Part shown: piece after piece, positions 1 to 64,000 of the stretch | Numbering within the stretch: position 1 is the stretch's first letter | Layout: the number at the start of each line of letters is the position of its first letter | Program-made: the position numbers and the translations under genes | Notes under the pieces: model-generated | The model's input: the letters and a program-made list of their open reading frames with translations, nothing else | What the model was told of the DNA's origin: nothing | Database searches by the model: none | Assembly (NCBI GenBank): GCA_900317285.1 | Contig: ONGA01000011.1 | Location: forward strand, 4,107-68,106 | Source of the DNA: an uncultured Bacteroidales bacterium | Lineage (GTDB): Bacteria > Bacteroidota > Bacteroidia > Bacteroidales > P3 | Reading direction: 5' to 3' | DNA length: 64,000 nt

Positions 1-1699
1 TGATGACGGCGACATGGAGGCAGAGCAGGGGGGAGCTGAGCACGGGCATGAGGTTGGTGACGGGCGGGTTGCTGCCGCTCATCATGGCGACCAGAAGGCA
101 GAAGCCCATGGTGAGCAGGGCTATCGGCAATCGCATTCCCTGTGCAGACGAGGACGTCTGCGCACCCAGTCCGATGATGCCGATGGCGATGGCCATGAGG
201 TTCATGCTGTCGAATCCGCCCGCCATGGGGATGTGGCCGCCAGCTATCCAACGGAGGACGAAGATAAGCAGGAGGTAAGAGGTAAGAACTAAGAGGTAGG
301 AGGTAAGGGCTACTTTCAGCCAACGGGGCATGTTTTTCCCGCGACCCTGGCACCAGAGACTGTAGGCGAAGCAGAGGAGACCGAGGGTGAGGGTGAGCAT
401 CGCCAGCCAGCGGCCGGTGGTGAGGGCGTTGTAGAGTCGCTCGGCTTTGACTCTCGTAGGGGAGGGGAGCACATTGGAAGCGCGTTTCTCCTGGAAGAGT
501 TTTATCTTCTCGAAGACCTGTTCCAGGGCTGCATAGTCGCCTTTCACGACCAGCTCCTGGCAGTAGCTGAGGTGTTTGCGGATGAAGAGGTACTCGTCGT
601 CGGAGACGGACAACGGGAGGTCGTCGTTTTGGGCGTACCAGCCGAGGACGCCGGTGCTGTCGGATACGGGGAAGAGTTTCAGGCCGCGGCCGGAGAGGAG
701 CATCTCTACCAGCGCCTTGCTTTCTTTCTGCCGCTTGGGTTTCACCTGGTCGAGGAGGGGCGCCCAGTCGCCGTAGTTGAAGAGGAAGCCGCTGAGGACC
801 TGCTCGGAGGAGAGGCCTTGGTAGGTGGCTTTGCCGGTGAGCTTGGTGGTGAAATCCTTGGCGAAGGTCTGCAGGGGGCAGATGCGGCCTTTGTAAAGGG
901 TGTACATCTCACCCATCTTGGAAGCGGTCTCGCGGGGCAAGGTTTTTGGCGCTGCCTGCGCCGAATTGAAGATTGAAAGTTGAAAATTGAGAATCAATAA
1001 AAGTCCCAGCGGGACGATGGTTTTTAGCCGTGGGCGCGAGCCCACGGATGGGGTGTTGTGGTGGCTTGAGCCCTGTAAGGGCGGTACATCGGCAGCTGGT
1101 TTTGTGTCGCCCCTACGGGGCTTCTGCTGCAGGCATAGCCATCCCAGACCAAGGAGGAGGAGGGCATAGCCGGTGTAGGTGACGGGGATACCCCAGGGGT
1201 CGTGGCTGACGCTGAGGGTGGTGCTGCCCTGGTCGTCGTAGTCCTCCTGGTAGTAGCGGCGGCCGCCGTGGCGGAGGATGTGGTTCATGGAGATGTCGAA
1301 AGGCTCGCCGTTGGCAGTGACGTGACTGACGAAGTCCATCGGGGTGTGGGTGCCGGGATAGTAGAGCACCTCGAAGCGCTCGAGGGTGATGCCCTCCTTG
1401 GTCTCGCCGGGGGCCAGGGTGATGCTGTAGTGCTCGCCCGTCCAGGTGGTGAGGGCGCCGCCGAGCAATATAATCGGTATTGACGCATGTATCAGCAGCG
1501 AGGCAGGCCGATGCCATAGCCGACCCTGCACGATGGCGACGATGGCAGCCACGGCCACAAGTCCCAGCAGCACGGCGAACCACCATGAGCCGTAGAAGTG
1601 GTCGGCCACCCATTCCGCCCCGCGGTAACGCTCAAAAACGGTGCCCGCGGCCAAAACTATGACCGCAAGCACCATCAAAAAGATTCTTGCTTTCTTCAT
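1..1699 (-). CDS. ccsA: cytochrome c biogenesis protein (System II, ResB-like N-terminus plus CcsA-like membrane domain); 3' end lies beyond the window edge
   Basis: Not in the ORF track because there is no in-window stop. Manual minus-strand translation from ATG 1697-1699 gives MKKARIFLMVLAVIVLAAGTVFERYRGAEWVADHFYGSWWFAVLLGL..., open to position 1. Multiple TM segments; YKGRICPLQTFAKDF block; RWIAGGHIPMAGGFDSMNLMAIAIG near the edge. Starts 16 nt after a di-haem c-type cytochrome gene. Confidence 0.6.
   Translation of the reverse strand, partial: MKKARIFLMVLAVIVLAAGTVFERYRGAEWVADHFYGSWWFAVLLGLVAVAAIVAIVQGRLWHRPASLLIHASIPIILLGGALTTWTGEHYSITLAPGETKEGITLERFEVLYYPGTHTPMDFVSHVTANGEPFDISMNHILRHGGRRYYQEDYDDQGSTTLSVSHDPWGIPVTYTGYALLLLGLGWLCLQQKPRRGDTKPAADVPPLQGSSHHNTPSVGSRPRLKTIVPLGLLLILNFQLSIFNSAQAAPKTLPRETASKMGEMYTLYKGRICPLQTFAKDFTTKLTGKATYQGLSSEQVLSGFLFNYGDWAPLLDQVKPKRQKESKALVEMLLSGRGLKLFPVSDSTGVLGWYAQNDDLPLSVSDDEYLFIRKHLSYCQELVVKGDYAALEQVFEKIKLFQEKRASNVLPSPTRVKAERLYNALTTGRWLAMLTLTLGLLCFAYSLWCQGRGKNMPRWLKVALTSYLLVLTSYLLLIFVLRWIAGGHIPMAGGFDSMNLMAIAIGIIGLGAQTSSSAQGMRLPIALLTMGFCLLVAMMSGSNPPVTNLMPVLSSPLLCLHVAVI
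271..308. repeat. degenerate 7-bp tandem repeat (GGTAAGA-like), in frame inside ccsA
   Basis: ggaggtaagaggtaagaactaagaggtaggaggtaaggg encodes LTSYLLVLTSYLLL on the minus strand. Shares GTAAGAACTAAGA with 56907-56930. Confidence 0.8.
964..997. repeat. GAATTGA/TCAATTC heptamer-family repeat, in frame inside ccsA
   Basis: aattgaagattgaaagttgaaaattgagaatcaa encodes ILNFQLSIFNS on the minus strand. Same word family as 8488-8550, 14947-15034, 57121-57153 and 63819-63844. Confidence 0.8.
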
Positions 1700-1715
1700 T
1701 CTCCTTAACTACAAA

Positions 1716-3284
1716 TTAGATGGCATTGATGAATTTCACCACGGCGTCGCGGTCCTCCTTTGAGAGTTGGCGGAAACGCTCGACGGTCCAGCGGGCGTCG
1801 CTCTGGGCGGAGCCGTGCCACATGATGGCCTCGATGACGTTGCGGGCGCGGCAGTCGTGCAGGCGGTCGGCATGGCCGGAGCAGATGGGTGCCAGGCCGC
1901 GGCCCCACAGCGGGGTGGTGCGGCACCAGCCTGTGCGGATGTCGTTTTTCATGAAGAGGCGGTGCTGCACCATGTCGGTGTAGGGCCAGATTTTCTGGTA
2001 GGGGTAGCGAGGCAGGCGGGCGTCGCCGTCGCTAAAGAAACCGTTGGGGTCGGTGAAGTTGTCGGGACCCGTCTCCCAGCTGGGACGGTGGCAGGTGGCG
2101 CAGCCCGACTCGATGAAGAGGCGTTTGCCGCGCTGTACGGTAGCGTCGGTGATGTTGCGGGCGGCGGGGACGGCGAGACCACGGTGCCATATCATGAAGT
2201 TGACATAGTCCTCATCGCTCATCTCGACGGGCAGGTCGGTGGAGGTGAGGTAGTTGTAGATGTCCTGCTGCACGTTGCCGGTGCGGTTCCAATCAGGGAA
2301 GTACTGGTAGAACTGTGCCTGCACGTCGGGGTCCTGTGAGGCGGCGGTGGCGTAGATGGTGGGGTCGAGGCTGAGGTAGTGCTTGCGGCGGTCGCTGCGG
2401 GTGACGTTAGTGATGTTCCAGATGGCGTTGGCGCCGGCGGCATCCTGCAGGGGACCGCGGCTGAGGGCGTAGGTGAAGCGCTTGGGATGCGTGGTGTTGC
2501 CATAGAGCGAGGCCCAGTCGCCGCCGGCCCAGATGGCGGGGTTGAGGGTGGCGCCAGCCTGCTGCTCACGCAGATACTGCGCCTTGAGCGAGTCGTCGGG
2601 GATGGCGTCGAGGAGACCAGTGCCGTAGATGCCAATGGTGCTCTCGAGGCGGAACGCCAGTTGAGAGTAGGGGGTGGAGAGCGGGGCGTAGAATGCATCC
2701 TCGGGGATGTTGACCTCGGGATAGATGAGGTCGTAGGTCTCGCCGTCGGGGAATCGGTTGCCCCAGTCGTCGGTGTAGGGCAGCCATGCGATGGTGATCT
2801 TCTCCTCGTCGATGGAGGGCTTGAAGGGCGCCACGGCCTTGGTTTGCGGCATGCCGGCCACGGAGGATTCATAGGCATTGGTGGCGCTGTTGTAGACCAC
2901 CAGCAGGTAGCCGTTGCCCCAGTCGTCGGCACGGTAGCGTTCCATGCGTCGTCCGTGGCCGTAGCCTGGGTGACAGCTCTCGCAGCTGGAACGTACGTAG
3001 AGCGGCCCGAGGCCGTTGAAGGGAGGGTTGTTCTGCGTCACGGTGTGCTCGAAAAACATCTCGCCGTATTTGAAGGCGTTGACCATGCCGGCGTTGACCA
3101 CGGCGGGAGTGGGGTCCTCGTAGGCCGAGGCCGACTGGTTGAAGGTGGTTCCGAGCAGACCGCCGGCGTAGGTTTCCTCGCTGACGCCCTCGGGGGCTGG
3201 CGAGGACTCTTTCTCGTCGCGGTTGCAGGCGGCGAAGGTTAGCGCCAGTGCGGCTGCGGATAATAATAATGTTGACTTTTTCAT
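1716..3284 (-). CDS. di-haem cytochrome c peroxidase-like lipoprotein (DUF1111 / putative thiol oxidoreductase family)
   Basis: 522-aa ORF. Lipoprotein signal (LTFAAC). Two CxxCH haem motifs (CESCH, CATCH). Sits in an imelysin neighbourhood. Confidence 0.8.
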   Translation of the reverse strand: MKKSTLLLSAAALALTFAACNRDEKESSPAPEGVSEETYAGGLLGTTFNQSASAYEDPTPAVVNAGMVNAFKYGEMFFEHTVTQNNPPFNGLGPLYVRSSCESCHPGYGHGRRMERYRADDWGNGYLLVVYNSATNAYESSVAGMPQTKAVAPFKPSIDEEKITIAWLPYTDDWGNRFPDGETYDLIYPEVNIPEDAFYAPLSTPYSQLAFRLESTIGIYGTGLLDAIPDDSLKAQYLREQQAGATLNPAIWAGGDWASLYGNTTHPKRFTYALSRGPLQDAAGANAIWNITNVTRSDRRKHYLSLDPTIYATAASQDPDVQAQFYQYFPDWNRTGNVQQDIYNYLTSTDLPVEMSDEDYVNFMIWHRGLAVPAARNITDATVQRGKRLFIESGCATCHRPSWETGPDNFTDPNGFFSDGDARLPRYPYQKIWPYTDMVQHRLFMKNDIRTGWCRTTPLWGRGLAPICSGHADRLHDCRARNVIEAIMWHGSAQSDARWTVERFRQLSKEDRDAVVKFINAI

Positions 3285-3292
3285 CTTTTTTC

Positions 3293-3340
3293 GGTTTTAC
3301 GTTATTTCGTTATAACGTTATTACGATTTCTCGTTACAAC
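3293..3340. repeat. 8-bp word-stutter repeat (CGTTATAA-like) in the imelysin/DUF1111 spacer
   Basis: ggttttacgttatttcgttataacgttattacgatttctcgttacaac. Confidence 0.7.
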
Positions 3341-3343
3341 AGG

Positions 3344-4507
3344 TTAGTTTTCTCTGACGACCTCGCTGGCGCGCTCGAGCTTCTCGCTCAGGGTGGCGCA
3401 GGCCTGTGCGGCGACGCCGTTGCGCTCGTCGGTGCGGTTGTTGACGAAGGGACGCGGCATGGCGTCGATGGCGACAAGGGCAGCGTCAATGGCCTCGCGC
3501 ACCTCGGCGTCGACGGAGGCGTTAAGGTCTTTCACATAGCTGTGGAGTGAGCGGCTCTCGTCGCGCTGACCCTCGTTTCCGCCCATATAGGCATTGCGGA
3601 TACTGAGGATGTTGTCGTAGAAGTCTTCCACCGACTTCTGGCTGTAGGGGCTTTCGATGTAGTGGATGTCCTCGTCGGAGGTACCCTCGTAGGGGCGGCC
3701 GATCTTCTGGGTGCCCACTTCGTCGGCGATGTCCATGCAACCCTGGATGATTTCCAAAAGGGCGGCTTTGCTGGTGGGGTAGATGCTACCGGCTTTGCCT
3801 GCGTTCTTCATGTTCTCGCCGTAGCTGTAGTTGCCGCCACCCACGGTGTACTCCCACTCACACTCTTCCATTTTCTGGGTGTAGTGGGCGGGTACGTTGT
3901 CCTCGCCGGCCCAGCTGATGGCCAGGCGGTAGCAGCAGTTGCGCAGGTCGCCCGCCACGGCGACGGCATAGGTGAGCTGGCTCGCGGTAATGTCGGCGAT
4001 GTTCTTGGGTGAGCCGTTGGCGAAGAGCACATACTCCAGACCGTGGAAGCCCAGCAGGGTGGTTTCGAGGCCGTTGGCGACGATGTCGCCGTCCTCACCG
4101 CCCAGCTGTGCCAGCTGGTTGGCGTTGCCCATGAGTGCGTCAAAGCGGTCGGCGTCGAGGGGCCAACTGTCGATGTGGGGATCGATACCGAAGTTGGAGG
4201 CCGGGCCGAAGAGGAAGGCCTCGCTCTTCTCCCACTGCTCGCGAGCGGCGAGGAAGGTAGCGCAGACGGTGTTGAGGCCGCTTTGGGTGGGGTTGGCTTT
4301 CAGTGCCGCCAGCTGCTCAACCAGCTGCTCGGCATTGGCGGCTAATGCTTTGTAGGTAGGTACCACGGTGTGGTCCACAAACTGTTCGGCGATAGCGGCG
4401 GCTTTCTGGTCGGTCGTCGTCACGTCCATGTCATCGTCTTTGCTGCACGAGGCAAGCGTCAGTGTGGCAGCTAAAGCCACGGCTAAAGTTTTGAATAAAT
4501 GCTTCAT
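3344..4507 (-). CDS. imelysin-family lipoprotein (peptidase_M75 / IrpA-like, iron-associated)
   Basis: 387-aa ORF. Lipoprotein signal (LTLASC). HxxE motif in LLGFHGLEYVLF. Adjacent to the DUF1111 gene. Confidence 0.8.
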   Translation of the reverse strand: MKHLFKTLAVALAATLTLASCSKDDDMDVTTTDQKAAAIAEQFVDHTVVPTYKALAANAEQLVEQLAALKANPTQSGLNTVCATFLAAREQWEKSEAFLFGPASNFGIDPHIDSWPLDADRFDALMGNANQLAQLGGEDGDIVANGLETTLLGFHGLEYVLFANGSPKNIADITASQLTYAVAVAGDLRNCCYRLAISWAGEDNVPAHYTQKMEECEWEYTVGGGNYSYGENMKNAGKAGSIYPTSKAALLEIIQGCMDIADEVGTQKIGRPYEGTSDEDIHYIESPYSQKSVEDFYDNILSIRNAYMGGNEGQRDESRSLHSYVKDLNASVDAEVREAIDAALVAIDAMPRPFVNNRTDERNGVAAQACATLSEKLERASEVVREN

Positions 4508-4529
4508 ATTAGTATTATGTTTTTAATTA

Positions 4530-5828
4530 TCAATTTCCGTTTTTAAAGAACCCAGTCCAGGTGATGCCCAGGGCGAAGAAAGGCTCGTTATTGTATTGGC
4601 TGTCGAAGAGGCGGATGCCACCTTCGGCTTTGAGAGTTACCTCGGGGATGGGACTGTAGTTCAGTCCCCCCGACACTACCTGCCGCTCGCACCAGCCGAT
4701 GTCGGTCATTACGCCGCCGGGCACAAAACTGTCGTAGTGGTCATAGCGGCCGAAGATGAAGAGCTTCTGCTTCGTTTTGCTCCAAGCGAGGGCGTTGATA
4801 CCGGCCTCGATGGCGGCATCCCAAGCACTCTCGCCGACGGCGGTATGGGGGTAGGGGTTACCCGTCATCGTAGTCTGGTTCATGTTGTGTTGCGAGATGA
4901 GCACGGCATCGTTCAGGTGTCCGTAGTCGACGTTGCCGCGCACGATGAGCCAGTGGCTTTTGTAAGCGAAGTCGAAAGCGCCAATCAGTACAGTTCCTTT
5001 CACGTCGTGGTATTTCGACGTCTCGCCGTAGTTGTCGGTCTTGATATCGTTGTTGAAGCTGTTGCCGATGTATCCGCTGAGGCTGAGACGCAGGCCAGGC
5101 ACACCTGACCAGTCGACCCTCGCGGCGCAGGCCAGGCTGCTGGCGGGACGGAACTCATAGGGCGAGGCGCTGCCGTTATGAATCCAGCCTGCATTGTTGA
5201 AGAAATAGGCGTTCAGAGCGGGAAGTACCTGCGCCTCATAGCGCCAAGCACCGCTCTTACCCCAAACGGAAACGCCAGTCTCATGCCATGTGCAGGGCAT
5301 GATGGTGTTTTCGCCCTCGGGGCGGTAGACGCTGAAAAACTGGTTGGGTGTGTGGCTGTTGTTGGTCATTCCTACGGGCACGACGATATGTCCTGCACGG
5401 ATGTTTAAAGTTTTGCTGAAACTTTTCTGTACCCAGAACTGTTCCAGTGCCACTTCGCCGCCGCGTTCCACCTCCTGCTCGAACTCACCGGCCTCTTCGG
5501 CTTCCATCTCGGTCGCCACCTCGGTGCCGCCATGTTCGAACTCAATCTCGGTGCCGATGCTCCATCCGTGGCCGAAGTCGTAGCCCAGCATGATGACGGC
5601 ATGGGGGAGGTCCACGCGCCCATGATCTGCGGCATCTTTATAGTTGGCGGGATACATGTAGCGGTGCACGTCGTCGCTGTAGAAATGGCGGCTGTAGACA
5701 GCCTCTCCATAACCACCGATAGTCAGGCGGCTTTTGGTGCCTGTAGTATCGTTTTGTCCCGAAACCGGGGCTTGGAAAGCAAGTGCAGAAATCGCACAAA
5801 GAATTAGTACACTTTTTGTTAATCGCAT
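4530..5828 (-). CDS. outer-membrane beta-barrel porin-like protein, first gene of the imelysin operon
   Basis: ORF 4530..5882. Start chosen at MRLTKSVLILCAISALAFQ (ATG 5826-5828), because the upstream ATG lies beyond the -7 promoter box. Alternating beta-strand pattern; aromatic-rich C-terminus. Confidence 0.6.
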   Translation of the reverse strand: MRLTKSVLILCAISALAFQAPVSGQNDTTGTKSRLTIGGYGEAVYSRHFYSDDVHRYMYPANYKDAADHGRVDLPHAVIMLGYDFGHGWSIGTEIEFEHGGTEVATEMEAEEAGEFEQEVERGGEVALEQFWVQKSFSKTLNIRAGHIVVPVGMTNNSHTPNQFFSVYRPEGENTIMPCTWHETGVSVWGKSGAWRYEAQVLPALNAYFFNNAGWIHNGSASPYEFRPASSLACAARVDWSGVPGLRLSLSGYIGNSFNNDIKTDNYGETSKYHDVKGTVLIGAFDFAYKSHWLIVRGNVDYGHLNDAVLISQHNMNQTTMTGNPYPHTAVGESAWDAAIEAGINALAWSKTKQKLFIFGRYDHYDSFVPGGVMTDIGWCERQVVSGGLNYSPIPEVTLKAEGGIRLFDSQYNNEPFFALGITWTGFFKNGN

Positions 5829-5851
5829 AATGCAGTTGTTTTTGTTGGTTG

Positions 5852-5859
5852 CAAAGATA
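5852..5859 (-). promoter_or_regulatory. Bacteroidota -7 promoter box (TATCTTTG) for the porin/imelysin/DUF1111/ccsA operon
   Basis: Plus-strand caaagata inside tgcaaagatag, 24 nt upstream of ATG 5828. Confidence 0.5.
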
Positions 5860-5937
5860 GATTCATTCCCTTGTATGGGCAATCACCACAATTGGTGATT
5901 TTTTATGCTTTTGTCTCGATGGTTTACCAAATATATG

Positions 5938-5945
5938 TATTTTTG
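5938..5945 (+). promoter_or_regulatory. -7 promoter box (TATTTTTG)
   Basis: tgtatttttgcaac, 45 nt upstream of ATG 5990. Confidence 0.45.
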
Positions 5946-5989
5946 CAACTCGAACAAAAATAGCTGATTTAATATAAATAACTGAAAAA

Positions 5990-6277
5990 ATGAACTTTAC
6001 TGGAATTATTATAGGGGTGTCGTCCTTTCTGTGCATAGGCCTTTTCCATCCTGTCGTCATCAAGGCTGAATATTATTTCGGGACCCGTTGCTGGTGGGTG
6101 TTCCTGCTGGTGGCAGTGGTCTGCATCGCCGGGTCGCTGCTTGTGGCGTCGACTATTCCGTCGACCATTCTCGGCGTGGTGGCTTTCTCCAGCCTGTGGT
6201 CGATTCTCGAGCTGTTCAAGCAGCGTGAGAGGGTGGAGAAGGGGTGGTTCCCCAAGAATCCCAAGCTTAAGGATTGA
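5990..6277 (+). CDS. small polytopic membrane protein (DUF4491-like)
   Basis: 95-aa ORF with three hydrophobic segments. Family name is from memory only. Confidence 0.5.
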   Translation: MNFTGIIIGVSSFLCIGLFHPVVIKAEYYFGTRCWWVFLLVAVVCIAGSLLVASTIPSTILGVVAFSSLWSILELFKQRERVEKGWFPKNPKLKD

Positions 6278-6375
6278 TTTGATTTCCTCCGATGCGGAGG
6301 AGTAGAAAATGGACCGGGGGCGTGGTGCATTCATGCGCCACGCCCCCGGCATAGGGTTCGTTGTGGAAGGATGGT

Positions 6376-8433
6376 TTACCAGAGGACGACGCGGAGCTCG
6401 GGAGCGAGCCACATGCCGTCGCCTTCCTTGATGCCGAAGGCCTCGATGAATTCGGTGACCTGGGGCAGGGCGACGTTGACGCGGTTGCGGCCGAGGGAGT
6501 GGACATCCATCTGGGTGAGCTGCAGGGCAGCTGCGGGGCGGATGTTGGAGGCCCAGACGGCAGCGTAGGCGAGGAAGAAGCGCTGTTCGGGGGTGAAGCC
6601 GTCCATCTTGTCGGTGTTGACTTGATTGGCTTTCATGGCGTTCTGCATGGCGAGGTAGCTGACGTGGAGACCGCCGTTGTCGGCGATGTTCTCGCCGAGG
6701 GTGAGCTCGCCATTGCCATGGATGAGGCCAAGTTCGGGATCGTCGAGGGCGACGCATTTGTTGAAGGCGTCGATGAGGGTCTGCTTGTTGCGGTCGAAGT
6801 TGGCTGCATCCTCGGCGGTCCACCAGTCGTTGAGGTTACCGTCCTTGTCGTACTGGCGGCCCTGGTCGTCGAAGCCATGGGTGAGCTCGTGGCCGATGAC
6901 GACACCGATGGCACCGTAGTTGGCGGCCTCGTCGGCGTTGAGGTTGAAGAAGGGAGGCTGGAGGATGGCAGCGGGGAAGCAGATTTCGTTGGTGGTGGGG
7001 TTATAGTAGGCGTTGACGGTCTGGGGAGTCATGCCCCATTCGTCGCGGTCGACGGGTTTGTTGATTTTGCTGAGCATGTAGTCCATGTCGAACTCGTTGC
7101 TGCGGACGACGTTGGCGTAGTAGCTGTCGTTCTTGATTTCGAGTTTGCTGTAGTCGCGCCACTTGTTGGGGTAGCCAATCTTGATGAGGAGGGTGGAGAG
7201 CTTGTCGTGAGCGTTTTTCTTGGTGGCGGCGGTCATCCATTTGGCCATGTCGATGCGCTGGCCGAGGGCGGTGATGAGGTTCTGCACGAGGGTTTCCATG
7301 CGGGCTTTCGCTTCGGCGGGGAAGTAGCGTTCGACATAGAGCTGGCCGAGGGCCTCGCCCATGGCGCCGTCGACGACGGAGGTGACGCGTTTCCAGCGGG
7401 GACGGTTGACCTCGCGGCCACTGAGGAGACGGCCGTAGAAGTCGAAGTTGGCCTCGACGAAGTCGTCGCTGAGGTAGGAGGCGGCGGAGTTGATTTCGTG
7501 CCAGGCGAAGTAGGCCTTGAGGGTCTCGATGTCGGCATCTTTCATCACTTTGTTGACTTCGGCGAAGTATTTAGGCTGGGCGATGTTGAAGGTCTTCATG
7601 CCATCGAGGATGTTCATGGCGGTGAAGTAGCCCTTCCAGTCGATGTTGGGAGCGAACTTGGCAGCTTCCTCAACAGAGTAGCGGTTGAAGGTGGACTGCG
7701 GGTCGCGGTTTTCGAGCTGGGTGTTCTGGCTCTTGGCGATGCGGGTCTCGAAGGCCATCACCATCTGGGCGAGCTTGTCGGCGCTTTTGCCGGCGAGTTT
7801 GTCGTAGCCGCTCATGGCGAATTCCTTGGTCATGAGTTCGACGTAGCCCTTGCGGATGTTCTTGTTGTTGCCCTCGTCGAGGAGGTAGTAGTCGCGGTCG
7901 CCGAGACCGAGGCCGCTCTGGTAGGCCCAGGCGATGCACTGCTTGGCGTCGTCCTTGTCGGCTTCACCGAAGACACCGAAGAGGACGTGGTTGCCACGAC
8001 GGTGCATCTTGAGGAGCTCGCCCCAGATGTCGTCGCGGGTCTTGAGGGCTGCGATTTCCTCGAGGTAGGGGGTGAGGGGTGCCACACCGTCGGCCTGCAG
8101 CTTGGCACTGTCCATGCCGATGTTGTAGAGGGTGGCAATTTTGTCGGCGATGGAGCCCTTCTCGTTCTGCATCTTCGAGACAGAGTCGATGATGCCCTTG
8201 AGGTTTTCCTGTGCGTTCTCGTGGAGGACGTCGAAGGCGCCGTAGCGCGAATGCTCGCCGTCGAGGGGATTGTTCTTCATCCAGCCGCCGCAGGCGTACT
8301 GATAGAAGTCGTCCTCGAGGCGGACGGTGGTGTCGAGGTTGTCCAGATTGATGCCCGAGGTGAGCTGGGGCTTCTGCTGGCAACCGGTAGCGATAACTGC
8401 CATAGTAGCAATACTTAAGATGGTTTTCTTCAT
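6376..8433 (-). CDS. pepO: M13 family zinc metallopeptidase (PepO / endothelin-converting-enzyme-like lipoprotein)
   Basis: 685 aa. Lipoprotein signal (IATGC). HExxH in VIGHELTHGFD. GENIADNGG motif. Confidence 0.9.
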   Translation of the reverse strand: MKKTILSIATMAVIATGCQQKPQLTSGINLDNLDTTVRLEDDFYQYACGGWMKNNPLDGEHSRYGAFDVLHENAQENLKGIIDSVSKMQNEKGSIADKIATLYNIGMDSAKLQADGVAPLTPYLEEIAALKTRDDIWGELLKMHRRGNHVLFGVFGEADKDDAKQCIAWAYQSGLGLGDRDYYLLDEGNNKNIRKGYVELMTKEFAMSGYDKLAGKSADKLAQMVMAFETRIAKSQNTQLENRDPQSTFNRYSVEEAAKFAPNIDWKGYFTAMNILDGMKTFNIAQPKYFAEVNKVMKDADIETLKAYFAWHEINSAASYLSDDFVEANFDFYGRLLSGREVNRPRWKRVTSVVDGAMGEALGQLYVERYFPAEAKARMETLVQNLITALGQRIDMAKWMTAATKKNAHDKLSTLLIKIGYPNKWRDYSKLEIKNDSYYANVVRSNEFDMDYMLSKINKPVDRDEWGMTPQTVNAYYNPTTNEICFPAAILQPPFFNLNADEAANYGAIGVVIGHELTHGFDDQGRQYDKDGNLNDWWTAEDAANFDRNKQTLIDAFNKCVALDDPELGLIHGNGELTLGENIADNGGLHVSYLAMQNAMKANQVNTDKMDGFTPEQRFFLAYAAVWASNIRPAAALQLTQMDVHSLGRNRVNVALPQVTEFIEAFGIKEGDGMWLAPELRVVLW

Positions 8434-8472
8434 TGTGTTATTTATTAATAATTGATTTCAAAAAAGCGGGTG

Positions 8473-8480
8473 CAAAAGTA
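8473..8480 (-). promoter_or_regulatory. -7 promoter box (TACTTTTG) for pepO
   Basis: tgcaaaagtacgaaaa, 40 nt upstream of ATG 8433. Confidence 0.45.
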
Positions 8481-8487
8481 CGAAAAA

Positions 8488-8550
8488 AAATTGAAAAATG
8501 AGGATTGAAAATTGAAAAAGATGCGAGAATTGAACTGAAAACTAACTACT
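8488..8550. repeat. GAATTGA-family heptamer stutter followed by AACTAAC words
   Basis: aaattgaaaaatgaggattgaaaattgaaaaagatgcgagaattgaactgaaaactaactactaacc. Confidence 0.7.
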
Positions 8551-8558
8551 AACCACAG

Positions 8559-10670
8559 CTAGAACTGTTGTCCGCTGGCGAGAAAATCGGAGACGAGGTC
8601 GAGGAGTTCCTTTCCGTATTTTTTCATGAAAACAGGACCAATACCTTTCAATGCCAGCAGTTGAGATGGGGTGCGTGGAGTATTGGCAGCGATTGCCATG
8701 AGAATGGATTGATGCAGGATTTGGAAAGGCAGTACACCTTCTTCTTTCGCTTTTGCTGTGCGCCAATGTTTTATAAGTGTTACAAGCTCGGGATTTGCGT
8801 TGGTTGGTAGTTCGCTGTCGTCACGCTTTCTTGTTTTTCTTTCCACTTTCTTCTCTCCATTTTCCTCTTTTTTCATCATGGCATCGACCTTGGCTTTCTG
8901 CACGGCCTGCACGCTGTAGCCTTTCTCTTTGACGGTGCGGAGGCATACGACCTTGACTTTCAGCGCCTCGGAGAGTTCCTTGCCCGCTTCGTCCACGTTC
9001 TTTTTGGTCTCCTTGTTGTCGATTTCCACCTCGAGAATGGCGGGCAATTGGGAATTGAAAAGGGCAATCTGCGCCAGGTAGTACTCGGCACCCTTGCGGG
9101 CGCGTTCATCCTGCTGCCGCTCGTCGAGGCGCATCAGCTGGGACTTGAACTTCTCGCTGACGGACTGGAGGTCGAGGAGCTTGGAAATGTGATTGTTGAG
9201 GCTGGAGAGCTGATCGGGGTAGATGTTCTTGAGCTTGGAGTAATGTTCCTGCAGGCGCTCGGCGAGGCGCACGAGGTCGTCCATGCCGAAGAGTTCCATG
9301 AGCTTGTCGAGACGGTACTGCCGCTCGTATTCGCTGGCGGCATCGGAGGCCTGCTCGAAGGTGGGCTGGCTGCTGACGAACTGGCTGACGGAGCGGTCTT
9401 CGAATGCCACGCCTGCGGTGAGGGGAGTGGAGAGGGTGAGGCCTTCGAGGGTGCGGCAGCGGCTCAGGGCTACATAGACCTGCCCGAAGGCGAAAGCATC
9501 GGCGGCATCGATGACCACGCGGTCGAAGGTGAGACCCTGGGCCTTGTGGATGGTGACGGCCCATGCCGCCTGCAGGGGGTACTGGCTGAAGGTTCCTTCC
9601 ACCTCCTGCTCTATTTCGTTGGTCTTCTCGTTCAGTTTGTATTTCAGGCTTTCCCACGTCTCGCGACTTGCCTGGATGACATCCCCGTCATCGTTGATGA
9701 CCTCGATATAGTCTTTCTTTTCTTCTTCGTCGTAAGTGAATTGAGACACTGTGCCCAGCATGCCGTTGTAGTAGCGGTGGCCGCCGGAGGAATCGTTTTT
9801 GACGAACATCACGCGCTCGCCGACCTTGATTTCCAATGTTCTGTCGCAGGGGAGCGACTTTTCTGGGAAGTTTCCTTTGAGGATAGCTTCAAAGGTGCGC
9901 CGCTCGCCACGGAGGGCATCCATGTGGCGCCGATTGATGGCGTCGGCCTGACGATTGTGGGTGGTGAGGGTAATGGCTTCTTTTTGAGTAATGCCAACGC
10001 GGCTGTTCAATGTATTTAGGGTGGTTGTGTCGATATTGTTGTCGCGCACATGGTTCAGAAGGTCGACAAATGCCTGGTCCTGCTGGCGGTAGACGGTGGT
10101 GAGCTCGATAGTGACATAGGGTATCCGCTGCAACGCCTTGCTGGCGAAGAAGTAGGGGGTGGGGTAGACCTGCTGCATGTAGGTCTTTTCGGCCTCCGTG
10201 ACCACGGGCGACAGCTGGTGCACGTCGCCAATCATCAGCAGTTGCACACCGCCGAAGGGACGGGAAGAACGGCGGTAGCGCCGGAGGGTCATGTCGATGG
10301 CGTCGAGCAGGTCGGCACGCACCATTGATATTTCGTCGATGATGAGTAGCTCCAGAGTGCGTATAACGTTGAGCTTGTTCTTGCTGAGCGACTTGCGGTT
10401 CTCCGGTAGTTGGTATTCGGTGACTAGTTCCTTGACGTCGGGCAGGTAGGGGTCAAAGGGCAGTTGGAAGAAAGAGTGGATGGTGACGCCGCCGGCATTG
10501 ATGGCCGCCACGCCCGTGGGAGCCACAATGGCGTGACGCTTGGGGCATCGTGCCGCCACCTCGCGCAGGAAGGTGGTCTTGCCGGTGCCCGCCTTGCCAG
10601 TGAGGAATACCGACACACCAGTCTGTTCGACATATCGGCGCGCCAGTTCTATTTGGGGGTTGGTTTCCAT
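8559..10670 (-). CDS. Pif1/RecD-like SF1 DNA helicase with a C-terminal HRDC-like domain
   Basis: 703 aa. Walker A GKAGTGKTT. Helicase motifs (IIDEISMV, VTIHKAQG). C-terminal LPFQILHQSILMAIA...LKGIGPVFMKKYG. Confidence 0.8.
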   Translation of the reverse strand: METNPQIELARRYVEQTGVSVFLTGKAGTGKTTFLREVAARCPKRHAIVAPTGVAAINAGGVTIHSFFQLPFDPYLPDVKELVTEYQLPENRKSLSKNKLNVIRTLELLIIDEISMVRADLLDAIDMTLRRYRRSSRPFGGVQLLMIGDVHQLSPVVTEAEKTYMQQVYPTPYFFASKALQRIPYVTIELTTVYRQQDQAFVDLLNHVRDNNIDTTTLNTLNSRVGITQKEAITLTTHNRQADAINRRHMDALRGERRTFEAILKGNFPEKSLPCDRTLEIKVGERVMFVKNDSSGGHRYYNGMLGTVSQFTYDEEEKKDYIEVINDDGDVIQASRETWESLKYKLNEKTNEIEQEVEGTFSQYPLQAAWAVTIHKAQGLTFDRVVIDAADAFAFGQVYVALSRCRTLEGLTLSTPLTAGVAFEDRSVSQFVSSQPTFEQASDAASEYERQYRLDKLMELFGMDDLVRLAERLQEHYSKLKNIYPDQLSSLNNHISKLLDLQSVSEKFKSQLMRLDERQQDERARKGAEYYLAQIALFNSQLPAILEVEIDNKETKKNVDEAGKELSEALKVKVVCLRTVKEKGYSVQAVQKAKVDAMMKKEENGEKKVERKTRKRDDSELPTNANPELVTLIKHWRTAKAKEEGVLPFQILHQSILMAIAANTPRTPSQLLALKGIGPVFMKKYGKELLDLVSDFLASGQQF

Positions 10671-10844
10671 AATCTTTTTAACGTTTTTCGCTAGATTTGA
10701 TTTTATTCAGCGGTGCTCAAAGCCCTAAAGGCAGAATTGCCGTTGATTATTCGTTAATTGCCCGTCAGTTTTATGCCAAATAAAATTATTAACGATAAAT
10801 TGACGGTCAATTATACGATAATTATAGTACCAATAAAACGAATG

Positions 10845-10852
10845 CAAAGATA
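10845..10852 (-). promoter_or_regulatory. -7 promoter box (TATCTTTG), candidate helicase promoter with a ~170-nt leader
   Basis: aatgcaaagatacgaag. Confidence 0.35.
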
Positions 10853-10876
10853 CGAAGTTTTTCTTATACGGCAAAA

Positions 10877-10884
10877 TATGTTTG
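10877..10884 (+). promoter_or_regulatory. -7 promoter box (TATGTTTG) for alaX
   Basis: aaatatgtttgcc. It overlaps the track's ORF start at 10882, so the real start must be ATG 10906. Confidence 0.4.
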
Positions 10885-10905
10885 CCAATTCGGCGTTATA
10901 TCAAC

Positions 10906-11373
10906 ATGGAAACACCGATACTTAATGAACACAATAAGCAGGAAGAGCCCCGAATGCATTCCTGCGAGCATATTTTAAACCAGACGATGGTGCGGATGTT
11001 TGGCTGTCCGCGGTCAAGGAATGCGCATATCGAAAAGAAGAAGAGCAAGTGCGACTATCTGCTTGACGCCTGCCCCACGGAGGAGCAGGTACAGGAGATT
11101 GAACGCAGGGTCAACGAGGTGATTGCGCAGCACCTGTCCGTCAGCTACGAGTTTGTGAAGAGGGGAGAAGTGCCGCTGGAGGTAGACCTCTGGAAGCTGC
11201 CCGACGATGCTAGCGAGACCCTCCGCCTCGTCCGCATTGGCGACTACGACCTCTGCGCCTGCGTTGGCACCCACGTGCAGAACACCTCCGAAATCGGCAC
11301 CTTCAAAATCCTCTCCCACGATTGGAATGAGGAGACTCGCACCTGGCGGATGCGGTTCAAACTAATTGAATAA
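10906..11373 (+). CDS. alaX: AlaX-S-like alanyl-tRNA editing protein (tRNA_SAD domain)
   Basis: Start METPILNEH. HxxxH (HSCEHIL) and CxxxH (CACVGTH) zinc motifs. ~155 aa. Confidence 0.7.
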   Translation: METPILNEHNKQEEPRMHSCEHILNQTMVRMFGCPRSRNAHIEKKKSKCDYLLDACPTEEQVQEIERRVNEVIAQHLSVSYEFVKRGEVPLEVDLWKLPDDASETLRLVRIGDYDLCACVGTHVQNTSEIGTFKILSHDWNEETRTWRMRFKLIE

Positions 11374-11402
11374 AAAAAGCGCTCAATCGAGCGCTTTTTT
11401 TT
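11372..11402. terminator. bidirectional intrinsic terminator between alaX and groEL
   Basis: A-run, GCGCTC aatc GAGCGC, then T-run. Confidence 0.8.
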
Positions 11403-11421
11403 ATTCAATGGAACTCGCGGC

Positions 11422-13077
<1,656 letters not shown>

Positions 13078-13078
13078 T

Positions 13079-13149
13079 CAATCAGAACTAAAAGAACAAA
13101 AAGAAAATTCTTGATGCTGTTTTTCTGATAGTTCTTTTCGTTCTGATTG
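13079..13149. repeat. palindromic ATCAGAAC element in the groES-groEL spacer
   Basis: CAATCAGAACTAAAAGAAC ... GTTCTTTTCGTTCTGATTG: 19-bp arms with one mismatch. Close homologue at 57775-57829. Confidence 0.8.
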
Positions 13150-13191
13150 ATATTAATTAATTTTGCTTGTTTTTTTAGTTTTGTTTGAGCT

Positions 13192-13464
13192 TTAGATGAT
13201 AGCGTAAATATCGCTCTCTTTCATGATCATCAGCTTCTCGCCGTCGATTTCGATCTCGGTGCCGCTGTACTTGCCGTAGAGGACTTGGTCGCCCACCTTG
13301 ACGGTCATCTCATGGTCTTTGGTGCCCTTGCCAACGGCGAGGACTTCGCCGCGCTGCGGTTTCTCTTTGGCGGTGTCGGGGATGATGATGCCGCTGGCGG
13401 TCTTCTGTTCAGCCTCGGCGGGACGCACGAGGACTCTGTCTGCTAAAGGTTTGATGTTTGTCAT
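13192..13464 (-). CDS. groES: co-chaperonin GroES
   Basis: 90 aa. [15 protein letters not shown]... Confidence 0.97.
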
Positions 13465-13500
13465 AATACTTTATTTTTAGTTTTCTTTTTTTTCTTATTA

Positions 13501-13533
13501 TTCTAGTTTCACTAGTTATTCTAGTTTCACTAG
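13501..13533. promoter_or_regulatory. two tandem copies of the 15-mer TTCTAGTTTCACTAG, each containing the palindrome CTAGT-TTC-ACTAG, upstream of groES
   Basis: Copies at 13501-13515 and 13519-13533, 37-70 nt upstream of the groES ATG. Function unknown. Confidence 0.4.
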
Positions 13534-13583
13534 GACGACTGGAAACAATCAACAACCGTGCCAACCCCCATAAAACTGCCAGC

Positions 13584-13624
13584 GACTGCCACCTGCTGAC
13601 ACTTTGTCAGTCCCGGTGGCAGTC
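13584..13624. other. nested perfect palindrome / stem-loop
   Basis: GACTGCCACC tg CTGACA ctt TGTCAG tccc GGTGGCAGTC. Confidence 0.6.
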
Positions 13625-13661
13625 ACCATGTCGTTATGTCAAACATCTGTCATAAACGAGT

Positions 13662-13685
13662 CAGGCCCGCCGTGCGGCGGGCCTG
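13662..13685. other. 10-bp GC-rich hairpin (CAGGCCCGCC gtgc GGCGGGCCTG)
   Basis: Perfect stem. On the plus strand a T8 run begins 16 nt downstream. No upstream plus-strand gene. Confidence 0.5.
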
Positions 13686-13730
13686 CTATCGATTTACGAC
13701 TTTTTTTTATATTGTATTCATTTTTTTTTG

Positions 13731-13738
13731 TATTTTTG
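13731..13738 (+). promoter_or_regulatory. -7 promoter box (TATTTTTG) for typA
   Basis: ttgtatttttgcaac, 27 nt upstream of ATG 13765. Confidence 0.5.
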
Positions 13739-13764
13739 CAACTTGATTCAACTCTATATAATCG

Positions 13765-15678
13765 ATGCAAAATATTAGAAATATTGCAATTATAGCTCAC
13801 GTCGACCACGGAAAGACCACTCTGGTCGACCGCATGCTTCATCAGGCAAAGCTCTTCCGCGACAATCAGGAGACCGGCGAACTCATCCTCGACAACAACG
13901 ACCTCGAGCGCGAACGCGGCATCACCATCCTGTCGAAAAACGTCAGTGTCCGGTACAAGGGTTACAAAATCAATATCATCGACACTCCGGGTCACAGTGA
14001 CTTCGGCGGCGAGGTGGAGCGCGTGCTCAACATGGCCGACGGCGTCCTCCTCGTGGTCGACGCTTTTGAAGGCCCCATGCCGCAGACTCGCTTCGTCCTC
14101 CAGAAAGCCATCGAGCTGGGCCTCAAACCCATCGTGGTGGTCAACAAGGTCGACAAGCCCAACTGCGACCCCGAGCTGACGCAGGAGGCCGTCTTCGACC
14201 TCATGTTCAACCTCGGCGCCAACAACGACCAGCTCGAGTTCCCCACCGCCTACGGCTCCGCCAAGCAGGGCTGGATGGGTGAGGACTATAACACCCCCAC
14301 CGAGGACATCTCCTACCTCATGGACCTCATCATCGAGCACATTCCTGCTCCCAAGACCGACGAGGGTACCACCCAGATGATGATTTCCTCTCTCGACTAC
14401 AGTTCCTACCTCGGCCGTATCGCCGTGGGACGCCTCCATCGCGGCACCCTGCAGGCGGGTCAGAACGTCACCCTCGCCAAACGCGACGGTACTATGGTGA
14501 AGACTAAGATTAAGGAACTCTATGTCTTTGAGGGTCTTGGAAAAGAGAGAATAAAGACTCCTGTGGAGGCCGGTGAGATTTGCGCCGTGCTCATGGACCT
14601 CGACAAGAATGTCGCCTTCGAGATTGGCGACACCATCTGCGATATCGACAACCCCGAGGCTCTGCCCCCCATCAAGGTCGACGAGCCCACCATGTCCATG
14701 CTCTTCACCATCAACAACTCGCCCTTCTTCGGCAAGGAGGGCAAGTATGTCACCAGCCGCCACCTGCGCGACCGCCTCTTCGCCGAGCTGGAGAAGAACC
14801 TCGCTATGCGCATCGAGGAGACCGGCTCGCCCGATTCGCTGCTTGTCTACGGCCGCGGCATCATGCACCTCTCCGTCCTCATCGAGACCATGCGCCGCGA
14901 GGGCTATGAGCTGCAGGTGGGTCAGCCGAAGGTCATCATCCGCTACGGGAAAATTGAAAATGGAAAATTGAAAATTGAAAATTCGCTGCCGCACCCGGAT
15001 AATTCTCAATTCTCAACTCTCAATTCTCAATTAATCAAGTGCGAGCCTATCGAGCAACTCACCGTCCTGGTGCCCGAGGAGTTCAGCTCCAAAGTCATCG
15101 ATGTCGTCACCCGCCGCAAAGGCGAGGTGGGCACCATCGACACCAAGGGCGACCGTGTGCAGCTCGACTTCACCATCCCCTCGCGTGGCATCATCGGCTT
15201 GCGCAACACCCTTCTCACCGCCACCAACGGCGAGGCCATCATCGCCCACCGCTTCCTTGAGTTCCAGCCCTGGAAAGGCGACATGGACGACCACAAGTAT
15301 GGCGCCCTCATCGCCAAGGAGACCGGCGAGGCAACAGCCTACAGCATCAGCAAGCTGCAGGACCGCGGCCCCTTCTTCATCGAGCCGGGCGACCACGTCT
15401 ATGCCGGCGAAGTCATCGGCGAGAGCCTCCGTCCCGGCAACGACATCGTCATCAACGTCGTCACCGCCAAAAACCTCACCAACATGCGCACCAAGAGCGC
15501 CGACGAGAAGAGCACCTGCTCGCCCGCCATCAAGATGAGCCTCGAGGAGGCCATGGAGTACATCCGCGAGGATGAATACCTCGAGATCACCCCGCAACAC
15601 CTCCGCATCCGCAAGATCATCCTCGACGAAATCGAGCGCAAGCGCGCCCGCATCGCCGCCGGATACAAGGACGAGTAA
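13765..15678 (+). CDS. typA: translational GTPase TypA/BipA carrying a ~31-codon in-frame insertion
   Basis: 637 aa. [14 protein letters not shown]1 motif. Full-length BipA architecture. 30-35 aa longer than typical BipA. Confidence 0.95.
14947..15034. mobile_element. MITE/RPE-like palindromic heptamer element inserted in frame in typA
   Basis: Left arm (GAAAATT)n at 14948-14983, loop cgctgccgcacccggat, right arm (AATTCTC)n at 15001-15033. Encodes [29 protein letters not shown]. Confidence 0.7.
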
Positions 15679-15790
15679 CCATTCGTCAACGTCAGGATAC
15701 AAAGAGAGCGAGACTGTCAGCCCCGCTCCCCTTCCTTATCCATCCATCTCTATATTCAATCCTCCGCCCACCCGCCACCTGCCAAACAAC

Positions 15791-16465
15791 CTACAGCACC
15801 GAGACGATAGCGGCATCAACCTCGCCCCTCTTGACCGTGGGTTCGAAACGCTTGACCACCTTGCCGTCACGACCAATGAGGAACTTGGTAAAATTCCATT
15901 TGATGTCGGGGTTCTGGTCGTAGAGGCTGTCCTCGGCACGGAACATACGGTCAAGGTAGGCACCTATGCCGTCTGTGGTGTCGAAGCCGCCGAAGGGGGC
16001 CTGCTCCTTGAGCCATACATAAAGCGCTTGGGCGCTGTCGCCGCCCACCTCAATCTTGGCCATCTGAGGGAAGGTGATGTTGTAGGTGCCTGTACAGAAG
16101 GCGTGTATCTCGTCATAGCTGCCGGGAGCCTGCTCGCCAAACTGGTTGCAGGGGAAATCCAGCACCTCGAAACCACGGTCGTGATACTTGGCATAGAGCT
16201 GCTGCAGCTCCTCATACTGAGGGGTGAAACCGCACTGTGTGGCCGTGTTCACCACCAGCAGCACCTTGCCCTGATAGTCGCTCAGGCTTACCGTGTCGAG
16301 GTTGCCGTTGAGGACCGAGAACTGATAGATGTTGTCCGTGTCCGCCACCACCGGCTCTGACTTCTGTTTGCAGCCGACCGTCATCATCGCGGCCGCCAAA
16401 AGGATGAAGAAAGTCCAGTGGACTTTCGATAGCGAAGCGGAGAATAATAGTTCAGATTTCTTCAT
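15791..16465 (-). CDS. gpx: glutathione peroxidase family lipoprotein
   Basis: 224 aa. NTATQCGFTPQ and FPCNQFGEQ motifs. Signal ending MTVGC. Confidence 0.85.
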   Translation of the reverse strand: MKKSELLFSASLSKVHWTFFILLAAAMMTVGCKQKSEPVVADTDNIYQFSVLNGNLDTVSLSDYQGKVLLVVNTATQCGFTPQYEELQQLYAKYHDRGFEVLDFPCNQFGEQAPGSYDEIHAFCTGTYNITFPQMAKIEVGGDSAQALYVWLKEQAPFGGFDTTDGIGAYLDRMFRAEDSLYDQNPDIKWNFTKFLIGRDGKVVKRFEPTVKRGEVDAAIVSVL

Positions 16466-16720
16466 GTGTATTATGCTTTAATTTTTAGATAAAAAACGCT
16501 GCCGACATAAATTTATTGTGCCGTGTAAGAGTCATCATTAATTATACTGCCTTGCGCTGCACGTGAAGACAAATGCCTGTGGCATTTGGCGATAGCGAAG
16601 CGGAGAACGAGGGGGACCCCGAGTCGGTGCTTGCACCGAATACACCGATTCGAACACGGCGTTGTTGTAGACTTGCAGATTTACACAGACTACACATTCA
16701 TACTTTCGAGGCTTGGCTAC

Positions 16721-17335
16721 TTAGTCTATATATGATACATAGTTACCTCTGACGCACTTCCATCTGCCGTTTTCAAGGAGTGTGACAGTATCACCATAAA
16801 CGCCATCTATCTTATCGCCATTTTTGTCCACGGCATACCAGTAACGGCCTTGCTTGATTAGGAAACAACCGTTCCAGAACATGAAAGGGCTTTCGTTAGA
16901 ATAACACTCCACTTTACGACCGGAACAATGGTAGATGTCCCAAGAACCGGAACTGCGTTGGATCGTTACATAACCATAAGGGAAATAATATATTTCCTTA
17001 CCGTAGATGCCATCAACCAAATCTCCGTTCTCGTCGGCGAGATACCAAGTCTTGCCTCGTCTTACGCGGTAATAGCCGTTATAGAGGAGGTTAATTTCAT
17101 CACCGTAAAGGATAGAGCTATTGTTGCGGTAGATATAGACCGTACGTGCGGATGTCTTTACATAACAACCATTCCATAAATCTTGATAATTGTCGGTGCA
17201 GGCCACAGCTTTTCGGGTGGTCACTTCATGTCCCGTATTCTCAAAGTGCAGATTGTAATTATCGGATACTACATACTGCGCCTGCGTGGCTGCCAGGCAA
17301 GCCATCATCACTGCGGCTAATAATATTTTCTTCAT
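16721..17335 (-). CDS. secreted repeat protein (WG-repeat-like), low-GC gene
   Basis: 204 aa. Signal peptide. Internal repeats YYRVRRGKTWYLADENGDLVDGIYG and FLIKQGRYWYAVDKNGDKIDGVYG. By eye GC is lower than in the neighbours. Confidence 0.55.
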   Translation of the reverse strand: MKKILLAAVMMACLAATQAQYVVSDNYNLHFENTGHEVTTRKAVACTDNYQDLWNGCYVKTSARTVYIYRNNSSILYGDEINLLYNGYYRVRRGKTWYLADENGDLVDGIYGKEIYYFPYGYVTIQRSSGSWDIYHCSGRKVECYSNESPFMFWNGCFLIKQGRYWYAVDKNGDKIDGVYGDTVTLLENGRWKCVRGNYVSYID

Positions 17336-17568
17336 ATTTATTCTGTTTGTTTCTGATTAGTATCCATTTCCAAAACACCTCGTTGCTCCCTCGCGAAACA
17401 ATATTTCATTTCTTACACCATTAAGAACGCCAACTCCTTGAAGATATTGCCCCTGACAGAAACAAAAATTGCCGCAACTATGTGGCAGAGAGAGGCAATT
17501 GAATTAAAAACAAAGCGGAAAGTCCCCTAACTATTGCCCTCAGGATTGTGGCATTTGCGGAAAAGTTG

Positions 17569-17576
17569 TATCTTTG
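17569..17576 (+). promoter_or_regulatory. -7 promoter box (TATCTTTG)
   Basis: gttgtatctttgcagc, 12 nt upstream of ATG 17588. Confidence 0.5.
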
Positions 17577-17587
17577 CAGCCCGAAAG

Positions 17588-17914
17588 ATGAACCGATTAT
17601 TGCGACATATTGCGCCTTTTTTATTGTTGGCCAGCTATTTGCCAATGGTGGTGCTGTCGTCGCTGCATGTGCATCACGAGACAATTGACGCCCATGACGA
17701 CTGCCAGCAATGTGTCGGACATATAGAAGAGGCTCATCATCACGACCACGACTGCCTTTATTGTTCCTTCCTTAGCCTGAACTATCTTGTTCAGGGAGAC
17801 GGGCAGACGATGGAAATCATCCCCACCGTGGAGTGCTTCGCCACGCCGACACCGGACATCGTGCCGCAGCTCCAACACGGGATGGTCCAGTTGAGGGCTC
17901 CGCCAGCGGCGTAG
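17588..17914 (+). CDS. small His/Cys-rich exported or membrane-anchored protein (DUF2946-like metal-binding candidate)
   Basis: Start MNRLLRHIAPFLLLASYLPMVVLSSLHVHHETIDAHDDCQQCVGHIEEAHHHDHDCLYCSF. One N-terminal TM or signal segment. Two CxxC motifs and 10+ His. Confidence 0.55.
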   Translation: MNRLLRHIAPFLLLASYLPMVVLSSLHVHHETIDAHDDCQQCVGHIEEAHHHDHDCLYCSFLSLNYLVQGDGQTMEIIPTVECFATPTPDIVPQLQHGMVQLRAPPAA

Positions 17915-18000
17915 TTCCCCCTTTACATTATATATAGTTTTTCTAGTATTTCCAGTTTTTCTGGAATTGCTGGTGTATTTATCATTTAGCATTATAAATA

Positions 18001-20055
18001 ATGAAGAAGATAATCATCACAATCATATCGTTATTGCCGTTGATGGCTGCGGCGCAGAGCCATCATGACACGGTACGTCTGCGCCAGGTGGTGGTAACTG
18101 CCACGCAACACGCCACTTCGCGTAGCGAGGCTCCCACGGCGGTGGGTGTGGTCGACGACAAACAGATGGAGGCCGTGAACGCCGTCAATCTCGGCCATGC
18201 TTTGAACTTCAGCACCGGCCTGCGGGTGGAAAACACCTGCCAGAACTGTGGTGCCAACGAGGTGCGCATCAACGGTCTCGGGCAGGCCTACTCGCAGATT
18301 CTCATCGACAGTCGTCCGGTAAACAGCGCGCTGGCGGGTGTCTACTTGCTCGACCAGCTGCCGACAGCCTTAATCGACCGCATCGAGGTGCTGCGCGGCG
18401 GTGGCTCGGCACTATATGGCAGCAACGCCATTGCCGGCGTCATCAACGTCATCACCCACGAACCGCACTCAAACGGCGCCAGCGTCGGCAACGCCACCAC
18501 CCTTATTGGTGGACGGAGCTGGGATTTTAGCAACTCGTTCAATGCATCCGTGGTTACCGGCGACCGTAGTGCCGGCATCGCCGTCTTTGGCCACAACCGG
18601 AGCCGAGAGCCATACGACCATAATGGCGACGGCTATTCGGAGGTAGGCCAGCTCAAGGCCCGCATGGTGGGCTTCCGTGGCTACCTGCGCACCACCGACT
18701 TCTCGAAACTCAACCTCGAATACCACAATATCCACGACTTCCGCCGCGGTGGCGACCGCTTCGACCAGCCTTCACCCATGGCCCACATCAGCGAGGGTGG
18801 CGAGCACGACATCCATTGCGCCAACCTCAAATGGGATTGGCTGCCCGCCAGCGGCTTGCGCCATGCCTCGCTCTTTGCCTCAATGCAGCATGTTGACCGC
18901 CAGAGCTACTACGGCGAGCGCGACGATAGCGAGCCCTTTGGCACCGCTTACGGTTATACGAAGGATCTGACACTCAACTACGGGGCTATTTACAGCCGTC
19001 ATTTCGACACCCTGTGGTTCATGCCTGCCGAGCTGACTTTCGGCGTCGAGCATACCTTCGACCGCCTGCGGGACCACACCTTCGGCAGTCCCGACACCTT
19101 GTACCAGAACATTGGCATCTTGAGTGCCTACATGCAGAACGAGTGGAAGAATAGCAAATGGAGCATCCTGATAGGGGCACGCATGGACAAACACACCATG
19201 ATTGAAGCACCCGTGGTGAGTCCGCGCCTCAATCTGCGCTACGCCCCCAGCGACCACCTCACCCTTCGCGCCGGCTACGCTTCGGGCTTCCGCGCACCGC
19301 AGGTGTACGACGAAGACCTGCATGTTGGTGCCGTCAATGGGGAGCTCTACAAGATTACCAACGCCCCTGACCTCCGCATGGAGCGGTCACATTCGCTCAC
19401 CGGCTCGGCCGACTTCTGCTTCCACCTCGGCAGCCTCGAGGCAGACCTGCTTGTCGAGGGCTTTTATACCCGCATCAACGATGCTTTTGTTAACGAACTG
19501 CTTTTCGACGACACTGCCAGTGGATATATTCACTATGAGCGCCGCAACGCCGACGGTGCTGAGGTGATGGGTCTCAATGTTGAGATGACCGTCTCTCCCA
19601 TAGAATCCATGCGTCTGCAGCTAGGCGGCACTTGGCAGCGTAGCCTCTATACCGGTCAGGGAAAAGAATGGGACGAGGGCCGGTTCGAGCGCCGCATGGA
19701 ACGTACTCCCGACCTCTACGCCTACCTCACCGGCATCTATACCCCCGTCAGACGTTTGCAACTCACTGCCACCGGCATCTTCACCGGTCCCATGCTGGTG
19801 TATCATAACGTGGCCACCGCCACTGGCACCGAGGCGGAGAAGGTCATCACCGACTCTTTTCTCGACCTCTCGTTCAAGGCCGCCTACAGCATCCCCTTTG
19901 GCGAAAGCACAGAACTGGAGCTCAGCGTCGGTGTGCAGAACATCCTAAACAGCTATCAACGCGATCTCGACAGCGGCGTCGAGCGCGACGCCGCCTATAT
20001 CTACGGGCCCTCGTTGCCCCGTTCTCTTCTCTTTGGCGCCAAACTGAGTATCTAA
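18001..20055 (+). CDS. TonB-dependent outer-membrane receptor
   Basis: 684 aa. Signal peptide. Plug region (VVVTATQHATSRSEAPTAVGVV; IDRIEVLRGGGSALYGSNAIAGVINVIT). Beta-barrel C-terminus. Confidence 0.9.
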   Translation: MKKIIITIISLLPLMAAAQSHHDTVRLRQVVVTATQHATSRSEAPTAVGVVDDKQMEAVNAVNLGHALNFSTGLRVENTCQNCGANEVRINGLGQAYSQILIDSRPVNSALAGVYLLDQLPTALIDRIEVLRGGGSALYGSNAIAGVINVITHEPHSNGASVGNATTLIGGRSWDFSNSFNASVVTGDRSAGIAVFGHNRSREPYDHNGDGYSEVGQLKARMVGFRGYLRTTDFSKLNLEYHNIHDFRRGGDRFDQPSPMAHISEGGEHDIHCANLKWDWLPASGLRHASLFASMQHVDRQSYYGERDDSEPFGTAYGYTKDLTLNYGAIYSRHFDTLWFMPAELTFGVEHTFDRLRDHTFGSPDTLYQNIGILSAYMQNEWKNSKWSILIGARMDKHTMIEAPVVSPRLNLRYAPSDHLTLRAGYASGFRAPQVYDEDLHVGAVNGELYKITNAPDLRMERSHSLTGSADFCFHLGSLEADLLVEGFYTRINDAFVNELLFDDTASGYIHYERRNADGAEVMGLNVEMTVSPIESMRLQLGGTWQRSLYTGQGKEWDEGRFERRMERTPDLYAYLTGIYTPVRRLQLTATGIFTGPMLVYHNVATATGTEAEKVITDSFLDLSFKAAYSIPFGESTELELSVGVQNILNSYQRDLDSGVERDAAYIYGPSLPRSLLFGAKLSI

Positions 20056-20099
20056 AAAATACCGCCGCAAGGGCTTCGCGCTCTTGCGGCGGTATTTTT
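20055..20099. terminator. bidirectional intrinsic terminator (TBDR / radical SAM convergent pair)
   Basis: A-run, ATACCGCCGCAAG ... CTTGCGGCGGTAT, then T-run. Confidence 0.8.
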
Positions 20100-20135
20100 A
20101 GTGCGGAAAGGAGCCTATTGGGTCGGTCCCCATTT

Positions 20136-21215
20136 TTAATTTATCATGGCTTCCACCTCGTCGCGGTGTTCGTAGAGGGTGCAGCCGCCGGTATGTTCCC
20201 ATCCCAGGGCACGGGCATTGCGAATCTTATGGAATAGGGGAGAGGTGATGGCGGCACGGAGGCCGTCGCGGGCGGCATTGGTGTCGCTGTAGGGCGAGAA
20301 GGGACAGGGCTCGGCACTGCCGTCGGGACCTATGTGGAAAAATCCGCGTCCCGCGGCCATACAGCCGTCGAGGACTTTTTCGTCGCCAGGGAAGCTGAGG
20401 AAAATCATGCCCTTGTACTGCCCGCGCCGCTGCTCCACTATCTGTTCCATCTCGGTCACATGCTCGTCACGGAAGGCCAGATGCTCTGTCGTCTCATCGA
20501 AGGGGACATACTCCACATAGAACACCAGTCGGCACCCCAGCTCGGCTAGGTGAGAGAGGAAGGCCTCGGAGGTCACCTCGTGGTAGTTCTCCGTTGTGAC
20601 GGTGATGCTGGTGCCGAAGAAGAGCTTCTCCTTGTGCAGCATCTCCATCGAGAGCAACGCCCGCTGGTAGACCCCGTTGCCACGCCGCTCGTCGGTGGCC
20701 GCCATCTCGCCCTCGAGGCTGATGACGGGGATGAGGTTGAGGTTGCGTTTGAAGAACTCCGTGTACACCGCGCCAATCATCGTGCCGTTGGTGAAGACGG
20801 GGAAGATGATGTCGCCCGTAGCGGCAGCAGCCTCCAGGATGGCACGTTGCGTCAACGGTTCGCCGCCTGCCAGCAGGCAGAAACTGATGCCTAGCTCGGC
20901 GGTCTCGTGGAAGATGGTCTCCCACTGTTTGGGCGTGAGCGTCTCTTTCGCGGGCGTGTCACTGGCGATGCCGTTCTTGCGGGCATAGCAGCCTTTGCAT
21001 TGCAGATTGCAGGTGGTGGCAATGCTGGCAATGAGAAACGGCGGCACAGCGACACCCTCTTTCTCAAGGTACGCCTTGCGCCGCCGTTCGGCTTTGCTGA
21101 TGGTGCGTTGCATCTTGGTCACGAAGCGCGTCTCGCGCGGATTGCCCAGCACGTTGAGGTAAGCCGTTGCCATGATGTTGCGGATGCTCTCCGCCATGTG
21201 TGCACCTAGGTCCAT
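20136..21215 (-). CDS. radical SAM enzyme with N-terminal extension and C-terminal Cys-containing (twitch/SPASM-like) region
   Basis: CxxxCxxC in ATTCNLQCKGCYA. GGEPL motif. C-terminal GCMAAGRGFFHIGPDGSAEPC...GGCTLY. Start set at MDLGAH (ATG 21213-21215), because the track's start at 21266 would overlap the upstream small ORF. Confidence 0.8.
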   Translation of the reverse strand: MDLGAHMAESIRNIMATAYLNVLGNPRETRFVTKMQRTISKAERRRKAYLEKEGVAVPPFLIASIATTCNLQCKGCYARKNGIASDTPAKETLTPKQWETIFHETAELGISFCLLAGGEPLTQRAILEAAAATGDIIFPVFTNGTMIGAVYTEFFKRNLNLIPVISLEGEMAATDERRGNGVYQRALLSMEMLHKEKLFFGTSITVTTENYHEVTSEAFLSHLAELGCRLVFYVEYVPFDETTEHLAFRDEHVTEMEQIVEQRRGQYKGMIFLSFPGDEKVLDGCMAAGRGFFHIGPDGSAEPCPFSPYSDTNAARDGLRAAITSPLFHKIRNARALGWEHTGGCTLYEHRDEVEAMIN

Positions 21216-21219
21216 GGTA

Positions 21220-21393
21220 TTATTGTGCCGGTGCCCACTTGCAGCGGACGGGCGAGACGATGGCACCTTCTTTCTTCAGGGCGTCGAAGGCTTTGTCGAC
21301 CTCCTTGCGGTCAGCGTTGAGCATCTTGGTGACATCCCCAGCGGAAACGGGTTTGCCAGCTTCGCGCATGGCTTGTAAAACTTTCTCTTTCAT
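21220..21393 (-). CDS. 57-aa winged-helix-like small protein (absent from the ORF track because it is under 60 aa)
   Basis: Manual translation: MKEKVLQAMREAGKPVSAGDVTKMLNADRKEVDKAFDALKKEGAIVSPVRCKWAPAQ. ATG is 3 nt after the ferritin-like stop; its own stop is 4 nt before the rSAM ATG. GC3-rich codon usage like the neighbours. Confidence 0.65.
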   Translation of the reverse strand: MKEKVLQAMREAGKPVSAGDVTKMLNADRKEVDKAFDALKKEGAIVSPVRCKWAPAQ

Positions 21394-21396
21394 GGC

Positions 21397-21858
21397 TTAC
21401 ATCATTGCAGTTAAGAAATTCTCGTAGCCGAGTTTTTTGATGTAGTTGAGGTACTGCGCCTCCCAGGCCATGTGGTCCTTCTCGCCTTCGATCCATTTCT
21501 GGATGAGCTTCTGGGTGATGTAGTCGTCGGCGAAGGCGGCGGCCATCTCGTTCATCATTTTTATGGCCTCGGGGTTATAGTCGCTCTCAATCTGCTTCTT
21601 CGGGTCGTCGTAGAAGGGGAACTCCTCGGTCTTCATCAGCTTCTGCAACTCAGCGGGCTTATAGCCAAGTTCCACCAGACGGTTGAGTACCTCTTCGGCC
21701 TCGTCCCATTCCTCTTCGGCTTCCTCTTTCCATTTGTCGGCCAGTTTGTTCCAGCCCTGCATGCGGCAATAGGCCGAGAAGGCGAAATGCTGTTTGCTGT
21801 TACCGAACCAACCAGCGCCAAGCATGGCGAAATTCTTCAAAGCTTCTTTTTTTGTCAT
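21397..21858 (-). CDS. divergent ferritin-like four-helix-bundle protein
   Basis: 153 aa. By-eye alignment to FtnA: ...ADKWKEEAEEEWDEAEEVLNRLVELGYKP... and ...KWIEGEKDHMAWEAQYL.... Several canonical di-iron ligand positions are substituted. Confidence 0.5.
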   Translation of the reverse strand: MTKKEALKNFAMLGAGWFGNSKQHFAFSAYCRMQGWNKLADKWKEEAEEEWDEAEEVLNRLVELGYKPAELQKLMKTEEFPFYDDPKKQIESDYNPEAIKMMNEMAAAFADDYITQKLIQKWIEGEKDHMAWEAQYLNYIKKLGYENFLTAMM

Positions 21859-21901
21859 AATTGCAACGATTTTAAACGGTTAATAAAAATATTTAACTGT
21901 A

Positions 21902-22348
21902 TTATTTTAATCTTTTCAAACCCTCAATCAATTTGTCGAGCGTGGGGATCATCGTCAGAATTTCCTCCTCCTCGCCCGTCTTCAGAGCCACATCGCGACT
22001 GAGACAGCTGGGGATGGGCTTCGCCTGCATGTAGAGGTCCTTGCCCTTCTGGGTCAGTGAGACAATGCGCTGGCGTGTGTCCTCTTTGCCCTTGGTACGG
22101 ACAATCAACCCCGACTTCTCCATGCGTTGCAGCAATGGCGTCACTGTATTGGTGTCGAGCAGCAACTTCTTGGCGATGTCGCATACCGGCTGCCGGTCCT
22201 GTTCCCAGAGCACGAGCATCACAAGATACTGGGGGTAGGTGAGGCCCAGCGGGTCGAGATAAGGGTGGTATGCACCCATTGTGAGTCGTGCTGCCGTGTA
22301 GAGTCGGAAGCAGAGTTGGTTTTCCAGTTTTAGTTGATTTTCAGTCAT
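21902..22348 (-). CDS. ohrR: MarR-family regulator of the OhrR (organic hydroperoxide sensing) type
   Basis: 148 aa. LENQLCFRLYTAAR with the conserved sensing Cys. wHTH LTYPQYLVMLVLWE...IAKKLLLDTNTVTPLLQRMEKSGLI. Confidence 0.8.
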   Translation of the reverse strand: MTENQLKLENQLCFRLYTAARLTMGAYHPYLDPLGLTYPQYLVMLVLWEQDRQPVCDIAKKLLLDTNTVTPLLQRMEKSGLIVRTKGKEDTRQRIVSLTQKGKDLYMQAKPIPSCLSRDVALKTGEEEEILTMIPTLDKLIEGLKRLK

Positions 22349-22392
22349 CTAAATTATGTCAGATGGTATTCTTATTTATGTCGTTCACGATG

Positions 22393-22422
22393 CAAAAATA
22401 CAAAATAAATTTATATCGCAAA
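22393..22422 (-). promoter_or_regulatory. promoter of the ohrR operon: -7 TATTTTTG, -33 TTTG, with the palindrome ATAAATTTAT in the spacer
   Basis: -7 box at 22393-22400, palindrome at 22405-22414, -33 at 22419-22422 (all read on the minus strand). ATG at 22348. Confidence 0.45.
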
Positions 22423-22456
22423 CGATTTATCTAATTTTTTAATAAAAATTAACGTA

Positions 22457-22858
22457 TCAAAGTACCTCGATGAACACCTCCGGCAGGTAGACATTTTCCA
22501 ACGCGAGGGCTTCCTTGAAGAGGGGAGCGACCTCCTGTGGTGTATAGCCGGCGATGCCGCAGCCCACGGCGGTGACCAGGAACGTCAGCTCGGGGTGCTG
22601 CTTGGCGCAGGCGATGAAGTGTTTGACTGCCGCCTTCAGCGAGGCTTCGCCCTCCATGGTGGGAAGGGCGTAGGTGCGGCCCGTAAGTCCTTCGCCGACA
22701 CCCCATTCGGCACCGAACTGCTTGTGCGCAAACCACGCGGCACCGCCGCCGTGGGCACCCTGGATGTTGCTACCGAAGACAAAAATCTCGTTCTCGCCGA
22801 GTTCGGTGATGTTGTCCGACGCCACGCGGCGCCCACCAATAATCTGAGTGTTTTTCAT
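22457..22858 (-). CDS. conserved 133-aa protein with IFVFGSN...G.HGGGAA...YALPT motifs (resembles the family NCBI names A1S_2505 phage non-structural protein)
   Basis: Motif recognition from memory only. No signal peptide. Confidence 0.45.
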   Translation of the reverse strand: MKNTQIIGGRRVASDNITELGENEIFVFGSNIQGAHGGGAAWFAHKQFGAEWGVGEGLTGRTYALPTMEGEASLKAAVKHFIACAKQHPELTFLVTAVGCGIAGYTPQEVAPLFKEALALENVYLPEVFIEVL

Positions 22859-22886
22859 AATCGTAAATGTTTTGGATTTCCGACTG

Positions 22887-22894
22887 CAAAATTA
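22887..22894 (-). promoter_or_regulatory. -7 promoter box (TAATTTTG)
   Basis: ctgcaaaattacgaaa, 29 nt upstream of ATG 22858. Confidence 0.45.
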
Positions 22895-22900
22895 CGAAAT

Positions 22901-22932
22901 AATGTTTAATGTTTAAAGTTTAATGTTTAAGG
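22901..22932. repeat. GTTTAA word-stutter repeat
   Basis: aatgtttaatgtttaaagtttaatgtttaagg. Confidence 0.7.
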
Positions 22933-22947
22933 AATGGAAAAAAAGTG

Positions 22948-22955
22948 TATCTTTG
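22948..22955 (+). promoter_or_regulatory. -7 promoter box (TATCTTTG)
   Basis: gtgtatctttgcagtg. It overlaps the track's start at 22945, so the real start is ATG 22963. Confidence 0.5.
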
Positions 22956-22962
22956 CAGTGCG

Positions 22963-23463
22963 ATGGTGATGCATATCGATGATATTAAAGCGCTGGCTAA
23001 GAGCGCGCACGGCGATGCTGGGGTGCGTGAGCGGCTGTTTGCGACCCTGCTGGATGCGCAGACGTCCTCGTCTGCCATAACGCCATCCCATGCCGCCTGG
23101 GCGCTGACGCACCTCCCCAAGGAGGACAATATATATATAAATATGTATCGCGCGCGATTGGTGCAGCTCGCCATCTCCACCCCCGAGGTGCCGCTGCGGC
23201 GCCTCTCCATGGTGCTCCTCGAGAGGCTGGAGTGGGGGAGGGACGACGTGCGCACCGACCTGCTCGACTTCTGTCTCGAGCACATGATGCTCGCCGACGA
23301 GCCCTACGGCGTCAAGGCCCTCTGCATAAAACTCGCCTACCGGCAGTGCCGCCACTACCCCGAGCTCTGTGCCGAGCTCAAGCAGAGCCTCCTGCTCATG
23401 GAGCCCTCCGAACTCGGCGCCGGAGTGAAACACACCCGCGAAAAAATTCTCAAGCTGCTATGA
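22963..23463 (+). CDS. helical-repeat (HEAT/AlkD-like) hypothetical protein
   Basis: ~166 aa, predicted all-alpha. Stop overlaps the next gene's ATG (ATGA). Confidence 0.45.
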   Translation: MVMHIDDIKALAKSAHGDAGVRERLFATLLDAQTSSSAITPSHAAWALTHLPKEDNIYINMYRARLVQLAISTPEVPLRRLSMVLLERLEWGRDDVRTDLLDFCLEHMMLADEPYGVKALCIKLAYRQCRHYPELCAELKQSLLLMEPSELGAGVKHTREKILKLL

Positions 23464-24119
23464 CTATACAGGAACGACTCTTTGCTCTGCGCGACGAAAC
23501 CTATGCCGCCTTCTCCGCCAAGCTCATCCCCACCGTCGAGCCCGACCGCTTCATCGGTGTGCGTTCGCCACAGCTGCGTGCTATCGCCAAAGAGTTGAAA
23601 AACAACGCGTCAGAGTTTCTCTCGGCTTTGCCGCACCGTTATCACGAGGAGAATATGCTCCACGCCTACCTGCTCTGCGTCGGCAGCGATTATGCGACTG
23701 TCGTCGAGCAAACGGAGCGCTTCCTGCCCTTCGTCGACAACTGGGCCGTCTGCGACTCGCTGGCGCCCCGCGCCTTCGCCCGCCACAAGGCGGAGCTGAT
23801 GCCGCGAATCGAAAAGTGGATGTCGGCAGAGCACGAATACACCGTGCGCTTCGGCATCGGCACCTTGATGCGCCACTACCTCGACGCCGACTTCCAGCCG
23901 GAACACCTCCGCCGCGTCGCCGAAATTCATCGCAACGAATACTATATCAAGATGATGCAGGCGTGGTACTTCGCCACCGCCCTCGCCAAGCAGTGGGACG
24001 CCACGCTTCCCATGCTCGACTCGCTCGAGCCCTGGGTCCGTGCCAAATCCATACAGAAAGCCATCGAAAGCTTCCGCGTCAGCCCCGACCACAAGACCCT
24101 GCTCAGAACCTTGCGCTGA
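23460..24119 (+). CDS. DNA alkylation repair enzyme family protein (AlkD-like HEAT-like repeats)
   Basis: Start MTIQERLFALRDETYAAFSAKLIP.... Motifs IGVRSPQLRAIAKEL and DNWAVCD typical of the PF08713-type family. The upstream part of track ORF 23232.. is out-of-context Arg-rich sequence. Confidence 0.7.
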   Translation: MTIQERLFALRDETYAAFSAKLIPTVEPDRFIGVRSPQLRAIAKELKNNASEFLSALPHRYHEENMLHAYLLCVGSDYATVVEQTERFLPFVDNWAVCDSLAPRAFARHKAELMPRIEKWMSAEHEYTVRFGIGTLMRHYLDADFQPEHLRRVAEIHRNEYYIKMMQAWYFATALAKQWDATLPMLDSLEPWVRAKSIQKAIESFRVSPDHKTLLRTLR

Positions 24120-24122
24120 CGC

Positions 24123-24851
24123 TCACTCCCGCGGCACCGTCTCCGGAGCCTCAGTCTCCCGCGAATCTATTATAACTATCGAATCCTTCGCCTCTGTCTC
24201 CCCGGTCCCAACCATCGTGATGTCAGAATCATTCGGCGATTCGGAAGCGGGCAACTCGAAGTCTACCAGGTACTTGCTGTTGGAGATACGCCCCTGGCGA
24301 TCCTCCACCACAGCCCACACATGCTCGTAGCCCTCGGGCAGCAGAAAGGCGGCATGCTTCGCGCGGCGCTCCGCCGAGCCCAGCTTGCAGCAATGGCGCT
24401 CCGACTCCGAGTAGGCGTAGAAATGCACCTTGTCGTCGGCCTTCGCGCCGCTCACCATCAGGTTCTTCTCCCAGCGCGCCTCCAGGCTCCCGCCCTCGCG
24501 CACCACCGCCGTGAAGTCCACCATGGGTACCGCTCCCACGCTGACTTTCAGCTCGCTAAGCTCTGGCATCGCGTCGCGCCGCCAGTTGGTCTTCACGAAG
24601 GCATTGCCCTCCGTCATCTCCCACAGCTGCGCCTGCGAGCGGAAGCCCACCTTCAGCACCGGCAGCAGCGACGACGCCAGCCGCACAATCTCCTTGAACA
24701 TCATGCGGTGCGCCACCTGCCGCTCCGTGCGCGGATTGCACACCTGGTGCGGCAGTCGCCGCACCACCCATTTGCTACCCAGCCGGTAGCCTACCACGGG
24801 ACCGACACGTCCCTCGAATCCTCCCAGGATTCCCTGATAAATCTTCGCCAT
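24123..24851 (-). CDS. hypothetical protein (DUF6266-like, Bacteroidota-restricted)
   Basis: Start MAKIYQGILGGFEGRVGPVVGY. Acidic C-terminal tail. Family name is from memory. Confidence 0.45.
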   Translation of the reverse strand: MAKIYQGILGGFEGRVGPVVGYRLGSKWVVRRLPHQVCNPRTERQVAHRMMFKEIVRLASSLLPVLKVGFRSQAQLWEMTEGNAFVKTNWRRDAMPELSELKVSVGAVPMVDFTAVVREGGSLEARWEKNLMVSGAKADDKVHFYAYSESERHCCKLGSAERRAKHAAFLLPEGYEHVWAVVEDRQGRISNSKYLVDFELPASESPNDSDITMVGTGETEAKDSIVIIDSRETEAPETVPRE

Positions 24852-25069
24852 GATTCTGAGTGTTTTACGATTCCCCGCCAGCAGTCTCCCGCTCGCGGAC
24901 AAGAGTCTTTTTCTATCTCCAATAACTGCCTTGCCGCCGAAAAATTGCCTCCCGCTCCACATTTATTTATCAACACTATCGTATCCCTAGCGTAAAGTAC
25001 TGGAAAGGATAGCGATACCCTAGGTTGCTCTATCCTTAGGCTATATATACTCTATGGGTAGGCTATTAA

Positions 25070-25390
25070 CAAAGGAATGGAACAGGGGGAAGGGGGAGGG
25101 CAGAGGGGTTTGAAAACAGATAGTGTATAAATAAGGAATGGATTGGGAACTGGTGGAGGGAGAGGGGAGAATGGATTGGACGGCGATGGCGGGAAAGGGG
25201 AACGATGAAAATAGGAGAGGGGAGAATGGATTGAAAGCTGATGGAGAGAAAAGGGTGGAGGAATGGCGGAGGGAGGATGGGAAATTCGAATCCGGGGAGA
25301 GGGGTGGGAGGTGGGAAATGGGGGAGGGGAGAAATCGACGCTGAGCGATTTTCTCCTCAATCTGGGACGCCAGGTGGGTCAAGGGGGAGA
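25070..25390 (+). repeat. ~320-bp homopurine (G/A) tract with multiple G-quadruplex motifs and GGAGAATGGATTG words
   Basis: The plus strand is almost free of C/T runs. PQS at 25085-25108 (G5 aa G5 a G3 caga G4) and 25294-25329. GGAGAATGGATTG at about 25165 and 25219. Confidence 0.85.
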
Positions 25391-25418
25391 TATGCGATTA
25401 GAAGCGATTTTTTGCGTT

Positions 25419-25814
25419 TTACATTTGTATAACGAATCAGGTAATTTACTATATTTACAATTGTAATTTTATACTCTTTTCGATACATTTACAATTGTAA
25501 TCAGTAGAATTCTGTAAAAATTGTTAAATATGCTGCTTTTGCCTTTGTTTAAAATATCTCATGATTAATAATCAGTATATTATGTATAACATTTAAAGTG
25601 ATTATTTAAGATTATGGGCACTTCGAGCGATGGTTTAATGCAGATTGAGTGATTACTATTAAATTCAAATATATTAATGTTTTATGCTACGTTAATTAAA
25701 GTAAAGGTTGTTATGGTTAAACTGGTTACAAATGTAATATTGTTAAATGGTGTTTTGTATGTCAAAAATTATGTGTACATTTGTAAAACCAAAAATTGGA
25801 TATTACAATTGTAA
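25419..25814. promoter_or_regulatory. array of 12-bp palindromes TTACAATTGTAA (3 perfect, 3 variant) upstream of the XRE-type regulator
   Basis: Perfect copies at 25455-25466, 25489-25500 and 25803-25814. Variants: TTACATTTGTAT 25419-25430, TTACAAATGTAA 25726-25737, GTACATTTGTAA 25775-25786. Confidence 0.6.
25776..25783 (+). promoter_or_regulatory. -7 promoter box (TACATTTG) overlapping a variant palindrome
   Basis: 36 nt upstream of ATG 25819. Confidence 0.4.
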
Positions 25815-25818
25815 GAAT

Positions 25819-26319
25819 ATGATAAACAGGATAAATCTTATTTTGCGGGCGAAAAATATCACCGCAAAACAGTTTGCAGAGGAGATCGGAATCCAGCCCT
25901 CCGGAATGTCGCATATTTTGAGTGGTCGAAACAACCCCAGTCTGGAGTTTGTCAGCAAGGTTATCCGCCGCTACCCCGAGATTGACGCCAACTGGCTGCT
26001 GCTGGGCAAGGGTGAGATGTATGGGCAATTGGGAAGCAGGAATCAGGAATCAGGAATGAGGGAGGAGGAATCCTTGTCCGAACCCACGCTCTTTTCGGCG
26101 CCTTTGCCGGCGCCTGCGCCCCTACCCGAGCCGGAGGAAGCTGTGGAGGAACAGGAAATCCGTGAGGAGTGTGATTTGCAGGATTTGCCGGATTGTGTGA
26201 GTGAGGAGCGCGGGCAGGAGAAAAAGGAACCTGCGCCTATCAAGCATGACGGGCGCAGGATGGTGAAGATTCTGATGTTCTACGACGACCACACTTTCGA
26301 GGAGTATCGTCCGCTTTAG
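25819..26319 (+). CDS. XRE-family helix-turn-helix regulator (Bacteroidota type with a conserved C-terminal domain)
   Basis: Start MINRINLILRAKNITAKQFAEEIGIQPSGMSHILSGRNNPSLEFV. C-terminal RRMVKILMFYDDHTFEEYRP. Confidence 0.75.
   Translation: MINRINLILRAKNITAKQFAEEIGIQPSGMSHILSGRNNPSLEFVSKVIRRYPEIDANWLLLGKGEMYGQLGSRNQESGMREEESLSEPTLFSAPLPAPAPLPEPEEAVEEQEIREECDLQDLPDCVSEERGQEKKEPAPIKHDGRRMVKILMFYDDHTFEEYRPL
26033..26072. repeat. 7-bp AGGAATC stutter repeat in frame inside the HTH gene
   Basis: gaagcaggaatcaggaatcaggaatgagggaggaggaatc encodes GSRNQESGMREEES. Confidence 0.75.
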
Positions 26320-26819
26320 TCCTTGTTGGGTGTTTTGTTGCGCCAGAAGCGCGGTGTGAGGTCGTGGAGGATGTTGCCGGGCTCGGTGTTGCGCCGGTGC
26401 TGCACGAGGTAGAGGCGTTGGTTGGTCTTGGGCGATTTCAGTGGTCCGAGGTGAGCCAGGTAGGGCCCCAGTTTCACGTAGTCCAAGTTGTTTAGATCCA
26501 CCTCTTTGGCGAGCAGTGTGCGGCCGCTGTACCAGGCGGTTTTGAGGTTGGGGTGACGCTCTTTCAGCCGAGCAGCGATGTTGTTGACCTCGGCGGGATT
26601 GGCGTCGCCGCCCATGAACGCCACGCAGCTCACGCCCGCGGGCTGATGCTCGAGCAGGCAGTCGATGGCTTCGTCGGTCAGCGGCTCCCCTATGTCGCCC
26701 CAGAGCTGCGGCGAATGGCATCCCGGGCAGCGGCAGGGACATCCCGAGAGGTTGACGGCCAGCGTCACCTCGTCGGGAATTTCCTGGAAGACGATATCTG
26801 TGTTAGTATATTTTAGCAT
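26316..26819 (-). CDS. nrdG: anaerobic ribonucleoside-triphosphate reductase activating protein
   Basis: Start MLKYTNTDIVFQEIPDEVTLAVNLSGCPCRCPGCHSP (ATG 26817-26819). The track ORF extends upstream artificially. Confidence 0.85.
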   Translation of the reverse strand: MLKYTNTDIVFQEIPDEVTLAVNLSGCPCRCPGCHSPQLWGDIGEPLTDEAIDCLLEHQPAGVSCVAFMGGDANPAEVNNIAARLKERHPNLKTAWYSGRTLLAKEVDLNNLDYVKLGPYLAHLGPLKSPKTNQRLYLVQHRRNTEPGNILHDLTPRFWRNKTPNKD

Positions 26820-26902
26820 TTTTGTTTTTGTCTCCCGCTTCGCGAAATCCTTGAAATCTTGGAGATTATTTCCGGGATTTCCGCCGAAGGCGGGGAGTCT
26901 AT

Positions 26903-28999
26903 TTAGTTCATGGTAGCGTAGTAGCGGCGGGCGGCTTCCTGCTGGCGCGGCTGGCTGAAGTTGGAGACGCGTTTGAGGTAGCCGATGATGCGGGTCATGT
27001 AGTCGACGTTCTTGGAATGGCAGTTGGGGCACTCCTTGAGGTAGCGCTTGTCGATGTGGCCGCAGTCGTTGCAGATGGTGTTGGGGATGTTGAAGGTGAA
27101 GTAGTTGCAACCCTCCTTGGCAGCCACCTGCAGCAGCTGCATGTACTGCTCCTGGGTGAGGTGTTCCTCGAGGTTGCAGTGGAGTGCGGAGCCGCCGGTG
27201 AGGTGCTCGATGTAGTGTTTGCCATGGAGGCGGAACTTGTCCAGAACGGTGAGCGACTGGTCCTCGACGATGTAGAAGTAGGAGTTGTAGCAGTCGCGCG
27301 GCACGAAGTAGCCGTCCTCGCGGTCCCACTTGGCGTGTTTGACGCCGACGTTCTCGGCGGGGATCATCTCGCAGTTGAACATGACTTCCTTGGTGCGGTA
27401 TTCCTTGTTTTTCTTCTCCACCAGGCCGAGGACGGTCTGCACGAACTCGCGGTATTCGGGGCTGTCCTTGATGGCGATGCCCATGAACTCGGCAGCCTCG
27501 ACGAGGCCGTTGACGCCGATGGTGAGGTACTGGCGTGAGATGTCGATGTAGCCTGCATCGAAGAGCGGCAGCATGCCGTGGCGCTGCAACTCCTTGAGGT
27601 TCTCGTTGTAGGCGAGCTGCACCTTGTGGCAGAGGTCGATGATGTCGGTGAGGAACTCCTTATAGTCCTTGCCGTTCTTGACGGCATACTGGATGCAGCG
27701 GTTGAGGTTGATGGTGAGCACCGATTTGGAGCCAGTGGAGACGCCGCCGGCACCGAGGGTGTAGCTGAAGCCGTTGTCGGTGATTTCGTTGCGCAGACGG
27801 CAGCAGGAGCTCAGGGAGTCGGCATTGTCGGAGATATAGGTGAAGAAGGAGTGGCCCTCGGAGTACATCTCGGCGGTGAAGTTTGCCATATCCTCGTCGA
27901 CGAATTTGCCGTTTTTGTCGTAGAGCAGGGCCATGGTTTCGACGGGGAAGGTGAGCACGGCCTTGGTGCGTTCCTGGTTGAACCAGCGCATGAAACGCTT
28001 CTGGAGCCAGCAGAGACCGTCCCAGTCGGGCTCGCTGCCGTCGGGGAAGCGGAACTCGCCGAAAAGGCTCTCGAAGTAGGGCTTGTCGTAGTAGGCCACG
28101 TTCCAGAACACCGCCTGGTAGTTGCGGGCGCCGGTGGGCTGGTTGAGTGAGTAGACGATTTGCTCGAAGCAGTCGGTGATGATCTTGTCCATCGTCTTCT
28201 GACGCAGCGAGAGATCGACCACCTTGTCGGGCTCTTTCCAGTATTCCTTGCCGTAGTCCTTCTGGATGAAGTAGTTGAGGTACATGAGGAACTCCGGGGT
28301 GGCGCAGGCGCCGCTCAGCATGGAGGAGACCATGAAGACCATGTTGATGAAGCCGCCGCAGTAGGATTTGAGGTTGGTGGGAGCCGTGGAGTTGCCGCCG
28401 ATGCTGGTGGTGCCGCCCAGCAGCCAGGGATACATGGTGATGGAGGCGCAGTAGTTGGCGAGGCTCGTCTCGTCGTTCTTGTAGATGAAGTGGTGCGTCA
28501 GGAGGTCGATGTAGCGGTCGCTCATCTCCTTGCCGTACATCTGTTTGATGCGGTCGGTGAGGAGGCGGCGGTTGAGGCGGATGAATCCGCTCTTCGGCAG
28601 TTCGCCGATAAGGGTGGCGATGTTCTTGTGCTCCACGTTGGCGTTGGCGTCGAACTTGGAACCCGTGGCGGCATTGGCGGCCACCACATAGTCGCTCAGG
28701 AAGTGCAGTTTCTCCATCGTCTCGCGGTCCTCGGTGTGCTGCTGGCGGTAGAGGATGAAGCTCTTTGCCACGTTGTAGTAGCCCTCTTGCATCAGGGCCA
28801 CTTCCACCTGGTTCTGTATTTCCTCGACGGTGATGCCGTCATGGATGTCGATGCGTGAAAGGATTTTCGACAGGCGGCCCAGGTCGATGGTCTCGTTCTG
28901 AGAGTTAAACGCCTTGATGATGGCGTTCATTATTTTGTCGAGAGAGAAGCGTTCCTGCGTTCCGTCGCGTTTGGTGATGGTGAAACTGTTGGTCTCCAT
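26903..28999 (-). CDS. nrdD: anaerobic (class III) ribonucleoside-triphosphate reductase
   Basis: 698 aa. ATP-cone N-terminus. Zn ribbon CNDCGH...CPNCHS. Glycyl-radical tail RIIGYLKRV. Confidence 0.95.
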   Translation of the reverse strand: METNSFTITKRDGTQERFSLDKIMNAIIKAFNSQNETIDLGRLSKILSRIDIHDGITVEEIQNQVEVALMQEGYYNVAKSFILYRQQHTEDRETMEKLHFLSDYVVAANAATGSKFDANANVEHKNIATLIGELPKSGFIRLNRRLLTDRIKQMYGKEMSDRYIDLLTHHFIYKNDETSLANYCASITMYPWLLGGTTSIGGNSTAPTNLKSYCGGFINMVFMVSSMLSGACATPEFLMYLNYFIQKDYGKEYWKEPDKVVDLSLRQKTMDKIITDCFEQIVYSLNQPTGARNYQAVFWNVAYYDKPYFESLFGEFRFPDGSEPDWDGLCWLQKRFMRWFNQERTKAVLTFPVETMALLYDKNGKFVDEDMANFTAEMYSEGHSFFTYISDNADSLSSCCRLRNEITDNGFSYTLGAGGVSTGSKSVLTINLNRCIQYAVKNGKDYKEFLTDIIDLCHKVQLAYNENLKELQRHGMLPLFDAGYIDISRQYLTIGVNGLVEAAEFMGIAIKDSPEYREFVQTVLGLVEKKNKEYRTKEVMFNCEMIPAENVGVKHAKWDREDGYFVPRDCYNSYFYIVEDQSLTVLDKFRLHGKHYIEHLTGGSALHCNLEEHLTQEQYMQLLQVAAKEGCNYFTFNIPNTICNDCGHIDKRYLKECPNCHSKNVDYMTRIIGYLKRVSNFSQPRQQEAARRYYATMN

Positions 29000-29118
29000 T
29001 GTCTAATATTTTTTCTTGTTTTGTCGTTTCAATCAAAATTCGCGCAAGGAAACCGACGCTGAAGCGTAAGTGTCAACGGCCGGCTTTTGACGCGAAAGCG
29101 GCATGTTCAAAGTGCATG

Positions 29119-29286
29119 TCCGTGGCAGGTCTCCTGGCTTTCCGCATGCCGATACGCCTTCTCAGGAAGTTGGTTCCCAATGGCTTAGTGTATCGACCTT
29201 GGAGGCGGATTCACAGTTGCGCGACAGCTCGCGATTTCCACGCGATTCCCTCTTCGTCCCTCCCCCGTAGGGGATGGAACCACGGC
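29119..29286 (-). ncRNA. cobalamin (B12) riboswitch aptamer in the nrdDG leader
   Basis: The minus strand reads ...CCGTGGTTCC...AGGGAATCGCGTGGAAATCGCGAGCTGTCGCGCAACTGTGAATCC...AAGCCAGGAGACCTGCCACGG. It has a B12 box (AGCCAGGAGACCTGCC) and a closing P1 helix CCGTGG/CCACGG. Confidence 0.85.
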
Positions 29287-29340
29287 AATCTGTTCATGTC
29301 AAGGTACTTGTATCGGGTACACCGCTACTTAAACACGGTG

Positions 29341-29348
29341 CAAAGATA
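29341..29348 (-). promoter_or_regulatory. -7 promoter box (TATCTTTG) driving the riboswitch-nrdDG transcript
   Basis: gtgcaaagatacaatc, ~55 nt upstream of the aptamer. Confidence 0.45.
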
Positions 29349-29504
29349 CAATCATTCCATCACACGGCAAAATAAAGTTCTTAACTTCCGCCTGTTGAAA
29401 ACCTCTTCCAATCGTTGCCCTGCAAAGCGCTGGCGGATGTTCCCTCTTTGCATGAGTCGAAACCGGCAGTCCATTTTTTTTTTATATAATATCAATATTT
29501 TTAT

Positions 29505-29512
29505 TATCTTTG
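29505..29512 (+). promoter_or_regulatory. -7 promoter box (TATCTTTG) for leuS
   Basis: ttattatctttgcagt, followed by the leader hairpin CACGGTC gagcgaaa GACCGTG (29518-29539). Confidence 0.5.
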
Positions 29513-29558
29513 CAGTTCACGGTCGAGCGAAAGACCGTGCGTAATTTATTGATACAAA

Positions 29559-32399
29559 ATGGACTATAACTACAGCGAAATCGAGCCGCGCTGGCAAAAG
29601 CACTGGCGCGAAGCGGGTGTCTACCACACCGAAGTGGTCGACGGCAAGCCCCACTACTATGTTTTGGACATGTTTCCCTACCCCTCGGGTGCGGGTCTTC
29701 ACGTAGGCCATCCCCTGGGATATATCGCGAGCGACATCTATGCCCGCTACAAGCGTTTGCGCGGCTTCAACGTCCTGCACCCCATGGGCTACGACGCCTA
29801 CGGCCTCCCCGCCGAGCAGTACGCCATCCAGACCGGCCAGCATCCCGCCATCACTACCGAGCAGAACATTAAGCGCTACCGCGAGCAGCTCGACAAGATT
29901 GGCTTCTCTTTCGACTGGGACCGCGAGGTGCGCACCTGCGACCCCAAGTACTACAAGTGGACGCAGTGGACTTTCCTCCAGCTTTTCAAACATTACTATG
30001 ACAATACCGCCAACAAGGCACTGCCTGTCAGCGCCCTTGAGGAGCGTTTCGCCCAGCGTGGCACCGAGGGTCTCGATGCCGCCTGCTCCGAGCCGCTGAG
30101 CTTCACCGCCGCCGAGTGGAACGGCTGGGATGAGAAGCGTCGCCAGCAGGTGCTGATGAACTACCGCCTCGCCTACCTCGCCGATATCCCTGTGAACTGG
30201 TGTGCCGAACTTGGCACCGTCCTTGCCAACGACGAGGTCGTCAACGGACTGTCTGTCCGTGGCGGCTACCCTGTCGAACGCAAGCTCATGCGCCAGTGGA
30301 GCCTCCGCATCACCGCCTACGCCCAGCGCTTGGTTGATGGGCTTGAGAAGGTGGACTGGACCGACAGCCTCAAGGAGATCCAGCGCAACTGGATTGGCCG
30401 CAGCGAAGGTGCCGCGGTGTGGTTCCCGCTGGAAAATGGGGGTAAGGACCTTAAAGACCCCAAAAACTCGTTCGAGATTTTTACTACCAGACCCGATACA
30501 ATCTTCGGTGTGACATTCATGGTGCTCTGCCCCGAGCATGAGTTGATAGACCAGATTACCACTCCCGAGCAGAAAGCCGAGGTGGAAGCCTATGTGACTT
30601 GGGCTAAGAACCGCAGTGAGCGTGAGCGCCAGGCCGAGGTGAAGAAGGTCTCCGGTGTCTTCACCGGGGCCTATGCCATCAATCCCCTCACCGAGGAGAA
30701 AATTCCCATCTGGGTCTCCGACTATGTGCTTGCCGGCTATGGTACCGGCGCCATCATGGCAGTGCCCGCCCACGACAGCCGCGACTTTGCCTTTGCACGC
30801 CACTTCCACCTGCCTATCCGTCAGGTGGTGGCCCTCGAGAAGGATGCTGTCAGCGACCCCGCCACGTGGGATGAAAGCATGGATGCCAAGACGGGCTATT
30901 CGGTCAACAGTGGTTTTGTGACCGGGATGAAGGTGAAAGAGGCCATGGCTGCCGTCATCGACCGTATCGAGGAGATGGGCATCGGCCACCGCACCGTGAA
31001 TTTCCGCCTGCGCGACGCTATCTTCAGCCGCCAGCGCTACTGGGGCGAGCCCTTCCCCATCTACTACAAGGACAATACCCCGTATCCTATTCCCGAGGAG
31101 TGCCTGCCGCTGGAGCTGCCCGAGGTGAGTGAGTTCAAGCCCACTGCCACTGGTGAGCCCCCGCTGGGTCACGCACAGAAATGGGCCTGGAACGAGCCTA
31201 ACCGTTGTGTCACCGACAAGTCGAGAATCGACAACAAGACCGTTTTTCCGCTTGAACTCAGCACGATGCCCGGTTTTGCCGGCAGCAGTGGATACTATCT
31301 CCGTTATATGGATCCGCGCAACGACAAGGCCTACTTCGGCAAGGAAGCTGTCAACTATTGGCAGAAAGTCGACCTCTATGTTGGCGGTGCCGAGCATGCC
31401 TCGGGTCACCTTATCTACTCCCGCTTCTGGAACAAGTTCCTCCACGATATCGGTATGTCGGTGGTTGAGGAGCCTTTCCAGAAACTCATCAACCAGGGTA
31501 TGATACAGGGACGCTCGAATTTCGTCTATCGCAGCAAGACCGACAACAATCTCTTTATTTCGAAGGGTTTGATCAAAGACATGGATGATGTTACCCCCAT
31601 CCATGTCGATATCAATATTGTCGACAACGATGTGCTCGACATCGAGCGCTTCCGCCAGTGGCGTCCCGAGTTTGCCGATGCCCGCTTTGAGCTGGAAGAG
31701 GGCAAGTACATCTGCGGCTGGGAGGTCGAGAAGATGAGCAAGAGCATGTTCAATGTCCAGAACCCCGACGACCTTGTAGCCCGCTATGGAGCCGACACCC
31801 TGCGCCTTTACGAGATGTTCCTTGGTCCCGTGGAGCAGGCTAAGCCTTGGGACACCAACGGCATTGAGGGTGTCCACCGCTTCCTGAAGAAGTTCTGGAA
31901 ACTGTACGACACTGCGGAAATCAAGGACGCTAATGACCTCAAGGCAGAGCTCAAAATCCTTCACCAGACCATAAAGAAGATTACCGACGACATTGAGCGC
32001 TTCTCTTTCAATACCGCCGTGTCCACCTTCATGATTTGCACCAACCAGCTGACTGACCTGAAGTGCTCCAGCCGTGAGGTGCTTGAGCCATTGGTGGTCC
32101 TCCTGGCTCCATTCGCCCCGCATATTGCCGAGGAGCTGTGGCACCGCATCGGCAATGACACTACTGTCTGTGATGCCCAGTGGCCAGTGTGTGACGAGAA
32201 GTATCTCGTCGAGGACACTGTGAAGTATCCCGTGCAATTCAACGGCAAGATGCGTTTCATGCTCGACCTCCCCGCGACCTGTACGCAGGAGGAAGCCGTC
32301 GCCGCCGTCAAGGCAGCTCCCGAGGCTGCCAAATGGCTCACCGGGGAACCCAAGAAGGTGATATTCGTTCCCAAGAAGATTATCAATGTTGTTGTTTAA
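29559..32399 (+). CDS. leuS: leucine--tRNA ligase
   Basis: 946 aa. HIGH-type HVGHPLGY; KMSKS. Confidence 0.98.
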
Positions 32400-32423
32400 T
32401 AGCATAAAAAAATAGAGAAATAG

Positions 32424-33392
32424 ATGCTGAGCAGACATTTTTTGAGATGCAAGGTACTGCAGACGGTGTATGCCGGACGCTATGAGAATACTGATGTCAT
32501 TACCATGTCGAAAAATTTCGACTACCACATGGTGCGCCTCAACGAACTGGGTGTGCTGCAGGTTGCGCTGCTGCCTCGCATGGTCGAGGTTGCCGAGCAG
32601 GTGATGGAAGAAGGCAAGAAAAAGTTCCGTCCCACGGAGGAGGAGCAAAACCCCAATATGAAGATTGTCGGCAACGAGTTCATCCGCCGCATGACAGACA
32701 ATTTCGAACTGAAAAAACACATGGAAAGCTGGTGCGGTTGCTGGGACACCCACGAGGAACTCATCCGTGAGGCTTTTATGGATTTCCGCCGCCTGAAGGA
32801 ATATCGCGATTATATCAGCTCTCCTGAGCGCAGTTTCAGTGACGACAAGGAATTTGCTATTCTCATGTTCCGCTATCTGATGAACCGTGAGGCGCTGGTG
32901 GCAATAGTCGGTGAGCGCAGCCTCCTTTGGGAGGATGATTTTGAGCAGATTGCCCAATACAATTTCATGATGCTCAAAACCCTCAACGAGGACAACTTCG
33001 ACGAGGCAATGCAGTGGCCCGTGATGTACGACAAGCGCATTGAGAAGGACGAGGAGGACATGGTCTTCGCCCGCCAGTTGTTGCGCGACACCATTGCGTG
33101 TCGTGAGGAGGCGGAGGAACTCACCCGCCAGCACCTGCAGGGATGGGAGTTCGAACGCGTAAGCCCCATGGACATCCTGCTTATCAACATGGCTGTGGCC
33201 GAGTTTACCAGCTGTCCCACCATTCCCGAGAAGGTGACGGTGGATGAATACATCGAACTCTCCAAAGAATTCAGCTCTGAACGTAGCAAACTGTTCATCA
33301 ACGGCATTCTTGATAAACTTATTCTCGAACTGCGTTCGAAAGGTCGCATCAAGAAAACCGGCCGCGGACTACTTGAAAACACTATAGAATAA
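32424..33392 (+). CDS. nusB: transcription antitermination factor NusB (long Bacteroidota form)
   Basis: 322 aa. C-terminal NusB domain ...MDILLINMAVAEF...EYIELSKEFSSERSKLFINGILDKL. Confidence 0.8.
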   Translation: MLSRHFLRCKVLQTVYAGRYENTDVITMSKNFDYHMVRLNELGVLQVALLPRMVEVAEQVMEEGKKKFRPTEEEQNPNMKIVGNEFIRRMTDNFELKKHMESWCGCWDTHEELIREAFMDFRRLKEYRDYISSPERSFSDDKEFAILMFRYLMNREALVAIVGERSLLWEDDFEQIAQYNFMMLKTLNEDNFDEAMQWPVMYDKRIEKDEEDMVFARQLLRDTIACREEAEELTRQHLQGWEFERVSPMDILLINMAVAEFTSCPTIPEKVTVDEYIELSKEFSSERSKLFINGILDKLILELRSKGRIKKTGRGLLENTIE

Positions 33393-33412
33393 AATAAGTA
33401 CATTATTATATT

Positions 33413-33859
33413 ATGAAATATCATTTCATTGCGGTTCTGTTCAGTACCCTCCTGCTGGCTTCCTGCGGTGGGGGCAAGAGTGAAGAGGTGAATGTTGACC
33501 TCATCAACAACCCCCAGAGTGCGGAAGGTTACGACACATCGGTCAAGATGCCTGTCATCACTTTCGACCAGGAGATGCATGATTTCGGCCGCCTTTCGGC
33601 AGGGGAGAGCATCAGCTACGGGTTCCATTTCCGCAACACTGGCACTGCAGACTTGGTCATCTCCTCGTGCAGCGCCACTTGTGGATGCACCGTGGCGAAT
33701 TATCCTACCGAACGTATCGCTCCGGGCGGTGAGGGCTACATCACTGTCACCTTCAAATCGGCGGGCAAAGCCGGTCAGCAGTATCAGGAGGTGACGGTCA
33801 TCACCAACGCCCAGCCTGCGAGTACGGTGCTGAAAATCATGGCTCGCGTGGGTCAATAA
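33413..33859 (+). CDS. DUF1573 domain lipoprotein
   Basis: 148 aa. LLASC lipobox. HDFGRL...FRNTGTADLVISSCSATCGCT. Confidence 0.8.
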   Translation: MKYHFIAVLFSTLLLASCGGGKSEEVNVDLINNPQSAEGYDTSVKMPVITFDQEMHDFGRLSAGESISYGFHFRNTGTADLVISSCSATCGCTVANYPTERIAPGGEGYITVTFKSAGKAGQQYQEVTVITNAQPASTVLKIMARVGQ

Positions 33860-33892
33860 ATTATGAATTAAACATTAAAACTTATAAAAGAC

Positions 33893-34198
33893 ATGACAAT
33901 TTCAACTATTTTGCTTCAAGCCGCCCAGGGTGGCGGTATGGGTGGCTCCATGATTTGGATTATCCTCATTCTCATTGTGATGTGGGTTCTGATGCTTCGC
34001 CCTCAGCGTAAAAAAGAGAAAGAGGAACGCAAGTTCCGCGAAGGACTGAAGAAAGGCGACCGTGTGGTCTTCTCCGGTGGCATTTATGGCAAGGTGCACG
34101 AAGTCGAAGCCGCTACCGTCGAGGTGGAAGTCTCCAACGGAGTCATCCTCACCGTCGAGAAGAGCATGATCCAGCCCGCTCCTGAAGAGAAGAAGTGA
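33893..34198 (+). CDS. yajC: preprotein translocase subunit YajC
   Basis: 101 aa. MLRPQRKKEKE...GDRVVFSGGIYGKV. Confidence 0.9.
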   Translation: MTISTILLQAAQGGGMGGSMIWIILILIVMWVLMLRPQRKKEKEERKFREGLKKGDRVVFSGGIYGKVHEVEAATVEVEVSNGVILTVEKSMIQPAPEEKK

Positions 34199-35151
34199 AG
34201 CACTTCCTAGCCATACTTGGACTTACAGCCCTGGTTTGGCTGGCTGTGGCGATGTCGGAATACCACGAGTATCCACTCCATGTAAAGGTGGAAATGAAGG
34301 GTTACGACACCGACCGCTATGCTGTGCTTTCTGCCGATACCGCCCTTGCCATCTCTGTTGAATTCAGTGGCTTCAATGCTTTTTGGCTTGGTGTACGCAA
34401 CAAGGAGGTCAAACTCTCCTTGGATATGCACAGCGAACTGGTACACAAATATTCCCGCTGGCGTGACGGCAGGCAGGAACTCTGCCGCACCGTTGCGGTC
34501 GACGACCTCGACGAGATGCTGCGGGAGCAACTTGACGGTTACGGCATCCGCAATCTCAACAGTTCCCGCGACTCCCTGCAACTGCTTCTTGTGGAGCGCA
34601 GCCACAAAGTCCTGCGTCCATCCATAGACAGTCTCTCATTCTCTTTTGCCGACGGCTACGGTCTCTATGGCGAACCCACAGTGTCGCCTCGCGAGGTCAC
34701 CCTCTATGGTACCGAAGAGGCACTGGCTCAAATCAACGAGCTCAACGTCAAACCCCTTAACATTACGGGTATCGATGGCTCCCGACGTTACCGTCTGGTG
34801 CTGGAACCCGTATGGAAGGAGTTCGGCGACGTTTATGTGTCGTCAGAATATCTGACGCTTACGCTGCCGGTCGAGCGTTTTGTGGAGCGCGAATATTCGC
34901 TGCCTGTCATTGTCGAGGGTGCCGATACCACAGTGAACCTCCGCATCTATCCCGACCATGTCAATGTGCGGGTATGGGTGGCGCAGAAAGACATCCCTTC
35001 GGTTTCGGCAGACCGCTTTTTGCTTGTTGCTAACTATAGGGATATTCTCAATGGCTCCCAGCGCCTGAAACTTCGCTTGGCGCGATTCCCCGAGGGAGTG
35101 CGCATACGCAGTTTCTCTTCCGACGAAGTGCAGTATGTGATAATCAAATAA
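34195..35151 (+). CDS. YbbR-like domain protein
   Basis: 318 aa. N-terminal TM. GTG start overlapping the yajC stop. Conserved position after yajC in Bacteroidales. Confidence 0.55.
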   Translation: MKHFLAILGLTALVWLAVAMSEYHEYPLHVKVEMKGYDTDRYAVLSADTALAISVEFSGFNAFWLGVRNKEVKLSLDMHSELVHKYSRWRDGRQELCRTVAVDDLDEMLREQLDGYGIRNLNSSRDSLQLLLVERSHKVLRPSIDSLSFSFADGYGLYGEPTVSPREVTLYGTEEALAQINELNVKPLNITGIDGSRRYRLVLEPVWKEFGDVYVSSEYLTLTLPVERFVEREYSLPVIVEGADTTVNLRIYPDHVNVRVWVAQKDIPSVSADRFLLVANYRDILNGSQRLKLRLARFPEGVRIRSFSSDEVQYVIIK

Positions 35152-35157
35152 TATGGG

Positions 35158-35739
35158 ATGAAGAGGGTAGGTATCACCGGAGGAATAGGGTGCGGCAAAA
35201 GCACCGTGGTTGCCGAGTTCGAAAGGATTGGGGTGCCGTCGTTCGTTGCCGACAAGGTGGCAGCTGCCTACTATGACGATGCCTCTTTCCTCGACGAGGT
35301 TCGCCGCCTGCTCGGCGAGGATGTTTTTCTCCCTGACGGCAGGGCCGACAAGCGTGCCATTGCCGCCCGAGTTTTTGATGACAAATCTCTGCTCCAATCT
35401 CTTAACGCGCTGGTGCATCCGCGTGTGATTAAGGATTTTGATGTCTTTTGCACCCAACATAAGGCGGAACCCTATGTGCTCTTCGAGAGTGCCATACTCT
35501 ATGACTACGGATTCGACCGCCTGATGGACAAGGTGGTCTGCGTCTACCTTCATCTGGAGGAGCGTCTGCAGAGGCTGATGCTTCGTGACGGTCTCTCCCG
35601 CCAGCAGCTGATGGCCCGCATCTCCAACCAGATGCCTGCCGAAGAGGTGATGCTTCGTGCCGATTATGTAATCCTCAACTATGAGGGCAATCCCCGCCGC
35701 CGCCAGGTGGCTTATATTGACGAAATGCTAAAAAGATGA
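35158..35739 (+). CDS. coaE: dephospho-CoA kinase
   Basis: 193 aa. P-loop GGIGCGKST. Confidence 0.9.
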   Translation: MKRVGITGGIGCGKSTVVAEFERIGVPSFVADKVAAAYYDDASFLDEVRRLLGEDVFLPDGRADKRAIAARVFDDKSLLQSLNALVHPRVIKDFDVFCTQHKAEPYVLFESAILYDYGFDRLMDKVVCVYLHLEERLQRLMLRDGLSRQQLMARISNQMPAEEVMLRADYVILNYEGNPRRRQVAYIDEMLKR

Positions 35740-38036
35740 ACAGGTTTAAGAATATTGCCACCGTTGCGGCGCTGTTGCTGTCGCTCTCTCTTCCGCTGGC
35801 GGTTGAAGCACAGCGCGGTTTCCGGGATAACCTCCCCCGATTCAGCGCCAAAGGCCTCAGCTTCAGCGACCCTGAAGTCAACTGGGTCGACTCGGTGCTT
35901 AACACCCTCTCGTTAGAGCAGCGTATAGCCCAGCTGATGATTGTACGTGTCCCGTTGAACATGGACGACCGTCAGATGCTTGACTTCTCGCGCCAGATGA
36001 ACAGTTACCGTGTCGGTGGTGTATGCTTTTTCGCCGGTACAGCCGACCGTCAGGCCGAAATCACCCGCCGTCTCCGTCAGGATGCCGCGGTTCCCCTGCT
36101 TGTCAGCATTGACGGTGAGTGGGGACTCGGCATGCGTCTCAAGGACATGTATTCCTTCCCCCGTAACGCCCGCTTCGGGCTTGTGGAGCCCAATCTTGAC
36201 AGCCTGGTCTACGAGATGGGTGTCGAAGTGGGGCGCCAGTGCCGCATGATGGGTATCCATTTCAACTATGCCCCCGTGACCGACGTCAATTCCAATCCCA
36301 AGAATCCTGTCATCGGTACCCGTGCCTACAGCAACGACCCCGAGCGTGTCGCCCGTTTGGGAAGTCTCTTCGCCAAAGGACAGCAGAGCCAGGGGGTTAT
36401 GGCTTTCGCCAAACACTTCCCGGGTCACGGTGACACCAAGGTCGACAGCCACTTGGAACTCCCCGTGATAAACCATTCTCGCGAACATCTTGATTCTGTT
36501 GAACTTCTTCCTTTCCGCCGTCTTGTCGAGGATGGCGTCGGTGGCGTCATGGTGGGACACCTGCAGGTCAATGCCTACGACCGTGAGCGCCCCTCCTCCC
36601 TCAGCCCCGTCATCATCAACGGTTTGCTTCGTAATACACTTGGCTTCAAGGGAATCGTTATTACCGACGGTATCGACATGAAAGGCATTACCAACACCTA
36701 CAAGGACGGTACTGCCGAACTTGCGGCACTCCGTGCAGGCAACGACTTTATCCTCCTTCCACCCGATGTCAAACAGGCCATCGACGTTATCGCCTCTGCT
36801 GCCAAACAGGATGAGGAGCTCCGCCACCTCATCAACTACCATTGCCGCCGTGTTCTCCACACCAAATACCATTATGTGCTGCCCACCCTCGGCGACGAAA
36901 TCACCGTTCCCGGTTCCGACAACCGACGTGTTTGTCAGGATATTGTTGCCGACCTCAACATCAATCTCGACCGCACCATCGACTCCATTGTGGACGACGC
37001 CATCTCCAAGCACGCCATCCCTGGCTGCCAGATTGTCGTCATGCACCGCGGAAAACCCATCCTCGACCGTTGCTATGGTCACCTCACTTACGACTCTGCC
37101 GCTGCAAATGTCACTCCCACAACGCTCTATGATTTGGCATCCCTCACCAAGGTCAATGCCACCACCCTCGCCGTCATGAAACTTGCCGATAACGGAAAAG
37201 TGAAAATCGACGACAAGCTCAGCCGTTATCTTCCCTACCTGAAAAATACCGACAAAGCCGACATCACTATCAAGCAGGCTATGAGCCATTGTGCTCGTCT
37301 CAAAGCCTTCGACGCCTATTGGAAGCGCGGTCACGACTACGACAGCATCCTCCGCCTCGTTGCCGCCAGCCCCCTCAACGACAAACCCGGTATGCTCTAC
37401 AGCGACCTCGGCTTCATGCTTCTTAGCGACCTCGTCAAGCGTGTCAGCGGCAAACCCCTCGATGTCTTCGTCCGCGAACAGTTCTATCAGCCCATGGGTC
37501 TCACAAACACCACCTTCCGTCCTATGAACCATGGTGTTGCGTCCAAATTCATCGCCCCCACCGAAGTCGACAGCCTCCGCGGTCTCATCTGCGGCGAGGT
37601 CCACGACCCCAACGCCTATGCCATGGGGGGGGTCAGCGGCCATGCAGGTCTCTTCTCTACGGCCGAAGAGGTGGCGCTTATCATGCAGATGCTCCTCAAT
37701 GGCGGCAGCTACAACGGCAAGCAGTACCTCTCGCCCGAAACCATTGAGCTCTTCACCCGTCGCCATTTTGCCTCCGACAGCAACCGACGTGCCCTCGGAT
37801 TCGACAAGCAACTCTTCAACCCCTCCAAAAACGGACAGGTGGCCCCCGAAGCCTCACAGAACTCCTTCGGCCACACCGGCTTTACTGGAACCATGTGCTG
37901 GGTCGACCCCGACTACGACCTCGTCTACGTCTTCCTCTCCAACCGTGTGCACCCCTCCTCCTCATCCAACCTCCTCTCCCAGATGAACGTCCGCACACAG
38001 ATCCAAAGCGTCCTCTACAAATACCTTAATAAATAA
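35736..38036 (+). CDS. fusion of a GH3 beta-N-acetylhexosaminidase (NagZ-like) and a class C beta-lactamase-like serine hydrolase
   Basis: 766 aa. KHFPGHGDT (GH3). SxxK in LASLTKV with a downstream serine-hydrolase fold. ATGA overlap with coaE. Confidence 0.85.
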   Translation: MNRFKNIATVAALLLSLSLPLAVEAQRGFRDNLPRFSAKGLSFSDPEVNWVDSVLNTLSLEQRIAQLMIVRVPLNMDDRQMLDFSRQMNSYRVGGVCFFAGTADRQAEITRRLRQDAAVPLLVSIDGEWGLGMRLKDMYSFPRNARFGLVEPNLDSLVYEMGVEVGRQCRMMGIHFNYAPVTDVNSNPKNPVIGTRAYSNDPERVARLGSLFAKGQQSQGVMAFAKHFPGHGDTKVDSHLELPVINHSREHLDSVELLPFRRLVEDGVGGVMVGHLQVNAYDRERPSSLSPVIINGLLRNTLGFKGIVITDGIDMKGITNTYKDGTAELAALRAGNDFILLPPDVKQAIDVIASAAKQDEELRHLINYHCRRVLHTKYHYVLPTLGDEITVPGSDNRRVCQDIVADLNINLDRTIDSIVDDAISKHAIPGCQIVVMHRGKPILDRCYGHLTYDSAAANVTPTTLYDLASLTKVNATTLAVMKLADNGKVKIDDKLSRYLPYLKNTDKADITIKQAMSHCARLKAFDAYWKRGHDYDSILRLVAASPLNDKPGMLYSDLGFMLLSDLVKRVSGKPLDVFVREQFYQPMGLTNTTFRPMNHGVASKFIAPTEVDSLRGLICGEVHDPNAYAMGGVSGHAGLFSTAEEVALIMQMLLNGGSYNGKQYLSPETIELFTRRHFASDSNRRALGFDKQLFNPSKNGQVAPEASQNSFGHTGFTGTMCWVDPDYDLVYVFLSNRVHPSSSSNLLSQMNVRTQIQSVLYKYLNK

Positions 38037-38039
38037 TAC

Positions 38040-38121
38040 CCGTAAACCATAAACCTTAAACTTTAAACCGTAAACCTTAAACCATAAACCTTAAACCTTA
38101 AACCATAAACCTTAAACCTTA
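38040..38121. repeat. array of ~10 degenerate 8-bp units AAACCNTA
   Basis: gtaaaccataaaccttaaactttaaaccgtaaaccttaaaccataaaccttaaaccttaaaccataaaccttaaacctta. Confidence 0.9.
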
Positions 38122-38135
38122 CCCCCAAAACTCCC

Positions 38136-38915
38136 ATGTCCTCCTTCTCCAAATGGCTCTTTGCGGGACTCGGCTGGGCCGTCGGCGGCCCCATCGGCGC
38201 CCTCCTCGGATACTATCTCGGCAAGTCCTTCGGCTCCTCTGGCAATTCAACGTTCGGTCCCTCTGGCAGCCACCATGGTCCCTACCGCAACACCGGCACC
38301 ACTGCCGACATCAATGCGGCGCTCATGGTCCTCATCGCTGCCGTCATGAAAGCCGACGGCGCCGTCAAGAAAAGCGAACTCGACTATGTGAAGCGCTTCC
38401 TCCTGCAGAACTACGGTGAGGAACGCGGCAAGCAGATGCTCAAAGTCCTGCAGCAGATGGTCCAGCAGGACATCCCTGTCGACCAGGTGTGCTTCCAAAT
38501 CAAGGTCAACACCGACTACAACACCCGCTACCACATGGTCGACTTCCTCTTCGGCATCAGCGGTGCCGACGGCGAATACCACCCCTCCGAGTTGCACACC
38601 CTTCGAGTCATTGCGCAGTATCTCGGCATCTCCCTAAGCGACTACACCTCCATCCATGAGCGCCATGTGGGGCATTCGGGCAATAGCGCCTTCTCGCAAT
38701 CACGCAATCAGAAAGACCCCTACAAGGTTCTCGGTATCGACAGCAATGCCTCCGACGAAGAGGTGAAGAAAGCCTACCGCAAGATGGCGATGAAATACCA
38801 TCCCGACCGCGTCGCCGACATGAGCGAGGAAATCCAGCGCAACGCCGCCGCGCAGATGAAAGAAATCAACCAGGCTTACGAGCAAATCAAAATCCTTCGC
38901 CCCAACCTGAAATAA
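38136..38915 (+). CDS. djlA: DjlA-like co-chaperone (TM + TerB-like domain + C-terminal J domain)
   Basis: 259 aa. J domain DPYKVLGIDSNASDEEVKKAYRKMAMKYHPDR. Confidence 0.8.
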   Translation: MSSFSKWLFAGLGWAVGGPIGALLGYYLGKSFGSSGNSTFGPSGSHHGPYRNTGTTADINAALMVLIAAVMKADGAVKKSELDYVKRFLLQNYGEERGKQMLKVLQQMVQQDIPVDQVCFQIKVNTDYNTRYHMVDFLFGISGADGEYHPSELHTLRVIAQYLGISLSDYTSIHERHVGHSGNSAFSQSRNQKDPYKVLGIDSNASDEEVKKAYRKMAMKYHPDRVADMSEEIQRNAAAQMKEINQAYEQIKILRPNLK

Positions 38916-38925
38916 GCTTTATCCC

Positions 38926-39792
38926 TTAAGCCAATCTTTCCACTACCGTCCCTACCAGCTCTCTCATCTCCTTGTGGTAGTCGTTCAGAAATGTCCCCTT
39001 GGGGCGGTTGGCGATGATCAGGCAGACTGTCAGTGCCTCATGGCCCAGCATCCGGGAGAAACCGTAGATTGCCGACGTCTCCATCTCTAGATTAGTCACT
39101 TTCCATTTTTCCTCTTTCTCTTTCCACTCGAATGAGGCCAGCTTCTCGTTCAGCCCCTCAATCGACGGGTGCAGCCTTACCGCGCGACCCTGCGGACCGT
39201 AAAAGCCTGGCGCAGTGGCAGTGATGCCGTGGTGCATGTCGTAGGCAACTTTCTTGAACAGCAGCTCGCTGCAACCCACACAGTAGGGGCGCGCCAGCCT
39301 CTCGTCCAGCCCCATATGCTGCAGAAAAGCAGCCTCCATATCACTCTCGCCGGGTTGCCATTCCTTATAGTAATTCATCAAACCGTCCAGTCCGATGGCG
39401 TAGCGTGAAGCCACATGGCTACCGCAGTCCACCTCCTCTTGCAGCGACCCGCTCGTGCCGATGCGCACCACCTGCAGGTGCCTGTTGCTGTCCTCATTCC
39501 ATTTTCCACCTTCCACCCGCAGTGCCGCATCCAGCTCCGTCATCACGATGTCGATGTTGTCACATCCCATTCCGGTGCTCAGCGCCGTCATCCGCTTTCC
39601 GTGGTAACTCCCCGTCAGCGCATGCAGCTCGCGGTTCTCCGATTCGAACTCAATGGTCTCGAAAATATCCTTGAACATATTCACCCTCCCGGGGTCACCC
39701 ACCAGCAGCACTTTCTCTGCCAATGTGTCGCCCGTCAGGTGTATGTGGTACAGACTCCCGTCGGGAGCCAACGGCAATTCGCTTGCTTTCAT
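38926..39792 (-). CDS. nucleoside phosphorylase (PNP/UDP family, uridine-phosphorylase-like)
   Basis: 288 aa. LLVGDPGR and STGMGCDNIDI motifs. Confidence 0.75.
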   Translation of the reverse strand: MKASELPLAPDGSLYHIHLTGDTLAEKVLLVGDPGRVNMFKDIFETIEFESENRELHALTGSYHGKRMTALSTGMGCDNIDIVMTELDAALRVEGGKWNEDSNRHLQVVRIGTSGSLQEEVDCGSHVASRYAIGLDGLMNYYKEWQPGESDMEAAFLQHMGLDERLARPYCVGCSELLFKKVAYDMHHGITATAPGFYGPQGRAVRLHPSIEGLNEKLASFEWKEKEEKWKVTNLEMETSAIYGFSRMLGHEALTVCLIIANRPKGTFLNDYHKEMRELVGTVVERLA

Positions 39793-40880
39793 CTTGCAAT
39801 CTTTCTTGTTTCCACTTTCCGCTCAACATTTTCCACCTTCTTGCTTTCCACTTTCTGGCTCTCCACTTTCTTCACGTCGCGTTTGACCTCGCGTTTCACT
39901 TCGCGGGTGGGAGAGGCCGTGCTGCGGGAATTTGACGAGGAGCTCGCCGAGGGAGAGGCGGTGTTGCGGGAGGGAGTGGCTGTGCCGCGTGTAGTCGAGG
40001 AGGACGAGCTGGAAGAAGTCGAGCTGGAGCCCGTCGACGAGCTGCTTGTTGAAGGCGTAGCCACACCGCGGCTTGTCGCACTGGGCTTCGAGGAATTGCG
40101 GCTCGGAGTGGTCGATGGGGCGGCTCCATTGCTGCCCGTTGTCCCCTGCGGGGTGGCGACGCTGCGCGTCGTCGTGCTTGCGGGCTTCGCCGTGTTGCCG
40201 GCTGGAGTGGCCGTGTTGCGCGTATTCGTCGTCGTTGCCGGACGGGCCGTCGAAGTGCCCTGCGGAGCCCCCGAAGGAACCGTGCGGGCGGGAGTGGCCG
40301 TCGACACCTGCGGGCGGTCGACGCCGGGAGTCCATCTCGTTGTCGGCATCGGTGCGGGATCCGTGCGGCGACGCATGTAATAGGGTGGGAGAGAGTGGCC
40401 CCTGTAGGTCGTCGGCATCCACCCGTGGCGGTGCACATCCCAGTGATAGCTGCGGCTATAGGAACGCGAGTGGCTCACCCGGTTGAAAGTCCAGTAGGCA
40501 GGCACATGCCAGGTGAAACTTGGTCTGCACACCTCGGTCCGGAACCTCAGCACCTCGGCCGCGTTCCTCATCCGCACACCGTCGAACACCCACACGCACT
40601 GCAGATCCAGCGGCATATACACCTCGTCGCCGGTATATGCGTCCCAGCCGTACACCCACACCTCGTAGTAGGCCGAATTCACCCTTTCCTTCCACACCTC
40701 GCTCACCAGCACATAGGTCTCCACCTCATAGTCATATCCGCACCAGACCATCAGCTCGTTCTGCCCGTTGAGCATCCGGACTGTTCTGTCGGCCTGTGCC
40801 AAAGTGAAATAATGAATCGGGCGCGCCCATGCGGCAAACCCTAACATTGTCATAACCACGATAATTGCAAAGCGTTTCAT
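39789..40880 (-). CDS. secreted hypothetical protein: folded N-terminal domain, ~170-aa S/T/P/R-rich tract, charged KVE-repeat tail
   Basis: Start MKRFAIIVVMTMLGFAAWA (alternative ATG at 40898). Tail REVKREVKRDVKKVESQKVESKKVENVERKVETRK is encoded by TCCACTTTC/CGCGTTTCAC stutter at 39805-39905. 4-nt overlap with the downstream gene. Confidence 0.55.
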   Translation of the reverse strand: MKRFAIIVVMTMLGFAAWARPIHYFTLAQADRTVRMLNGQNELMVWCGYDYEVETYVLVSEVWKERVNSAYYEVWVYGWDAYTGDEVYMPLDLQCVWVFDGVRMRNAAEVLRFRTEVCRPSFTWHVPAYWTFNRVSHSRSYSRSYHWDVHRHGWMPTTYRGHSLPPYYMRRRTDPAPMPTTRWTPGVDRPQVSTATPARTVPSGAPQGTSTARPATTTNTRNTATPAGNTAKPASTTTRSVATPQGTTGSNGAAPSTTPSRNSSKPSATSRGVATPSTSSSSTGSSSTSSSSSSSTTRGTATPSRNTASPSASSSSNSRSTASPTREVKREVKRDVKKVESQKVESKKVENVERKVETRKIAR

Positions 40881-40907
40881 ATAAACTCCTTTTTCCATTT
40901 AGTGCTG

Positions 40908-40915
40908 CAAAGATA
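40908..40915 (-). promoter_or_regulatory. -7 promoter box (TATCTTTG)
   Basis: gctgcaaagatacgaaaa. Confidence 0.45.
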
Positions 40916-40952
40916 CGAAAACTTTCACACATGCAAAAGAAAAAAAACAGAT

Positions 40953-41138
40953 AAGGTTTAAAGTTTACGGTTTACGGTTTAAGGGGCTACGCAGCCAATG
41001 AGCCTCCCCAGAGACAGACAAATCAATAATCCATAAACATTAATTCTTAACCCCTAACCCTTAAACTTTAAACCTTAAACCATAAACCTTAAACCATAAA
41101 CTTTAAACCTTAAACCATAAACCTTAAACCAAAAACCT
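40953..41138. mobile_element. composite palindromic element, copy 1: GGTTTAAGG-type arm, 42-bp core, long CCTTAAACC-type arm
   Basis: Left arm 40953-40984. Core ggggctacgcagccaatgagcctccccagagacagacaaatc. Right arm reaches ~41138. Confidence 0.65.
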
Positions 41139-41140
41139 TG

Positions 41141-41230
41141 ACATAGGAGCATCATATACGCATCATATACGCATCATAGGAGAACCCAAGGAGAAGTATA
41201 GGAGAATGGTAGTACAACCATAGGAGGCAC
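41141..41230. repeat. CATAGGAG / CATCATATACG word-stutter block
   Basis: acataggagcatcatatacgcatcatatacgcatcataggagaacccaaggagaagtataggagaatggtag...ccataggagg. Confidence 0.7.
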
Positions 41231-41280
41231 TTTTTCCGGAATTCATCCCACATTCTCCTATCCCTCGTCCCAATCTCGGA

Positions 41281-41410
41281 TAAGGTTTAAGGTTTAAAGT
41301 TTAAGGTTTATGGGGGCTGCGCAGCCAACAGACCTCCCCGGTGACAGACAAATCCGTAAACCTTAAACCCTCAACCTTAAACCATAAACCTTAAACCTTA
41401 AACCATAAAC
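41281..41410. mobile_element. composite palindromic element, copy 2 (same orientation)
   Basis: Arm taaggtttaaggtttaaagtttaaggtttatgg. Core gggggctgcgcagccaacagacctccccggtgacagacaaatc contains the palindrome GGCTGCGCAGCC. Right arm is AAACC repeats. Confidence 0.65.
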
Positions 41411-41520
41411 TACTACCTTTCACTCCATTTAACTACCCAACCGCAAAAAATTAACCACCTGAAAACCATCACTCTACAATCAAAAACAAAAAAAAACTTG
41501 CACATGTCGGCAAAACTTCC

Positions 41521-41528
41521 TAACTTTG
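41521..41528 (+). promoter_or_regulatory. -7 promoter box (TAACTTTG)
   Basis: 26 nt upstream of ATG 41554. Confidence 0.4.
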
Positions 41529-41553
41529 CCCCCTGGAAAAAAGCGTTTTTAAC

Positions 41554-43032
41554 ATGAAAAACATAAAGCAAATCTTCACCGCCCTCCTCGCCCTCGCCAT
41601 CCTCATGCTCGGCTCCTCCGAGGCCCAGGCGCAGAATAAGAAATCCACCGGCAAGAAAACCACCACCACAACCAAAACCACCAAGAAGAAAAGCAAAGCC
41701 GCCGAACCCGCGGCACCCTCGCTCGTCGAGCTCCCCTACAACTCCAACGACTGCCTCTTCGCCATCCCGCTCACCCTCGACAAGCCCTACGGCCCCACCA
41801 CCGCCCCCGACGGTGCCGGCCGCATACAGGAAATCGTCGCCGACAAGGCTCACCCCAACCTCTTCGAGCGCGAACACAACTCCGTCTGGTACAAAGTCAC
41901 CATCCCCTACAACGGACAGCTCGAAATCCGCATCGCACAGAACTCGCAGTGGGACGACTACGACTTCCTCGTCTACCGCAACACCGGAGCCTACTTCTCC
42001 AACCAGGTGATGCTCAACAAAGTCAACCCCGTGGCCGTCAACCTCGCCAACATCGACTCCGCCGCCATGTTCAAGGCCGTCATGGGCAAGAACAAGCAGG
42101 AGAAAGCCTCACGCAACCAGGAGCGTCCCCACAGCAACACCCAGCAGAAGGGCAACAAACAGGCCTCCTCCGACCTCCCCGAGCTCCCCAACATCGCCCC
42201 CTCCGCCGACGCCAAACCCACCATCGGCATGCTCATCGACGCCACCGACCGCATGCTCACCAAGAAACAGACCGGCAACTTCATCCAGTCCATCCCCGTG
42301 CGTGCCGGTGAAGAATACTACATCGTCCTCGACAACAACACCCCCAACGGACAGGGACACACCATCACCGCCACCGTCCATGTCGACGCCTACGAGCCGC
42401 TGCTCCTCTTCTATGACAAGCGTGCGCGCAAGTATGTCGACGTCAACCTGATGATCCTCGAACGCGGCGGCAAGGGTGCCGAGCGCCCCATCGTGCAGGA
42501 CGAGCACTACCGCGGCGGCCGCATCAAGTTCATCCCCGACTTCGGCTACCTCCTCTACGCCAAGAAGGACGGCTACTTCTCCATCTACAAGGAGTTCAAC
42601 TCGCGCGAGCTCATGGAGAAGGGCGACACCGTGATGCTCTACAACATGGAGCGCACCGAGCGCGGCTCCTCCTTCCCCGTCTCCGGCCTCTACTTCGAGT
42701 CCGGCGAGGCGACCATGATCGGCAACTACGACTCCGTGCTCACCGAATACCTCGCCATGTTCCGCAACCACCCCGAAGTCACCTTCCTCGTCAAAGGCTA
42801 CGTCCAGTCCTACGGCGTCGACGCTGAGGCCGACATGCTCCTCTCCCTCGAGCGCGCCAAAGCCATCAAGCAGTGGTTCACCAAGAACGGCATCGACCCC
42901 AAGCGCATAGCCACCGCGGGTATGACCAAGAACGAAATCAAACGTGCCGCCGCAGCGGCACTCAACGACAAGGGCGGCTTCTCCTCAATCCGCGCCGAAC
43001 TCATCATCACCGGCAAGACAGCAGAACAATAA
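41554..43032 (+). CDS. OmpA-family (peptidoglycan-associating C-terminal domain) secreted protein with a Lys/Thr-rich linker
   Basis: 492 aa. Signal peptide. KKSTGKKTTTTTKTTKKKSK tract. C-terminal OmpA-like LSLERAKAIKQWFTKNGIDPKRIATAGM. Confidence 0.7.
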   Translation: MKNIKQIFTALLALAILMLGSSEAQAQNKKSTGKKTTTTTKTTKKKSKAAEPAAPSLVELPYNSNDCLFAIPLTLDKPYGPTTAPDGAGRIQEIVADKAHPNLFEREHNSVWYKVTIPYNGQLEIRIAQNSQWDDYDFLVYRNTGAYFSNQVMLNKVNPVAVNLANIDSAAMFKAVMGKNKQEKASRNQERPHSNTQQKGNKQASSDLPELPNIAPSADAKPTIGMLIDATDRMLTKKQTGNFIQSIPVRAGEEYYIVLDNNTPNGQGHTITATVHVDAYEPLLLFYDKRARKYVDVNLMILERGGKGAERPIVQDEHYRGGRIKFIPDFGYLLYAKKDGYFSIYKEFNSRELMEKGDTVMLYNMERTERGSSFPVSGLYFESGEATMIGNYDSVLTEYLAMFRNHPEVTFLVKGYVQSYGVDAEADMLLSLERAKAIKQWFTKNGIDPKRIATAGMTKNEIKRAAAAALNDKGGFSSIRAELIITGKTAEQ

Positions 43033-43047
43033 ACATACAAAAAACTG

Positions 43048-46000
43048 ATGAAAACTAACAAAACCTTAAGGACGTGGCTCGCCGCGTCCTTTCTTCTTCT
43101 CGCCGTGCCCCACGGCATGGCCCAGACCAATTGGGAAAAAGTAGAAAAACTCCTGAATGACGGCTCCCCCAAGAGCGCCTACTCCCAAGCCGAAACCGTC
43201 TTCAAGAAAACCACCAGCAGCCCCGACCTGCTCACCGCCGCCTGGTACATGGCCCGTGCTTCCGCACAGTACCAGGAAGACTGTTTCGAAAGCTCAGAGG
43301 CACGCTTCCGTCAGATATTGCCACGCCTGGAAGCCCCCGAACGCGCAGTATGCTACGCCTTCCTCGGCGAGAGCGACAGTGCCTTGCTGGACGAGGAATT
43401 GCTCAAGAAGACCTCTTCCGACCGCATCAGCCGTTTCTGCTGGAAGGTGAATGACAAGGATCTCAAGGGTGTCAACCTCACACCCACGGCCTTCGACGTG
43501 GTAGCCCTCTCTATCCTGAGCGATGAACCAGGCAAGCGAGCCCTGATGCAGAAACTGATAGATTTCCACCAGGGAGACGACGATTTCATCCGCATCACCC
43601 TCGACCTCAAGCTGCTCGATATGCAGGGTTACAATCCCCGGTCGGTGCGGTATCAGGAGCGGGTGCAGGGTTATATCAACAAGTATCGAGGCAGCAGCTG
43701 TCCGTTGTTGGCGCAGCTCTACCACCGTATGGCGGAGCATCTGTCGAACAACGGACGCAAGGTGGAGGCCCTCAGCTATTGCGACACCGCCATTGCCCTC
43801 TTCCCCAAGAGCTTCGGCGGCGGCAACTGCGCCAACCTGCGCAGCACCATCTGCCGCGAATATATCGGATTCAACTACAGCAGCGAAGGCACCGCCTATC
43901 CCGACCGCCCGTCGCTCCACTCGCTGAGCTGCAACAACCTCTCCCGCATCCATTTCGCTGTCTATCCTTTTAAGGGTAAAGATGTCGACAAGTTCATCAA
44001 GCGGCTGCCCAAAGCTGTACATCGGTGGAGTCTCGAGGTGAATGACGACGGCAGCCACAATGCCCACGACCTTATCTTCTCCGTGCCCGCGCTCCCGATG
44101 GGACGCTATGTGCTGATGGCTTCCGCCGACGAAAAGTTCAACGATGGGGACGCCTATATGACCCTCGAATGCTGCGACTTCGCCATTTGTAATGTCGGCA
44201 ACGGCGAGTTCATGATGCTCGACGTCGTCAGCGGCGCTCCCATCAAAGGGCAGAAAGTCGTTTTGTTGTATTATTATGAAAAGAAAACCTTTGATACCGT
44301 CTCCACCCAAGCCGACGGCCGCTTCTCCATCCCCGCAAACAAGTATGTCGAAAGCCTGTGCATTGAGCGAGGAGGCGTCACCTTCGAACGGAACGTATGG
44401 ACTTATGGTCGGGAAACGTTGGAGGAGAGAAAGCAAAACGTCGACGCCCATGTCGTCTTCGACCGCCCCATCTACCGTCCGGGCGACACGGTCCACTATG
44501 CGGCCGTGCTCTACAAAACCGACCGTGTGGACGGCCGCGTTGCATCCAATCGTGGCGTCACGCTGAAGATCTACGACCCCTTCCGCAACGATGTAGAGCG
44601 CCTCTCGCTCTTTGCCGACGACCACGGGGTGGTGAGCGCCACCTTTGTCCTTTCCAAGGATGCTATGCCGGGCAACTGGTCGGCCGATCTCTCGTCGGGC
44701 GACTACTCCACCCATAGCTATTTCCGCGTGGAGGAATACAAGCAGCCGAAGTTCATGGTCTCACTCGAGCAGCCCAAAGTGGCGCCCGCTTTCGGCCAGA
44801 CCTACACCCTCCGTGGACTGGCAAAGGCCTATAGCGGTGCCAATATCTCCGATGCCAAGGTGAAATACACCGTCTCGCGCACCTGCAACATGTTCCGCAG
44901 GAACGGCACAAGTACCGATACCAGCTTCACCGACAGTACCGTTACCGCTGCCGACGGCTCGTTCGAGATACCCTTCACCCCCATGCCCGACACCTCCCTC
45001 TACGCCCTCTACAGGTCCGTCTACCGCTATACCGTGCGTGTCGACGTGACCGACCTCAACGGCGAGACCCACAACGCCTCCTATTCTGTCCATGTCGGCT
45101 ATGTCAACAAACAGATTTCCCTCGCCGACAACAAAGAGAGAACCAACGAACTGCCCGCAATCAGATACTCCTACAGCGACCTCAACGGCAACCCGCTCGA
45201 AGGCGATATAACCTTCAAGATAGAACTCCTGCGGTTGCCCGACCCTGTGAAGCTGACCCCGTCGGTCATCAGGAACAATCCCCAGGCCGAAATGACCCTC
45301 GGCCGCGACGAGTTCCTCCGCCTCTATCCCAACTATGCCTATTCCGCTCAGGAAAACAGACTCGACAACTGGCAGACGGACTGGAGCCATCACATGCAAC
45401 ACCATGCCGACGGGAGCAAGTCGACCTACTCCGTCGACCTCAAGGACATGAAGCTCCCTTCGGGCGAATACCGCATTGTGGCCACGGTCGGCGAAGTCGC
45501 CGACACGCTTTATGTCACCCTCGTGCATCCGCGTTCGCGCACGCTCCCCACCGCCGATCTCCTCTGGATGGATGCGCCCCAAGAGGCTGAGGTGTGCACT
45601 ACCTGCACTGTGCGCTATGCTTCAGCCTTCGACGGCACACAGGTCTTCTATGTGTTGATGGGACCCGACGGCCAGGAGATCGACTCCCGCTGGCTCACCG
45701 CCGACCGCCGCATCCGCAGCATTTCCATCCCCGTAGACTCCTCGTTGCTCGGCAGTTTCAAGGTGCAGTTTGTCACCATCCGCGACGGGGTGCCGTGGCT
45801 TGATTACCGCACTGTCACCGTGCCTTTTACCCACAAGAAACTCGTTGTCGACATTGCCACTTTCCGCGACAAACTCCAGCCCGGAGAGCAGGAGGAATGG
45901 ACCATCAAAGTGAAGGGCGGCGAACAGGGGACGGAAAGCACGCTCCTTATGACCATGTACGACGACGCCCTCAACTCCTATGGAGGCCAACCCCGCTGGC

Positions 46001-48621
46001 AGTTCTACCCCTGGCGCTACGGCAATCACCCCTTGACTTTATGGAATCAGTTCCGTCCCCTGACCACCCCCTATTATCAGGAAATCAACCTCCTGCACTA
46101 CGACATTGCCGATTACTACAAACTCAACCTCGCCGAGGGCCTTTTCCGCCGCTACGATGGGGTGGAGGTCTTCGCCATCTCCATGGATGAATCTCGCGCC
46201 GTCAAGTCCACCGCCACCGCCCGCGGCGAGAGCGGCATGGTCACCATGCAGGGCAATGTTCGCAAACGGACGGGCGTCAACGTCAACAGTGCAAAGATGG
46301 CCGTGCAGACAGCCGATGCTGTTGAACTCGAGGAAGAAGCTGCACTCGAAGCGCCGGCGGCCGACTTAGTGGAGACTTCCGAAGTCAAGCTCCGCACCAA
46401 CCTCAACACATTGGCCTTCTTTGTCTCCGACCTCCGCATTGACTCCACAGGCACCGCCATCTACCGCTTCCGTGTGCCTGAGTTGCTCACTCGCTGGAGC
46501 ATCAAAGGGTTGGCTTTCACCGACGACCTCAAGATCGGTACCTTCGACAAAACCCTCGTCACCCAGAGGTCCCTCATGGTGCAGCCCAACATCCCGCGTT
46601 TCCTCCGGCAGGGCGACAGCATCGTGATGATGGCGAAGGTGATGAACCTCACCGACACTGCGCGAAAGGTGAGGGTGCTGTTTACTCTGAATAATCCGAA
46701 TACTCCAAATAATCCGAATAATCTGATTACCAAAATCTATCAGGTGGTTAACGTTCCTGCCCAAGGTTCCAAGCAGGTGACATTCCCTTTCCATAACCTG
46801 CCTCGTGACCTTTATGTGGCCACCTACGAAATCACGGCCCAGACCTGCGACGAGCATGGTCCGCAATACAGCGACGGCGAGCGCGGTCAGATCCCTGTGC
46901 TCCCCAACCGTCAGGCCGTCACCCTCTCGCAACCCATATATATCAACGGAGCAGGCGAGAAAACATACCGCTTTAACATTTCGCCTTCAACCTCCACTGC
47001 TACCCCTCAATTCCTTGGCGCCGAACTTGTCAGCAATCCTGCCTGGCTTGCCATCAAAGCAATGCCCTACTTGAATGACATGGAGAACCCCTCCAACCTT
47101 TTCCTTGCCAACCGCCTCTATGTCAACACCCTCGCCAGCAGCATCCTTCAAGACTTTAAGGGCCTCAAGGACATTAGTGCCCTTTGTGACACCTCCAACA
47201 CCCGCCTCAAAATCAATGCCGACATCAAGCAGACACTGATAGAGTCCACCCCATGGCTGCGTGACGCCGAGTCCGAGATGGAGCAGCGCAAGGCTATTGC
47301 CAACTACTTCGACTCCAGTCGTATGACAGAAGAATTCTCAACCCTTACTTCACAGCTCTCCATGCGTCAGAATGACGATGGTGGCTGGAGTTGGATACAC
47401 GGCGGCGAGAGCTCTCTCTGGGTCACCCGACAAATTCTGAAGAGACTCGTAACCCTGAAATCAGAACCCATCACGGAAAATGCTCTCGCATACGTCGATA
47501 GGGAGGAGAAGCTCTACTATGACAAATACGTCAAGCCGCACCTCAAAAAGGACTATCAATGGGCTCCCGACAACATCGACTACCTCTATACCCGCTCCTT
47601 CTATGGCAAGGGGCGCACCGAGGCTTACAAGTTCTACTACAAGAATGCCTTGAAGAACTACAAGCAATACAACAACCTCTATACCCAGGCCCAGCTGGCG
47701 CTCGTCTTCCATCGTCACGGCGACCGCAAGGCTGCACGCGACATCATACGCCGCCTCAAGGAGAAGTGTCTCGTAAGCGACGAGATGGGCATGTATTGGC
47801 GTGACAACCGTAGCGGCTGGTTCTGGTACGAGCGTCCCGTGGAGACGCAGGCGCTTCTTATCCAGGCATTTTCCGAGGTCACTCCGCGCGACACCGCCGC
47901 CATTGCCCTCATGCAACAGTGGCTGCTCAAGCAAAAGCAGGCCACTCACTGGGGCAACGACCGTGCCACCGTGGAAGCCATCAAAGCCCTGACCTTGTCT
48001 GGCAATACTGTTGATACTAGCAATGCAGAGCCCACGCTCACCGTCTGCGGAATGCCTCTTTCCAACCCCTCCGAAGGTCTCGAGGGCTACCGCTCGCAGC
48101 GTTGGACCAATGCTTCACTTGACAGTGTCATCGCGCTGGGCGACAGCACGGTAACCATCCGCAAGGAGACTCCCGGTATCGCCTGGGGAGCCGTCTATTT
48201 CCAGTACACCGACGACATGGACAAGGTTCCCTCCACCGAGAGTGGCATTTCCATCAGGCGCACCTATCTCTGTGCTGGAAATTGGAAAGTGGGTGATAGG
48301 GTGAAGGTCCGTATTGAGATTTCCTGCGACCGCACCATGGAGTACCTCGAACTCATCGACGGCCGCCCCTCGTGCGTCGAGCCGGTCAGCACCCGTTCGG
48401 GCTGGATGTGGAATCAGGGTCTTCGCTATTATGTCGAGGTCAAAAACTCTGCCACCCACTGCTACATCAACCGACTCGAGAAGGGTGATTATATCGTTGA
48501 GTATGATGCCTTTGTCACCAATCCGGGCACCTTCCTCGCTCCCCCCTCTGTCATCCAGTGCCTCTATGCTCCGGAATTCAGAGCCACCTCGCCAGCCTCC
48601 CGCCTAGCGGTGCAAAAGTGA
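43048..48621 (+). CDS. alpha-2-macroglobulin family protein (MG domains + TED-like domain), no thioester motif
   Basis: 1857 aa. Signal peptide. NDDGGWSW and ERPVETQALLIQAF TED-type motifs. No C-x-E-Q found anywhere in the translation. Confidence 0.8.
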   Translation: MKTNKTLRTWLAASFLLLAVPHGMAQTNWEKVEKLLNDGSPKSAYSQAETVFKKTTSSPDLLTAAWYMARASAQYQEDCFESSEARFRQILPRLEAPERAVCYAFLGESDSALLDEELLKKTSSDRISRFCWKVNDKDLKGVNLTPTAFDVVALSILSDEPGKRALMQKLIDFHQGDDDFIRITLDLKLLDMQGYNPRSVRYQERVQGYINKYRGSSCPLLAQLYHRMAEHLSNNGRKVEALSYCDTAIALFPKSFGGGNCANLRSTICREYIGFNYSSEGTAYPDRPSLHSLSCNNLSRIHFAVYPFKGKDVDKFIKRLPKAVHRWSLEVNDDGSHNAHDLIFSVPALPMGRYVLMASADEKFNDGDAYMTLECCDFAICNVGNGEFMMLDVVSGAPIKGQKVVLLYYYEKKTFDTVSTQADGRFSIPANKYVESLCIERGGVTFERNVWTYGRETLEERKQNVDAHVVFDRPIYRPGDTVHYAAVLYKTDRVDGRVASNRGVTLKIYDPFRNDVERLSLFADDHGVVSATFVLSKDAMPGNWSADLSSGDYSTHSYFRVEEYKQPKFMVSLEQPKVAPAFGQTYTLRGLAKAYSGANISDAKVKYTVSRTCNMFRRNGTSTDTSFTDSTVTAADGSFEIPFTPMPDTSLYALYRSVYRYTVRVDVTDLNGETHNASYSVHVGYVNKQISLADNKERTNELPAIRYSYSDLNGNPLEGDITFKIELLRLPDPVKLTPSVIRNNPQAEMTLGRDEFLRLYPNYAYSAQENRLDNWQTDWSHHMQHHADGSKSTYSVDLKDMKLPSGEYRIVATVGEVADTLYVTLVHPRSRTLPTADLLWMDAPQEAEVCTTCTVRYASAFDGTQVFYVLMGPDGQEIDSRWLTADRRIRSISIPVDSSLLGSFKVQFVTIRDGVPWLDYRTVTVPFTHKKLVVDIATFRDKLQPGEQEEWTIKVKGGEQGTESTLLMTMYDDALNSYGGQPRWQFYPWRYGNHPLTLWNQFRPLTTPYYQEINLLHYDIADYYKLNLAEGLFRRYDGVEVFAISMDESRAVKSTATARGESGMVTMQGNVRKRTGVNVNSAKMAVQTADAVELEEEAALEAPAADLVETSEVKLRTNLNTLAFFVSDLRIDSTGTAIYRFRVPELLTRWSIKGLAFTDDLKIGTFDKTLVTQRSLMVQPNIPRFLRQGDSIVMMAKVMNLTDTARKVRVLFTLNNPNTPNNPNNLITKIYQVVNVPAQGSKQVTFPFHNLPRDLYVATYEITAQTCDEHGPQYSDGERGQIPVLPNRQAVTLSQPIYINGAGEKTYRFNISPSTSTATPQFLGAELVSNPAWLAIKAMPYLNDMENPSNLFLANRLYVNTLASSILQDFKGLKDISALCDTSNTRLKINADIKQTLIESTPWLRDAESEMEQRKAIANYFDSSRMTEEFSTLTSQLSMRQNDDGGWSWIHGGESSLWVTRQILKRLVTLKSEPITENALAYVDREEKLYYDKYVKPHLKKDYQWAPDNIDYLYTRSFYGKGRTEAYKFYYKNALKNYKQYNNLYTQAQLALVFHRHGDRKAARDIIRRLKEKCLVSDEMGMYWRDNRSGWFWYERPVETQALLIQAFSEVTPRDTAAIALMQQWLLKQKQATHWGNDRATVEAIKALTLSGNTVDTSNAEPTLTVCGMPLSNPSEGLEGYRSQRWTNASLDSVIALGDSTVTIRKETPGIAWGAVYFQYTDDMDKVPSTESGISIRRTYLCAGNWKVGDRVKVRIEISCDRTMEYLELIDGRPSCVEPVSTRSGWMWNQGLRYYVEVKNSATHCYINRLEKGDYIVEYDAFVTNPGTFLAPPSVIQCLYAPEFRATSPASRLAVQK
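46690..46727. repeat. 9-bp AATAATCCG stutter in frame inside the A2M gene
   Basis: aataatccgaatactccaaataatccgaataatctgat encodes NNPNTPNNPNNLI. Confidence 0.75.
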
Positions 48622-48651
48622 TATTTTTTTGCTCAGTTAACAAACATTTCG

Positions 48652-48659
48652 TATATTTG
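48652..48659 (+). promoter_or_regulatory. -7 promoter box (TATATTTG)
   Basis: cgtatatttgcatc, 80 nt upstream of ATG 48739. Confidence 0.4.
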
Positions 48660-48738
48660 CATCCTGTCCCCAGCCCCTACTTTCCGAAGAAAGGGTTGAG
48701 CCTTAATGTTATAGACACGAATAAAAGCACTATCATAT

Positions 48739-49989
48739 ATGAATAACAATAATAAAAATATCACCCCCTGCCACGTCGACGTCTCCTCGGAGACCGGACG
48801 CCTCCGCGCCGTCCTTCTCCACCGTCCGGGAGCCGAAATCGAACGCATGACTCCCCTCAACGCCGCCGAAGCGCTCTACAGCGACATCCTCAACAAGCCC
48901 ATCGTGGACAGCGAGTACCACTATTTCAGCGGTGTGCTCAACAAATGGACCGACGTCTACTATGTGGAGGATATCCTCGAGAGCCTCCTCCAAGAGCCCG
49001 CCGTCCGCCAGCACCTCGTGGGCGAGAGCTGCCGCATGGACGGCTGCACGCAGCTGGTGCCGCAACTCATGGACCTCGACCCCAAGCAGCTCGCTACCAT
49101 CCTCATCCAGGGCTACGAGAACCCCCGCTGGGACGCCCAGAATGCCGACGACCGCTACCTGCTGAAGCCGCTCTACAACCTCTTCTTCACCCGCGACGCC
49201 TCCTCGACGGTCTACGACCGCGTGCTCATCAACTCGATGAGCTTCAAGGTGCGTGAGCGCGAGACCCTCATCTACGAGGCCATCTTCAAGGACTTCTTCA
49301 AGGTGGACCTCCTCAACGCGCAGGCCCACGACCCGCAGGCCCGCACCGAAGGCGGCGACGTGCAGATTGCCGCCCCCGACCTCCTCTGCATCGGACAGGG
49401 CATCCGCACCAACGCCAAGGGTATCCGCTACCTGGCCGAAACCTTCGCCAAAGACCACCCTCACTTCCACATCCTCGCCCAGGAGCTCCCCATGAGTCCC
49501 GAGAGCTTCATCCACCTCGACATGGTGTTCACCTTCCTGGGCAAACACCAGTGCATGGCCTTCGAGCCCATGCTCAACAAGACAGGTCTCTTTGCCGGCA
49601 AGGCCACCACGCTCATCACCGTCGATAACGGCAAGATCACCTACACCGAGGTGCCCAACATCGTCAAGGGCCTTGAGCGGCTGGGCTGGGACATCGAACC
49701 CGTCACCGGTGGCGGCAGCGACCCCTGGAACCAGCTCCGCGAGCAGTGGCATTCCGGCTGCAACTTCTTCTCGCTTGGCGACGGCAAGGTCATAGGCTAC
49801 CGCCGCAACAGCCACACCATCGATGCCCTCGACCGCGCCGGGTTCGCCGTCCTCAACGCCGAGGACATCGTGGACGGCAAGGTTGATATGAACAATTACG
49901 ACAAGTTCGTCGCCGCCTTCCCGGGCAGCGAACTTCCCCGCGCCGGCGGCGGTGCCCGCTGCATGACGATGCCGATTTTGCGCGATTGA
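48739..49989 (+). CDS. arcA: arginine deiminase family (guanidino-group modifying) enzyme
   Basis: 416 aa. C-terminal catalytic Cys context GGGARCMTMPILRD. Confidence 0.75.
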   Translation: MNNNNKNITPCHVDVSSETGRLRAVLLHRPGAEIERMTPLNAAEALYSDILNKPIVDSEYHYFSGVLNKWTDVYYVEDILESLLQEPAVRQHLVGESCRMDGCTQLVPQLMDLDPKQLATILIQGYENPRWDAQNADDRYLLKPLYNLFFTRDASSTVYDRVLINSMSFKVRERETLIYEAIFKDFFKVDLLNAQAHDPQARTEGGDVQIAAPDLLCIGQGIRTNAKGIRYLAETFAKDHPHFHILAQELPMSPESFIHLDMVFTFLGKHQCMAFEPMLNKTGLFAGKATTLITVDNGKITYTEVPNIVKGLERLGWDIEPVTGGGSDPWNQLREQWHSGCNFFSLGDGKVIGYRRNSHTIDALDRAGFAVLNAEDIVDGKVDMNNYDKFVAAFPGSELPRAGGGARCMTMPILRD

Positions 49990-50042
49990 TTCCTCCTGCG
50001 AAGCGGGGAAAAAAGAGAGAAACTAACTAACTAACAATAAAA

Positions 50043-53000
50043 ATGAAACAGTATCATCTAGCCAACAACATCATCGGGTGGATAATCTGCGCGATTGCCT
50101 GCTCGGTGTACATCATGACTGCGGAAGCTACCGCCTCATGGTGGGACTGCGGCGAGTACATCGCCACCGCCTTCAAACTCCAAGTCGGCCACCCACCGGG
50201 AGCACCCACCTTCCAACTCCTCGGACGACTCTTCTCCATGTTCTCAAGCCCCGAAACAGCAGCCCACGCCGTCAACGTGATGAGCGCCATGTGTAGCGGC
50301 TTCACCATCATGTTCCTCTTCTGGGGAATCACGCTCCTGGGCAAACACCTCCTCCCGGACCCCAAGAACCCCAGCCTCAAGGACTGGAAAACCTGGGCGG
50401 TCTTCGCTGCCGGCATCGTCGGCTCCCTGGCCTACACCTTCAGCGACACCTTCTGGTTCTCCGCCGTCGAGGGCGAGGTCTACGCCATGAGTAGCTTCTT
50501 CACGGCACTCGTCTTCTGGGCGATACTCAAATGGGAGGAACAGAGCGACGAGCCCCACGCCCTGCGCTGGCTCATCCTCATCAGCCTGCTGGTGGGCGTC
50601 GCCATCGGCGTGCACCTGCTGAACCTGCTTACGGTTCCCGCCATCTTCTACGTCGTCTACTTCAAGAAATGGCCCAAGACCACCTGTAAGGGCTTCATCG
50701 CCACAGGTCTCATCTCCCTGGTCACCCTGGGTGTCATCCTCTGGGGCATCATCCCGGGCATCGTCAACGTCGACTCCGCGGTGGACGTCCTCTTCGTCAA
50801 CACCTTCAAGCTCCCCTTCAACAGCGGCACCATCTTCTTCTTCACACTGCTGACCGCCGTCGTCGTCTGGGGGCTCTGGTACACACGCAAGAAGAACCAC
50901 CCCGTCATCAATGCCGCCATCCTGAGCTTTGCAATGCTCGTCATCGGCTACTCCACCTTCTTCGTCCTCGTGATCCGCGCCAACACCAACACGCCCCTCA
51001 ACGAGAACGCCCCGAAGGATGCCGTCGCGATGCGTGCCTACCTGGGTCGCGAGCAGTACGGCGACACGCCCCTCTTCAGCGGCCAGTACTACACCGCCGG
51101 ACGCCCCATCGACACCGAGAAAGGCTACACCAAATACATCCGCGGCAAGGACGAGAAGGGCCGCGACCGCTACATCCCGGCTGCCCACGCCCTCAAGTTC
51201 GTCTACCGCGAGGACCACACCGGCTTCTTCCCCCGCATGTGGAGCAACGACAACACCCGCCAGCACCCCCGCTTCTACGAGTATTGGGCTGGCAAGGTCT
51301 ACGGCGACTCCAAACCCACCTTCGGGCAGAACCTCAAGTTCTTCAACCGCTATCAGCTCGGCTGGATGTACTGGCGTTACTTCATGTGGAACTTCGCCGG
51401 CAGGCAGAACGACATCCAGGGCCACTACTTCAACGGTGACGGTACGCGCGACTACCTCAACGGCAACTGGATCTCCGGCATCAACTTCATCGACGAGGCA
51501 CGCCTCGGACCCCAGGACAACCTCCCCGACGCAATGGCCCAGAACAAGGCTCGCAACGTCTACTACCTCCTGCCGCTCCTCCTCGGTATCCTCGGCCTCG
51601 TCTACCACCTGCGCCGTCACCCGAAGGACGCCTTCATCGTCTTCATCATGTTCTTCATGACGGGTCTCGCCATTGCCATCTACCTGAACATGCCCCCGCG
51701 CCAGCCGCGTGAACGCGACTACGCCTTCGTGGGCTCCTTCAGCTTCTTCGCCATCTGGATCGGTCTTGGAGTGATGGGTCTGGCGGAATGGGTGAGTGCC
51801 CTATTTAAAAAGAATAAGGAGAAAGTCTACAAGGTGGTGCTCCCCGTGGTCTTCGTCCTCAGCATGGCCGGTGTTCCCTGCCTCATGGCTGCCCAGAACT
51901 GGGACGACCACGACCGTAGCCAGAAGACCGCCGCCCGCGACTTCGCCCAGAACTACCTCAAGAGCATCAAGAAGAACGGCATCCTTGTCACCTTCGGCGA
52001 CAACGACACCTTCCCCCTCTGGTACGCCCAGGAGGTCGAGGGCACACGCACCGATGTGCGCATCCTCAACTACACCCTCTCCGGCATGTACTGGTATGTC
52101 GAGCAGCTCTACAACAAGCTCTATGAGAGCGAAGCGCTGCCCTTCACCCTGCCCAAGGAGTTCTACGGCCTCGGTAACGACCAGACAATCATCATGGACC
52201 GCTCCGCCGACTTCCTCGAAGTCTCCGATGTGCTCGCCATGATGCGCGACTACCCCGAGCGTTTCACCTTCACCGACCAGCGCAGCGGCGAGAAGCTCCA
52301 CTACATCCCCACCAAGCGCTTCAAGATTACGCTCGACATCCCCGCTCTGGTGAAGGCTGGCGTCATTCCCGCCGAGATTGCCGACCAGGTCAATCCCGAA
52401 ATCCGCTGGGAAATCAACGTCAAATCGGGTGCCCTCTACCGCCACGAGCTCATGCTGCTCGATATCATCGGTACTAACAAGTTCATGCGCGACATCAACT
52501 TCGGTAACCCCAATTCGAGCGGCATTCCCGACGTCTTCCCGATGATCAGCTCCTACACCATCCAGGACGGCTTGAACTACAAGATGATCCCCTATCCGAA
52601 GCAGCAACGTTTCACCAACACCAGCGCCGACTACTTCATCAACGGTGTCGACGGCCAGGAGCTGAAATGGGGCAACCTCGACCGCGACATCTATGTCGAC
52701 CCCGTCAGCAGCCAGCAGTTCGCTGTGGCGCTGCAGCAGACCCTGATGGCGCTGGCAAGCGAGGAGCATGCCAAGGGTAACGACGACAAGGCCCGCAAGC
52801 TCATCGAGATCTACGAGAAGAACTTCCCCGAGAAGAACTTCCCCGCCGACCTCTACCATGTCTATGTCCCCCTGTCGGGCAACAACTACATCGACATCGT
52901 CAACCTCTACAAGGAGGTGATGGGTGTTGAGCACGCCAAGCGCCTCTGGCAGTCGGTCTTCACCTACTACGACCAGGAGATTGCCTACCTCTCCCGCTTC

Positions 53001-53162
53001 CAGGGCGAGAAGACCGCCGGTGCACGCTCGGTGCTCGGACAGGACCTCAAGATTATGGCCGAACTGCGGCGTATGGCTGCCAACAGCCTCGGCGACAGCG
53101 CTCTCACCCAGCAGTGCGAGGCCGTGCTGGCTCCCTACGCCAACCTTATGTATACCGAATGA
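50043..53162 (+). CDS. DUF2723-type large polytopic membrane protein (PMT/STT3-like glycosyltransferase superfamily)
   Basis: 1039 aa. N-terminal WWDCGEYIATAFKLQVGHPPGAPTFQLLGRLF. More than 10 TM segments plus a soluble C-terminal domain. Confidence 0.7.
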   Translation: MKQYHLANNIIGWIICAIACSVYIMTAEATASWWDCGEYIATAFKLQVGHPPGAPTFQLLGRLFSMFSSPETAAHAVNVMSAMCSGFTIMFLFWGITLLGKHLLPDPKNPSLKDWKTWAVFAAGIVGSLAYTFSDTFWFSAVEGEVYAMSSFFTALVFWAILKWEEQSDEPHALRWLILISLLVGVAIGVHLLNLLTVPAIFYVVYFKKWPKTTCKGFIATGLISLVTLGVILWGIIPGIVNVDSAVDVLFVNTFKLPFNSGTIFFFTLLTAVVVWGLWYTRKKNHPVINAAILSFAMLVIGYSTFFVLVIRANTNTPLNENAPKDAVAMRAYLGREQYGDTPLFSGQYYTAGRPIDTEKGYTKYIRGKDEKGRDRYIPAAHALKFVYREDHTGFFPRMWSNDNTRQHPRFYEYWAGKVYGDSKPTFGQNLKFFNRYQLGWMYWRYFMWNFAGRQNDIQGHYFNGDGTRDYLNGNWISGINFIDEARLGPQDNLPDAMAQNKARNVYYLLPLLLGILGLVYHLRRHPKDAFIVFIMFFMTGLAIAIYLNMPPRQPRERDYAFVGSFSFFAIWIGLGVMGLAEWVSALFKKNKEKVYKVVLPVVFVLSMAGVPCLMAAQNWDDHDRSQKTAARDFAQNYLKSIKKNGILVTFGDNDTFPLWYAQEVEGTRTDVRILNYTLSGMYWYVEQLYNKLYESEALPFTLPKEFYGLGNDQTIIMDRSADFLEVSDVLAMMRDYPERFTFTDQRSGEKLHYIPTKRFKITLDIPALVKAGVIPAEIADQVNPEIRWEINVKSGALYRHELMLLDIIGTNKFMRDINFGNPNSSGIPDVFPMISSYTIQDGLNYKMIPYPKQQRFTNTSADYFINGVDGQELKWGNLDRDIYVDPVSSQQFAVALQQTLMALASEEHAKGNDDKARKLIEIYEKNFPEKNFPADLYHVYVPLSGNNYIDIVNLYKEVMGVEHAKRLWQSVFTYYDQEIAYLSRFQGEKTAGARSVLGQDLKIMAELRRMAANSLGDSALTQQCEAVLAPYANLMYTE

Positions 53163-53425
53163 TGAAAAGTATGAAGAAGCCCCGGGTGAAACGCTACACA
53201 CTGACGCTGTCGGAGATGGAGATGCGTCGGCTGAACGTCTATGCCGAACAGAGCGGCATCGACCGCCCGACTGCGCTCCACCGCATCGTGAGCCAGGCGC
53301 TGCGCCAAATCGAGCTCTCGTCGCAGGGTCAGTGTGATGCCAATCAGCTGGGGCTCTTCGACTCACTTCAGATTGATATCTTCAACAACACCTCGCGTGT
53401 TGATGAACTAGGAAGCAAGAAATAA
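53162..53425 (+). CDS. small ribbon-helix-helix-like protein
   Basis: MKSMKKPRVKRYTLTLSEMEMRRLNVYAEQSGIDRPTALHRIVSQAL. Start is ambiguous (ATG at 53159, 53162 or 53171) and overlaps the upstream stop. Confidence 0.5.
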   Translation: MKSMKKPRVKRYTLTLSEMEMRRLNVYAEQSGIDRPTALHRIVSQALRQIELSSQGQCDANQLGLFDSLQIDIFNNTSRVDELGSKK

Positions 53426-53430
53426 GAAGA

Positions 53431-54516
53431 ATGAAAAAGAGACTGTTAAGTTTGCTGATGCTGCTCTTCATGGCCGCGCCGTTCACCTCGCGGGCCGAAG
53501 AGGCGTTCGAGCCGGGCTCGATGATCATCGGTCACGTGACCGACGCCCATTCGTGGCACCTCTTCGACTACAAGTCGTCCGACGGTACGGAGCACGCTGT
53601 GGCGATACCGCTGCCCGTCATCCTCATCAGGGACGGACATCTGGACGTCTTCATGTCCAGCAAGTTCCACCACGGGCACGCCGACTACAAGGGCTACCGC
53701 CTCGTCGGGGGCGGCGCCTCCAAGGAGGAGGTGGCCTGTGTGGGTGCCGACGGCGAGTTGCTGCTCGATACCGAGGGCAACATCGTGAAACCCACCGACT
53801 TGAGCATCACCAAGACCTCCGCGGCCATCATCATCGCCGTCATCCTGCTCATCATCATCGTCTTCATCGCGAAGGCGGGCTACAAGAAGCGCCCCAACCA
53901 GGCGCCCAAGGGGCTGCAGAGCCTCGTCGAGCTCCTCGTGGTCTTTGTGCGCGACAGCATCGCCAAACCCATGATAGGGGAGGAGAAGCACCGCAAATAC
54001 CTGCCCTATCTGCTCACCCTCTTCTTCTTCATCTTCTTCTGCAACATCCTCGGTCTCATACCCTTCTTCCCCGCGGGAGCCAACATCACCGGCAACCTCG
54101 CCGTGACGGCCACCCTGGCGGTCATCACCTTCCTCATCACCAACCTCAGCGGCAACCGCCACTACTGGGCCGACATCTTCAACACTCCCGGCGTCCCCGC
54201 CTGGCTCAAGGTCTTCCCCCTGATGCCGGTGGTCGAGCTCGTGGGTGTCTTCACCAAGCCCATCGTGCTGATGATCCGACTCTTCGCCAACATGACGGCG
54301 GGTCACATCGTCATCCTCGGTTTCATGGTTATCATATTCATTATGAGCAACCTGTTCGGAGTCGGGGTGGGCGCCGGCGTGAGTGTGGTGAGCGTGCTCT
54401 TCAGCGTCTTCATTTCGCTGCTTGAGTGCCTGGTGGCTTACATCCAGGCTTTCGTTTTCACGATGCTCACGGCCCTCTACATCGGCATGGCCGTCGAAGA
54501 GCCCGAAACCCATTGA
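53431..54516 (+). CDS. atpB: F0F1 ATP synthase subunit a (Bacteroidota form with N-terminal extension), apparently orphan here
   Basis: 361 aa. Essential Arg context LMIRLFANMTAGHIV. NILGLIPFFPAGANITGN. No atpE/F/H/A/G genes follow. Confidence 0.8.
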   Translation: MKKRLLSLLMLLFMAAPFTSRAEEAFEPGSMIIGHVTDAHSWHLFDYKSSDGTEHAVAIPLPVILIRDGHLDVFMSSKFHHGHADYKGYRLVGGGASKEEVACVGADGELLLDTEGNIVKPTDLSITKTSAAIIIAVILLIIIVFIAKAGYKKRPNQAPKGLQSLVELLVVFVRDSIAKPMIGEEKHRKYLPYLLTLFFFIFFCNILGLIPFFPAGANITGNLAVTATLAVITFLITNLSGNRHYWADIFNTPGVPAWLKVFPLMPVVELVGVFTKPIVLMIRLFANMTAGHIVILGFMVIIFIMSNLFGVGVGAGVSVVSVLFSVFISLLECLVAYIQAFVFTMLTALYIGMAVEEPETH

Positions 54517-54543
54517 TTTTAACCCATTAAATCCATAAATCCT

Positions 54544-55740
54544 ATGAAAAGTATAAAAGATATCAACTTCGCAGGCCGCAAAGTCCTGCTTCGTGTGGAC
54601 TTCAATGTCCCCATGAACGACCAGAAGCAGATTACCGACGACACCCGCATGCGCGAGTCGATGCCCACCATCGAGAAACTTCTCAAGGACGGTGCCGCCA
54701 TCATCATCATGGCCCACTTCGGCCGTCCCAAGAAAGGCGGCTTCGAGCCCGAACTCACCCTCGAGCCCGTCGCCAAATACCTCGAGACCCTCGTCAACCG
54801 TCCCGTCAAGTTCACCCAGGAGCTTCTCGGCAGCGGCAAGCCCGAACAGATGGCTAAAGAGCTGAAGAGCGGCGAAGTGATGCTCCTCGAGAACATCCGC
54901 TTCTATCCCGAAGAGACCAAAGGTGGCGAGGACCTCGCACGCCAGCTCGCCGCCCTTGGCGACTGCTACATCAACGACGCCTTCGGCGCCGCCCACCGCG
55001 AGCATTCCTCCACCGCCGTCATCGCTCGCTTCTTCCCCAACGACAAGTATTTCGGCTTCCTTATGGAGAACGAGGTGCGCAACCTCGAGAAGCTCATGCA
55101 GAATCCCCCGCGCCCCTTCACCGCCATCATCGGCGGCAGCAAGGTCAGCAGCAAGATCGGCATCCTTGAGAACCTCCTCGACAAGGTCGACAACATGATT
55201 ATCATCGGCGGCATGCGCTACACCTTCACCAAGGCCCTCGGCGGCAAGATCGGCAACTCCATCTGCGAGGACGACAAGCTCGACCTCGCCCGCGAGCTCA
55301 TGCGCCGCATGGACGAGAAGGGTGTCAAGTACTACCTCCCCGTCGACAGCGTCATCGGCGACAAGTTCGGCAACGACGCCAACACCAAGATTGTCCCCTC
55401 CGGCGAAGTGCCCGACGGCTGGGAGAGCATGGACTGCGGCCCCGAGAGCTGCAAGGCCATCCACGAAATCGTCATGAACTCCAAGACCATCCTCTGGAAC
55501 GGCCCCGCCGGCGTCTTCGAGCTCGAGACCTTCGCCAAAGGCACCAAGGCCATCGCCCAGAGCGTCGCCGAGAGCTGCAAGAAAGGCTGCTTCGCGGCCG
55601 TCGGTGGCGGCGACAGCGTGGCTGCCGTCAAGCTGATGCACCTCGCCGACCAGATGAGCTACGTCTCCACCGGTGGCGGCGCCATGCTCGAATACCTCGA
55701 AGGCAAAGTCCTCCCCGGCATCAAAGCCATCCAGGACTAA
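54544..55740 (+). CDS. pgk: phosphoglycerate kinase
   Basis: 398 aa. VLLRVDFNVP, IIGGSKVSSKI, VSTGGGA motifs. Confidence 0.97.
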   Translation: MKSIKDINFAGRKVLLRVDFNVPMNDQKQITDDTRMRESMPTIEKLLKDGAAIIIMAHFGRPKKGGFEPELTLEPVAKYLETLVNRPVKFTQELLGSGKPEQMAKELKSGEVMLLENIRFYPEETKGGEDLARQLAALGDCYINDAFGAAHREHSSTAVIARFFPNDKYFGFLMENEVRNLEKLMQNPPRPFTAIIGGSKVSSKIGILENLLDKVDNMIIIGGMRYTFTKALGGKIGNSICEDDKLDLARELMRRMDEKGVKYYLPVDSVIGDKFGNDANTKIVPSGEVPDGWESMDCGPESCKAIHEIVMNSKTILWNGPAGVFELETFAKGTKAIAQSVAESCKKGCFAAVGGGDSVAAVKLMHLADQMSYVSTGGGAMLEYLEGKVLPGIKAIQD

Positions 55741-55763
55741 TTCCCAACGGCGAAAAACCATCC

Positions 55764-55794
55764 AAGGCAGGGCTCCAAGCCCTGCCTTTTTTTA
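55764..55794 (+). terminator. intrinsic terminator of pgk
   Basis: AAGGCAGGGC tccaa GCCCTGCCTT followed by a T7 run. Confidence 0.85.
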
Positions 55795-55800
55795 TCCTGA

Positions 55801-55925
55801 AATCCCTCCTCTGTCCCCCTCCCATGACATAGGCAAATCATAGGAGCGACATAGGAGAGACATACTATCATCCATAGACCTACCATAGAGTTACCATAGA
55901 GGTACCATAGACCTAGCATAGAGTT
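55801..55925. repeat. C-rich block (reverse complement GGGAGGGGGACAGAGGAGGG) followed by CATAGGAG / CCATAGA word-stutter
   Basis: ...gacataggcaaatcataggagcgacataggagagacat...ccatagacctaccatagagttaccatagaggtaccatagacctagcatagag. Shares words with 25085-25108 and 41141-41230. Confidence 0.7.
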
Positions 55926-56054
55926 AGCGGCTATAGTTTTCTGTGAATTAAAGGAATGTATTGTTTTGAAAATCAGTGCTGTTTGTGATTATCTGTCTGA
56001 TAATCAGCTTCTATTTCGATTTTCTCATGGATTCCTCATCCTGTTTTGCACTTG

Positions 56055-56062
56055 CAAAGGTA
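56055..56062 (-). promoter_or_regulatory. orphan minus-strand -7 promoter box (TACCTTTG in the full TTCGTACCTTTGCA context) with no downstream CDS
   Basis: cttgcaaaggtacgaag. It points into the 55796-56050 non-coding repeat region. Confidence 0.35.
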
Positions 56063-56090
56063 CGAAGATTTTTGTGACTGTTTTGTCCTT

Positions 56091-56126
56091 TAACTACTTT
56101 TAACTACCCTTAACTACTTTAACTGC
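56091..56126. repeat. 10-bp TAACTACNNN stutter repeat
   Basis: taactacttttaactacccttaactactttaactgc. Confidence 0.75.
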
Positions 56127-56148
56127 TTTGTTTACGGGAAAAAAGTTG

Positions 56149-56156
56149 TATTTTTG
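56149..56156 (+). promoter_or_regulatory. -7 promoter box (TATTTTTG) for truA
   Basis: gttgtatttttgcatt, 11 nt upstream of ATG 56167. Confidence 0.5.
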
Positions 56157-56166
56157 CATTTGTTTT

Positions 56167-56907
56167 ATGGGACGATATTTTATACATTTGGCTTATAACG
56201 GAGGGTGTTATCACGGCTGGCAGACGCAGCCGGGGCTTCCGACGGTGCAGGAGACTTTGGAGGGTGCGTTGTCGACGCTGCTGCGCGAACCCATCGCCGT
56301 GGTGGGCTGCGGCCGCACGGACACGGGTGTGCACGCGAGCGATTTCTATGCGCACTTCGATGTTAATTCGGAATTAGGAATTAGGAATTCGGAATTGGTT
56401 TTTAAACTGAATTCGTTTCTTCCTCCGGATATTGTGATTTTTGACATTTTCCCCGTGGCGGAGAATGCGCACGCGCGTTTCGACGCGGTGGCGAGGACGT
56501 ACCAGTATCATGTGAGTGACCGACGGCTGCCGTTCCGCCAGGGGCAGTACTGCCGCATTTATTTCGTGCCCGACATCGGGCGGATGAACGAGGCGGCGCG
56601 GGTGCTGATGGAGTACGAGGATTTCACGTCGTTTGCGAAGCTTCACACGCAGGTGAAGACGAATATCTGCCACCTGAGCCGTTCGGAGTGGACGGAGGAG
56701 GAGGGCGGATGGGTGTTCACGATCCGCAGCAACCGCTTCCTGAGGAATATGGTGCGCAGTGTGACGGGCACGCTGCTTGAGGTGGGTCGCGGGAAGCTGG
56801 ACATCGCGGGTTTGCGCGAGATTGTGGAGAAGAAGGACCGCTGTGCGGCGGGTGTGAGTATGCCGGCCTGCGGCCTGTTCCTGACCAAGGTGGAATACCC
56901 CGGATGA
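56167..56907 (+). CDS. truA: tRNA pseudouridine(38-40) synthase TruA
   Basis: Start MGRYFIHLAYNGGCYHGWQTQPG. GCGRTDTGVHA catalytic Asp motif. Confidence 0.93.
   Translation: MGRYFIHLAYNGGCYHGWQTQPGLPTVQETLEGALSTLLREPIAVVGCGRTDTGVHASDFYAHFDVNSELGIRNSELVFKLNSFLPPDIVIFDIFPVAENAHARFDAVARTYQYHVSDRRLPFRQGQYCRIYFVPDIGRMNEAARVLMEYEDFTSFAKLHTQVKTNICHLSRSEWTEEEGGWVFTIRSNRFLRNMVRSVTGTLLEVGRGKLDIAGLREIVEKKDRCAAGVSMPACGLFLTKVEYPG
56365..56398. repeat. GGAATTN stutter in frame inside truA
   Basis: aattcggaattaggaattaggaattcggaattgg encodes NSELGIRNSEL. Confidence 0.75.
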
Positions 56908-56930
56908 ACTAAGAAGTAAGAACTAAGAAT
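56907..56930. repeat. 7-bp AAGAACT-type stutter filling the truA-prmA spacer
   Basis: aactaagaagtaagaactaagaat. Shares GTAAGAACTAAGA with 271-308. Confidence 0.75.
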
Positions 56931-56931
56931 T

Positions 56932-57795
56932 ATGAAGTATATTGAGGTTTGTTTTACGATGGATGATACCGGCCTGTTCCGCGATTTGCTGGTGGACACG
57001 TTGGGCAACGAGGGTCCCTACGAGAGTTTCGTGGAGACGAAGGAGGGACTGAAGGCTTATGTGCCTGTGGACCTTTTCGATGAGACCTGGCTCCGGCAGC
57101 AGATGCAAGAGCTCCGCGACCAATTCCCAATTTTCAATTCTCAATTCTCAATTCAGGAGATGCCGGACAAGAATTGGAACGAGGAGTGGGAGAAGGGCCA
57201 TCAGGCTGTGCTGGTGGAGTATGAGGGCGGCAGCGTATGGGTGCGTGCGCCGTTCCATCCGCATCGCGAGGATGTGGACTACGAGCTGATTATCGAGCCG
57301 AAAATGAGTTTCGGCACTGCGCATCACCCCACGACCTACATGATGCTGAGCTATGTGGCGGAGTTGGATATGCAGGGCAGGCGCGTGCTGGACATGGGCT
57401 GCGGCACCGCGGTGCTGGGCATTCTGGCGAAGATGCGCGGAGCGGAGTATGTGGAGGGTGTTGACATCGACGAGTGGGCCTTCAATAATGCGCGCGAGAA
57501 CGCGGCGTCGAACGGTGTGGAGATTGCGCTGAAGCTGGGTGACGCCTCTTCTTTGCAGGGCTGTTTTGACGTTGTGATTGCGAATATCAACCGCAATATC
57601 CTGCTGAACGATATGGGGCGTTATGCTGCCGTGCTCAACGCAGGCGGCACGCTGCTGCTGAGCGGTTTCTACGAGGCCGACGAGGCGGCGCTGGTGGCCC
57701 GTGCGGGTGAGCTGGGGATGACGTTGGAGGGAAGGAAGAGCCGCGACGGCTGGTCGGCGCTTTGTTTAAAACTCAATCAGAACAAAAAGAACTAA
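56932..57795 (+). CDS. prmA: ribosomal protein L11 methyltransferase
   Basis: 287 aa. DKNWNEEWEK. SAM motif VLDMGCGTAVLG. Confidence 0.92.
   Translation: MKYIEVCFTMDDTGLFRDLLVDTLGNEGPYESFVETKEGLKAYVPVDLFDETWLRQQMQELRDQFPIFNSQFSIQEMPDKNWNEEWEKGHQAVLVEYEGGSVWVRAPFHPHREDVDYELIIEPKMSFGTAHHPTTYMMLSYVAELDMQGRRVLDMGCGTAVLGILAKMRGAEYVEGVDIDEWAFNNARENAASNGVEIALKLGDASSLQGCFDVVIANINRNILLNDMGRYAAVLNAGGTLLLSGFYEADEAALVARAGELGMTLEGRKSRDGWSALCLKLNQNKKN
57121..57153. repeat. TCAATTC heptamer stutter in frame inside prmA
   Basis: caattcccaattttcaattctcaattctcaattc encodes QFPIFNSQFSIQ. Confidence 0.8.
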
Positions 57796-57829
57796 AAAGA
57801 AATTCTGATGGTTCTGATAGTTCTGATTG
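57775..57829. repeat. palindromic ATCAGAAC element, second copy; supplies the last 7 codons and the stop of prmA
   Basis: caatcagaacaaaaagaactaaaaagaaattctgatggttctgatagttctgattg. Compare 13079-13149. Confidence 0.8.
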
Positions 57830-57845
57830 AGATAAATAAAGAATT

Positions 57846-59645
57846 ATGATAGTTTGTATAGCGGAGAAGCCGAGTGTGGCGAAGGAGATAGCGAAGGTGT
57901 TGGGTGCCAATGCCTCGCACGACGGTTATATGGAGGGCAACGGCTACCAGGTGACGTGGACGTTCGGCCATCTGTGCACGCTGAAGGAGCCGCAGGACTA
58001 TTGTGAGCAGTGGAAGCGGTGGAGCCTGGGTGCGTTGCCGATGATTCCGCCGCGGTTCGGCATCAAGCTGATTGACAACCAGGGTTACGAGAAGCAGTTC
58101 AAGACGATAGAGCGGCTGATGCAGGCTGCCGAAGGGATTATCAACTGCGGCGATGCGGGCCAGGAGGGTGAGTTGATTCAGCGGTGGGTGATGCAGAAGG
58201 CGAGGGCGAAGTGCCCTGTGCAGCGCCTATGGGTGTCGAGTCTGACGGAGGAGGCCATCCGCGAGGCTTTTTCGCAGCTGAAGCCGCAGGAGGAGTACCA
58301 GAGCCTGTACGAGGCGGGATTGTGCCGAGCGATAGGCGACTGGCTGCTGGGTATGAACGCCACGCGGCTGTATACCATCAAGTACCGTCGCGACCCGCGG
58401 CAGGTGCTGAGTATCGGGCGCGTGCAGACGCCGACGCTGGCGATGATTGTGAAGCGCTATTTCGAGATCAAGGATTTCAAGCCCGAGAAGTACTGGGTGC
58501 TTTCGACGGTCTACCGCGGGGTGACGTTCAATTCCACCAAGGGCAAGATTAAGGATCCCAAGGCTTTCAGTGACCTCAAGGCATTGAAGGAGAAGGATTT
58601 CGAGGTGACGAGTGTGGAGCAGAAGGCAGGGACGGAGGCGCCGCCGCGGTTGTTCGACCTGACGAGCCTGCAGGTGGAGTGCAACAAGAAGTATTCCTTC
58701 TCGGCCGACGACACGCTGAAGCACATCCAGAGCCTGTATGAGAAGAAGCTGACGACCTATCCGCGCGTGGACACCACGTATCTCTCGGATGATATCTATC
58801 CCAAGTGCCCCGGGATTCTGCAGGGCATACGTCCCTATGCGCCGCTGATCCAGCCGCTGATGGGTAAGAGGCTGAAGAAGAGCAAGAAGGTGTTCGACAG
58901 CTCGAAGGTGACGGACCACCACGCCATCATTCCCACGGGGACGGATCCGAGCACGGTGGCTATCTCGCTTGACGAGAAGCGTGTGTACGACATGGTGGCG
59001 CGGAGGTTCATCGCGGTGTTTTATCCCGATTGCAAGTTTTCGACCACGACGGTGATGGGTGCGGTGGAGAAGATTGAGTTCAAAGTCACGGGCAAGCAGA
59101 TTCTCGATGAGGGCTGGAGGATAGTCTTCGGAGGGAAGTCGGACCAGCCTGACGAGGGAGAGAAGAGTGACGACAAGGAGCAGTCGCTGCCAGCCTTCGA
59201 GAAGGGTGAGCATGGTCCCCATGAGCCGATGCTGACGGAGAAGCAGACCACGCCGCCGAAGCCGTATACGGAGGCCACGCTGCTGCGTGCAATGGAGACA
59301 GCAGGCAAGACGGTGGAGGACGAGGAGCTGCGCGACGCGATGAAGGCTAACGGCATCGGTCGTCCCTCGACGCGTGCCGCAATTATCGAGACATTGTATA
59401 AACGCAATTATATCAGCAAGGTGCGCAAGAGTCTGGAGCCTACGGCCACGGGTATTGCCCTTATCGGCGTGATTCAGGAGGAACTGCTGAAGAGTGCCGA
59501 GCTTACGGGACAGTGGGAGAAGAAGTTGCGCGACATCGAGGCGCACAAGTACGACTCGCGCCAGTTCATCGAGGAGCTGAAACAGATGGTGGCGCAGATT
59601 GTGCAGGAGGTTATGTCGGACGGCACGCGCCGGATGGCGTATTGA
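57846..59645 (+). CDS. topB: type IA DNA topoisomerase (topoisomerase III-like)
   Basis: 599 aa. Toprim MIVCIAEKPSVAKEIA. GRVQTPTL. Active-site region. Confidence 0.88.
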   Translation: MIVCIAEKPSVAKEIAKVLGANASHDGYMEGNGYQVTWTFGHLCTLKEPQDYCEQWKRWSLGALPMIPPRFGIKLIDNQGYEKQFKTIERLMQAAEGIINCGDAGQEGELIQRWVMQKARAKCPVQRLWVSSLTEEAIREAFSQLKPQEEYQSLYEAGLCRAIGDWLLGMNATRLYTIKYRRDPRQVLSIGRVQTPTLAMIVKRYFEIKDFKPEKYWVLSTVYRGVTFNSTKGKIKDPKAFSDLKALKEKDFEVTSVEQKAGTEAPPRLFDLTSLQVECNKKYSFSADDTLKHIQSLYEKKLTTYPRVDTTYLSDDIYPKCPGILQGIRPYAPLIQPLMGKRLKKSKKVFDSSKVTDHHAIIPTGTDPSTVAISLDEKRVYDMVARRFIAVFYPDCKFSTTTVMGAVEKIEFKVTGKQILDEGWRIVFGGKSDQPDEGEKSDDKEQSLPAFEKGEHGPHEPMLTEKQTTPPKPYTEATLLRAMETAGKTVEDEELRDAMKANGIGRPSTRAAIIETLYKRNYISKVRKSLEPTATGIALIGVIQEELLKSAELTGQWEKKLRDIEAHKYDSRQFIEELKQMVAQIVQEVMSDGTRRMAY

Positions 59646-59698
59646 TTTTATTTTCGTATCGTAAATAATATTTTATTGGGAGTTGCGTTATAAAGGGC

Positions 59699-60370
59699 AT
59701 GATTGCAGAGAACATAGCTAGGATTAGCGCCTCGTTGCCTTCGGGGACGCGCCTCGTTGCCGTCTCGAAACTGAAGCCGGTGGACGATATCACGGAGGCT
59801 TACAATGCAGGTCAGCGCCTTTTCGGCGAGAACTACGCCACGGAGTTGCGTGACAAGGCTGCCGTGCTGCCCCAAGATATCCAGTGGCATTTCATCGGTC
59901 ACCTGCAAAGCAAGCAGCTGAAGTATTACATCCCGTTTGTGAGCATGATCCACGGGGTGGACAGCCTGGAGCATCTGGAGGATGTTGAGAAGGCTGCCGC
60001 CAAGGTGGGGCGTGTGGTGGATGTGCTGCTGCAGGTGCATGTGGCGCAGGAGGAGACGAAGTTCGGCTTCCTGCCGGAAGAGCTGGAGAATCTAGATTGT
60101 CTAGAGAATCTGGAGCATACTAGAATTTGTGGTGTCATGGGTATGGCGTCTCACACCGACGACGAGGCTCGTGTGCGTGCCGACTTCCGAGCCATCCGTT
60201 CCATTTTTGATCGCCTCAAGGCCGGTCCCTTTGCCGACCATCCCGAGTTCAAGGAGGTCTCCATGGGCATGAGCCACGACTGGCATATCGCCGTGGAGGA
60301 GGGGAGTACCCTTGTCCGCATCGGCAGCAGTATTTTCGGTCCCCGCGACTATTCAAAAGTTAAAAATTAA
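59699..60370 (+). CDS. yggS: YggS-family pyridoxal phosphate homeostasis protein
   Basis: 223 aa. LVAVSKLKP, HFIGHLQSKQ, LSMGMSHD. Confidence 0.9.
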   Translation: MIAENIARISASLPSGTRLVAVSKLKPVDDITEAYNAGQRLFGENYATELRDKAAVLPQDIQWHFIGHLQSKQLKYYIPFVSMIHGVDSLEHLEDVEKAAAKVGRVVDVLLQVHVAQEETKFGFLPEELENLDCLENLEHTRICGVMGMASHTDDEARVRADFRAIRSIFDRLKAGPFADHPEFKEVSMGMSHDWHIAVEEGSTLVRIGSSIFGPRDYSKVKN

Positions 60371-60375
60371 GTGTT

Positions 60376-61272
60376 ATGCAGATTTTCAAGAACAGTAAGC
60401 AGATTGTCATGTCCTACGTCATCATCACGTTGGGACTGATGATTTATACTTTCGGCTGGTCGGCGTTCATGCTTCCGGCACGGATTGTCGGCGGCGGCGT
60501 CAGCGGTCTTTCCGCCATCCTCTATTATGCTGTGGGTATCCACATCCCCATCGGTATCTTGAACCTGGTGTTCAACGGCATCCTGGTGACTATCGGCTTC
60601 AAGATACTGGGCTCGAAGTTTGGCGCCAACACCATCTACGGCATCATCATGTCGTCGGTGTTCTTCATCATGTGGCAGCAGGGACTGCAGGTGGACCGCC
60701 TCTTCCAGAATCCCGACGGCACGATGCAGTTCGACCCCTTCATGTGCGCCATTATCGGTGGTGCCCTCTGCGGTTTGGGTATCGGACTGAGCTTCATCAT
60801 GGGTGGCAATACGGGTGGCACCGACATCATTGCCTTGATTGTCACTAAGTATTATAATATTTCACCCGGTCGTGTGATTATGCTCATCGACATTGTCATT
60901 GTGGGCTGCTCCTATTTTGTCTCCGGCAAGCTGGGCAATGTGGTCTACGGTTATGTGGTCATGGGCGTGATGACCTATGTGCTCGACATGGTGCTCGACG
61001 GCAACAAGCAGAGTTACCAGATCATGGTATTCTCGTTGAAGAACGCCGAGATTGGCGAGGCGGTTACCAAGGAGGTGGGTCGCGGCGCCACGCTGCTCGA
61101 TGCCGAGGGATGCTACACCAAGCAGGGGCAGAAGGTGCTCCTGATGATGGTGCACCGCACCGACAAGGCCCATGTCATGCAGATTATCCACCGCCTCGAC
61201 GAGAACGCCTTCATTTCCGTCAGCAAGGCACAGGGCGTCTATGGTAAAAACTTCGAAAAACTGAAATTATGA
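60376..61272 (+). CDS. YitT-family membrane protein (DUF2179 C-terminal domain)
   Basis: 298 aa. 5-6 TM segments. C-terminal ...ISVSKAQGVYG. Confidence 0.8.
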   Translation: MQIFKNSKQIVMSYVIITLGLMIYTFGWSAFMLPARIVGGGVSGLSAILYYAVGIHIPIGILNLVFNGILVTIGFKILGSKFGANTIYGIIMSSVFFIMWQQGLQVDRLFQNPDGTMQFDPFMCAIIGGALCGLGIGLSFIMGGNTGGTDIIALIVTKYYNISPGRVIMLIDIVIVGCSYFVSGKLGNVVYGYVVMGVMTYVLDMVLDGNKQSYQIMVFSLKNAEIGEAVTKEVGRGATLLDAEGCYTKQGQKVLLMMVHRTDKAHVMQIIHRLDENAFISVSKAQGVYGKNFEKLKL

Positions 61273-61913
61273 AACTGATATCCCCTTCGTTGTTAAGTGC
61301 CGATTTCGGCAATCTCCAGCGCGACATCGAGATGCTCAACGCCAGCGAGTGCGACTGGCTGCATGTCGACGTCATGGACGGCATCTTCGTTCCCAACATT
61401 TCCTTCGGTCAGCCGATTGTGAAGCATATCAAGAAGCACGCGCAGAAACCTCTCGACGTGCACCTGATGATTATGGATCCCGGCCGTTATGTCAATGATT
61501 TTAAGGAGGCGGGTGCCGACATCCTCACGGTCCATTATGAGGCTTGCACCCATCTCGACCGCACCATTCATGCCATCCATGATGCGGGTATGAAGGCCGG
61601 CGTGGTGCTCAACCCCCATACCGCCGTGTGCCTGCTTGAGGATATCATCCAGGAGTGTGACATGGTGCTGCTGATGAGTGTCAACCCCGGTTTCGGCGGC
61701 CAGAAGTTCATCGAGAACACCTATAACAAGGTGCGTCAGCTGCGTGAGCTCTGCAACCGCAAGAATCCGCAGTGCCTCATTGAGGTCGACGGCGGTGTCA
61801 ACCTGCAGAACGCTCCCTTGCTTTTCGAGGCCGGTGCCGATGTCCTTGTAGCCGGCAATGCCGTCTTCAAGAGCGAGAACCCGCAGAAGACAATCCACGA
61901 CATGAAACAATGA
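61269..61913 (+). CDS. rpe: ribulose-phosphate 3-epimerase
   Basis: 214 aa. LHVDVMDGIFVPN, VNPGFGGQKFI. Confidence 0.95.
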   Translation: MKLISPSLLSADFGNLQRDIEMLNASECDWLHVDVMDGIFVPNISFGQPIVKHIKKHAQKPLDVHLMIMDPGRYVNDFKEAGADILTVHYEACTHLDRTIHAIHDAGMKAGVVLNPHTAVCLLEDIIQECDMVLLMSVNPGFGGQKFIENTYNKVRQLRELCNRKNPQCLIEVDGGVNLQNAPLLFEAGADVLVAGNAVFKSENPQKTIHDMKQ

Positions 61914-63127
61914 AGCGTCCACAACTTATCATAGCTCCTGGCAAGGAGAAAGCCATCCTCCGCCGCCATCCGTGGATATTCTCGGGTGCAGTCAAACGCA
62001 TCGTGGGTGAGCCCCAGGAGGGTGACCTCGTTGATGTTGTCGACGCCCGTGGGCAGTGGCTTGCCGCCGGTCACTATCAGGATGAGAGCATCATCTGCAA
62101 GGTGCTCAGTTTTGATACCCCGCAGATTGACGACGATTTCTTTCGTCAGCGTCTCGCCTCTGCTATCGCTTACCGTCAGAGCCTCGGTTTTTTCGACTAC
62201 TTGAATCCAAATTGTAAGATTTCCAATTCGGAACTGACCAATGTCTTCAGGCTGGTTCATGCCGAAGGCGACTATCTGCCGGGTCTGGTGTGCGACTGGT
62301 ACAACGGAATCCTTGTGATGCAGGCTCATTCCGTGGGTACGCACCGCTTGTTCCCCTCGTTTACAAAGTTTTTCCGCGACTTTTTCGGTGACTGTCTGAA
62401 GGCTGTCTTCGACAAGAGTGGCGCTACGGTGCCCGGTGGAAGCCAAGACGGTTACCTCTGGGGCATCATGCCTCTGGAACACGAGATTGTCGAGAACGGA
62501 GTCAAAATGCTTATCAATTTCTTTGAAGGTCAGAAGACGGGCTTCTTCATCGACCAGCGCGAGAACCGCAAGTTAGTGCAGGAGTTGGCCTTTGAACGTC
62601 GCGTACTCAATTGTTTCGGCTACACCGGAGGCTTCTCCCTCGCCGCCCTTCAAGGTGGTGCGCAATATGTCGAGACCGTCGACATCTCTAAGAAAGCCAT
62701 CGAACTCTGCAACCGCAATGTGGAAATGAATTTCCCCGGTTGTAGCAACCACACAGGCACCGTCGCCGATGTGTTGCAATACATTCAGACAATCAAGCAA
62801 ACAGGCAGTCAAGCATTCGATTTTATCATCCTCGACCCTCCCGCCTTTGCCAAAAACCACCGCACCCTCCAGCAGGGTCTCAAAGGCTACCGTGCCATCA
62901 ACCAGCGCGCTATGGAAGCGCTGCCTGCCGGCGGACTGCTGATGACCTTCAGCTGCAGCCAGGCTGTCAGCAAGGAGGACTTCCAGACCATGGTCTTCAC
63001 CGCAGCGATGAATGCCCACCGTCGTGTCCGCATCGTGCGCCAACTCCCCCACGCCATGGACCATCCCGTCTCCATCCACCATCCTGAGGGCGAATATTTA
63101 AAAGGACTCCTTTTACAAGTTGAATAA
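61910..63127 (+). CDS. rlmI: class I SAM-dependent 23S rRNA m5C methyltransferase (RlmI-like, PUA + MTase)
   Basis: 405 aa. GQKTGFFIDQREN, NCFGYTGGFS, ILDPPAF. Confidence 0.85.
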   Translation: MKRPQLIIAPGKEKAILRRHPWIFSGAVKRIVGEPQEGDLVDVVDARGQWLAAGHYQDESIICKVLSFDTPQIDDDFFRQRLASAIAYRQSLGFFDYLNPNCKISNSELTNVFRLVHAEGDYLPGLVCDWYNGILVMQAHSVGTHRLFPSFTKFFRDFFGDCLKAVFDKSGATVPGGSQDGYLWGIMPLEHEIVENGVKMLINFFEGQKTGFFIDQRENRKLVQELAFERRVLNCFGYTGGFSLAALQGGAQYVETVDISKKAIELCNRNVEMNFPGCSNHTGTVADVLQYIQTIKQTGSQAFDFIILDPPAFAKNHRTLQQGLKGYRAINQRAMEALPAGGLLMTFSCSQAVSKEDFQTMVFTAAMNAHRRVRIVRQLPHAMDHPVSIHHPEGEYLKGLLLQVE

Positions 63128-63148
63128 GAGAAACAATACTAATATAAC

Positions 63149-63754
63149 ATGGAATTAGGATACCAAAAAATAGACAAATACGACGAGCAGTGCGTGGCCG
63201 AGATGGCTGAGCACTACAAAGCGATACTTAAACTGCTGGGTGAAGACCCTGAGCGTGAAGGACTGGTCAAGAGTCCGGAGCGCATCTCCAAAGCTATGCT
63301 TTTCTTCACCGGCGGCTACGACCAGAACCCCGAAGAGATACTGCGTTCGGCAATGTTCCACGAGGACTACAAGCAGATGGTGGTCGTCAAAGACATAGAA
63401 CTCTACTCGCTCTGCGAGCACCACATGGTTCCCTTCGTCGGCAAGGCGCATGTGGCCTATATCCCTAACGGCACCATCGTTGGACTGAGCAAGATTCCTC
63501 GCGTCGTAGATGCCTATGCTCGCCGCCTTCAGGTGCAGGAACGCCTCACCAAGCAAATCAAGGACTGCATCCAAAACACGCTCAACCCCCTCGGCGTCGC
63601 TGTTGTTATCGAGGCGCAGCACATGTGCATGTCCATGCGTGGCGTGCAGAAGCAGAACAGCGTCACCACCACCTCCGATTTCACCGGTGCCTTCATGAAG
63701 GACCCCAAGACCCGTGAGGAATTCATGAACATCATCGGAGTGAACCTCCACTAA
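63149..63754 (+). CDS. folE: GTP cyclohydrolase I
   Basis: 201 aa. [22 protein letters not shown]. Confidence 0.95.
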
Positions 63755-63772
63755 TTTTAGCAGTTGAGACAA

Positions 63773-64000
63773 ATGAAAGCGTTTCCGAAAATATTGGTTT
63801 GCATAAGCATAATCCTCAGTTTTCAATTCTCAATTCTCAATTCTGCCACAGCGCAGATTACCCATGCCTCGCAGGGGCGCTTGGACGAGAATGCCACCGC
63901 CGCGCTCCAGAAAGCTGCCAAGAAACTCAGCAATGTCAAGTGCACGGTCTCCCTCACCGTCCTCGACTCGAAGAAGAAGGAGATTGCCCGTCAGAGTGCC
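63773..64000 (+). CDS. secreted protein, N-terminal fragment (possibly LolA-like); continues beyond the window
   Basis: Manual translation: MKAFPKILVCISIILSFQFSILNSATAQITHASQGRLDENATAALQKAAKKL.... Not in the track because there is no in-window stop. Confidence 0.5.
   Translation, partial: MKAFPKILVCISIILSFQFSILNSATAQITHASQGRLDENATAALQKAAKKLSNVKCTVSLTVLDSKKKEIARQSA
63819..63844. repeat. TCAATTC heptamer stutter forming part of a signal peptide
   Basis: gttttcaattctcaattctcaattct encodes SFQFSILNS. Confidence 0.8.

Follow-up and report, generated by a model that had tools for sequence, protein, structure and literature searches.

The window that we analysed, a stretch of 64,000 nt from an uncultured Bacteroidales bacterium (contig ONGA01000011.1), carries arrays of the heptamer GARAATT at five loci, four of them inside reading frames; the host protein identities of the window loci were taken from Pfam. 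A decayed solo arm (79% unit match) lies on the minus strand at 964–994, in frame in a ResB-CcsA fusion gene, and its TC-rich strand reads ILNFQLSIFNS, the C-terminal half of the hydrophobic segment that precedes AQA. The array at 8487–8533 (plus strand) is intergenic. On one side stands a PIF1-type helicase gene and on the other a gene for an M13 peptidase, whose promoter box, of the TAnnTTTG type, closely follows the array; the array is unchanged in a 2%-diverged strain. The third locus is a 96-nt segment of typA (14944–15039, plus strand) containing a complete hairpin. Two solo TC arms follow on the plus strand, one in frame in prmA (57121–57154, encoding QFPIFNSQFSIQ) and one in a LolA-like protein, within its signal peptide (63811–63844, encoding IILSFQFSILNS, then ATAQ), where the array reads SFQFSILNS and is preceded by the loop-like 17-mer TTGGTTTGCATAAGCAT. 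All five places had been listed in the original prediction, with coordinates off by at most 1–8 nt. The prmA copy had been placed in the linker; we find that it occupies the final strand of the N-terminal domain and that the linker helix follows directly after it, and several other species carry array-derived peptides at this site as well. Absent from the earlier list was the sixth in-frame array of the window, a CGGAATT/GGAATTA array of the CGGAATT sister family in a TruA-like gene (56363–56398, plus strand), which encodes VNSELGIRNSEL. Two intergenic AGGTTTA/TAAACCT hairpin elements between 40955 and 41410 are sister elements that stand outside the GARAATT finding.

A search for three-unit GARAATT arrays (AATTGARAATTGARAATTGARAATT, at most three mismatches) yielded 11 matches in the window, all at the five loci, with an expectation of 0.00 from 100 shuffles. 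The bare word GAATTGA was found 15 times where 8.94 ± 3.28 are expected; this is not significant, since a count of 15 is attained in 5 of 100 shuffles. About six lone words elsewhere (at 9052, 9738, 36286 and others) correspond to chance level. The proposed enrichment of the heptamer word is thus far above chance in its tandem form and does not extend to the bare word. In the whole genome, perfect tandem repeats of at least three units number 30 for period 7 and 2–6 for each of the periods 5, 6, 8 and 9.

Counting and orienting the word family genome-wide, we found 88 heptamer-repeat arms, 56 of which (64%) lie inside predicted genes. The basic block is AATT(GARAATT)4, it measures exactly 32 nt in 61 of the 88 arms, and its borders are sharp, with information content falling to background on either side. 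Inverted doublets (n = 8) are accompanied by about 70 (72) solo arms. Six full hairpins measure exactly 32 + 17 + 32 = 81 nt, or 27 codons, always in the order GA arm, loop, TC arm; the GC-rich loop of 17 nt is of the GGCTGACGCA type, the element has no ORF of its own and folding energies reach −35 kcal/mol. The six hairpins lie in six genes and share one frame, which reads as 11 residues, five variable residues (x5) and NSQFSxLNSQ; the seven-residue periodicity noted before is a consequence of translating a 7-nt unit in frame. No target-site duplication flanks any of the six hairpins, and no Rfam family matches the elements. The G-rich arm is 5′ in all of about 21 inverted pairs from three heptamer families, and loop and arm polarity are also conserved in another family of the order (G172).

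The hairpin in typA consists of a GA arm (14952–14983, AATTGAAAATGGAAAATTGAAAATTGAAAATT), a 17-nt GC-rich loop (14984–15000, CGCTGCCGCACCCGGAT) and a TC arm (15001–15032, AATTCTCAATTCTCAACTCTCAATTCTCAATT), all on the plus strand, and each arm is read as ten residues. In place of the 96-nt segment, a conspecific strain and all 18 congeners carry 15–18 nt (GAGATTGACGGCCAGAAA, EIDGQK), which corresponds to a net gain of 78 nt (26 codons). The empty site was found on a conspecific contig that is 97.8% identical over 19 kb and has 18 native nt instead of the 96; this is the one pair on which the fresh filled/empty comparison rests. The filled allele is identical at 96 of 96 positions in two lineages that are 2% apart. 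The insert is not an assembly artefact: independent metagenome assemblies contain at least 21 contigs that encode the exact insert-bearing TypA of 637 aa. Its arms are identical at 64 of 64 positions to the arms at C14:79419, two variant positions included, and its loop, a member of the GGCTGACGCA-like family, matches the reverse complement of the loop at C8:170343 at 15 of 17 positions. The GA arm carries GGA where there would be a single in-frame TGA. In the protein the insert takes the place of residues 391–395 of E. coli BipA (the aligned blocks end at 390 and restart at 396), at a beta-hairpin turn. In other species other heptamer hairpins occupy other typA and ccsBA sites; one of them, of the CGGAATT family, lies elsewhere in TypA.

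The original prediction spoke of a spreading or slippage-generated element. The spreading part holds: shared private variants and a conserved loop identify one DNA-level family that enters unrelated genes. The slippage part does not, given an arm length of exactly 32 nt in 61 of the 88 cases. We saw none of the copy-number polymorphism that had been suspected between strains: the LolA-like protein is 221 aa long in all 15 cluster members listed, without any change in unit number, the CcsBA arrays are identical in seven strain variants, and the typA and 8487 arrays have the same length in three lineages. Since 7 is not a multiple of 3, gain or loss of a unit would indeed shift the frame; however, with copy number invariant in every strain sampled there is no sign of frameshift-prone contingency loci. 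The ccsBA array common to G000 and G004 differs between the two by substitutions, which speaks for decay and against homogenisation. The arrays decay by point substitution and are not slippage-active microsatellites. Taken together, fixed arm length, shared private variants and conserved loop mark them as copies of a defined element and not as products of slippage.

One could nevertheless suppose that each array arose in situ, by local slippage from chance GAATT-like proto-repeats, and that the resemblance among arrays reflects a shared mutational bias. The native sequence at empty sites is sometimes unit-like (GAGATTGA in typA, TTCAATTT in ccsBA of G012), some genomes carry long arrays (>100 nt in G046, about 270 nt in G273), and arrays replace native sequence instead of merely adding length. 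We regard such an origin as improbable: besides the fixed 32 nt and the constant copy number, the complete 96-nt typA hairpin appeared in one step with no intermediates, loop and polarity are kept from one family of the order to another, and the same GARAATT unit recurs at about 90 unrelated sites. Some findings do count against a spreading palindromic family. The prmA and ccsBA arrays displace native sequence with little net change in length, the typA event was a replacement of 18 nt by 96 nt without duplication and no clean insertion, and loops differ at about 5–7 of 17 positions between copies, more than the arms do, which is unexpected under simple copying. Most solo arms also lack a loop-like neighbour: one with at least 10 of 17 matching positions was found at only 5 of 72 solo arms, compared with 1% of random sites.

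The genome has 250 period-7 arrays, whose main families are AAAATTG (44), AAACCTT (32), AATTCTC (26), AATTCCG (11) and AAACCGT (10) and which form about 21 inverted pairs. When the unit is free of stop codons on both strands, 47 arrays lie in coding sequence and 14 outside; with a stop on one strand the numbers are 69 and 54, and with stops on both strands 5 and 56. TAAACCT is found in genes in 0 of 32 cases and CGGAATT in 9 of 11. Gene residence of a heptamer family tracks the stop codons in its unit. Copies in TC sense use the three frames evenly (15/11/14). The AGGTTTA hairpins at 40955–41410 have the G-rich arm 5′, as in the GARAATT polarity, and a related core, GGCT(A/G)CGCAGCCAA.

It could also be supposed that the translated peptide itself (FNFQFSI or NSQFSIL) is selected, for instance because it lengthens the hydrophobic region of signal peptides. 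N-terminal signal peptides hold about 10 arms versus 5.6 expected (p = 0.049), and the more hydrophobic TTTTCAA version predominates in them. The same DNA is also found between genes, in the cytoplasmic proteins TypA, PrmA and TruA and, read in the opposite sense, as ELKIEN; nucleotide identity among copies is above what selection on the peptide requires, and synonymous sites are apparently as conserved as non-synonymous ones. A peptide-level module is therefore extremely unlikely.

The elements might also act as functional RNA or DNA signals (terminators, 3′-end stabilisers, promoter-upstream elements or sites for a heptamer-reading protein), the copies in genes being tolerated spill-over. 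About 10 AGGTTTA hairpins lie in short spacers 2–10 nt past stop codons with −27 to −58 kcal/mol, several GARAATT arms end 4–7 nt upstream of a TTCGTAyyTTTGCA promoter box, the loop motif is kept across families of the order, and transcript stabilisation has been proposed for cyanobacterial STRR hairpins (PMC2670836). However, 64% of GARAATT arms lie within genes of unrelated function, site occupancy varies between species and Rfam holds no matching family. All six coding hairpins of the GARAATT family fold more weakly in mRNA sense than in antisense (−9.7 to −22.5 versus −24.7 to −34.9 kcal/mol), and structure therefore looks selected against there. We consider such a role unlikely.

We think it probable, with moderate confidence, that all five loci belong, as copies, to a dispersed, non-autonomous, ORF-compatible palindromic repeat family that is filtered by selection. 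A copy-in process would write new copies into the chromosome, as seen at typA and as we infer for the remaining sites; the one fresh case shows no target-site duplication and the replacement of about 18 nt of the target. Several counts suggest that insertion is largely indifferent to coding sequence and that purifying selection would then sort which copies stay, those surviving in genes presumably being where the protein tolerates them, for example in signal peptides, at the ends of hydrophobic segments or in surface turns. The sites found are indeed tolerant ones: one is in a signal peptide, one at the end of a hydrophobic segment and one at the TypA beta-hairpin turn, with further copies located in signal peptides and loops. 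The TC strand is stop-free in every frame and its translation is therefore the cyclic peptide QFSI(L/F)N(S/F); survival inside genes would be explained by this strand, by the length of 27 codons and by GGA or TCA in place of the lone in-frame TGA. Once in place, copies accumulate point substitutions.

A mobilising enzyme was not found for this palindromic family. The sole Y1/RAYT-like gene (Y1_Tnp, C13:30799–31242) carries other, GC-rich REP hairpins on its flanks, CCGTGGGC-N4-GCCCACGG and GCCCC-N3-GGGGC, and no heptamers. Among 30 congeners, Y1_Tnp presence does not track array abundance: G008, G010, G033 and G055 are array-rich without the gene, and G005, G011, G032 and G034 have the gene and are array-free (several of these are incomplete MAGs). 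In this genome no pair of GA arm and TC arm encloses a transposase-like segment of 0.5–8 kb that could represent a parent IS, and no donor with matching flanks was found for the typA copy.

A different origin would be a repair scar, in which an enzyme extends 3′ ends on a template, adds about 4.6 G-rich heptamers and part of a loop to both ends of a break, and the ends are then joined in the order G-rich arm, junction, C-rich arm. The invariable 5′ position of the G-rich arm in the inverted pairs of three families and in G172, the fixed arm length, the few target bases lost at typA without target-site duplication and the scattering of the same heptamer over the phylum would fit. Its loops are homologous, however, and not random junctions, a two-ended event leaves solo arms unexplained, and the variant positions that arms have in common point to copying from existing elements; we judge a scar of this kind quite unlikely. 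Similarly doubtful is the broader idea that no array is a copy of another, and that a conserved Bacteroidota-wide enzyme writes a fixed number of G-rich heptamers and a short GC-rich core onto 3′ ends at breaks or nicks. The G-rich-first polarity, the constant 32 nt of the arm, the lack of a target duplication and the lost target bases would follow from such end-writing. If true, bacteria would possess a system for end-healing or patch-writing that has no described counterpart, by which genes are healed in frame with a templated patch.

The family is scattered patchily, as blooms. The 61 congeners have between 0 and about 366 pattern hits in their genomes. Of the genomes sampled, 42 of 151 from the order and 18 of 201 from the phylum contain the family (each tally includes the genome studied here), with near-zero controls. 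Occupancy can differ at a single site: at one ccsBA loop G004 carries a perfect array and this genome carries none.

Cyanobacterial STRR heptamer repeats were reportedly described by Mazel in 1990 and Elhai in 2008, with small dispersed repeats embedded in the arrays. The Bacteroidales elements share with STRRs dispersed 7-bp tandem repeats in several unit families, inverted arrays that give intergenic hairpins and an associated small conserved module. The units differ, being GARAATT, CGGAATT and AGGTTTA in Bacteroidales and CCCCAGT and others in cyanobacteria, and most copies of two Bacteroidales families are translated in frame, whereas descriptions of STRRs place them between genes or in RNA genes (PMC2670836, PMC5861425, PMC4390886). 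Inverted doublets forming hairpins, abundant remnant-like singlets and missing target-site duplication are features of REP/REPIN sequences too (PMC3116915); those are extragenic and cluster beside their RAYT transposase (PMC3116915), whereas 64% of arms here are intragenic, the RAYT-like gene has other GC-rich hairpins and there is no genus-wide co-occurrence. As in MITEs, the elements are small and non-coding, have terminal inverted repeats, many copies and strain-variable presence and lack a transposase gene (PMC10969869), but there is neither target-site duplication nor, in this genome, a parent IS with matching ends, and the inverted repeats are nearly the whole element and themselves tandem arrays. 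Contingency loci such as Haemophilus hmw (PMC8262952) also have 7-nt tandem units, gain or loss of which would shift frame or promoter spacing; in contrast, we saw no unit-number polymorphism, array length is fixed and the hosts are housekeeping genes, not surface or variable ones.

The closest parallel is given by the Rickettsia palindromic elements (RPE; Ogata et al. 2000/2002), which are elements of about 100–150 bp with many in-frame copies and no known transposase (PMC10969869). Both are short palindromes in frame in unrelated housekeeping genes, with a conserved peptide at fold-compatible sites. RPEs are not made of tandem heptamers; the GARAATT arms differ in consisting of four 7-nt units, the element in its 81 nt and in the predominance of solo 32-nt arms. 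The RPE host is an alphaproteobacterial intracellular parasite (PMC10969869), whereas the host of the heptamer hairpins is a free-living gut (rumen) Bacteroidales. By kind they appear to be an analogue of RPEs and not a member, and because of the heptamer build homology to RPE-1 to RPE-10 is not expected. On balance we consider it fairly likely that the family is akin to Rickettsia RPEs and cyanobacterial STRRs and does not consist of slippage microsatellites.

Protein-coding palindromes have so far been treated as a Rickettsia peculiarity. They are now seen in abundant gut and rumen Bacteroidales as well, in a different build of tandem heptamers, 27 codons and a stop-free strand. This raises the question of which enzyme copies a fixed 32/81-nt heptamer hairpin phylum-wide, with strict polarity and no target duplication. 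The three sister families in one genome may be taken as a natural experiment, in which coding compatibility alone determines where DNA persists. The recent in-frame insertions in essential proteins (TypA, PrmA, TruA, CcsBA and the LolA-like protein) may provide a ready source for studies of fold tolerance. Odd low-complexity peptides such as NSQFSIL, ELKIEN and NSEFGIR are thereby explained, and they are to be expected again in annotations of Bacteroidales MAGs.

All five places at which the heptamer GAATTGA/TCAATTC had been noted were confirmed in the window sequence: an arm in the gene for a ResB-CcsA fusion (CcsBA; 964-994, minus strand, reading ILNFQLSIFNS), an intergenic array (8487-8533), two inverted arms in typA (14952-14983 and 15001-15032), an in-frame array in prmA (57121-57154, encoding QFPIFNSQFSIQ) and an array in the signal peptide of a LolA-like protein (63811-63844, encoding SFQFSILNS). 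Beyond these loci we found a sixth in-frame array built of the sister unit CGGAATT (CGGAATT/GGAATTA): it lies immediately upstream of prmA in a gene for a TruA-like pseudouridine synthase (56363-56398) and encodes VNSELGIRNSEL. The original prediction was right that one repeat family sits at unrelated sites and that it yields a 7-aa periodic peptide. The single heptamer GAATTGA is not enriched (15 occurrences versus 8.9 ± 3.3 expected), but the tandem form is far above chance: a three-unit 25-nt pattern gave 11 matches in the window and 0.00 in shuffles.

The genome is a MAG of 2.07 Mb with 54% GC in 28 contigs, and the window corresponds to C18:4107-68106. Perfect tandem repeats form 30 arrays at period 7 compared to 2-6 at neighbouring periods, and Tandem Repeats Finder reports 250 period-7 arrays, whose main families are AAAATTG (44), AAACCTT (32), AATTCTC (26), AATTCCG (11) and AAACCGT (10). 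AAAATTG and AATTCTC both belong to the family first noted and differ at one position; they are therefore written jointly as GARAATT. A fuzzy genome scan yielded 88 GARAATT arms, of which 61 are exactly 32 nt long, corresponding to AATT(GARAATT)4, while 14, 10 and 3 measure 25, 39 and 46 nt, respectively. The information content of the aligned arms falls abruptly to nil at both borders, and slippage would hardly be expected to yield a block with such sharp limits.

Slippage, with frameshifts upon gain or loss of a unit, had been the favoured reading. The fixed arm size argues against it, as do array lengths that do not vary between strains: the comparison proposed for detecting copy-number polymorphism found identical GARAATT lengths at the LolA-like, CcsBA, typA and 8487 loci. 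Each of the 15 LolA-like cluster members listed has 221 aa, the CcsBA arrays are identical in seven strain variants despite an unrelated 23-aa indel elsewhere in the protein, and neither the typA hairpin nor the array at 8487 differs between lineages 2% apart. The indel itself (PRQGRQTLAxGVSPRDNEGKDxE, in the CcsBA linker at window ~1090-1160) segregates among 99%-identical strains (P0141-P0152) and is unrelated to the heptamers. The sole array-length difference seen between strains concerns an AGGTTTA-type array at window 22900-22940, which is several units longer in a conspecific contig (L128, 20290-20350) and at which synteny with this contig breaks. We also considered that arrays mark split genes, i.e. 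frameshift sites, and rejected this, as the eight arrays between same-strand neighbours resemble ordinary short spacers.

Six GARAATT hairpins are built alike: a GA arm of 32 nt leads into a GC-rich loop of 17 nt, which is followed by a TC arm of again 32 nt; the whole spans 81 nt or 27 codons. All six are intragenic and read in a single common frame as 11 aa, 5 aa and NSQFSxLNSQ(F/L), the only in-frame TGA of the GA arm being changed to GGA in four hairpins and to TCA in two. Loops diverge more between copies than arms. The typA arms match those of a hairpin at C14:79419 at 64 of 64 positions, including two variant positions, and the typA loop matches the inverted loop at C8:170343 at 15 of 17. 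The six coding hairpins fold weakly in the mRNA sense (-9.7 to -22.5 kcal/mol) and strongly in the antisense (-24.7 to -34.9 kcal/mol), a difference due to mismatches that read A.C on one strand but G.U on the opposite one. CGGAATT hairpins and about 10 intergenic AGGTTTA/TAAACCT hairpins have this architecture too (~21 pairs in total), and the G-rich arm is always 5′. Hairpins from a genome of another family of the order (G172) have the same polarity, with 16-19-nt, AGGCTTACGCACGAAAC-like loops homologous to those of our genome. Loop-like 17-mers are weakly enriched beside solo arms and most solo arms lack such a neighbour, so that most of them are not simple half-hairpins. A genome-wide conserved core motif, GGCTGCGCAGCCAA, was rejected since its matches beyond the hairpins were at noise level. 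Rfam searches with the heptamer elements, by gathering threshold and by E-value, returned only sub-threshold generic miRNA-hairpin matches.

By a home-made gene call (1690 genes, coding fraction 90.5%), 56 of the 88 GARAATT arms (about 64%) are intragenic. Forty of these have the TC strand as the sense strand, the three frames being used evenly (15/11/14). This strand is stop-free in every frame and the GA strand contains TGA; CGGAATT is stop-free on both strands, and TAAACCT carries TAA on both. The intragenic share follows this order: arrays lie in genes in 9 of 11 cases for CGGAATT, in about 64% for GARAATT and in 0 of 32 for TAAACCT. For all period-7 arrays, the numbers inside and outside genes are 47/14 with no stop strand, 69/54 with one and 5/56 with two. 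Such fractions would be expected if insertion were more or less blind to position and selection then filtered the copies. Among the sites that tolerate arms are signal peptides (about 10 arms, with 5.6 expected; p = 0.049), a hydrophobic segment of CcsBA at its end, a turn in TypA matching E. coli BipA residues 391-395, and the last strand of the N-terminal domain in PrmA.

Long TAAACCT/AGGTTTA arrays of up to 15 units occur in the window at 38043-38121, 40955-41139 and 41281-41410, together with two composite AGGTTTA hairpins (40955-41410) with the core GGCT(A/G)CGCAGCCAA. This family, absent from genes throughout the genome, is frequently found in spacers, 2-10 nt past a stop codon, which makes it a candidate terminator or 3′-stabiliser element. 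The window further contains a cobalamin riboswitch (29107-29299, minus strand; Rfam RF00174, 100.7 bits) upstream of a TonB-dependent receptor region. Elsewhere, a multi-copy DUF6266 family, with ~300 nt of conserved upstream sequence and the first ~35 codons (MAKLHQGILGGFSGTVGTVIGYRRNNQWF...), breaks the assembly at ≥10 contig ends (C18:1-300, C4, C15, C2, C14, C21, C22, C9, C20 and C8), and a GARAATT arm is located ~135 nt upstream of each DUF6266 start codon.

Comparison of relatives revealed filled and empty sites. The typA segment is missing in 18 congeners, and a conspecific contig (L126/L128), 97.8% identical across window 3963-22932, carries GAGATTGACGGCCAGAAA in place of the 96 nt of the window, with near-identical DNA up to both borders; at this sole fresh site 18 nt were thus replaced. 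The filled allele is identical at 96 of 96 positions in another lineage 2% diverged (L150), and copies are present in independent assemblies: the exact 637-aa TypA with the insert was found on at least 21 of their contigs. Relatives have further in-frame insertions. In other species a CGGAATT-family hairpin (PDSSEFGVRNSELAAAANNSALRTPHSAL) occupies a different TypA site, in one of them after K241-R (L127, GCA_016295295 contig); at this domain II site the TypA sequences P0019 and P0099 contain an insert of 10 aa, GSTTEGESSAPG. Three states were seen in CcsBA: the array at window 964 is old and decayed; another, common to our genome and the congener G004, differs between them by substitutions; and in a third loop, empty in our genome, G004 has a perfect TTTTCAA array (L130, G004:C7). 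Array-derived peptides occupy the prmA site in several non-sister species, and in two this site holds a 7-aa periodic peptide of a different kind. At both prmA and ccsBA, arrays replaced native sequence with nearly unchanged net length. The nearest GTDB species (G010) is diverged and rearranged beyond useful synteny comparison. Among 61 congeners, a genome has between 0 and about 366 pattern hits. Sampling of the order and of the phylum found the family, at low copy, in 42 of 151 and 18 of 201 genomes, respectively, our genome being included in both tallies, with controls near zero. In a genome of another class (G400; L161, L168), two T9SS C-terminal sorting domains have an AATTCTC array directly in front of their LPSG(I/V)YFY motif (NSQFSILNSQLPSGIYFY). 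GARAATT is a real, non-chance and spreading repeat family.

As to its mobilization, a classical MITE was rejected: two defining features of MITEs are lacking, with no target-site duplication at the GARAATT hairpins examined and no parent IS for the heptamer elements in our genome. A search of this genome with the typA junction and loop sequences found no donor copy with matching flanks and related loops only at C8:170343 and C14:171122. A RAYT/REPIN model was likewise rejected for the heptamers. The sole Y1/RAYT-like gene of the genome is flanked, within C13:30700-31450, by its own GC-rich hairpins, CCGTGGGC-N4-GCCCACGG and GCCCC-N3-GGGGC, and across the genus the array load is unrelated to the presence of Y1_Tnp, indicating that the RAYT serves another repeat family. 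The same REP-like hairpins, with GTCCC-N3-GGGAC, are found in frame in the CcsBA linker (window 1002-1121), where the copy at 1002-1047 (minus strand) scores above the Rfam Acido-Lenti-1 gathering threshold (40.4 bits versus 37); these hairpins appear to form a second repeat family, linked to the RAYT, that likewise inserts in a reading frame. New heptamer copies probably arise by copy-in of a hairpin-forming single strand or by a template switch.

Among known systems, the GARAATT family works like Rickettsia palindromic elements (PMC10969869), coding palindromes that lie in frame, and is built like the heptamer hairpins of cyanobacterial STRR (PMC2670836), with which small dispersed repeats are associated (PMC5861425, PMC4390886). 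REPINs (PMC3116915) are also among the closest kinds; unlike them, GARAATT is not extragenic and has no cognate RAYT. Our literature search found no paper linking heptamer repeats to Bacteroidota. The interest of the elements lies in their strict polarity and fixed length, in their phylum-wide range, in their in-frame insertion into essential genes and in the clean natural experiment that the stop codons of their units provide.

Follow-up and report, generated by a model that had tools for sequence, protein, structure and literature searches.

The whole 64-kb stretch of DNA analysed here, which we call the window, comes from an uncultured Bacteroidales bacterium and carries typA (bipA) on its plus strand, at 13765..15678. 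The ORF is intact and encodes 637 aa. Proteins identical or near-identical to the window's TypA match the Pfam families GTP_EFTU, GTP_EFTU_D2, EFG_C and BipA_C, and the window's protein matches E. coli BipA structures with E = 1e-177. In the initial annotation of this DNA, typA was described as 30-35 aa longer than typical, with the excess in a single block. The gene is long and the excess does fall in one block, but the difference from the closest relatives is 26 aa, and the block itself is a stretch of 31 aa (93 nt) that replaces the residues EIDGQ rather than being simply added. Its limits (TAC...ATC, 14944..15036, plus strand) were set by protein alignment and by comparing its DNA with one allele that lacks it (the empty allele, L001) and two that carry it (filled alleles, L002 and L003).

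Inside the block is the imperfect inverted repeat of heptamers, with a 17-nt loop, that had been read at 14947-15034, and both TRF and a repeat search recover it. The left arm (14949..14983, plus strand) has five GAAAATT units, of which the second is GAAAATG, and was delimited by TRF (5.0 copies), by the repeat search and by the delineation of the family described below. It is followed by the 17-nt loop CGCTGCCGCACCCGGAT (14984..15000, plus strand), which is translated as (S)LPHPD and is the family signature, conserved among metagenomic copies. The right arm (15001..15032, plus strand; 4.6 copies by TRF, also found in the repeat search) reads AATTCTC twice, then AACTCTC, AATTCTC and AATT, and is translated as 11 aa. 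The repeat search scores the arms as 32 nt long, 81% complementary and 17 nt apart.

The position of the block in the protein was obtained by sequence alignment to PDB chains, in place of an AlphaFold2 model that we discarded (pLDDT 41, pTM 0.31; the input homologues were all at least 92% identical). Residues 2-393 of the window's TypA align with residues 3-390 of the E. coli BipA chain and residues 425-631 with 396-603, and the block takes the place of E. coli residues 391-395. Domain III of E. coli BipA spans residues 303-385 and domain V residues 386-482, with the border at 385/386 (PMC4543647). By this alignment the insert sits where domains III and V join, immediately ahead of the KCEPIE strand, in agreement with the position first proposed for it, and filled TypA has a 31-residue excursion where a 5-residue connector stood. 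A different in-frame insertion of 10 aa (30 nt), GSTTEGESSAP, is found in domain II of the typA of close relatives (L168, 501-2366, protein P0053; P0036 shares it at the protein level). Rich in G+C and weakly palindromic, this insertion is not a heptamer element.

A polymorphic insertion

The block is an insertion and not an ancestral loop, as 114 of the 120 best TypA relatives are without it, including two whose proteins are 99% identical to the window's when the block is set aside. E. coli BipA likewise does without the segment. Most of the empty relatives are 611 aa long and read IIR-EIDGQ-KCEPIE at the site. Six protein clusters from separate contigs (P0001-P0006, one of them with 45 members) are 637 aa long and carry the block.

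The presence/absence polymorphism was seen in DNA at one filled/empty pair. The empty allele L001 is syntenic with the window, having the same groES/groEL and peroxidase neighbours, and reads ...ATCATCCGC GAGATTGACGGCCAG AAATGCGAG... at the site. Over 1821 flanking positions it shows 33 differences from the window, so that the typA DNA is 98.2% identical. In the filled alleles the ancestral 15 nt GAGATTGACGGCCAG, encoding EIDGQ, have been exchanged for 93 nt, along with a change of AAA to AAG. The net gain of 78 nt, or 26 aa (637 vs 611), keeps the reading frame and leaves the ORF intact, as had been supposed. Comparison of filled and empty DNA at this one pair reveals no target-site duplication. 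Judged from these alignments, the insertion is recent.

Two filled alleles were read as DNA from other samples, and one of them records a more complex history. L002 (typA at 180-2093, protein P0006) encodes a protein 94% identical to the window's with an identical insert, and its typA is a mosaic: the 5' ~900 nt are ~17% diverged from the window and the 3' ~1000 nt, including the insert, only ~2%, with a breakpoint near window position 14665. From this mosaic with an identical insert we conclude that the filled allele was imported by homologous recombination. The filled allele is thus polymorphic and has moved between lineages. Filled alleles differ from one another mainly by synonymous changes (28:9 and 120:36 codons), and typA with the block is still under purifying selection.

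These observations also bear on two other readings, in which the block is a product of chimeric assembly or filled typA is a pseudogene. This repeat does lead metagenome assemblies to join contigs. In L152 (about 410-472) and in protein P0259, the left part of a folK or miaB-like gene meets the right flank of a different locus precisely at the element, and both are probably chimeras of this kind, possibly real rearrangements. In typA, however, both junctions are identical in independent assemblies from different samples, which argues against an assembly error, and all filled alleles have an intact 637-aa ORF with the synonymous bias just described. We regard an artefact or dead gene as very improbable, the least probable of the explanations considered here.

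A dispersed family of heptamer-armed hairpins

Related hairpins occur at other loci. A degenerate one lies in frame in folK of a Bacteroidales MAG (locus L064), where the loop and right arm, CCACACCCTGATAGTTCTC, match CCGCACCCGGATAATTCTC of typA. The genome-wide census first suggested for arm-loop-arm copies was carried out as a metagenome scan with a loop/right arm pattern, CACCCNGATARTTCTCAATTCTC, and returned 44 loci. These represent 36 unique copies, with about 27 independent sets of flanks; nearly all of the non-window copies come from one metagenome project. The copies share the architecture (GARARTT)n, a loop (T/G)GCTGCCGCACCCGGAT of 16-17 nt, and (AATTCTC)n. Two of their common features lie outside the search pattern, yet recur among the copies: the left half-loop GCTGCCG and a left arm of 0-5 units of GAGAATT, GAAAATT or GAAAGTT. 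Copies range from 52 to 98 nt in length, the number of arm units differs between orthologous copies (L129 vs L163, and the FolK copies), and some have an extra small palindrome, CCCCTCTMAAGAGGGG, nested between left arm and loop.

The typA hairpin belongs to this family. It has the loop and at least two units of each arm, with five GARARTT and 4.6 AATTCTC units, and its loop departs from the consensus at the first base only. A profile built from 19 metagenomic copies, with the window excluded, matches window positions 14970-15014 with E = 1.4e-15 and 56.9 bits (nhmmer), and this loop-bearing copy is the sole significant match in the 64 kb. The same profile matches three copies in one Bacteroidales MAG, one at L064 and two at L067. 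The exact arm/loop junction of typA, TTCGCTGCC, was of no use as a scan query and gave no matches; the consensus has T or G where typA has C.

Could the hairpin have arisen in place, by slippage of heptamers and template switching for the second arm, with no incoming copy? The window is full of period-7 tandem arrays of various units, the ancestral site GAGATTGA resembles an arm unit, and arm lengths do vary between orthologous copies such as L129 and L163. However, slippage cannot account for a loop of 16-17 nt that is near-identical at about 27 unrelated loci, and we consider a local origin very improbable. The typA block is, with high probability, a copy of a non-autonomous dispersed palindromic repeat, with a stem of heptamer units and a conserved loop, that recently entered the gene in frame and is carried as a tolerated passenger.

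No partner for the element emerged from its surroundings or from database searches. Clustering of adjoining ORFs found no shared ORF or transposase beside independent copies, and no consistent direct repeat was seen in the flanks of the other copies, where a duplication of AATT would hide inside the arms. The loop motif is absent from IMG/VR. At the protein level, a search with a 42-aa consensus peptide returned 16 short hypothetical proteins, and a search of 1.84 billion representatives with the 31-aa insert returned three matches, among them the MiaB-like P0259, which contains the element; both searches have low power.

In-frame copies and stop codons

Long open frames contain 15 of the 36 copies. 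Their Pfam-verified hosts fall into eight gene families: TypA in the window, HPPK/FolK, TatD, an alpha-L-rhamnosidase (between the 6-hairpin domain and the C-terminal domain), a sulfatase-family protein, an alpha-2-macroglobulin (just after the A2M domain), a MiaB-like enzyme (between UPF0004 and Radical_SAM) and an RlmI-like methyltransferase (between the PUA and methyltransferase domains). The number of in-frame loci rises to as many as 10 among the roughly 27 when L144 and L166, ORFs with no Pfam match, are counted. Genic copies are mostly found at domain linkers. In one orientation the element is translated as ...ELRIEN(L/S)-[10 aa]-(I/T)LNSQ(F/L)..., and in the other as another peptide.

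The two arms differ in how readily they can be translated. A GARAATT array has a TGA across every unit junction and, with a period of 7, each frame meets a TGA once per 21 nt. AATTCTC arrays have no stop in any frame, as no trinucleotide of the unit is a stop codon. Stops block all six frames in nine full-length intergenic copies; genic copies are open through a short or altered left arm. In typA, a T to G substitution at 14962, in the sole variant unit of the left arm, turns the in-frame TGA expected at a perfect unit junction into GGA (Gly; 14962..14964, plus strand), as read directly from the sequence, and the left array stops one codon short of the next TGA. The same change of TGA to GGA yields ENGEL (also ENGKL) in most other genic copies, and its recurrence suggests that a frame-compatible unit variant circulates in the family.

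RNA structure and possible regulatory roles

Folded as RNA, the typA element is far more stable on the minus strand (-35.2 kcal/mol, z = -5.2, equalled by 0 of 200 shuffles) than on the plus, or mRNA, strand (-16.5 kcal/mol, z = -1.2), because the differences between the arms give A.C pairs on the plus strand and G.U pairs on the minus strand. The hairpin has no Rfam family, with only weak generic miRNA-hairpin matches far under threshold, and a terminator scan found no intrinsic terminator-like site at the element on either strand; the stem is A+T-rich. We also considered that the element might be selected across the family as a minus-strand RNA, and rejected this, since the strand asymmetry is seen in 11 of 22 copies and is not a family property.

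An adaptive or regulatory insertion would take one of several forms: the peptide might alter TypA on the ribosome, 7-nt slippage might act as a phase-variation switch, or the minus-strand hairpin might serve as an antisense RNA or DNA signal. In keeping with such roles, recombination has carried the filled allele into a diverged background, filled typA remains under purifying selection, the gain or loss of a single 7-nt unit shifts the frame, the minus strand folds well, and the mRNA strand is the weaker-folding strand in several genic copies. Against a switch, arm lengths are equal in all six filled variants and the longest perfect run of units in the typA arms is three. Against an RNA signal stand the lack of a terminator-like tail and the absence of a family-wide strand asymmetry. 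Further, unrelated genes and intergenic DNA harbor the same element, as would more readily be expected of a passenger than of a function specific to typA. An adaptive role is therefore unlikely in our estimation, if somewhat less so than a local origin, and we favor the tolerated passenger.

Three sigma-70-like promoter matches fall within 14954-15030, where 0.2 are expected, though this consensus may not be the host's. Promoters of Bacteroidales follow a consensus other than the sigma-70-like one, and the matches are probably irrelevant here. A+T-rich inserts could nonetheless create internal start sites.

Origin and comparison with known elements

We propose that a copy of the repeat inserted at the domain III/V junction of typA, displacing 15 nt, in a strain ancestral to this cluster. 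The allele would have survived through a combination of circumstances: a net change that is a multiple of three (+78 nt), a right arm without stops, and a left-arm TGA that now reads GGA. The inserted peptide, if expressed, is most probably tolerated rather than useful, a near-neutral passenger at a flexible connector, and the filled allele has later moved between lineages by homologous recombination. Arm length presumably changes through slippage of 7-nt units. The gain or loss of a unit shifts the frame because 7 = 1 mod 3, and such changes could also restore a reading frame. The case for mobility is made by the dispersal of the family together with one filled/empty polymorphism. The replacement of 15 nt and the missing duplication do not fit the footprint of classic transposition by simple cut-and-paste, and the element may move in some other way.

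Of known elements, those that most resemble this family are the Rickettsia palindromic elements (RPEs). Two publications that summarise Ogata et al. 2000 and 2002 describe RPEs as short dispersed palindromes with no transposase of their own (PMC10969869, PMC2996958). A large fraction of RPE copies are in frame within unrelated housekeeping genes, typically where the protein has a surface or linker segment, and encode a conserved peptide. Like RPEs, the typA family is palindromic, dispersed and in frame in unrelated genes, with no transposase seen. It differs in its host (gut and rumen Bacteroidales rather than an obligate intracellular alphaproteobacterium), in length (at most 98 nt, compared to 100-150 nt for RPEs) and in arms made of tandem 7-nt repeats of variable number. 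We regard the typA block as an RPE-like, non-autonomous coding palindrome, a counterpart of RPEs by analogy and not a relative or member, set apart by its host and by its unit structure; similarity in sequence is not expected. In-frame palindromes in assorted genes of Wolbachia and Methanocaldococcus jannaschii are attributed to Ogata 2005 and Suyama 2005 in PMC2996958. They represent the same phenomenon in unrelated hosts. To our knowledge, heptamer-repeat arms have not been reported for these coding palindromes.

The initial annotation had offered a MITE as an alternative to an RPE-style insertion. The RPE-like part of that suggestion holds, in the form of in-frame dispersal; a MITE in the strict sense is unproven. 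The family is MITE-like in being small, multi-copy (about 27 loci) and non-autonomous with inverted-repeat ends, but it is without the target-site duplication, and no matching IS or transposase partner was found among the ORFs next to its copies. The Bacteroidota MITEs in one review are those of Porphyromonas, where BrickBuilt elements are reported to be strictly intergenic (PMC10969869); BrickBuilt shares with the typA family an internal tandem repeat. REP and BIME elements are dispersed hairpins without coding capacity, 20-40 nt long, extragenic, mobilised by RAYT and tagged with GTAG or CGTC (PMC3733652). The typA element, in contrast, is 84-93 nt long and genic, with no GTAG or CGTC tag at either end. 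Tandem heptamer arrays are a further point of comparison, namely the STRR of cyanobacteria, the long simple sequence repeats of Mrazek 2007, and the TAACTGA arrays of Beggiatoaceae, Cyanobacteria and Bacteroidetes (PMC4679880). These resemble what we observe in their 7-nt units, their patchy spread across phyla, the stops in one orientation that limit gene overlap, and arrays placed just upstream of start codons. However, they are described as direct and mostly intergenic, whereas the typA family consists of opposite-sense arrays around a conserved loop, dispersed and often genic.

Searches of PMC and bioRxiv for heptamer palindromes, RPE-like elements or these sequences found no description from Bacteroidota, in line with the initial annotation, which was aware of none for this phylum. 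A 2024 review treats the Rickettsia case as unusual and only speculates on its occurrence elsewhere. Selfish palindromes in frame, until now treated as a curiosity of Rickettsia, Wolbachia and one archaeon, are extended here to the free-living and abundant Bacteroidales of the gut and rumen, where they have a different build, with arms of repeat units, and where they affect at least seven gene families besides that of a translational GTPase. With its naturally occurring filled and empty alleles, this is a tractable system for studying how a peptide is tolerated or recruited, how an element moves with no visible transposase, and whether 7-nt slippage has an effect on expression. In practical terms, such repeats yield spurious length variants, gene-call artefacts and chimeras in metagenome assemblies.

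Heptamer arrays beyond the family

Period-7 arrays are common in the window, and not only in the hairpin. TRF reports 17 of them (as rows) in all, and GAAAATTGAAAATT, allowing up to two mismatches, occurs 18 times against 0.32 expected, a count reached in none of 100 shuffles. By our reading, at least seven arrays lie in coding sequence, including the two typA arms, two in a ResB-like gene, one each in prmA, truA and a gene for an HTH protein, and probably one in a signal peptide. The ResB-like cytochrome c biogenesis ORF (2-1708, minus strand), which runs off the window start, has in-frame arrays at 272-307 and 964-994 that translate as LTSYLLVLTSYLL and LILNFQLSIF. Beside the second array, the same coding sequence matches the Acido-Lenti-1 RNA motif at gathering level (1002-1047, minus strand; 40.4 bits, threshold 37), and this stretch may be another small palindromic insert; the motif is not generally linked to heptamer arrays. 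In truA (56128-56907, plus strand), the product of which matches only the second PseudoU_synth_1 domain in Pfam, the array AATTCGG AATTAGG AATTAGG AATTCGG AATT at 56365-56396 is translated as NSELGIRNSEL. An HTH-domain ORF (25747-26319, plus strand) has a GGAATCA-type array at 26032-26072, translated as GSRNQESGMREEES just after the HTH domain, and an AATTCTC array at 63811-63844 (MKAFPKILVCISIILSFQFSILNSATAQ...) apparently falls within the signal peptide encoded by an ORF that the end of the window cuts off.

Not all of these arrays are young. The solo AATTCTC-type array in prmA (56932-57795, plus strand), at 57121-57154 and translated as QFPIFNSQFSIQ, was examined as a possible recent insertion, and this was rejected: the array is conserved in relatives down to 80% identity and is thus an old, fixed feature. 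Two relatives read SFPV-PLKYVVEE in its place. Between genes, two hairpins at 40951-41140 and 41280-41410 have (AAGGTTT)n/(AAACCTT)n arms and similar loops of ~45 nt, and point to heptamer-armed hairpins as a general design in this genome.

Similar arms are found far beyond it. Arrays of (GARAATT)3 occur in at least 120 species genomes of many phyla and in at least 120 viral contigs, and none of the 120 genome-scan loci listed has DNA similarity to the window. Among the matches listed, facing pairs of arrays run GARAATT, loop, AATTYTC in 32 of 35 instances from genomes and in 21 of 22 from viral contigs, and the loops are mutually unrelated. Counting all such (GARAATT)n - loop - (AATTYTC)n arrangements with other loops, they span at least eight phyla as well as phage contigs, and in-frame arrays are found in real genes, including those for an AcrB-family transporter, a GT4 glycosyltransferase and GcvT, among others. 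A Tidjanibacter MAG (L007, 225-324 and 2494-2602) provides a second loop family on such arms, in two hairpins with GAAAATT/GAAAATG arms and a different conserved loop common to both, which consists of two small stem-loops rich in G+C. Two viral contigs are also rich in heptamers: the phage-like L205 has six near-identical heptamer-armed hairpins with loops of 7-21 nt in 8 kb (101-7865), and L243/L170 has at least nine direct GARAATT arrays on one strand, ~1-1.6 kb apart.

A broader picture may be drawn, tentatively, and we would sooner expect it to need revision than to stand as it is. Gut and rumen Bacteroidales might carry undescribed coding-competent palindromes with stems of 7-nt repeats, in which the gain and loss of units samples all frames, eases settling in frame and could make genes switchable, with a hint of a shared way of making or moving such hairpins.

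Other arrays in the window stand close to start codons. A direct (TAAACCT)11 array at 38043-38121 ends 15 nt before the ATG at 38136, a GAACTAA array (56906-56929) lies directly upstream of the prmA start, and a TAATGTT array (22900-22930) directly upstream of the start of a minus-strand gene ending at 22858. The latter two resemble the TAACTGA arrays of other bacteria. The window also contains a cobalamin riboswitch at 29107-29299 on the minus strand (100.7 bits).

Follow-up and report, generated by a model that had tools for sequence, protein, structure and literature searches.

The window analysed here is a 64,000-nucleotide stretch of DNA from an uncultured Bacteroidales bacterium of the rumen. 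It contains a quartet of minus-strand genes coding for an OhrR-type MarR regulator, a ferritin-like (Bfr-like) protein, a 57-residue protein (wH57) and a radical SAM enzyme (rSAM), in that order. The genes and their associated features are as follows.

22380..22426, minus strand: promoter/operator block, seen as a phylogenetic footprint upstream of the MarR gene
22426-22415, minus strand: dyad ATCGTTTGCGAT, conserved, overlapping a -33-like TTTG
22400-22393, minus strand: -7 box TATTTTTG (TAnnTTTG), conserved in orthologous promoters
22391-22380, minus strand: dyad ATCGTGAACGAC, conserved
21902..22348, minus strand: OhrR-type MarR gene, 148 aa
21397..21858, minus strand: Bfr-like gene, 153 aa
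21220..21393, minus strand: wH57 gene, 57 aa
20136..21215, minus strand: rSAM gene, 359 aa
20056..20098, both directions: strong intrinsic terminator hairpin, bidirectional, in the interval separating the convergent rSAM and TonB-dependent receptor genes
18001-20055, plus strand: TonB-dependent receptor gene, convergent with the rSAM gene

The gaps between the four genes are 43, 3 and 4 nt, and the open reading frame positions reproduce the coordinates and spacing given in the initial annotation. Many assemblies of this species have the same gene order. We favour the ATG at 21215 as the rSAM start codon because homologues conserve D2 and L3; public gene calls start the protein at Met7 (353 aa), and 375-aa relatives probably start at an upstream codon akin to a GTG in the window. 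The terminator hairpin, which was also called by a terminator scan, has a 16-bp outer stem and two inner pairs with A and U runs on its flanks, and a 91-nt stretch around it has a folding energy of -39.1 kcal/mol (z = -5.8 versus shuffles). An Rfam scan of positions 17000-26000 revealed no riboswitch and no other RNA family. From the short gaps, the single conserved promoter block and the single terminator, we infer that the quartet is transcribed as one unit ending at the 20056-20098 hairpin.

Across seven orthologous MarR upstream regions about 57 nt are almost unchanged while the flanking sequence diverges. The TAnnTTTG element proposed in the initial annotation is present within this block and is kept in the orthologous promoters, and the predicted promoter is of the conserved, Bacteroidetes type. 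The palindrome that the same annotation placed in the promoter spacer (ATAAATTTAT, 22414-22405) did not survive the comparison, as relatives read ATAAAAATAA at this position. The conserved dyads have the form ATCG-N4-CGA(T/C), one on each side of the -7 box, and the phylogenetic footprint points to the pair as putative OhrR operators; the motif has two matches in the window against 1.28 expected, which is not a significant enrichment.

The regulator contains a MarR-type winged helix-turn-helix domain (PF01047, 53.7 bits against a cut-off of 24.6), and its best PDB matches are the OhrR structures 2pfb (Xanthomonas), 2pex and 1z91 (Bacillus), with E values of 1e-29 to 8e-28. It scores 137.2 bits with the NCBIfam OhrR model NF052638, below the cut-off of 200; the model, with the short name TransRegOhrRVib, is apparently Vibrio-based. 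The peroxide-sensing signature described previously is indeed present, as KLENQLCFRLY, with Cys13 aligned with the sensing Cys22 of Xanthomonas OhrR and invariant in 40 of 40 aligned rSAM-linked MarRs. A second cysteine lies around positions 116–125 in nearly all of the Bacteroidales rSAM-linked MarRs, and Cys116 is probably the resolving cysteine. As judged from its sequence, the regulator is an OhrR-subfamily MarR repressor.

The rSAM matches PF04055 with 40.8 bits (cut-off 29.5). The three cysteines of its cluster motif CNLQCKGC (C69-x3-C73-x2-C76) are invariant, as are Cys285, Cys304 and Cys345 in the C-terminal region, and an AGGEP motif is conserved; Cys228 is invariant within the Bacteroidales and occurs in about half of all family members. 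The N-terminal 55 residues are found family-wide and are modelled as a two-helix hairpin (residues 3–53), so that the motif, the extension of about 55 residues and the three-cysteine C-terminal region noted earlier are all borne out. The protein falls short of the SPASM model PF13186 (15.1 bits, cut-off 21.5), which two relatives (P0246 and P0255) exceed, and the pattern of Cys228 and the three C-terminal cysteines suggests a twitch-like enzyme; with merely three to four conserved auxiliary cysteines, a single auxiliary cluster is predicted. Foldseek ranked SkfB, SuiB and PqqE first, and also returned CteB, BlsE, anSME and MoaA (query-normalised TM 0.51–0.64), and PDB searches by sequence and by fold gave only generic SPASM/twitch relatives.

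The best NCBIfam scores of the rSAM are with AhbD (60 bits), NirJ (56) and AhbC (53), in a range of about 52–60 bits, for which the cut-offs are 500, 515 and 650. Membership of these families was rejected: the scores are 8–12 times under the cut-offs and the matches span the core alone, at residues of about 59–229. Searches of Pfam and NCBIfam with the window protein and ten distant relatives placed none of them in a curated family, with no NCBIfam score above cut-off. No known pathway fits the rSAM either, in agreement with the earlier statement that the operon could not be mapped to one. The family comprises 372 clusters at 50% identity (E < 1e-30), and is present in anaerobe-rich metagenomes and in many non-rumen environmental ones. 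One relative, P0120, is a rubredoxin–rSAM fusion, which supports a link of rubredoxin to the rSAM as a predicted electron donor. A NUDIX–rSAM fusion (P0243) is confined to one cluster on three contigs, and other long forms that resemble domain fusions were set aside as gene-call extensions or chimeras. A GPx gene adjoins a NUDIX gene in B. thetaiotaomicron (PMC10434189), in a study otherwise not relevant to the rSAM operon. Hints of an RNA substrate are weak, context-based and limited to other phyla, as at locus L088 where the rSAM follows ffh-rpsP-khpA.

The 153-aa protein has a ferritin-like four-helix-bundle domain (PF00210, 50.3 bits, cut-off 24.5) and matches 40 bacterioferritin or ferritin sequences in the PDB (E values up to 0.1, and under 1e-3 for 30 of the 40). 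It aligns to bacterioferritin with a numbering offset of one. This alignment confirms the reported substitution of the first Glu and of a His ligand, with Trp17 in place of E18 and Glu53 in place of H54; E51, E127 and H130 are retained (as E50, E126 and H129), the position of E94 varies among orthologues, and that of the heme ligand Met52 is occupied by Trp51. Orthologues strongly conserve the acidic stretch KWKEEAEEEW(D/E)EAEE, and NCBI labels the close relatives as hypothetical proteins. A complete di-iron bacterioferritin is excluded by the incomplete ligand set and by a TIGR00754 score of 34.6 bits against a cut-off of 125.6. The alignment thus describes a bacterioferritin-like protein with a predicted degenerate ferroxidase site and no heme Met. 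A sister subfamily that occupies the same gene slot retains Met52 and has lost both His.

The wH57 protein gives only sub-threshold Pfam winged-helix matches. Its AF2 model (pLDDT 78) has three helices in a winged-helix-like arrangement, as proposed in the initial annotation, and Foldseek recovers generic folds of the Z-alpha, Lrp and BirA-N kinds, none with E below 0.1. Among its 1954 homologues, which include Paludibacteraceae, Muribaculaceae and Bacteroidaceae records, those listed and aligned are 82–93% identical, and the C-terminal SPVRCKWxP is invariant. From the model, wH57 is a predicted stand-alone minimal winged-helix protein.

We compared gene neighbourhoods at 81 species-level loci with the rSAM. 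The complete quartet is present in 8 of them, which does not bear out the description of a tightly coupled operon. GPx genes occur at 50 loci, MarR at 46, Bfr-like at 40, flavodoxin-like at 34, wH57 at 31, MBL-rubredoxin at 21, AraC at 18 and ZIP at 15, and FMN reductase, nitroreductase, SOD, PNPOx and rubredoxin genes are also found; at least one of the families listed occurs at 78 of the 81 loci. An OhrR/MarR gene lies immediately upstream of the rSAM at 27 loci, usually itself preceded by GPx; in relatives the GPx gene ends right before the start codon of MarR or runs into it. A flavodoxin-like gene follows the rSAM directly at 28 loci. Neither the operon nor the set of recurrent rSAM neighbours includes an ohr/OsmC gene, and GPx fills this slot in relatives. 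The order varies further in Prevotella sp. khp7, where it is GPx-OhrR-DoxX-nitroreductase-c25-rSAM, c25 being an 86-aa open reading frame without a Pfam match. Other cultured carriers are Prevotella sp. P6B1, Bacteroidales KHT7 and Xylanibacter ruminicola D31d and Ga6B6. In the two closest relatives (L001 and L020, rSAM 91–92% identical) no MarR gene was detected in the available upstream stretch, which for L001 is less than 1 kb.

The association of OhrR with the rSAM is real, since the pair recurs on one very distant contig, where 17 nt separate an OhrR-like MarR (181 bits with NF052638) from a downstream rSAM of only 34% identity, with a sigma-54 activator and HydF as neighbours. It is also undescribed, as a full-text literature search found no account of a radical SAM and OhrR pairing of this kind. 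Outside the Bacteroidales most rSAM genes have no MarR nearby and stand among heterogeneous or housekeeping genes, so that the link to stress may be specific to this lineage. No partner dominates among 80 environmental rSAM loci (GNAT 5/54, flavodoxin_5 3/54, ferredoxin 3/54), with flavodoxin and ferredoxin genes adjoining some. PLP-enzyme (PALP) genes in three distant contexts belong to three different subfamilies (TrpB-like, CysK-like and diaminopropionate ammonia-lyase), and we take them as coincidence.

The initial annotation had made conservation of the three downstream genes as neighbours a test of its reading, and this conservation largely breaks down, with Bfr-like missing from 41 and wH57 from 50 of the 81 loci. 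Both also occur in operons lacking the rSAM: at L182–L189 they form an AraC-linked arrangement, Bfr-like-(PNPOx)-wH57-MBL(-rubredoxin), and no rSAM lies closer than 4 kb, while at L081–L085 wH57 is the last gene of an unrelated AraC operon. These findings weigh against the earlier proposal of a dedicated maturation pathway, in which the rSAM modifies Bfr-like or wH57 post-translationally, or is served by wH57 as a separate peptide-recognition element. The 3- and 4-nt gaps in the window, the position of wH57 directly 5' of the rSAM at 12 of 81 loci, and the fold similarity to RiPP- and protein-modifying enzymes (SkfB, SuiB, PqqE and anSME) are what such a pathway would predict. However, wH57 is much better conserved than the rSAM at the same loci (86–91% versus 63–65% identity), some OhrR–rSAM pairs stand with no other genes attached, the rSAM has no RRE (PqqD-like) domain, its N-terminus being modelled as the helical hairpin, and no conserved small open reading frame adjoins the rSAM across the 81 and 80 loci. 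We regard the maturation pathway as very improbable. A RiPP maturase system was likewise rejected, with neither an RRE nor an adjacent precursor peptide and with a wH57 linkage that is inconsistent. The comparison also shows how closely spaced genes in one genome can pass for a pathway when they are in fact shuffled members of a stress-gene pool.

Rumen Bacteroidales carry a redox-stress gene cluster in many shuffled forms, of which the window operon is one. As Bfr-like and wH57 have their own rSAM-free, AraC-controlled module, and OhrR and flavodoxin-like genes are the commonest direct neighbours of the rSAM, the operon appears to be a fusion of two modules. The first is the OhrR-type thiol-switch repressor with the twitch-type rSAM, which in most relatives takes the form GPx-OhrR-rSAM(-flavodoxin-like), and the second the separately mobile pair of Bfr-like protein and wH57, accompanied elsewhere by a divergent AraC regulator and PNPOx-like and MBL(-rubredoxin) genes. 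The initial annotation also proposed that the operon is oxidant-derepressed, and this is the best reading of its expression given the OhrR-type regulator, its invariant sensing cysteine and the redox-stress genes that crowd the neighbourhood. OhrR-type proteins can respond to electrophiles such as quinones too, and the trigger may therefore be other than peroxide.

This sensing property is the starting point for an electrophile or xenobiotic detoxification regulon, in which the OhrR-type cysteine would sense, for example, plant quinones or phenolics and the rSAM would convert a diet-derived small molecule, with flavodoxin-like or rubredoxin partners as electron donors. Such a regulon would fit the rumen source, the recurrent nitroreductase, FMN reductase, PhzF, AiiA-like MBL hydrolase and DoxX neighbours, and a flavodoxin/aldo-keto reductase/Fe-ADH/CMD-cupin/esterase operon closed by wH57. 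We consider it unlikely, however, as the rSAM family also occurs in the non-rumen metagenomes and in housekeeping contexts, and the GPx, SOD, rubredoxin and ferritin-like genes indicate reactive oxygen instead. A metal or heme homeostasis unit, with Bfr-like storing iron and the rSAM processing a tetrapyrrole in connection with the adjacent TonB-dependent receptor, could account for AhbD, NirJ and AhbC as top-scoring models, for the ZIP transporters at 15 of 81 loci, and for the recurrent PNPOx-like genes, whose fold family includes HugZ-type heme-degrading enzymes. It is distinctly improbable, though: those scores reflect a generic rSAM core, the receptor family sits beside the rSAM at just 3 of 81 loci, Bfr-like has a degenerate ferroxidase site, and the regulator is of the OhrR rather than the Fur type.

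We thus favour an oxidant-stress operon assembled from two independently conserved modules, and consider this account, including the following mechanism, to be probable though well short of certain. Reduced OhrR dimers would occupy the two dyads around the -7 box until oxidation of Cys13 by an organic hydroperoxide, or a related oxidant or electrophile, with Cys116 as the probable resolving residue, dislodges the repressor; the quartet would then be transcribed through to the hairpin. The Bfr-like protein would most likely serve as a metal buffer or a non-catalytic bacterioferritin-type subunit. The rSAM, drawing electrons from flavodoxin-like or rubredoxin partners, would act on a widespread cellular substrate and not on its operon neighbours, either remaking an oxidant-damaged modification or cofactor or replacing its own oxidant-killed enzyme pool. 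Radical SAM enzymes are among the most oxygen-sensitive kinds of enzyme, and one would not intuitively expect an oxygen-labile rSAM to be controlled by an oxidant-induced regulator, which weighs against this explanation.

Strict anaerobes of the rumen and gut are regularly exposed to oxygen and peroxides, and their defence genes are only partly known. The recurrent coupling of an rSAM, with its own electron carriers, to an OhrR thiol switch and GPx suggests an unrecognised repair or re-maturation reaction or the deliberate replacement of a vital Fe-S enzyme, and both readings are testable in cultured Prevotella. A more far-reaching interpretation, which we hold only tentatively and find doubtful, is that the OhrR-linked twitch rSAM family is a new class of oxidative-stress enzyme, peroxide-induced, fed by flavodoxin-like or rubredoxin proteins, and repairing or re-synthesising an oxidant-damaged cofactor, lipid or macromolecular modification, with Bfr-like and wH57 as a new non-ferroxidase ferritin module with a small DNA- or protein-binding partner. 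The OhrR/GPx regulon would then gain a radical-chemistry arm.

Several known systems share elements with this operon. To judge by the model name, the NCBIfam radical SAM mobile pair system (TIGR04470-04472) also combines MarR and radical SAM genes, but membership is ruled out by the TIGR04472 score of the regulator (44.1 bits, cut-off 240) and by the window having one rSAM gene and not two; neither mobile-pair protein is among the 25 best NCBIfam matches of the rSAM. RlmN of Enterococcus faecalis, reported to be a ROS-sensitive radical SAM enzyme (PMC10336011), offers a conceptual parallel, as an Fe-S enzyme with activity tied to oxidative stress, although it belongs to an unrelated rSAM subfamily. 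Bacterioferritins and heteropolymeric Bfr/Ftn shells with inactive subunits (PDB 9bts) share the length and four-helix-bundle register of the Bfr-like protein and the equivalents of E51, E127 and H130, and differ at the E18, H54, E94 and Met52 positions. The SPASM/twitch enzymes (SkfB, SuiB, PqqE, anSME, BtrN, MoaA and AhbD/NirJ) provide the best fold and sequence matches to the rSAM, with a CX3CX2C core, a GGE motif and a Cys-rich C-terminal region beyond the partial TIM barrel. The auxiliary-cluster domain has 7–8 cysteines in SPASM proteins and fewer in twitch proteins. The window rSAM conserves just three to four, reaches no family cut-off, and has a family-specific 55-aa helical hairpin in place of an RRE, with no adjacent precursor peptide. 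The closest regulatory parallel is the OhrR–Ohr system of Xanthomonas campestris and Bacillus subtilis. The window operon differs from it in a regulator that scores below the OhrR equivalog cut-off (137 versus 200) and in carrying an rSAM, a Bfr-like protein and a small winged-helix protein in place of the Ohr/OsmC peroxidase. Both have a MarR repressor with an N-terminal sensing cysteine in QLCFxLY, in the window probably with a C-terminal resolving cysteine as in the 2-Cys type; in both the regulator adjoins genes presumably under its control, and in relatives of the window operon the usual partner is a thiol peroxidase, GPx.

The four minus-strand open reading frames of the initial annotation were found as placed, separated by 43, 3 and 4 nt, between two conserved dyads and a terminator.

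Features of the operon and its surroundings (window coordinates)
22426–22415: conserved dyad ATCG(C/T)TTGCGAT, overlapping the −33 region
22391–22380: conserved dyad ATCGTGAACGA(T/C), just 3' of the −7 box
22348–21902, minus: OhrR-type MarR gene, 148 aa
21858–21397, minus: bacterioferritin (Bfr)-like gene, 153 aa
21393–21220, minus: wH57 gene, 57 aa
21215–20136, minus: radical SAM (rSAM) gene, 359 aa from ATG
20056–20098: terminator hairpin, 37 nt beyond the rSAM stop, 16-bp outer stem, A and U runs either side
18001–20055: TonB-dependent receptor gene, convergent to the operon
15794–16402, minus: glutathione peroxidase (GPx)-like gene, 39% identical to the GPx preceding OhrR-rSAM in relatives

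The longest rSAM frame begins at GTG 21266, within the 57-aa gene, and public annotations of the same species begin the gene at Met7 (353 aa); we take ATG 21215 as the start because residues D2 and L3 are kept among homologues. The hairpin, in a 91-nt stretch folding at −39.1 kcal/mol (z = −5.8), serves both the operon and the convergent receptor gene. No Rfam families were found within 17000–26000. The plus-strand segment 25070–25390 (about 320 nt) is rich in purines (G/A), looks non-coding and contains GAGAGGGGAGAATGGATTG twice, at about 25161 and 25206; TRF found no tandem array in it, and an AT-rich region follows, upstream of an XRE-like HTH reading frame (190 aa, 25747–26319).

The proposed promoter box is present: the −7 box TATTTTTG (22400–22393) matches TAnnTTTG, the Bacteroidetes −7 consensus, and TA(C/T/A)TTTTG is kept in seven orthologous upstream regions. 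The palindrome ATAAATTTAT (22414–22405), which had been singled out in the promoter spacer, shows no conservation in these regions. They share a near-invariant block of about 57 nt with divergent flanks, and the two dyads lie inside it. They are placed as the binding sites of a repressor would be and are putative OhrR operators. Matches to the dyad motif are not significantly enriched in the window (2 versus 1.28 expected); the motif is too short for significance alone, so the operators are assigned from the footprint.

The regulator matches PF01047 (53.7 bits), and its best NCBIfam match is OhrR at 137 bits, under the cut-off of 200. Among solved structures it is closest to OhrR of Xanthomonas campestris and Bacillus subtilis (E 1e-29 to 8e-28), and Cys13 aligns with their sensing cysteine, in line with the OhrR signature noted earlier. 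The sensing cysteine is invariant in an alignment of rSAM-linked MarRs with reference OhrR sequences, for which the PDB alignment is an independent check. Nearly all Bacteroidales rSAM-linked MarRs have a second cysteine near 116–125, which suggests that they are of the 2-Cys type.

Matches to PF00210 (50 bits) and to Bfr chains (down to E 1e-6) mark the 153-aa protein as bacterioferritin-like, with numbering offset by one residue; close relatives are annotated by NCBI as 'hypothetical protein'. The loss of ferritin ligands noted earlier is correct: E18 and H54 of Bfr correspond to Trp17 and Glu53, while E51, E127 and H130 correspond to Glu50, Glu126 and His129. Orthologues vary at the E94 position (E, D, N, K or T), which is therefore not under ligand constraint, and the heme ligand Met52 is Trp51. 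By alignment, the ferroxidase site is degenerate and the heme ligand absent. A second Bfr-like subfamily, about 20–27% identical, fills the same operon slot in other genomes (e.g. loci L002:4123-4578, L055:8547-9002 and L182:3350-3805). It retains E18, E51, heme-ligand Met52 and E127 and lacks both ferroxidase histidines, since H54 is Trp and H130 is Leu. One locus, L070, has two copies of this second subfamily.

A Pfam search with wH57 gave only sub-threshold wHTH matches. Its model has three helices and then a C-terminal tail (pLDDT 78), and the fold is like that of Z-alpha, Lrp-N and BirA-N domains, all Foldseek matches having an E of 0.1 or more. Homologues listed and aligned, with labels including Paludibacteraceae, Muribaculaceae and Bacteroidaceae, are 82–93% identical and share an invariant SPVRCKWxP tail. 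Conservation of wH57 across Bacteroidales families is far above that of neighbour genes, and wH57 shifts between AraC- and MarR-controlled operons.

The rSAM matches PF04055 (40.8 bits) and, marginally, SPASM (15.1 bits versus a cut-off of 21.5). Six cysteines (Cys69, 73, 76, 285, 304 and 345) never vary; Cys228 is fixed in Bacteroidales and occurs in about half of the family at large. The C-terminal cysteine pattern is consistent with a twitch-like domain that holds one auxiliary cluster. In the AF2 model (pLDDT 77, pTM 0.82) the N-terminus is a hairpin of two long helices (3–21, 26–53) rather than an RRE, and this extension is retained down to about 32% identity. The nearest proteins by Foldseek and phmmer are SkfB, SuiB, PqqE, CteB, BlsE, anSME, viperin and MoaA (query-normalised TM 0.51–0.64). 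Neither the window rSAM nor ten distant relatives reached any NCBIfam model, and the AhbD/NirJ scores of about 52–60 bits span the generic core only.

We scanned one genome per species and obtained 80 rSAM loci (63–92% identity), all from Bacteroidales/Prevotellaceae of the rumen or gut, among them Xylanibacter ruminicola and several Prevotella isolates. Open reading frames of these and the window were clustered and every family was re-detected by tblastn.

Gene families in the 81 rSAM loci
GPx: 50/81
MarR: 46/81
Bfr-like: 40/81
Flavodoxin-like (weakly BilS-like): 34/81
wH57: 31/81
Metallo-beta-lactamase-fold (MBL)-rubredoxin: 21/81
AraC: 18/81
ZIP: 15/81
FMN reductase: 11/81
PNPOx-like: 10/81
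Rubredoxin: 10/81
Nitroreductase: 9/81
PhzF: 8/81
SOD: 6/81
DoxX: 5/81

At least one of these families occurs in 78 of the 81 loci. MarR (27), wH57 (12) and MBL-rubredoxin (9) lie immediately upstream of rSAM, and flavodoxin-like genes (28) immediately downstream. The most frequent core is GPx-OhrR-rSAM(-flavodoxin-like), in which the GPx and MarR genes touch or overlap at their stop and start codons; the window operon itself is without GPx, the GPx-like gene at 15794–16402 lying about 3.7 kb away, past the TonB receptor. No MarR was detected in the upstream stretch examined (<1 kb for L001) at L001 and L020, the loci of the closest rSAM relatives. The MBL-rubredoxin cluster (c7_313; e.g. L183:4287-5228) is an unusual 313-aa fusion of an AiiA-like hydrolase bearing HxHxDH with a C-terminal rubredoxin, and often adjoins rSAM or wH57.

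MarR, Bfr-like, wH57 and rSAM occur jointly in 8 of the 81 loci, so the window arrangement is one permutation of a mosaic and not a fixed unit. A look-up from the wH57 side found AraC<>Bfr-like-(PNPOx)-wH57-MBL(-rubredoxin) operons that lack an rSAM within 4 kb (L182–L189), AraC<>Ferritin-PNPOx-wH57-ZIP in Muribaculaceae (L086), and wH57 as last gene of an AraC flavodoxin/aldo-keto reductase/Fe-ADH/CMD-cupin/esterase operon in Paludibacteraceae (L081–L085). A 34%-identical rSAM has an OhrR-like MarR 17 nt upstream (181 bits to the OhrR model), and neighbours on its contig are sigma-54 activator, TM1266 and HydF genes. These rSAM-free operons and the distant OhrR-rSAM pair indicate two joined modules, the window operon being [OhrR ... 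rSAM] with [Bfr-like-wH57] inserted between. The cargo genes can change regulator: some genomes have MarR, others AraC. The initial annotation was largely right in what it observed and wrong in reading a single unmapped pathway.

The rSAM family comprises 372 clusters at 50% identity (E < 1e-30). Relatives follow ffh-rpsP-khpA on a Firmicute-like contig (L088), precede transketolase and rsmG (L091), or are flanked by a cell-shape gene cluster and rplM-rpsI (L096). Neighbours in 80 environmental metagenome loci are heterogeneous: GNAT (5), flavodoxin_5 (3) and ferredoxins (3) among 54 immediate neighbours, and several more flavodoxin-like matches. Three PLP-enzyme neighbours were dismissed as partners because each belongs to a different subfamily. 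One protein is a rubredoxin-rSAM fusion (P0120), and one cluster on three contigs is a NUDIX(MutT-like)-rSAM fusion (P0243; L100:6001-7482, L101:5129-6610) adjoining thioredoxin, rhodanese, pyridine-nucleotide disulfide oxidoreductase and ApbE. A GPx gene adjoins a NUDIX gene in B. thetaiotaomicron (BT3968-72; PMC10434189). Four distant full-length members in the family alignment (P0388, P0364, P0337, P0362) lack CX3CX2C, keep the C-terminal cysteine region and may be pseudo-radical-SAM proteins.

Since the rSAM stands alone, with electron carriers as its sole recurring helpers, a widespread cellular substrate seems more likely than a RiPP or neighbour-encoded target. As a rough split, on judgement alone, we place a small molecule or cofactor first, a protein or some other substrate level behind it, and RNA last.

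An OhrR-type regulator with its sensing cysteine, a single conserved promoter block, a single terminator, tight spacing and a redox-stress neighbourhood are all observed, and we think it rather probable that this is a composite stress operon; any specific rSAM chemistry we rate far lower. Once oxidised, OhrR would depart both dyads, allowing joint expression of the four genes. The Bfr-like protein could be a metal buffer or a non-catalytic Bfr-type subunit, and wH57 may assist the Bfr-like/PNPOx/MBL module by binding nucleic acid or protein. With flavodoxin-like or rubredoxin partners as reductants, the rSAM might restore an oxidant-damaged modification or cofactor; alternatively, it might merely be re-synthesised as its own clusters are destroyed.

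Literature searches found no account of this rSAM family or of OhrR paired with a radical SAM enzyme. There is precedent for the regulator, for the fold classes and for an OhrR regulon as such; what is new is the cargo, namely a twitch-like rSAM, a Bfr-like protein with a degenerate ferroxidase site and a mini-wHTH of very high conservation.

Follow-up and report, generated by a model that had tools for sequence, protein, structure and literature searches.

Inverted pairs of short tandem repeats have been described from several bacteria. In Xanthomonas, arrays of the heptamer GGGAATC show a preference for four units, occur as 70-75 convergent inverted pairs and are located near stop and start codons, mostly between co-oriented genes; the Nostoc heptamer GGGGA(C/T)T is also found in convergent inverted pairs (Rehm et al., 2015; PMC4692102). 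The intervening sequence (IVS) in helix 45 of the Coxiella burnetii 23S rRNA is closed by a 28-bp terminal-inverted-repeat stem, within which RNase III cuts, and its 5' region contains GACAGAT heptamers (two to three plus one degenerate) just upstream of the S23p ORF, in a number that differs between strains (Warrier et al., 2016; PMC4990558). Rickettsia palindromic elements are short palindromes that are scattered in a small genome and also occur inside ORFs, and REP, BIME and REPIN elements are abundant intergenic hairpins that often form mosaics with other repeats. The 'BrickBuilt' element of Porphyromonas gingivalis is a miniature inverted-repeat transposable element (MITE) that contains a minisatellite; it is small, non-coding and dispersed and has inverted ends.

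Here we describe two heptamer-armed hairpins from a bacterium that is probably a rumen member of the Bacteroidales. They lie in a window of 64,000 nucleotides, which is the whole stretch of DNA that was analysed, in the divergent (-+) spacer between a secreted-protein gene read leftward (ATG at 40880) and an OmpA-like/A2M operon read rightward (ATG at 41554). The spacer is occupied by hairpin 1, a block of 131 bp and hairpin 2, in this order (Table 1), and the nearest start codons are 75 bp and 143 bp away from the hairpin pair. A search of positions 40000-42500 with the Rfam covariance models (cmscan, E up to 10) gave two chance-level matches only.

Table 1. Features of the divergent spacer, in window coordinates. 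Promoter elements are predictions.
Feature	Position	Strand	Description
Predicted Bacteroidota-type promoter of the leftward secreted-protein gene	40908..40938	-	inferred from sequence reading
-7 box of the predicted leftward promoter	40908-40915	-	TATCTTTG; sequence reading
-33 element of the predicted leftward promoter	near 40934-40937	-	TTTG; sequence reading
Hairpin 1	40955-41139	+	G-arm, core and inverted NTAAACC array
G-rich arm of hairpin 1	40955..40982	+	28 bp, four GGTTTAN heptamers; base-paired to the C-arm when folded
Core/loop of hairpin 1 (core A)	40983..41033 (core to 41024/41033)	+	starts GGGGCTACGCAGCC
C-rich array of hairpin 1	41034..41139	+	NTAAACC; TRF period 7, 15.1 copies
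GACATAGGAG element	41140..41270	+	separate dispersed repeat, ~131 bp, species-specific
Hairpin 2	41284-41410	+	G-arm, core and C-arm
G-rich arm of hairpin 2	41284..41311	+	four heptamers
Core/loop of hairpin 2 (core A)	41312..41355	+	44 bp; perfect palindrome GGCTGCGCAGCC at 41315-41326
C-rich arm of hairpin 2	41356..41410	+	7.7 NTAAACC units
Predicted promoter of the OmpA-like/A2M operon	41497..41528	+	inferred from sequence reading
TTG of the predicted OmpA-like/A2M promoter	41497-41499	+	sequence reading
-7 box of the predicted OmpA-like/A2M promoter	41521-41528	+	TAACTTTG; sequence reading

The arms of both hairpins consist of tandem 7-nt units, and within each hairpin one arm is the reverse complement of the other. 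Four units make up each G-rich arm (GGTTTAA, AGTTTAC, GGTTTAC and GGTTTAA in hairpin 1), and the C-rich arms have 7.7 and 15 units. Both hairpins begin at the same left boundary, GATAA-GGTTTAA. In the predicted folds the stems are at least 28 bp long, and in hairpin 1 it is the proximal units of the C-rich array that pair with the G-rich arm. Folded as RNA, the hairpins had z-scores of -5.0 (hairpin 1) and -6.7 (hairpin 2), and none of 200 shuffled sequences folded equally well; folded as DNA, the z-scores were -2.8 and -6.0. The two cores have the same orientation and are identical at 35 of 42 positions (83%), with seven differences. In hairpin 1, GGCTACGCAGCC at 40985-40996 contains the junction motif GCTACGC and lies 2 nt past the arm. 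The core pattern was matched twice, with 0.01 matches expected, and a double heptamer 37 times, with 0.13 expected, so that chance is excluded for both. A preliminary description of this DNA had proposed two tandem composite elements, with tandem-repeat arms of opposite polarity around a conserved core, in a 673-bp divergent promoter region between a secreted-protein gene and the OmpA/A2M pair. The sequence, the TRF output and the folds agree with this structure, and the positions of the two start codons agree with this spacer size. The description had also given a core identity of about 85 percent in the same orientation, which is close to the value found here, and a palindrome that is perfect in the second copy, which was located as listed in Table 1.

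A metagenome contig from a second strain (L096) spans hairpin 2 together with 2 kb on its right. In this strain a 14-bp deletion at 41285-41298 has removed two units from the G-rich arm, leaving two instead of four, and the C-rich arm has two substitutions (41384 and 41390). The core of hairpin 2 and about 295 bp of other spacer sequence are unchanged, and the coding DNA, over about 1.4 kb, has about 22 substitutions. The hairpin arms evolve fast by slippage of units, and the core is stable between the two strains.

When TRF was applied to the whole genome, 250 arrays of period 7 were obtained, with GAAAATT, AAACCTT, AATTCTC and AATTCCG as the main units. Pairing of the arrays resulted in 18 period-7 hairpins with loops of at most 60 nt (10 with GGTTTAA arms, 7 with GAAAATT/GAGAATT arms and 1 with GAATTCG arms), a count that leaves out C14:161693 (unit AGTTTTT), which was paired in the first pass only. 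In all 18 hairpins, both locus copies included, the G-rich arm is on the 5' side; the sole pair of opposite polarity was an artefact that arose between the two locus copies. The median arm length is about 4.6 units. A GCT-N1-2-CGC tag is present 0-8 nt from an arm end in 15 of the 18 hairpins, compared with 1.0 on average and at most 6 for random genome windows of equal size (2,000 trials), and in both locus copies it lies 2-5 nt past the arm. A member of the class comprises about four 7-base units in each stem arm, with the G-rich arm 5', and a loop that opens with GCT-N1-2-CGC(A). Of 101 genomes sampled from the genus, 12 contained the GGTTTAA hairpin pattern and none the reversed control pattern. 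With ten such hairpins in this genome and the family present in relatives, the identity of the two units as elements, which had been suggested before, is supported.

According to a crude ORF caller, each of the eight GGTTTAA hairpins at other loci occupies the interval from a stop codon to the start codon of the next co-directional gene, leaving margins of 1-9 nt. The locus pair lacks this stop-to-start, sense-oriented placement, which is common to all eight. Where the tag is present on a single strand, it is on the sense strand (4 of 4 hairpins). All ten GGTTTAA copies are intergenic, which is explained by the presence of TAA in every frame within three units of both arms, read from the sequence. 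The sister family with GAAAATT/GAGAATT arms is also found inside long ORFs, including typA at window positions 14947-15034. In that sister family the antisense strand gives the more stable fold. The folding energies of the GGTTTAA family had no consistent bias between sense and antisense; as the sense strand is not the more stable one, there is no sign of strand-specific selection at the RNA level.

The GGTTTAA family resembles the Xanthomonas and Nostoc arrays in its preference for four units, in its convergent arrangement with the G-rich arm first, in a location that is mostly between co-oriented genes and near their stop or start codons, and in a unit number that varies between relatives; solo arrays also occur there, as they do in this genome. 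Unlike the Xanthomonas and Nostoc units, GGTTTAA contains no G-tract of three, and the G-quadruplex reading of those arrays (PMC4692102) is therefore inapplicable. A conserved loop tag and a link to PF05635, both of which are present in the GGTTTAA class, are not reported for the arrays of that study. The loop of the Coxiella IVS carries an S23p/PF05635 ORF, and so do GGTTTAA-armed cassettes of relatives (L055, L056 and L100; see below), whereas the locus hairpins have no ORF, lie outside rRNA and occupy a promoter spacer that is apparently untranscribed. The Rickettsia palindromic elements are similar to the GAAAATT/GAGAATT family in that both enter ORFs; their arms, in contrast, are not tandem heptamers, and the GGTTTAA family cannot be read through. 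Mosaics with other repeats, as formed by REP, BIME and REPIN elements, are also seen in this spacer, but REPs are short unique palindromes and the locus stems consist of tandem units. Compared with minisatellite-bearing MITEs such as 'BrickBuilt', the tandem repeats here are themselves the inverted ends, and neither a target-site duplication nor a parent IS was found. The terminal inverted repeats had been called unusual for being microsatellite-like; arms of about four heptamers instead mark a class that is known, if obscure (PMC4692102, PMC4990558). The class is poorly described, and the present locus adds a member to it.

A third copy of core A was identified by BLAST at C7:163262-163363, where the hairpin that contains it fills the etfB-etfA junction. 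Two other species (G116 and G151) have this entire hairpin without any difference, and the coding DNA on either side of it has several differences among the three genomes. No other genome of the genus matched core A. Of the picture of a core unique to the locus with arms that are free to vary, the second half holds, since the arms slip between strains, and the first does not, since the core recurs here. Across 30 species (L103-L132), five etfB-etfA junctions are empty and consist of TGA, 5 nt and ATG. The occupied junctions contain hairpins or solo arrays from at least eight arm families, as inserts of about 40-150 nt, several of which have a GGCT.CGC tag on the sense strand. Comparison of filled with empty sites showed that the spacer is replaced, without duplication. 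Within the genus, this junction is a hot spot.

A separate GGTTTAA hairpin with a second conserved core was observed at C28:21404-21507, where it fills the gap before hutH. The arm opens with the TAA that serves as stop codon of the upstream gene, and the ATG comes immediately after the last unit. The hairpin at the hutH junction is conserved in at least four metagenome-assembled genomes (MAGs) of rumen Bacteroidales (L097, L098, L101 and L102).

Four genes of the genome exceeded the cut-off for PF05635, the '23S rRNA intervening-sequence protein', which is not a known transposase. Three of the four are enclosed by inverted tandem arms, with the units GTAGTTAAA, AAAGATTAA and GAATTCG; a GGTTTAA-armed PF05635 cassette was not found in this genome, so that a protein partner of the hairpins, if there is any, is absent here or has other arms. 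GGTTTAA-armed PF05635 cassettes were found in relatives (L055 from G033, L056 from G051 and L100 from a further MAG), with E-values of 3.6e-33 and 4.6e-31 for PF05635 ORFs in them. L055 and L056 are orthologous cassettes and come from relatives that have GGTTTAA hairpins. The three cassettes have the same order of parts: (GGTTTAA)4, GG, TGGCTGACGCA, about 10 nt, the ATG and PF05635 ORF, and (TTAAACC)n. The inner junction (arm, GG, GCT-N1-2-CGCA) has the same position in L052, in the three cassettes and in the locus copies. All three cassettes (L055:1425-1890 in the first) are flanked by the same gene pair, and at the orthologous site in the window, 49989-50044, a 56-bp spacer with a AACTAACTAACTAAC stutter is present and the cassette is not. 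The tag was seen in about one third of the sampled PF05635 cassettes.

The GGTTTAA hairpins and the cassettes have arms, polarity, arm length and junction tag in common, as read from their sequences. The same arms and tag surround a PF05635 gene in relatives, and the hairpins are therefore most simply regarded as short, non-autonomous IVS-like cassettes, a link that is drawn from architecture, arms and tag and not from homology of the whole core. When the core interior was compared with 35 cassette loci (blastn-short), matches were confined to the arms, which gives no support to the cores being deletion derivatives of a sampled cassette interior. An origin of the loop tag as a copy of the base of 23S rRNA helix 45 was also considered and is unsupported: this assembly contains no 23S rRNA, and 23S fragments of a relative share only GCT.CG with the tag. 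In the literature library searched we found no paper that links genome-wide heptamer hairpins to PF05635 cassettes.

The reading that we prefer, and consider probable, is that the two locus copies are gene-less, slippage-prone, IVS-like hairpins in an atypical position upstream of two promoters, where they are probably neutral. At the operon junctions the copies would be co-transcribed with their neighbours, and by analogy with the Coxiella IVS their stems of 28-35 bp would be substrates of RNase III, the gene for which is present in this genome. Bacteroidota promoters follow the consensus TAnnTTTG (-7) and TTTG (-33). The predicted leftward promoter has its -33 element about 17 bp downstream of the start of hairpin 1, and the predicted promoter of the OmpA-like/A2M operon is downstream of both hairpins. 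If these predicted positions are right, the pair lies upstream of both promoters, and would therefore probably be silent in the sense of being untranscribed, and neutral there.

The proximity of hairpin 1 to the -33 element would also fit a cis-regulatory or architectural module, in which AT-rich phased arrays, possibly as cruciforms, tune the divergent promoters, and in which the unit number acts as a contingency switch of the OmpA/A2M operon or of the secreted-protein gene. The unequal unit number in the two strains would be expected of such a switch, and the spacer has a history of arrays: a solo GGTTTAN array occupies the equivalent place in G116, and decayed traces are left in G002 and G012. 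However, the arrays are located outside the -33/-7 spacing that is used in classical phase variation, the other family members are at operon junctions rather than promoters, and the same gene pair in relatives has spacers of about 300 bp, mostly without hairpins and with such traces or other microsatellites only. We consider a regulatory role of the pair unlikely.

A classical MITE or REPIN, that is, a non-autonomous DNA transposon moved in trans, for instance by a RAYT-like enzyme that recognises the hairpin and tag, would account for multiple dispersed copies with inverted ends, and the genome does have one Y1/RAYT-like gene (PF01797 Y1_Tnp, 147 aa; C13:30811-31152, locus L045:1400-2030). 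RAYT genes are typically single copy, as this one is, and in several copies the tag, when read on the reverse strand, is CGTAGC, which recalls the GTAG of REPs and is a lead only. This gene, however, is flanked by inverted palindromes of the GCCCCGTAGGGGC type, which have 10 copies in the genome, and not by heptamer hairpins, and so belongs to a separate REP-like system. In the flanks of the ten GGTTTAA hairpins no direct repeat was found that would represent a target-site duplication, the boundaries being blurred by degenerate arm ends, and none was visible at the etfB-etfA junction in 30 species. No transposase-bearing autonomous relative with these ends was found in the genome, and longer relatives of the hairpins carry only PF05635. 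The arm sequence, moreover, varies by family under a constant architecture, a poor fit to sequence-specific recognition of the ends. A classical MITE reading of the architecture, called MITE-like in the preliminary description, is not supported, as neither a target-site duplication nor a matching transposase-bearing element was found, and transposition of this kind is very improbable. Mobility by reverse transcription was rejected, as no PF00078 reverse transcriptase gene was found in this 96%-complete genome.

A purely local product of slippage and one tandem duplication within the spacer, devoid of element identity, is the least credible explanation: the arms do change by whole units between strains, the copies are adjacent and share their left boundary, and an array at this spacer is older than the species, but arms, polarity, arm length and tag recur at eight other loci and in other species, core A recurs between etfB and etfA, and duplication may account for there being two copies and not for their nature as elements.

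A wider proposal can be made tentatively, and we regard it as possible though doubtful: heptamer hairpins, solo arrays and PF05635 cassettes would be one mobile system, in which the arms and the tag GCT-N1-2-CGCA are cis-acting and the PF05635 protein or a host factor acts on them. PF05635 is a small four-helix-bundle protein related to Avd, the accessory protein of diversity-generating retroelements (DGRs). The arm-plus-tag junction is also found in MAGs of rumen Bacteroidales and in one Cytophagales genome (L099), and the tag is conserved from the former to the latter. Were the proposal true, it would account for the excess of bacterial heptamer repeats, an observation now decades old, and for how the intervening sequences of rRNA arose, and the genus would offer a natural test case in its etfB-etfA junction. 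Taken alone, the locus is no more than ordinary repeats within a promoter spacer; it is valuable as a thoroughly documented example of a class that occupies operon junctions across many phyla and on which hardly anything has been published. Three points make this class, and rRNA intervening sequences with it, accessible to experiments on mobility and function: the same arms and tag are found both around a PF05635 gene and without one, the arms have changed between two strains in which the core has not, and the etfB-etfA junction is vacant in some species of the genus and carries hairpins with very different arms in others.

The block between the two hairpins had been taken for a separator of CATAGGAG words. 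It is instead a distinct element and the most abundant repeat of the genome. A search with nhmmer gave 66 matches, corresponding to about 60 copies in the 2.07-Mb assembly, mostly more than 90% identical. The copies start sharply at GACATAGGAG after a C run. Over the first ~90 nt they consist of CATAGGAG words repeated, in degenerate form, every 11 bp, and the 3' part contains a T-run and the inverted word CTCCTAT. In 46 of 53 intergenic copies the element is oriented toward the start of the downstream gene. It was absent from all 142 other genomes of the genus that were searched, which points to a recent, species-specific burst. Three copies (C8:59219-59715, C11:466-990 and C20:72431-72701) share additional upstream sequence of about 270-520 bp, or about 400-650 bp in a search for a longer parent. 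No mobile-element gene that would indicate such a parent was seen in this extension; it holds an 8-bp stutter module of the GAAGTCTC type, so that repeat modules travel jointly as mosaics. Two contig ends of the assembly lie inside the GACATAGGAG element. Heptamer hairpins and the ~60-copy element break MAG assemblies in this way, and the metagenome contig of the second strain also stops within such repeats.

Ten copies of the GACATAGGAG element, that of the locus included, carry a TAAACC 'head'. The distal units of the hairpin 1 array (about six, 41097-41139) align with the head of the nine other copies, and the 15-unit arm is therefore probably the hairpin's own C-arm fused to this head. The array in G116 and the decayed traces in relatives indicate that an array at this spacer is old and that the present structure is lineage-specific. 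The spacer may have started from an old GGTTTAN array, in which two core-A hairpins, now diverged, arose, possibly via an old duplication; the species-specific GACATAGGAG repeat would then have inserted between them, its TAAACC head becoming fused to the C-arm of hairpin 1.

Elsewhere in the window, about 12 NTAAACC units at 38040-38121 form a solo array, with neither an opposing G-arm nor a core, that takes up the entire 99-bp gap between two co-directional genes. At 22903-22930, four heptamers of the TGTTTAA type are situated directly upstream of a predicted TAnnTTTG promoter. In G015, a near-perfect hairpin with a short loop (L029:1185-1285) was observed upstream of the OmpA-like orthologue. 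The arms of this hairpin consist of three 11-bp units, ACGGTAGTATT; its architecture is alike and its period different.
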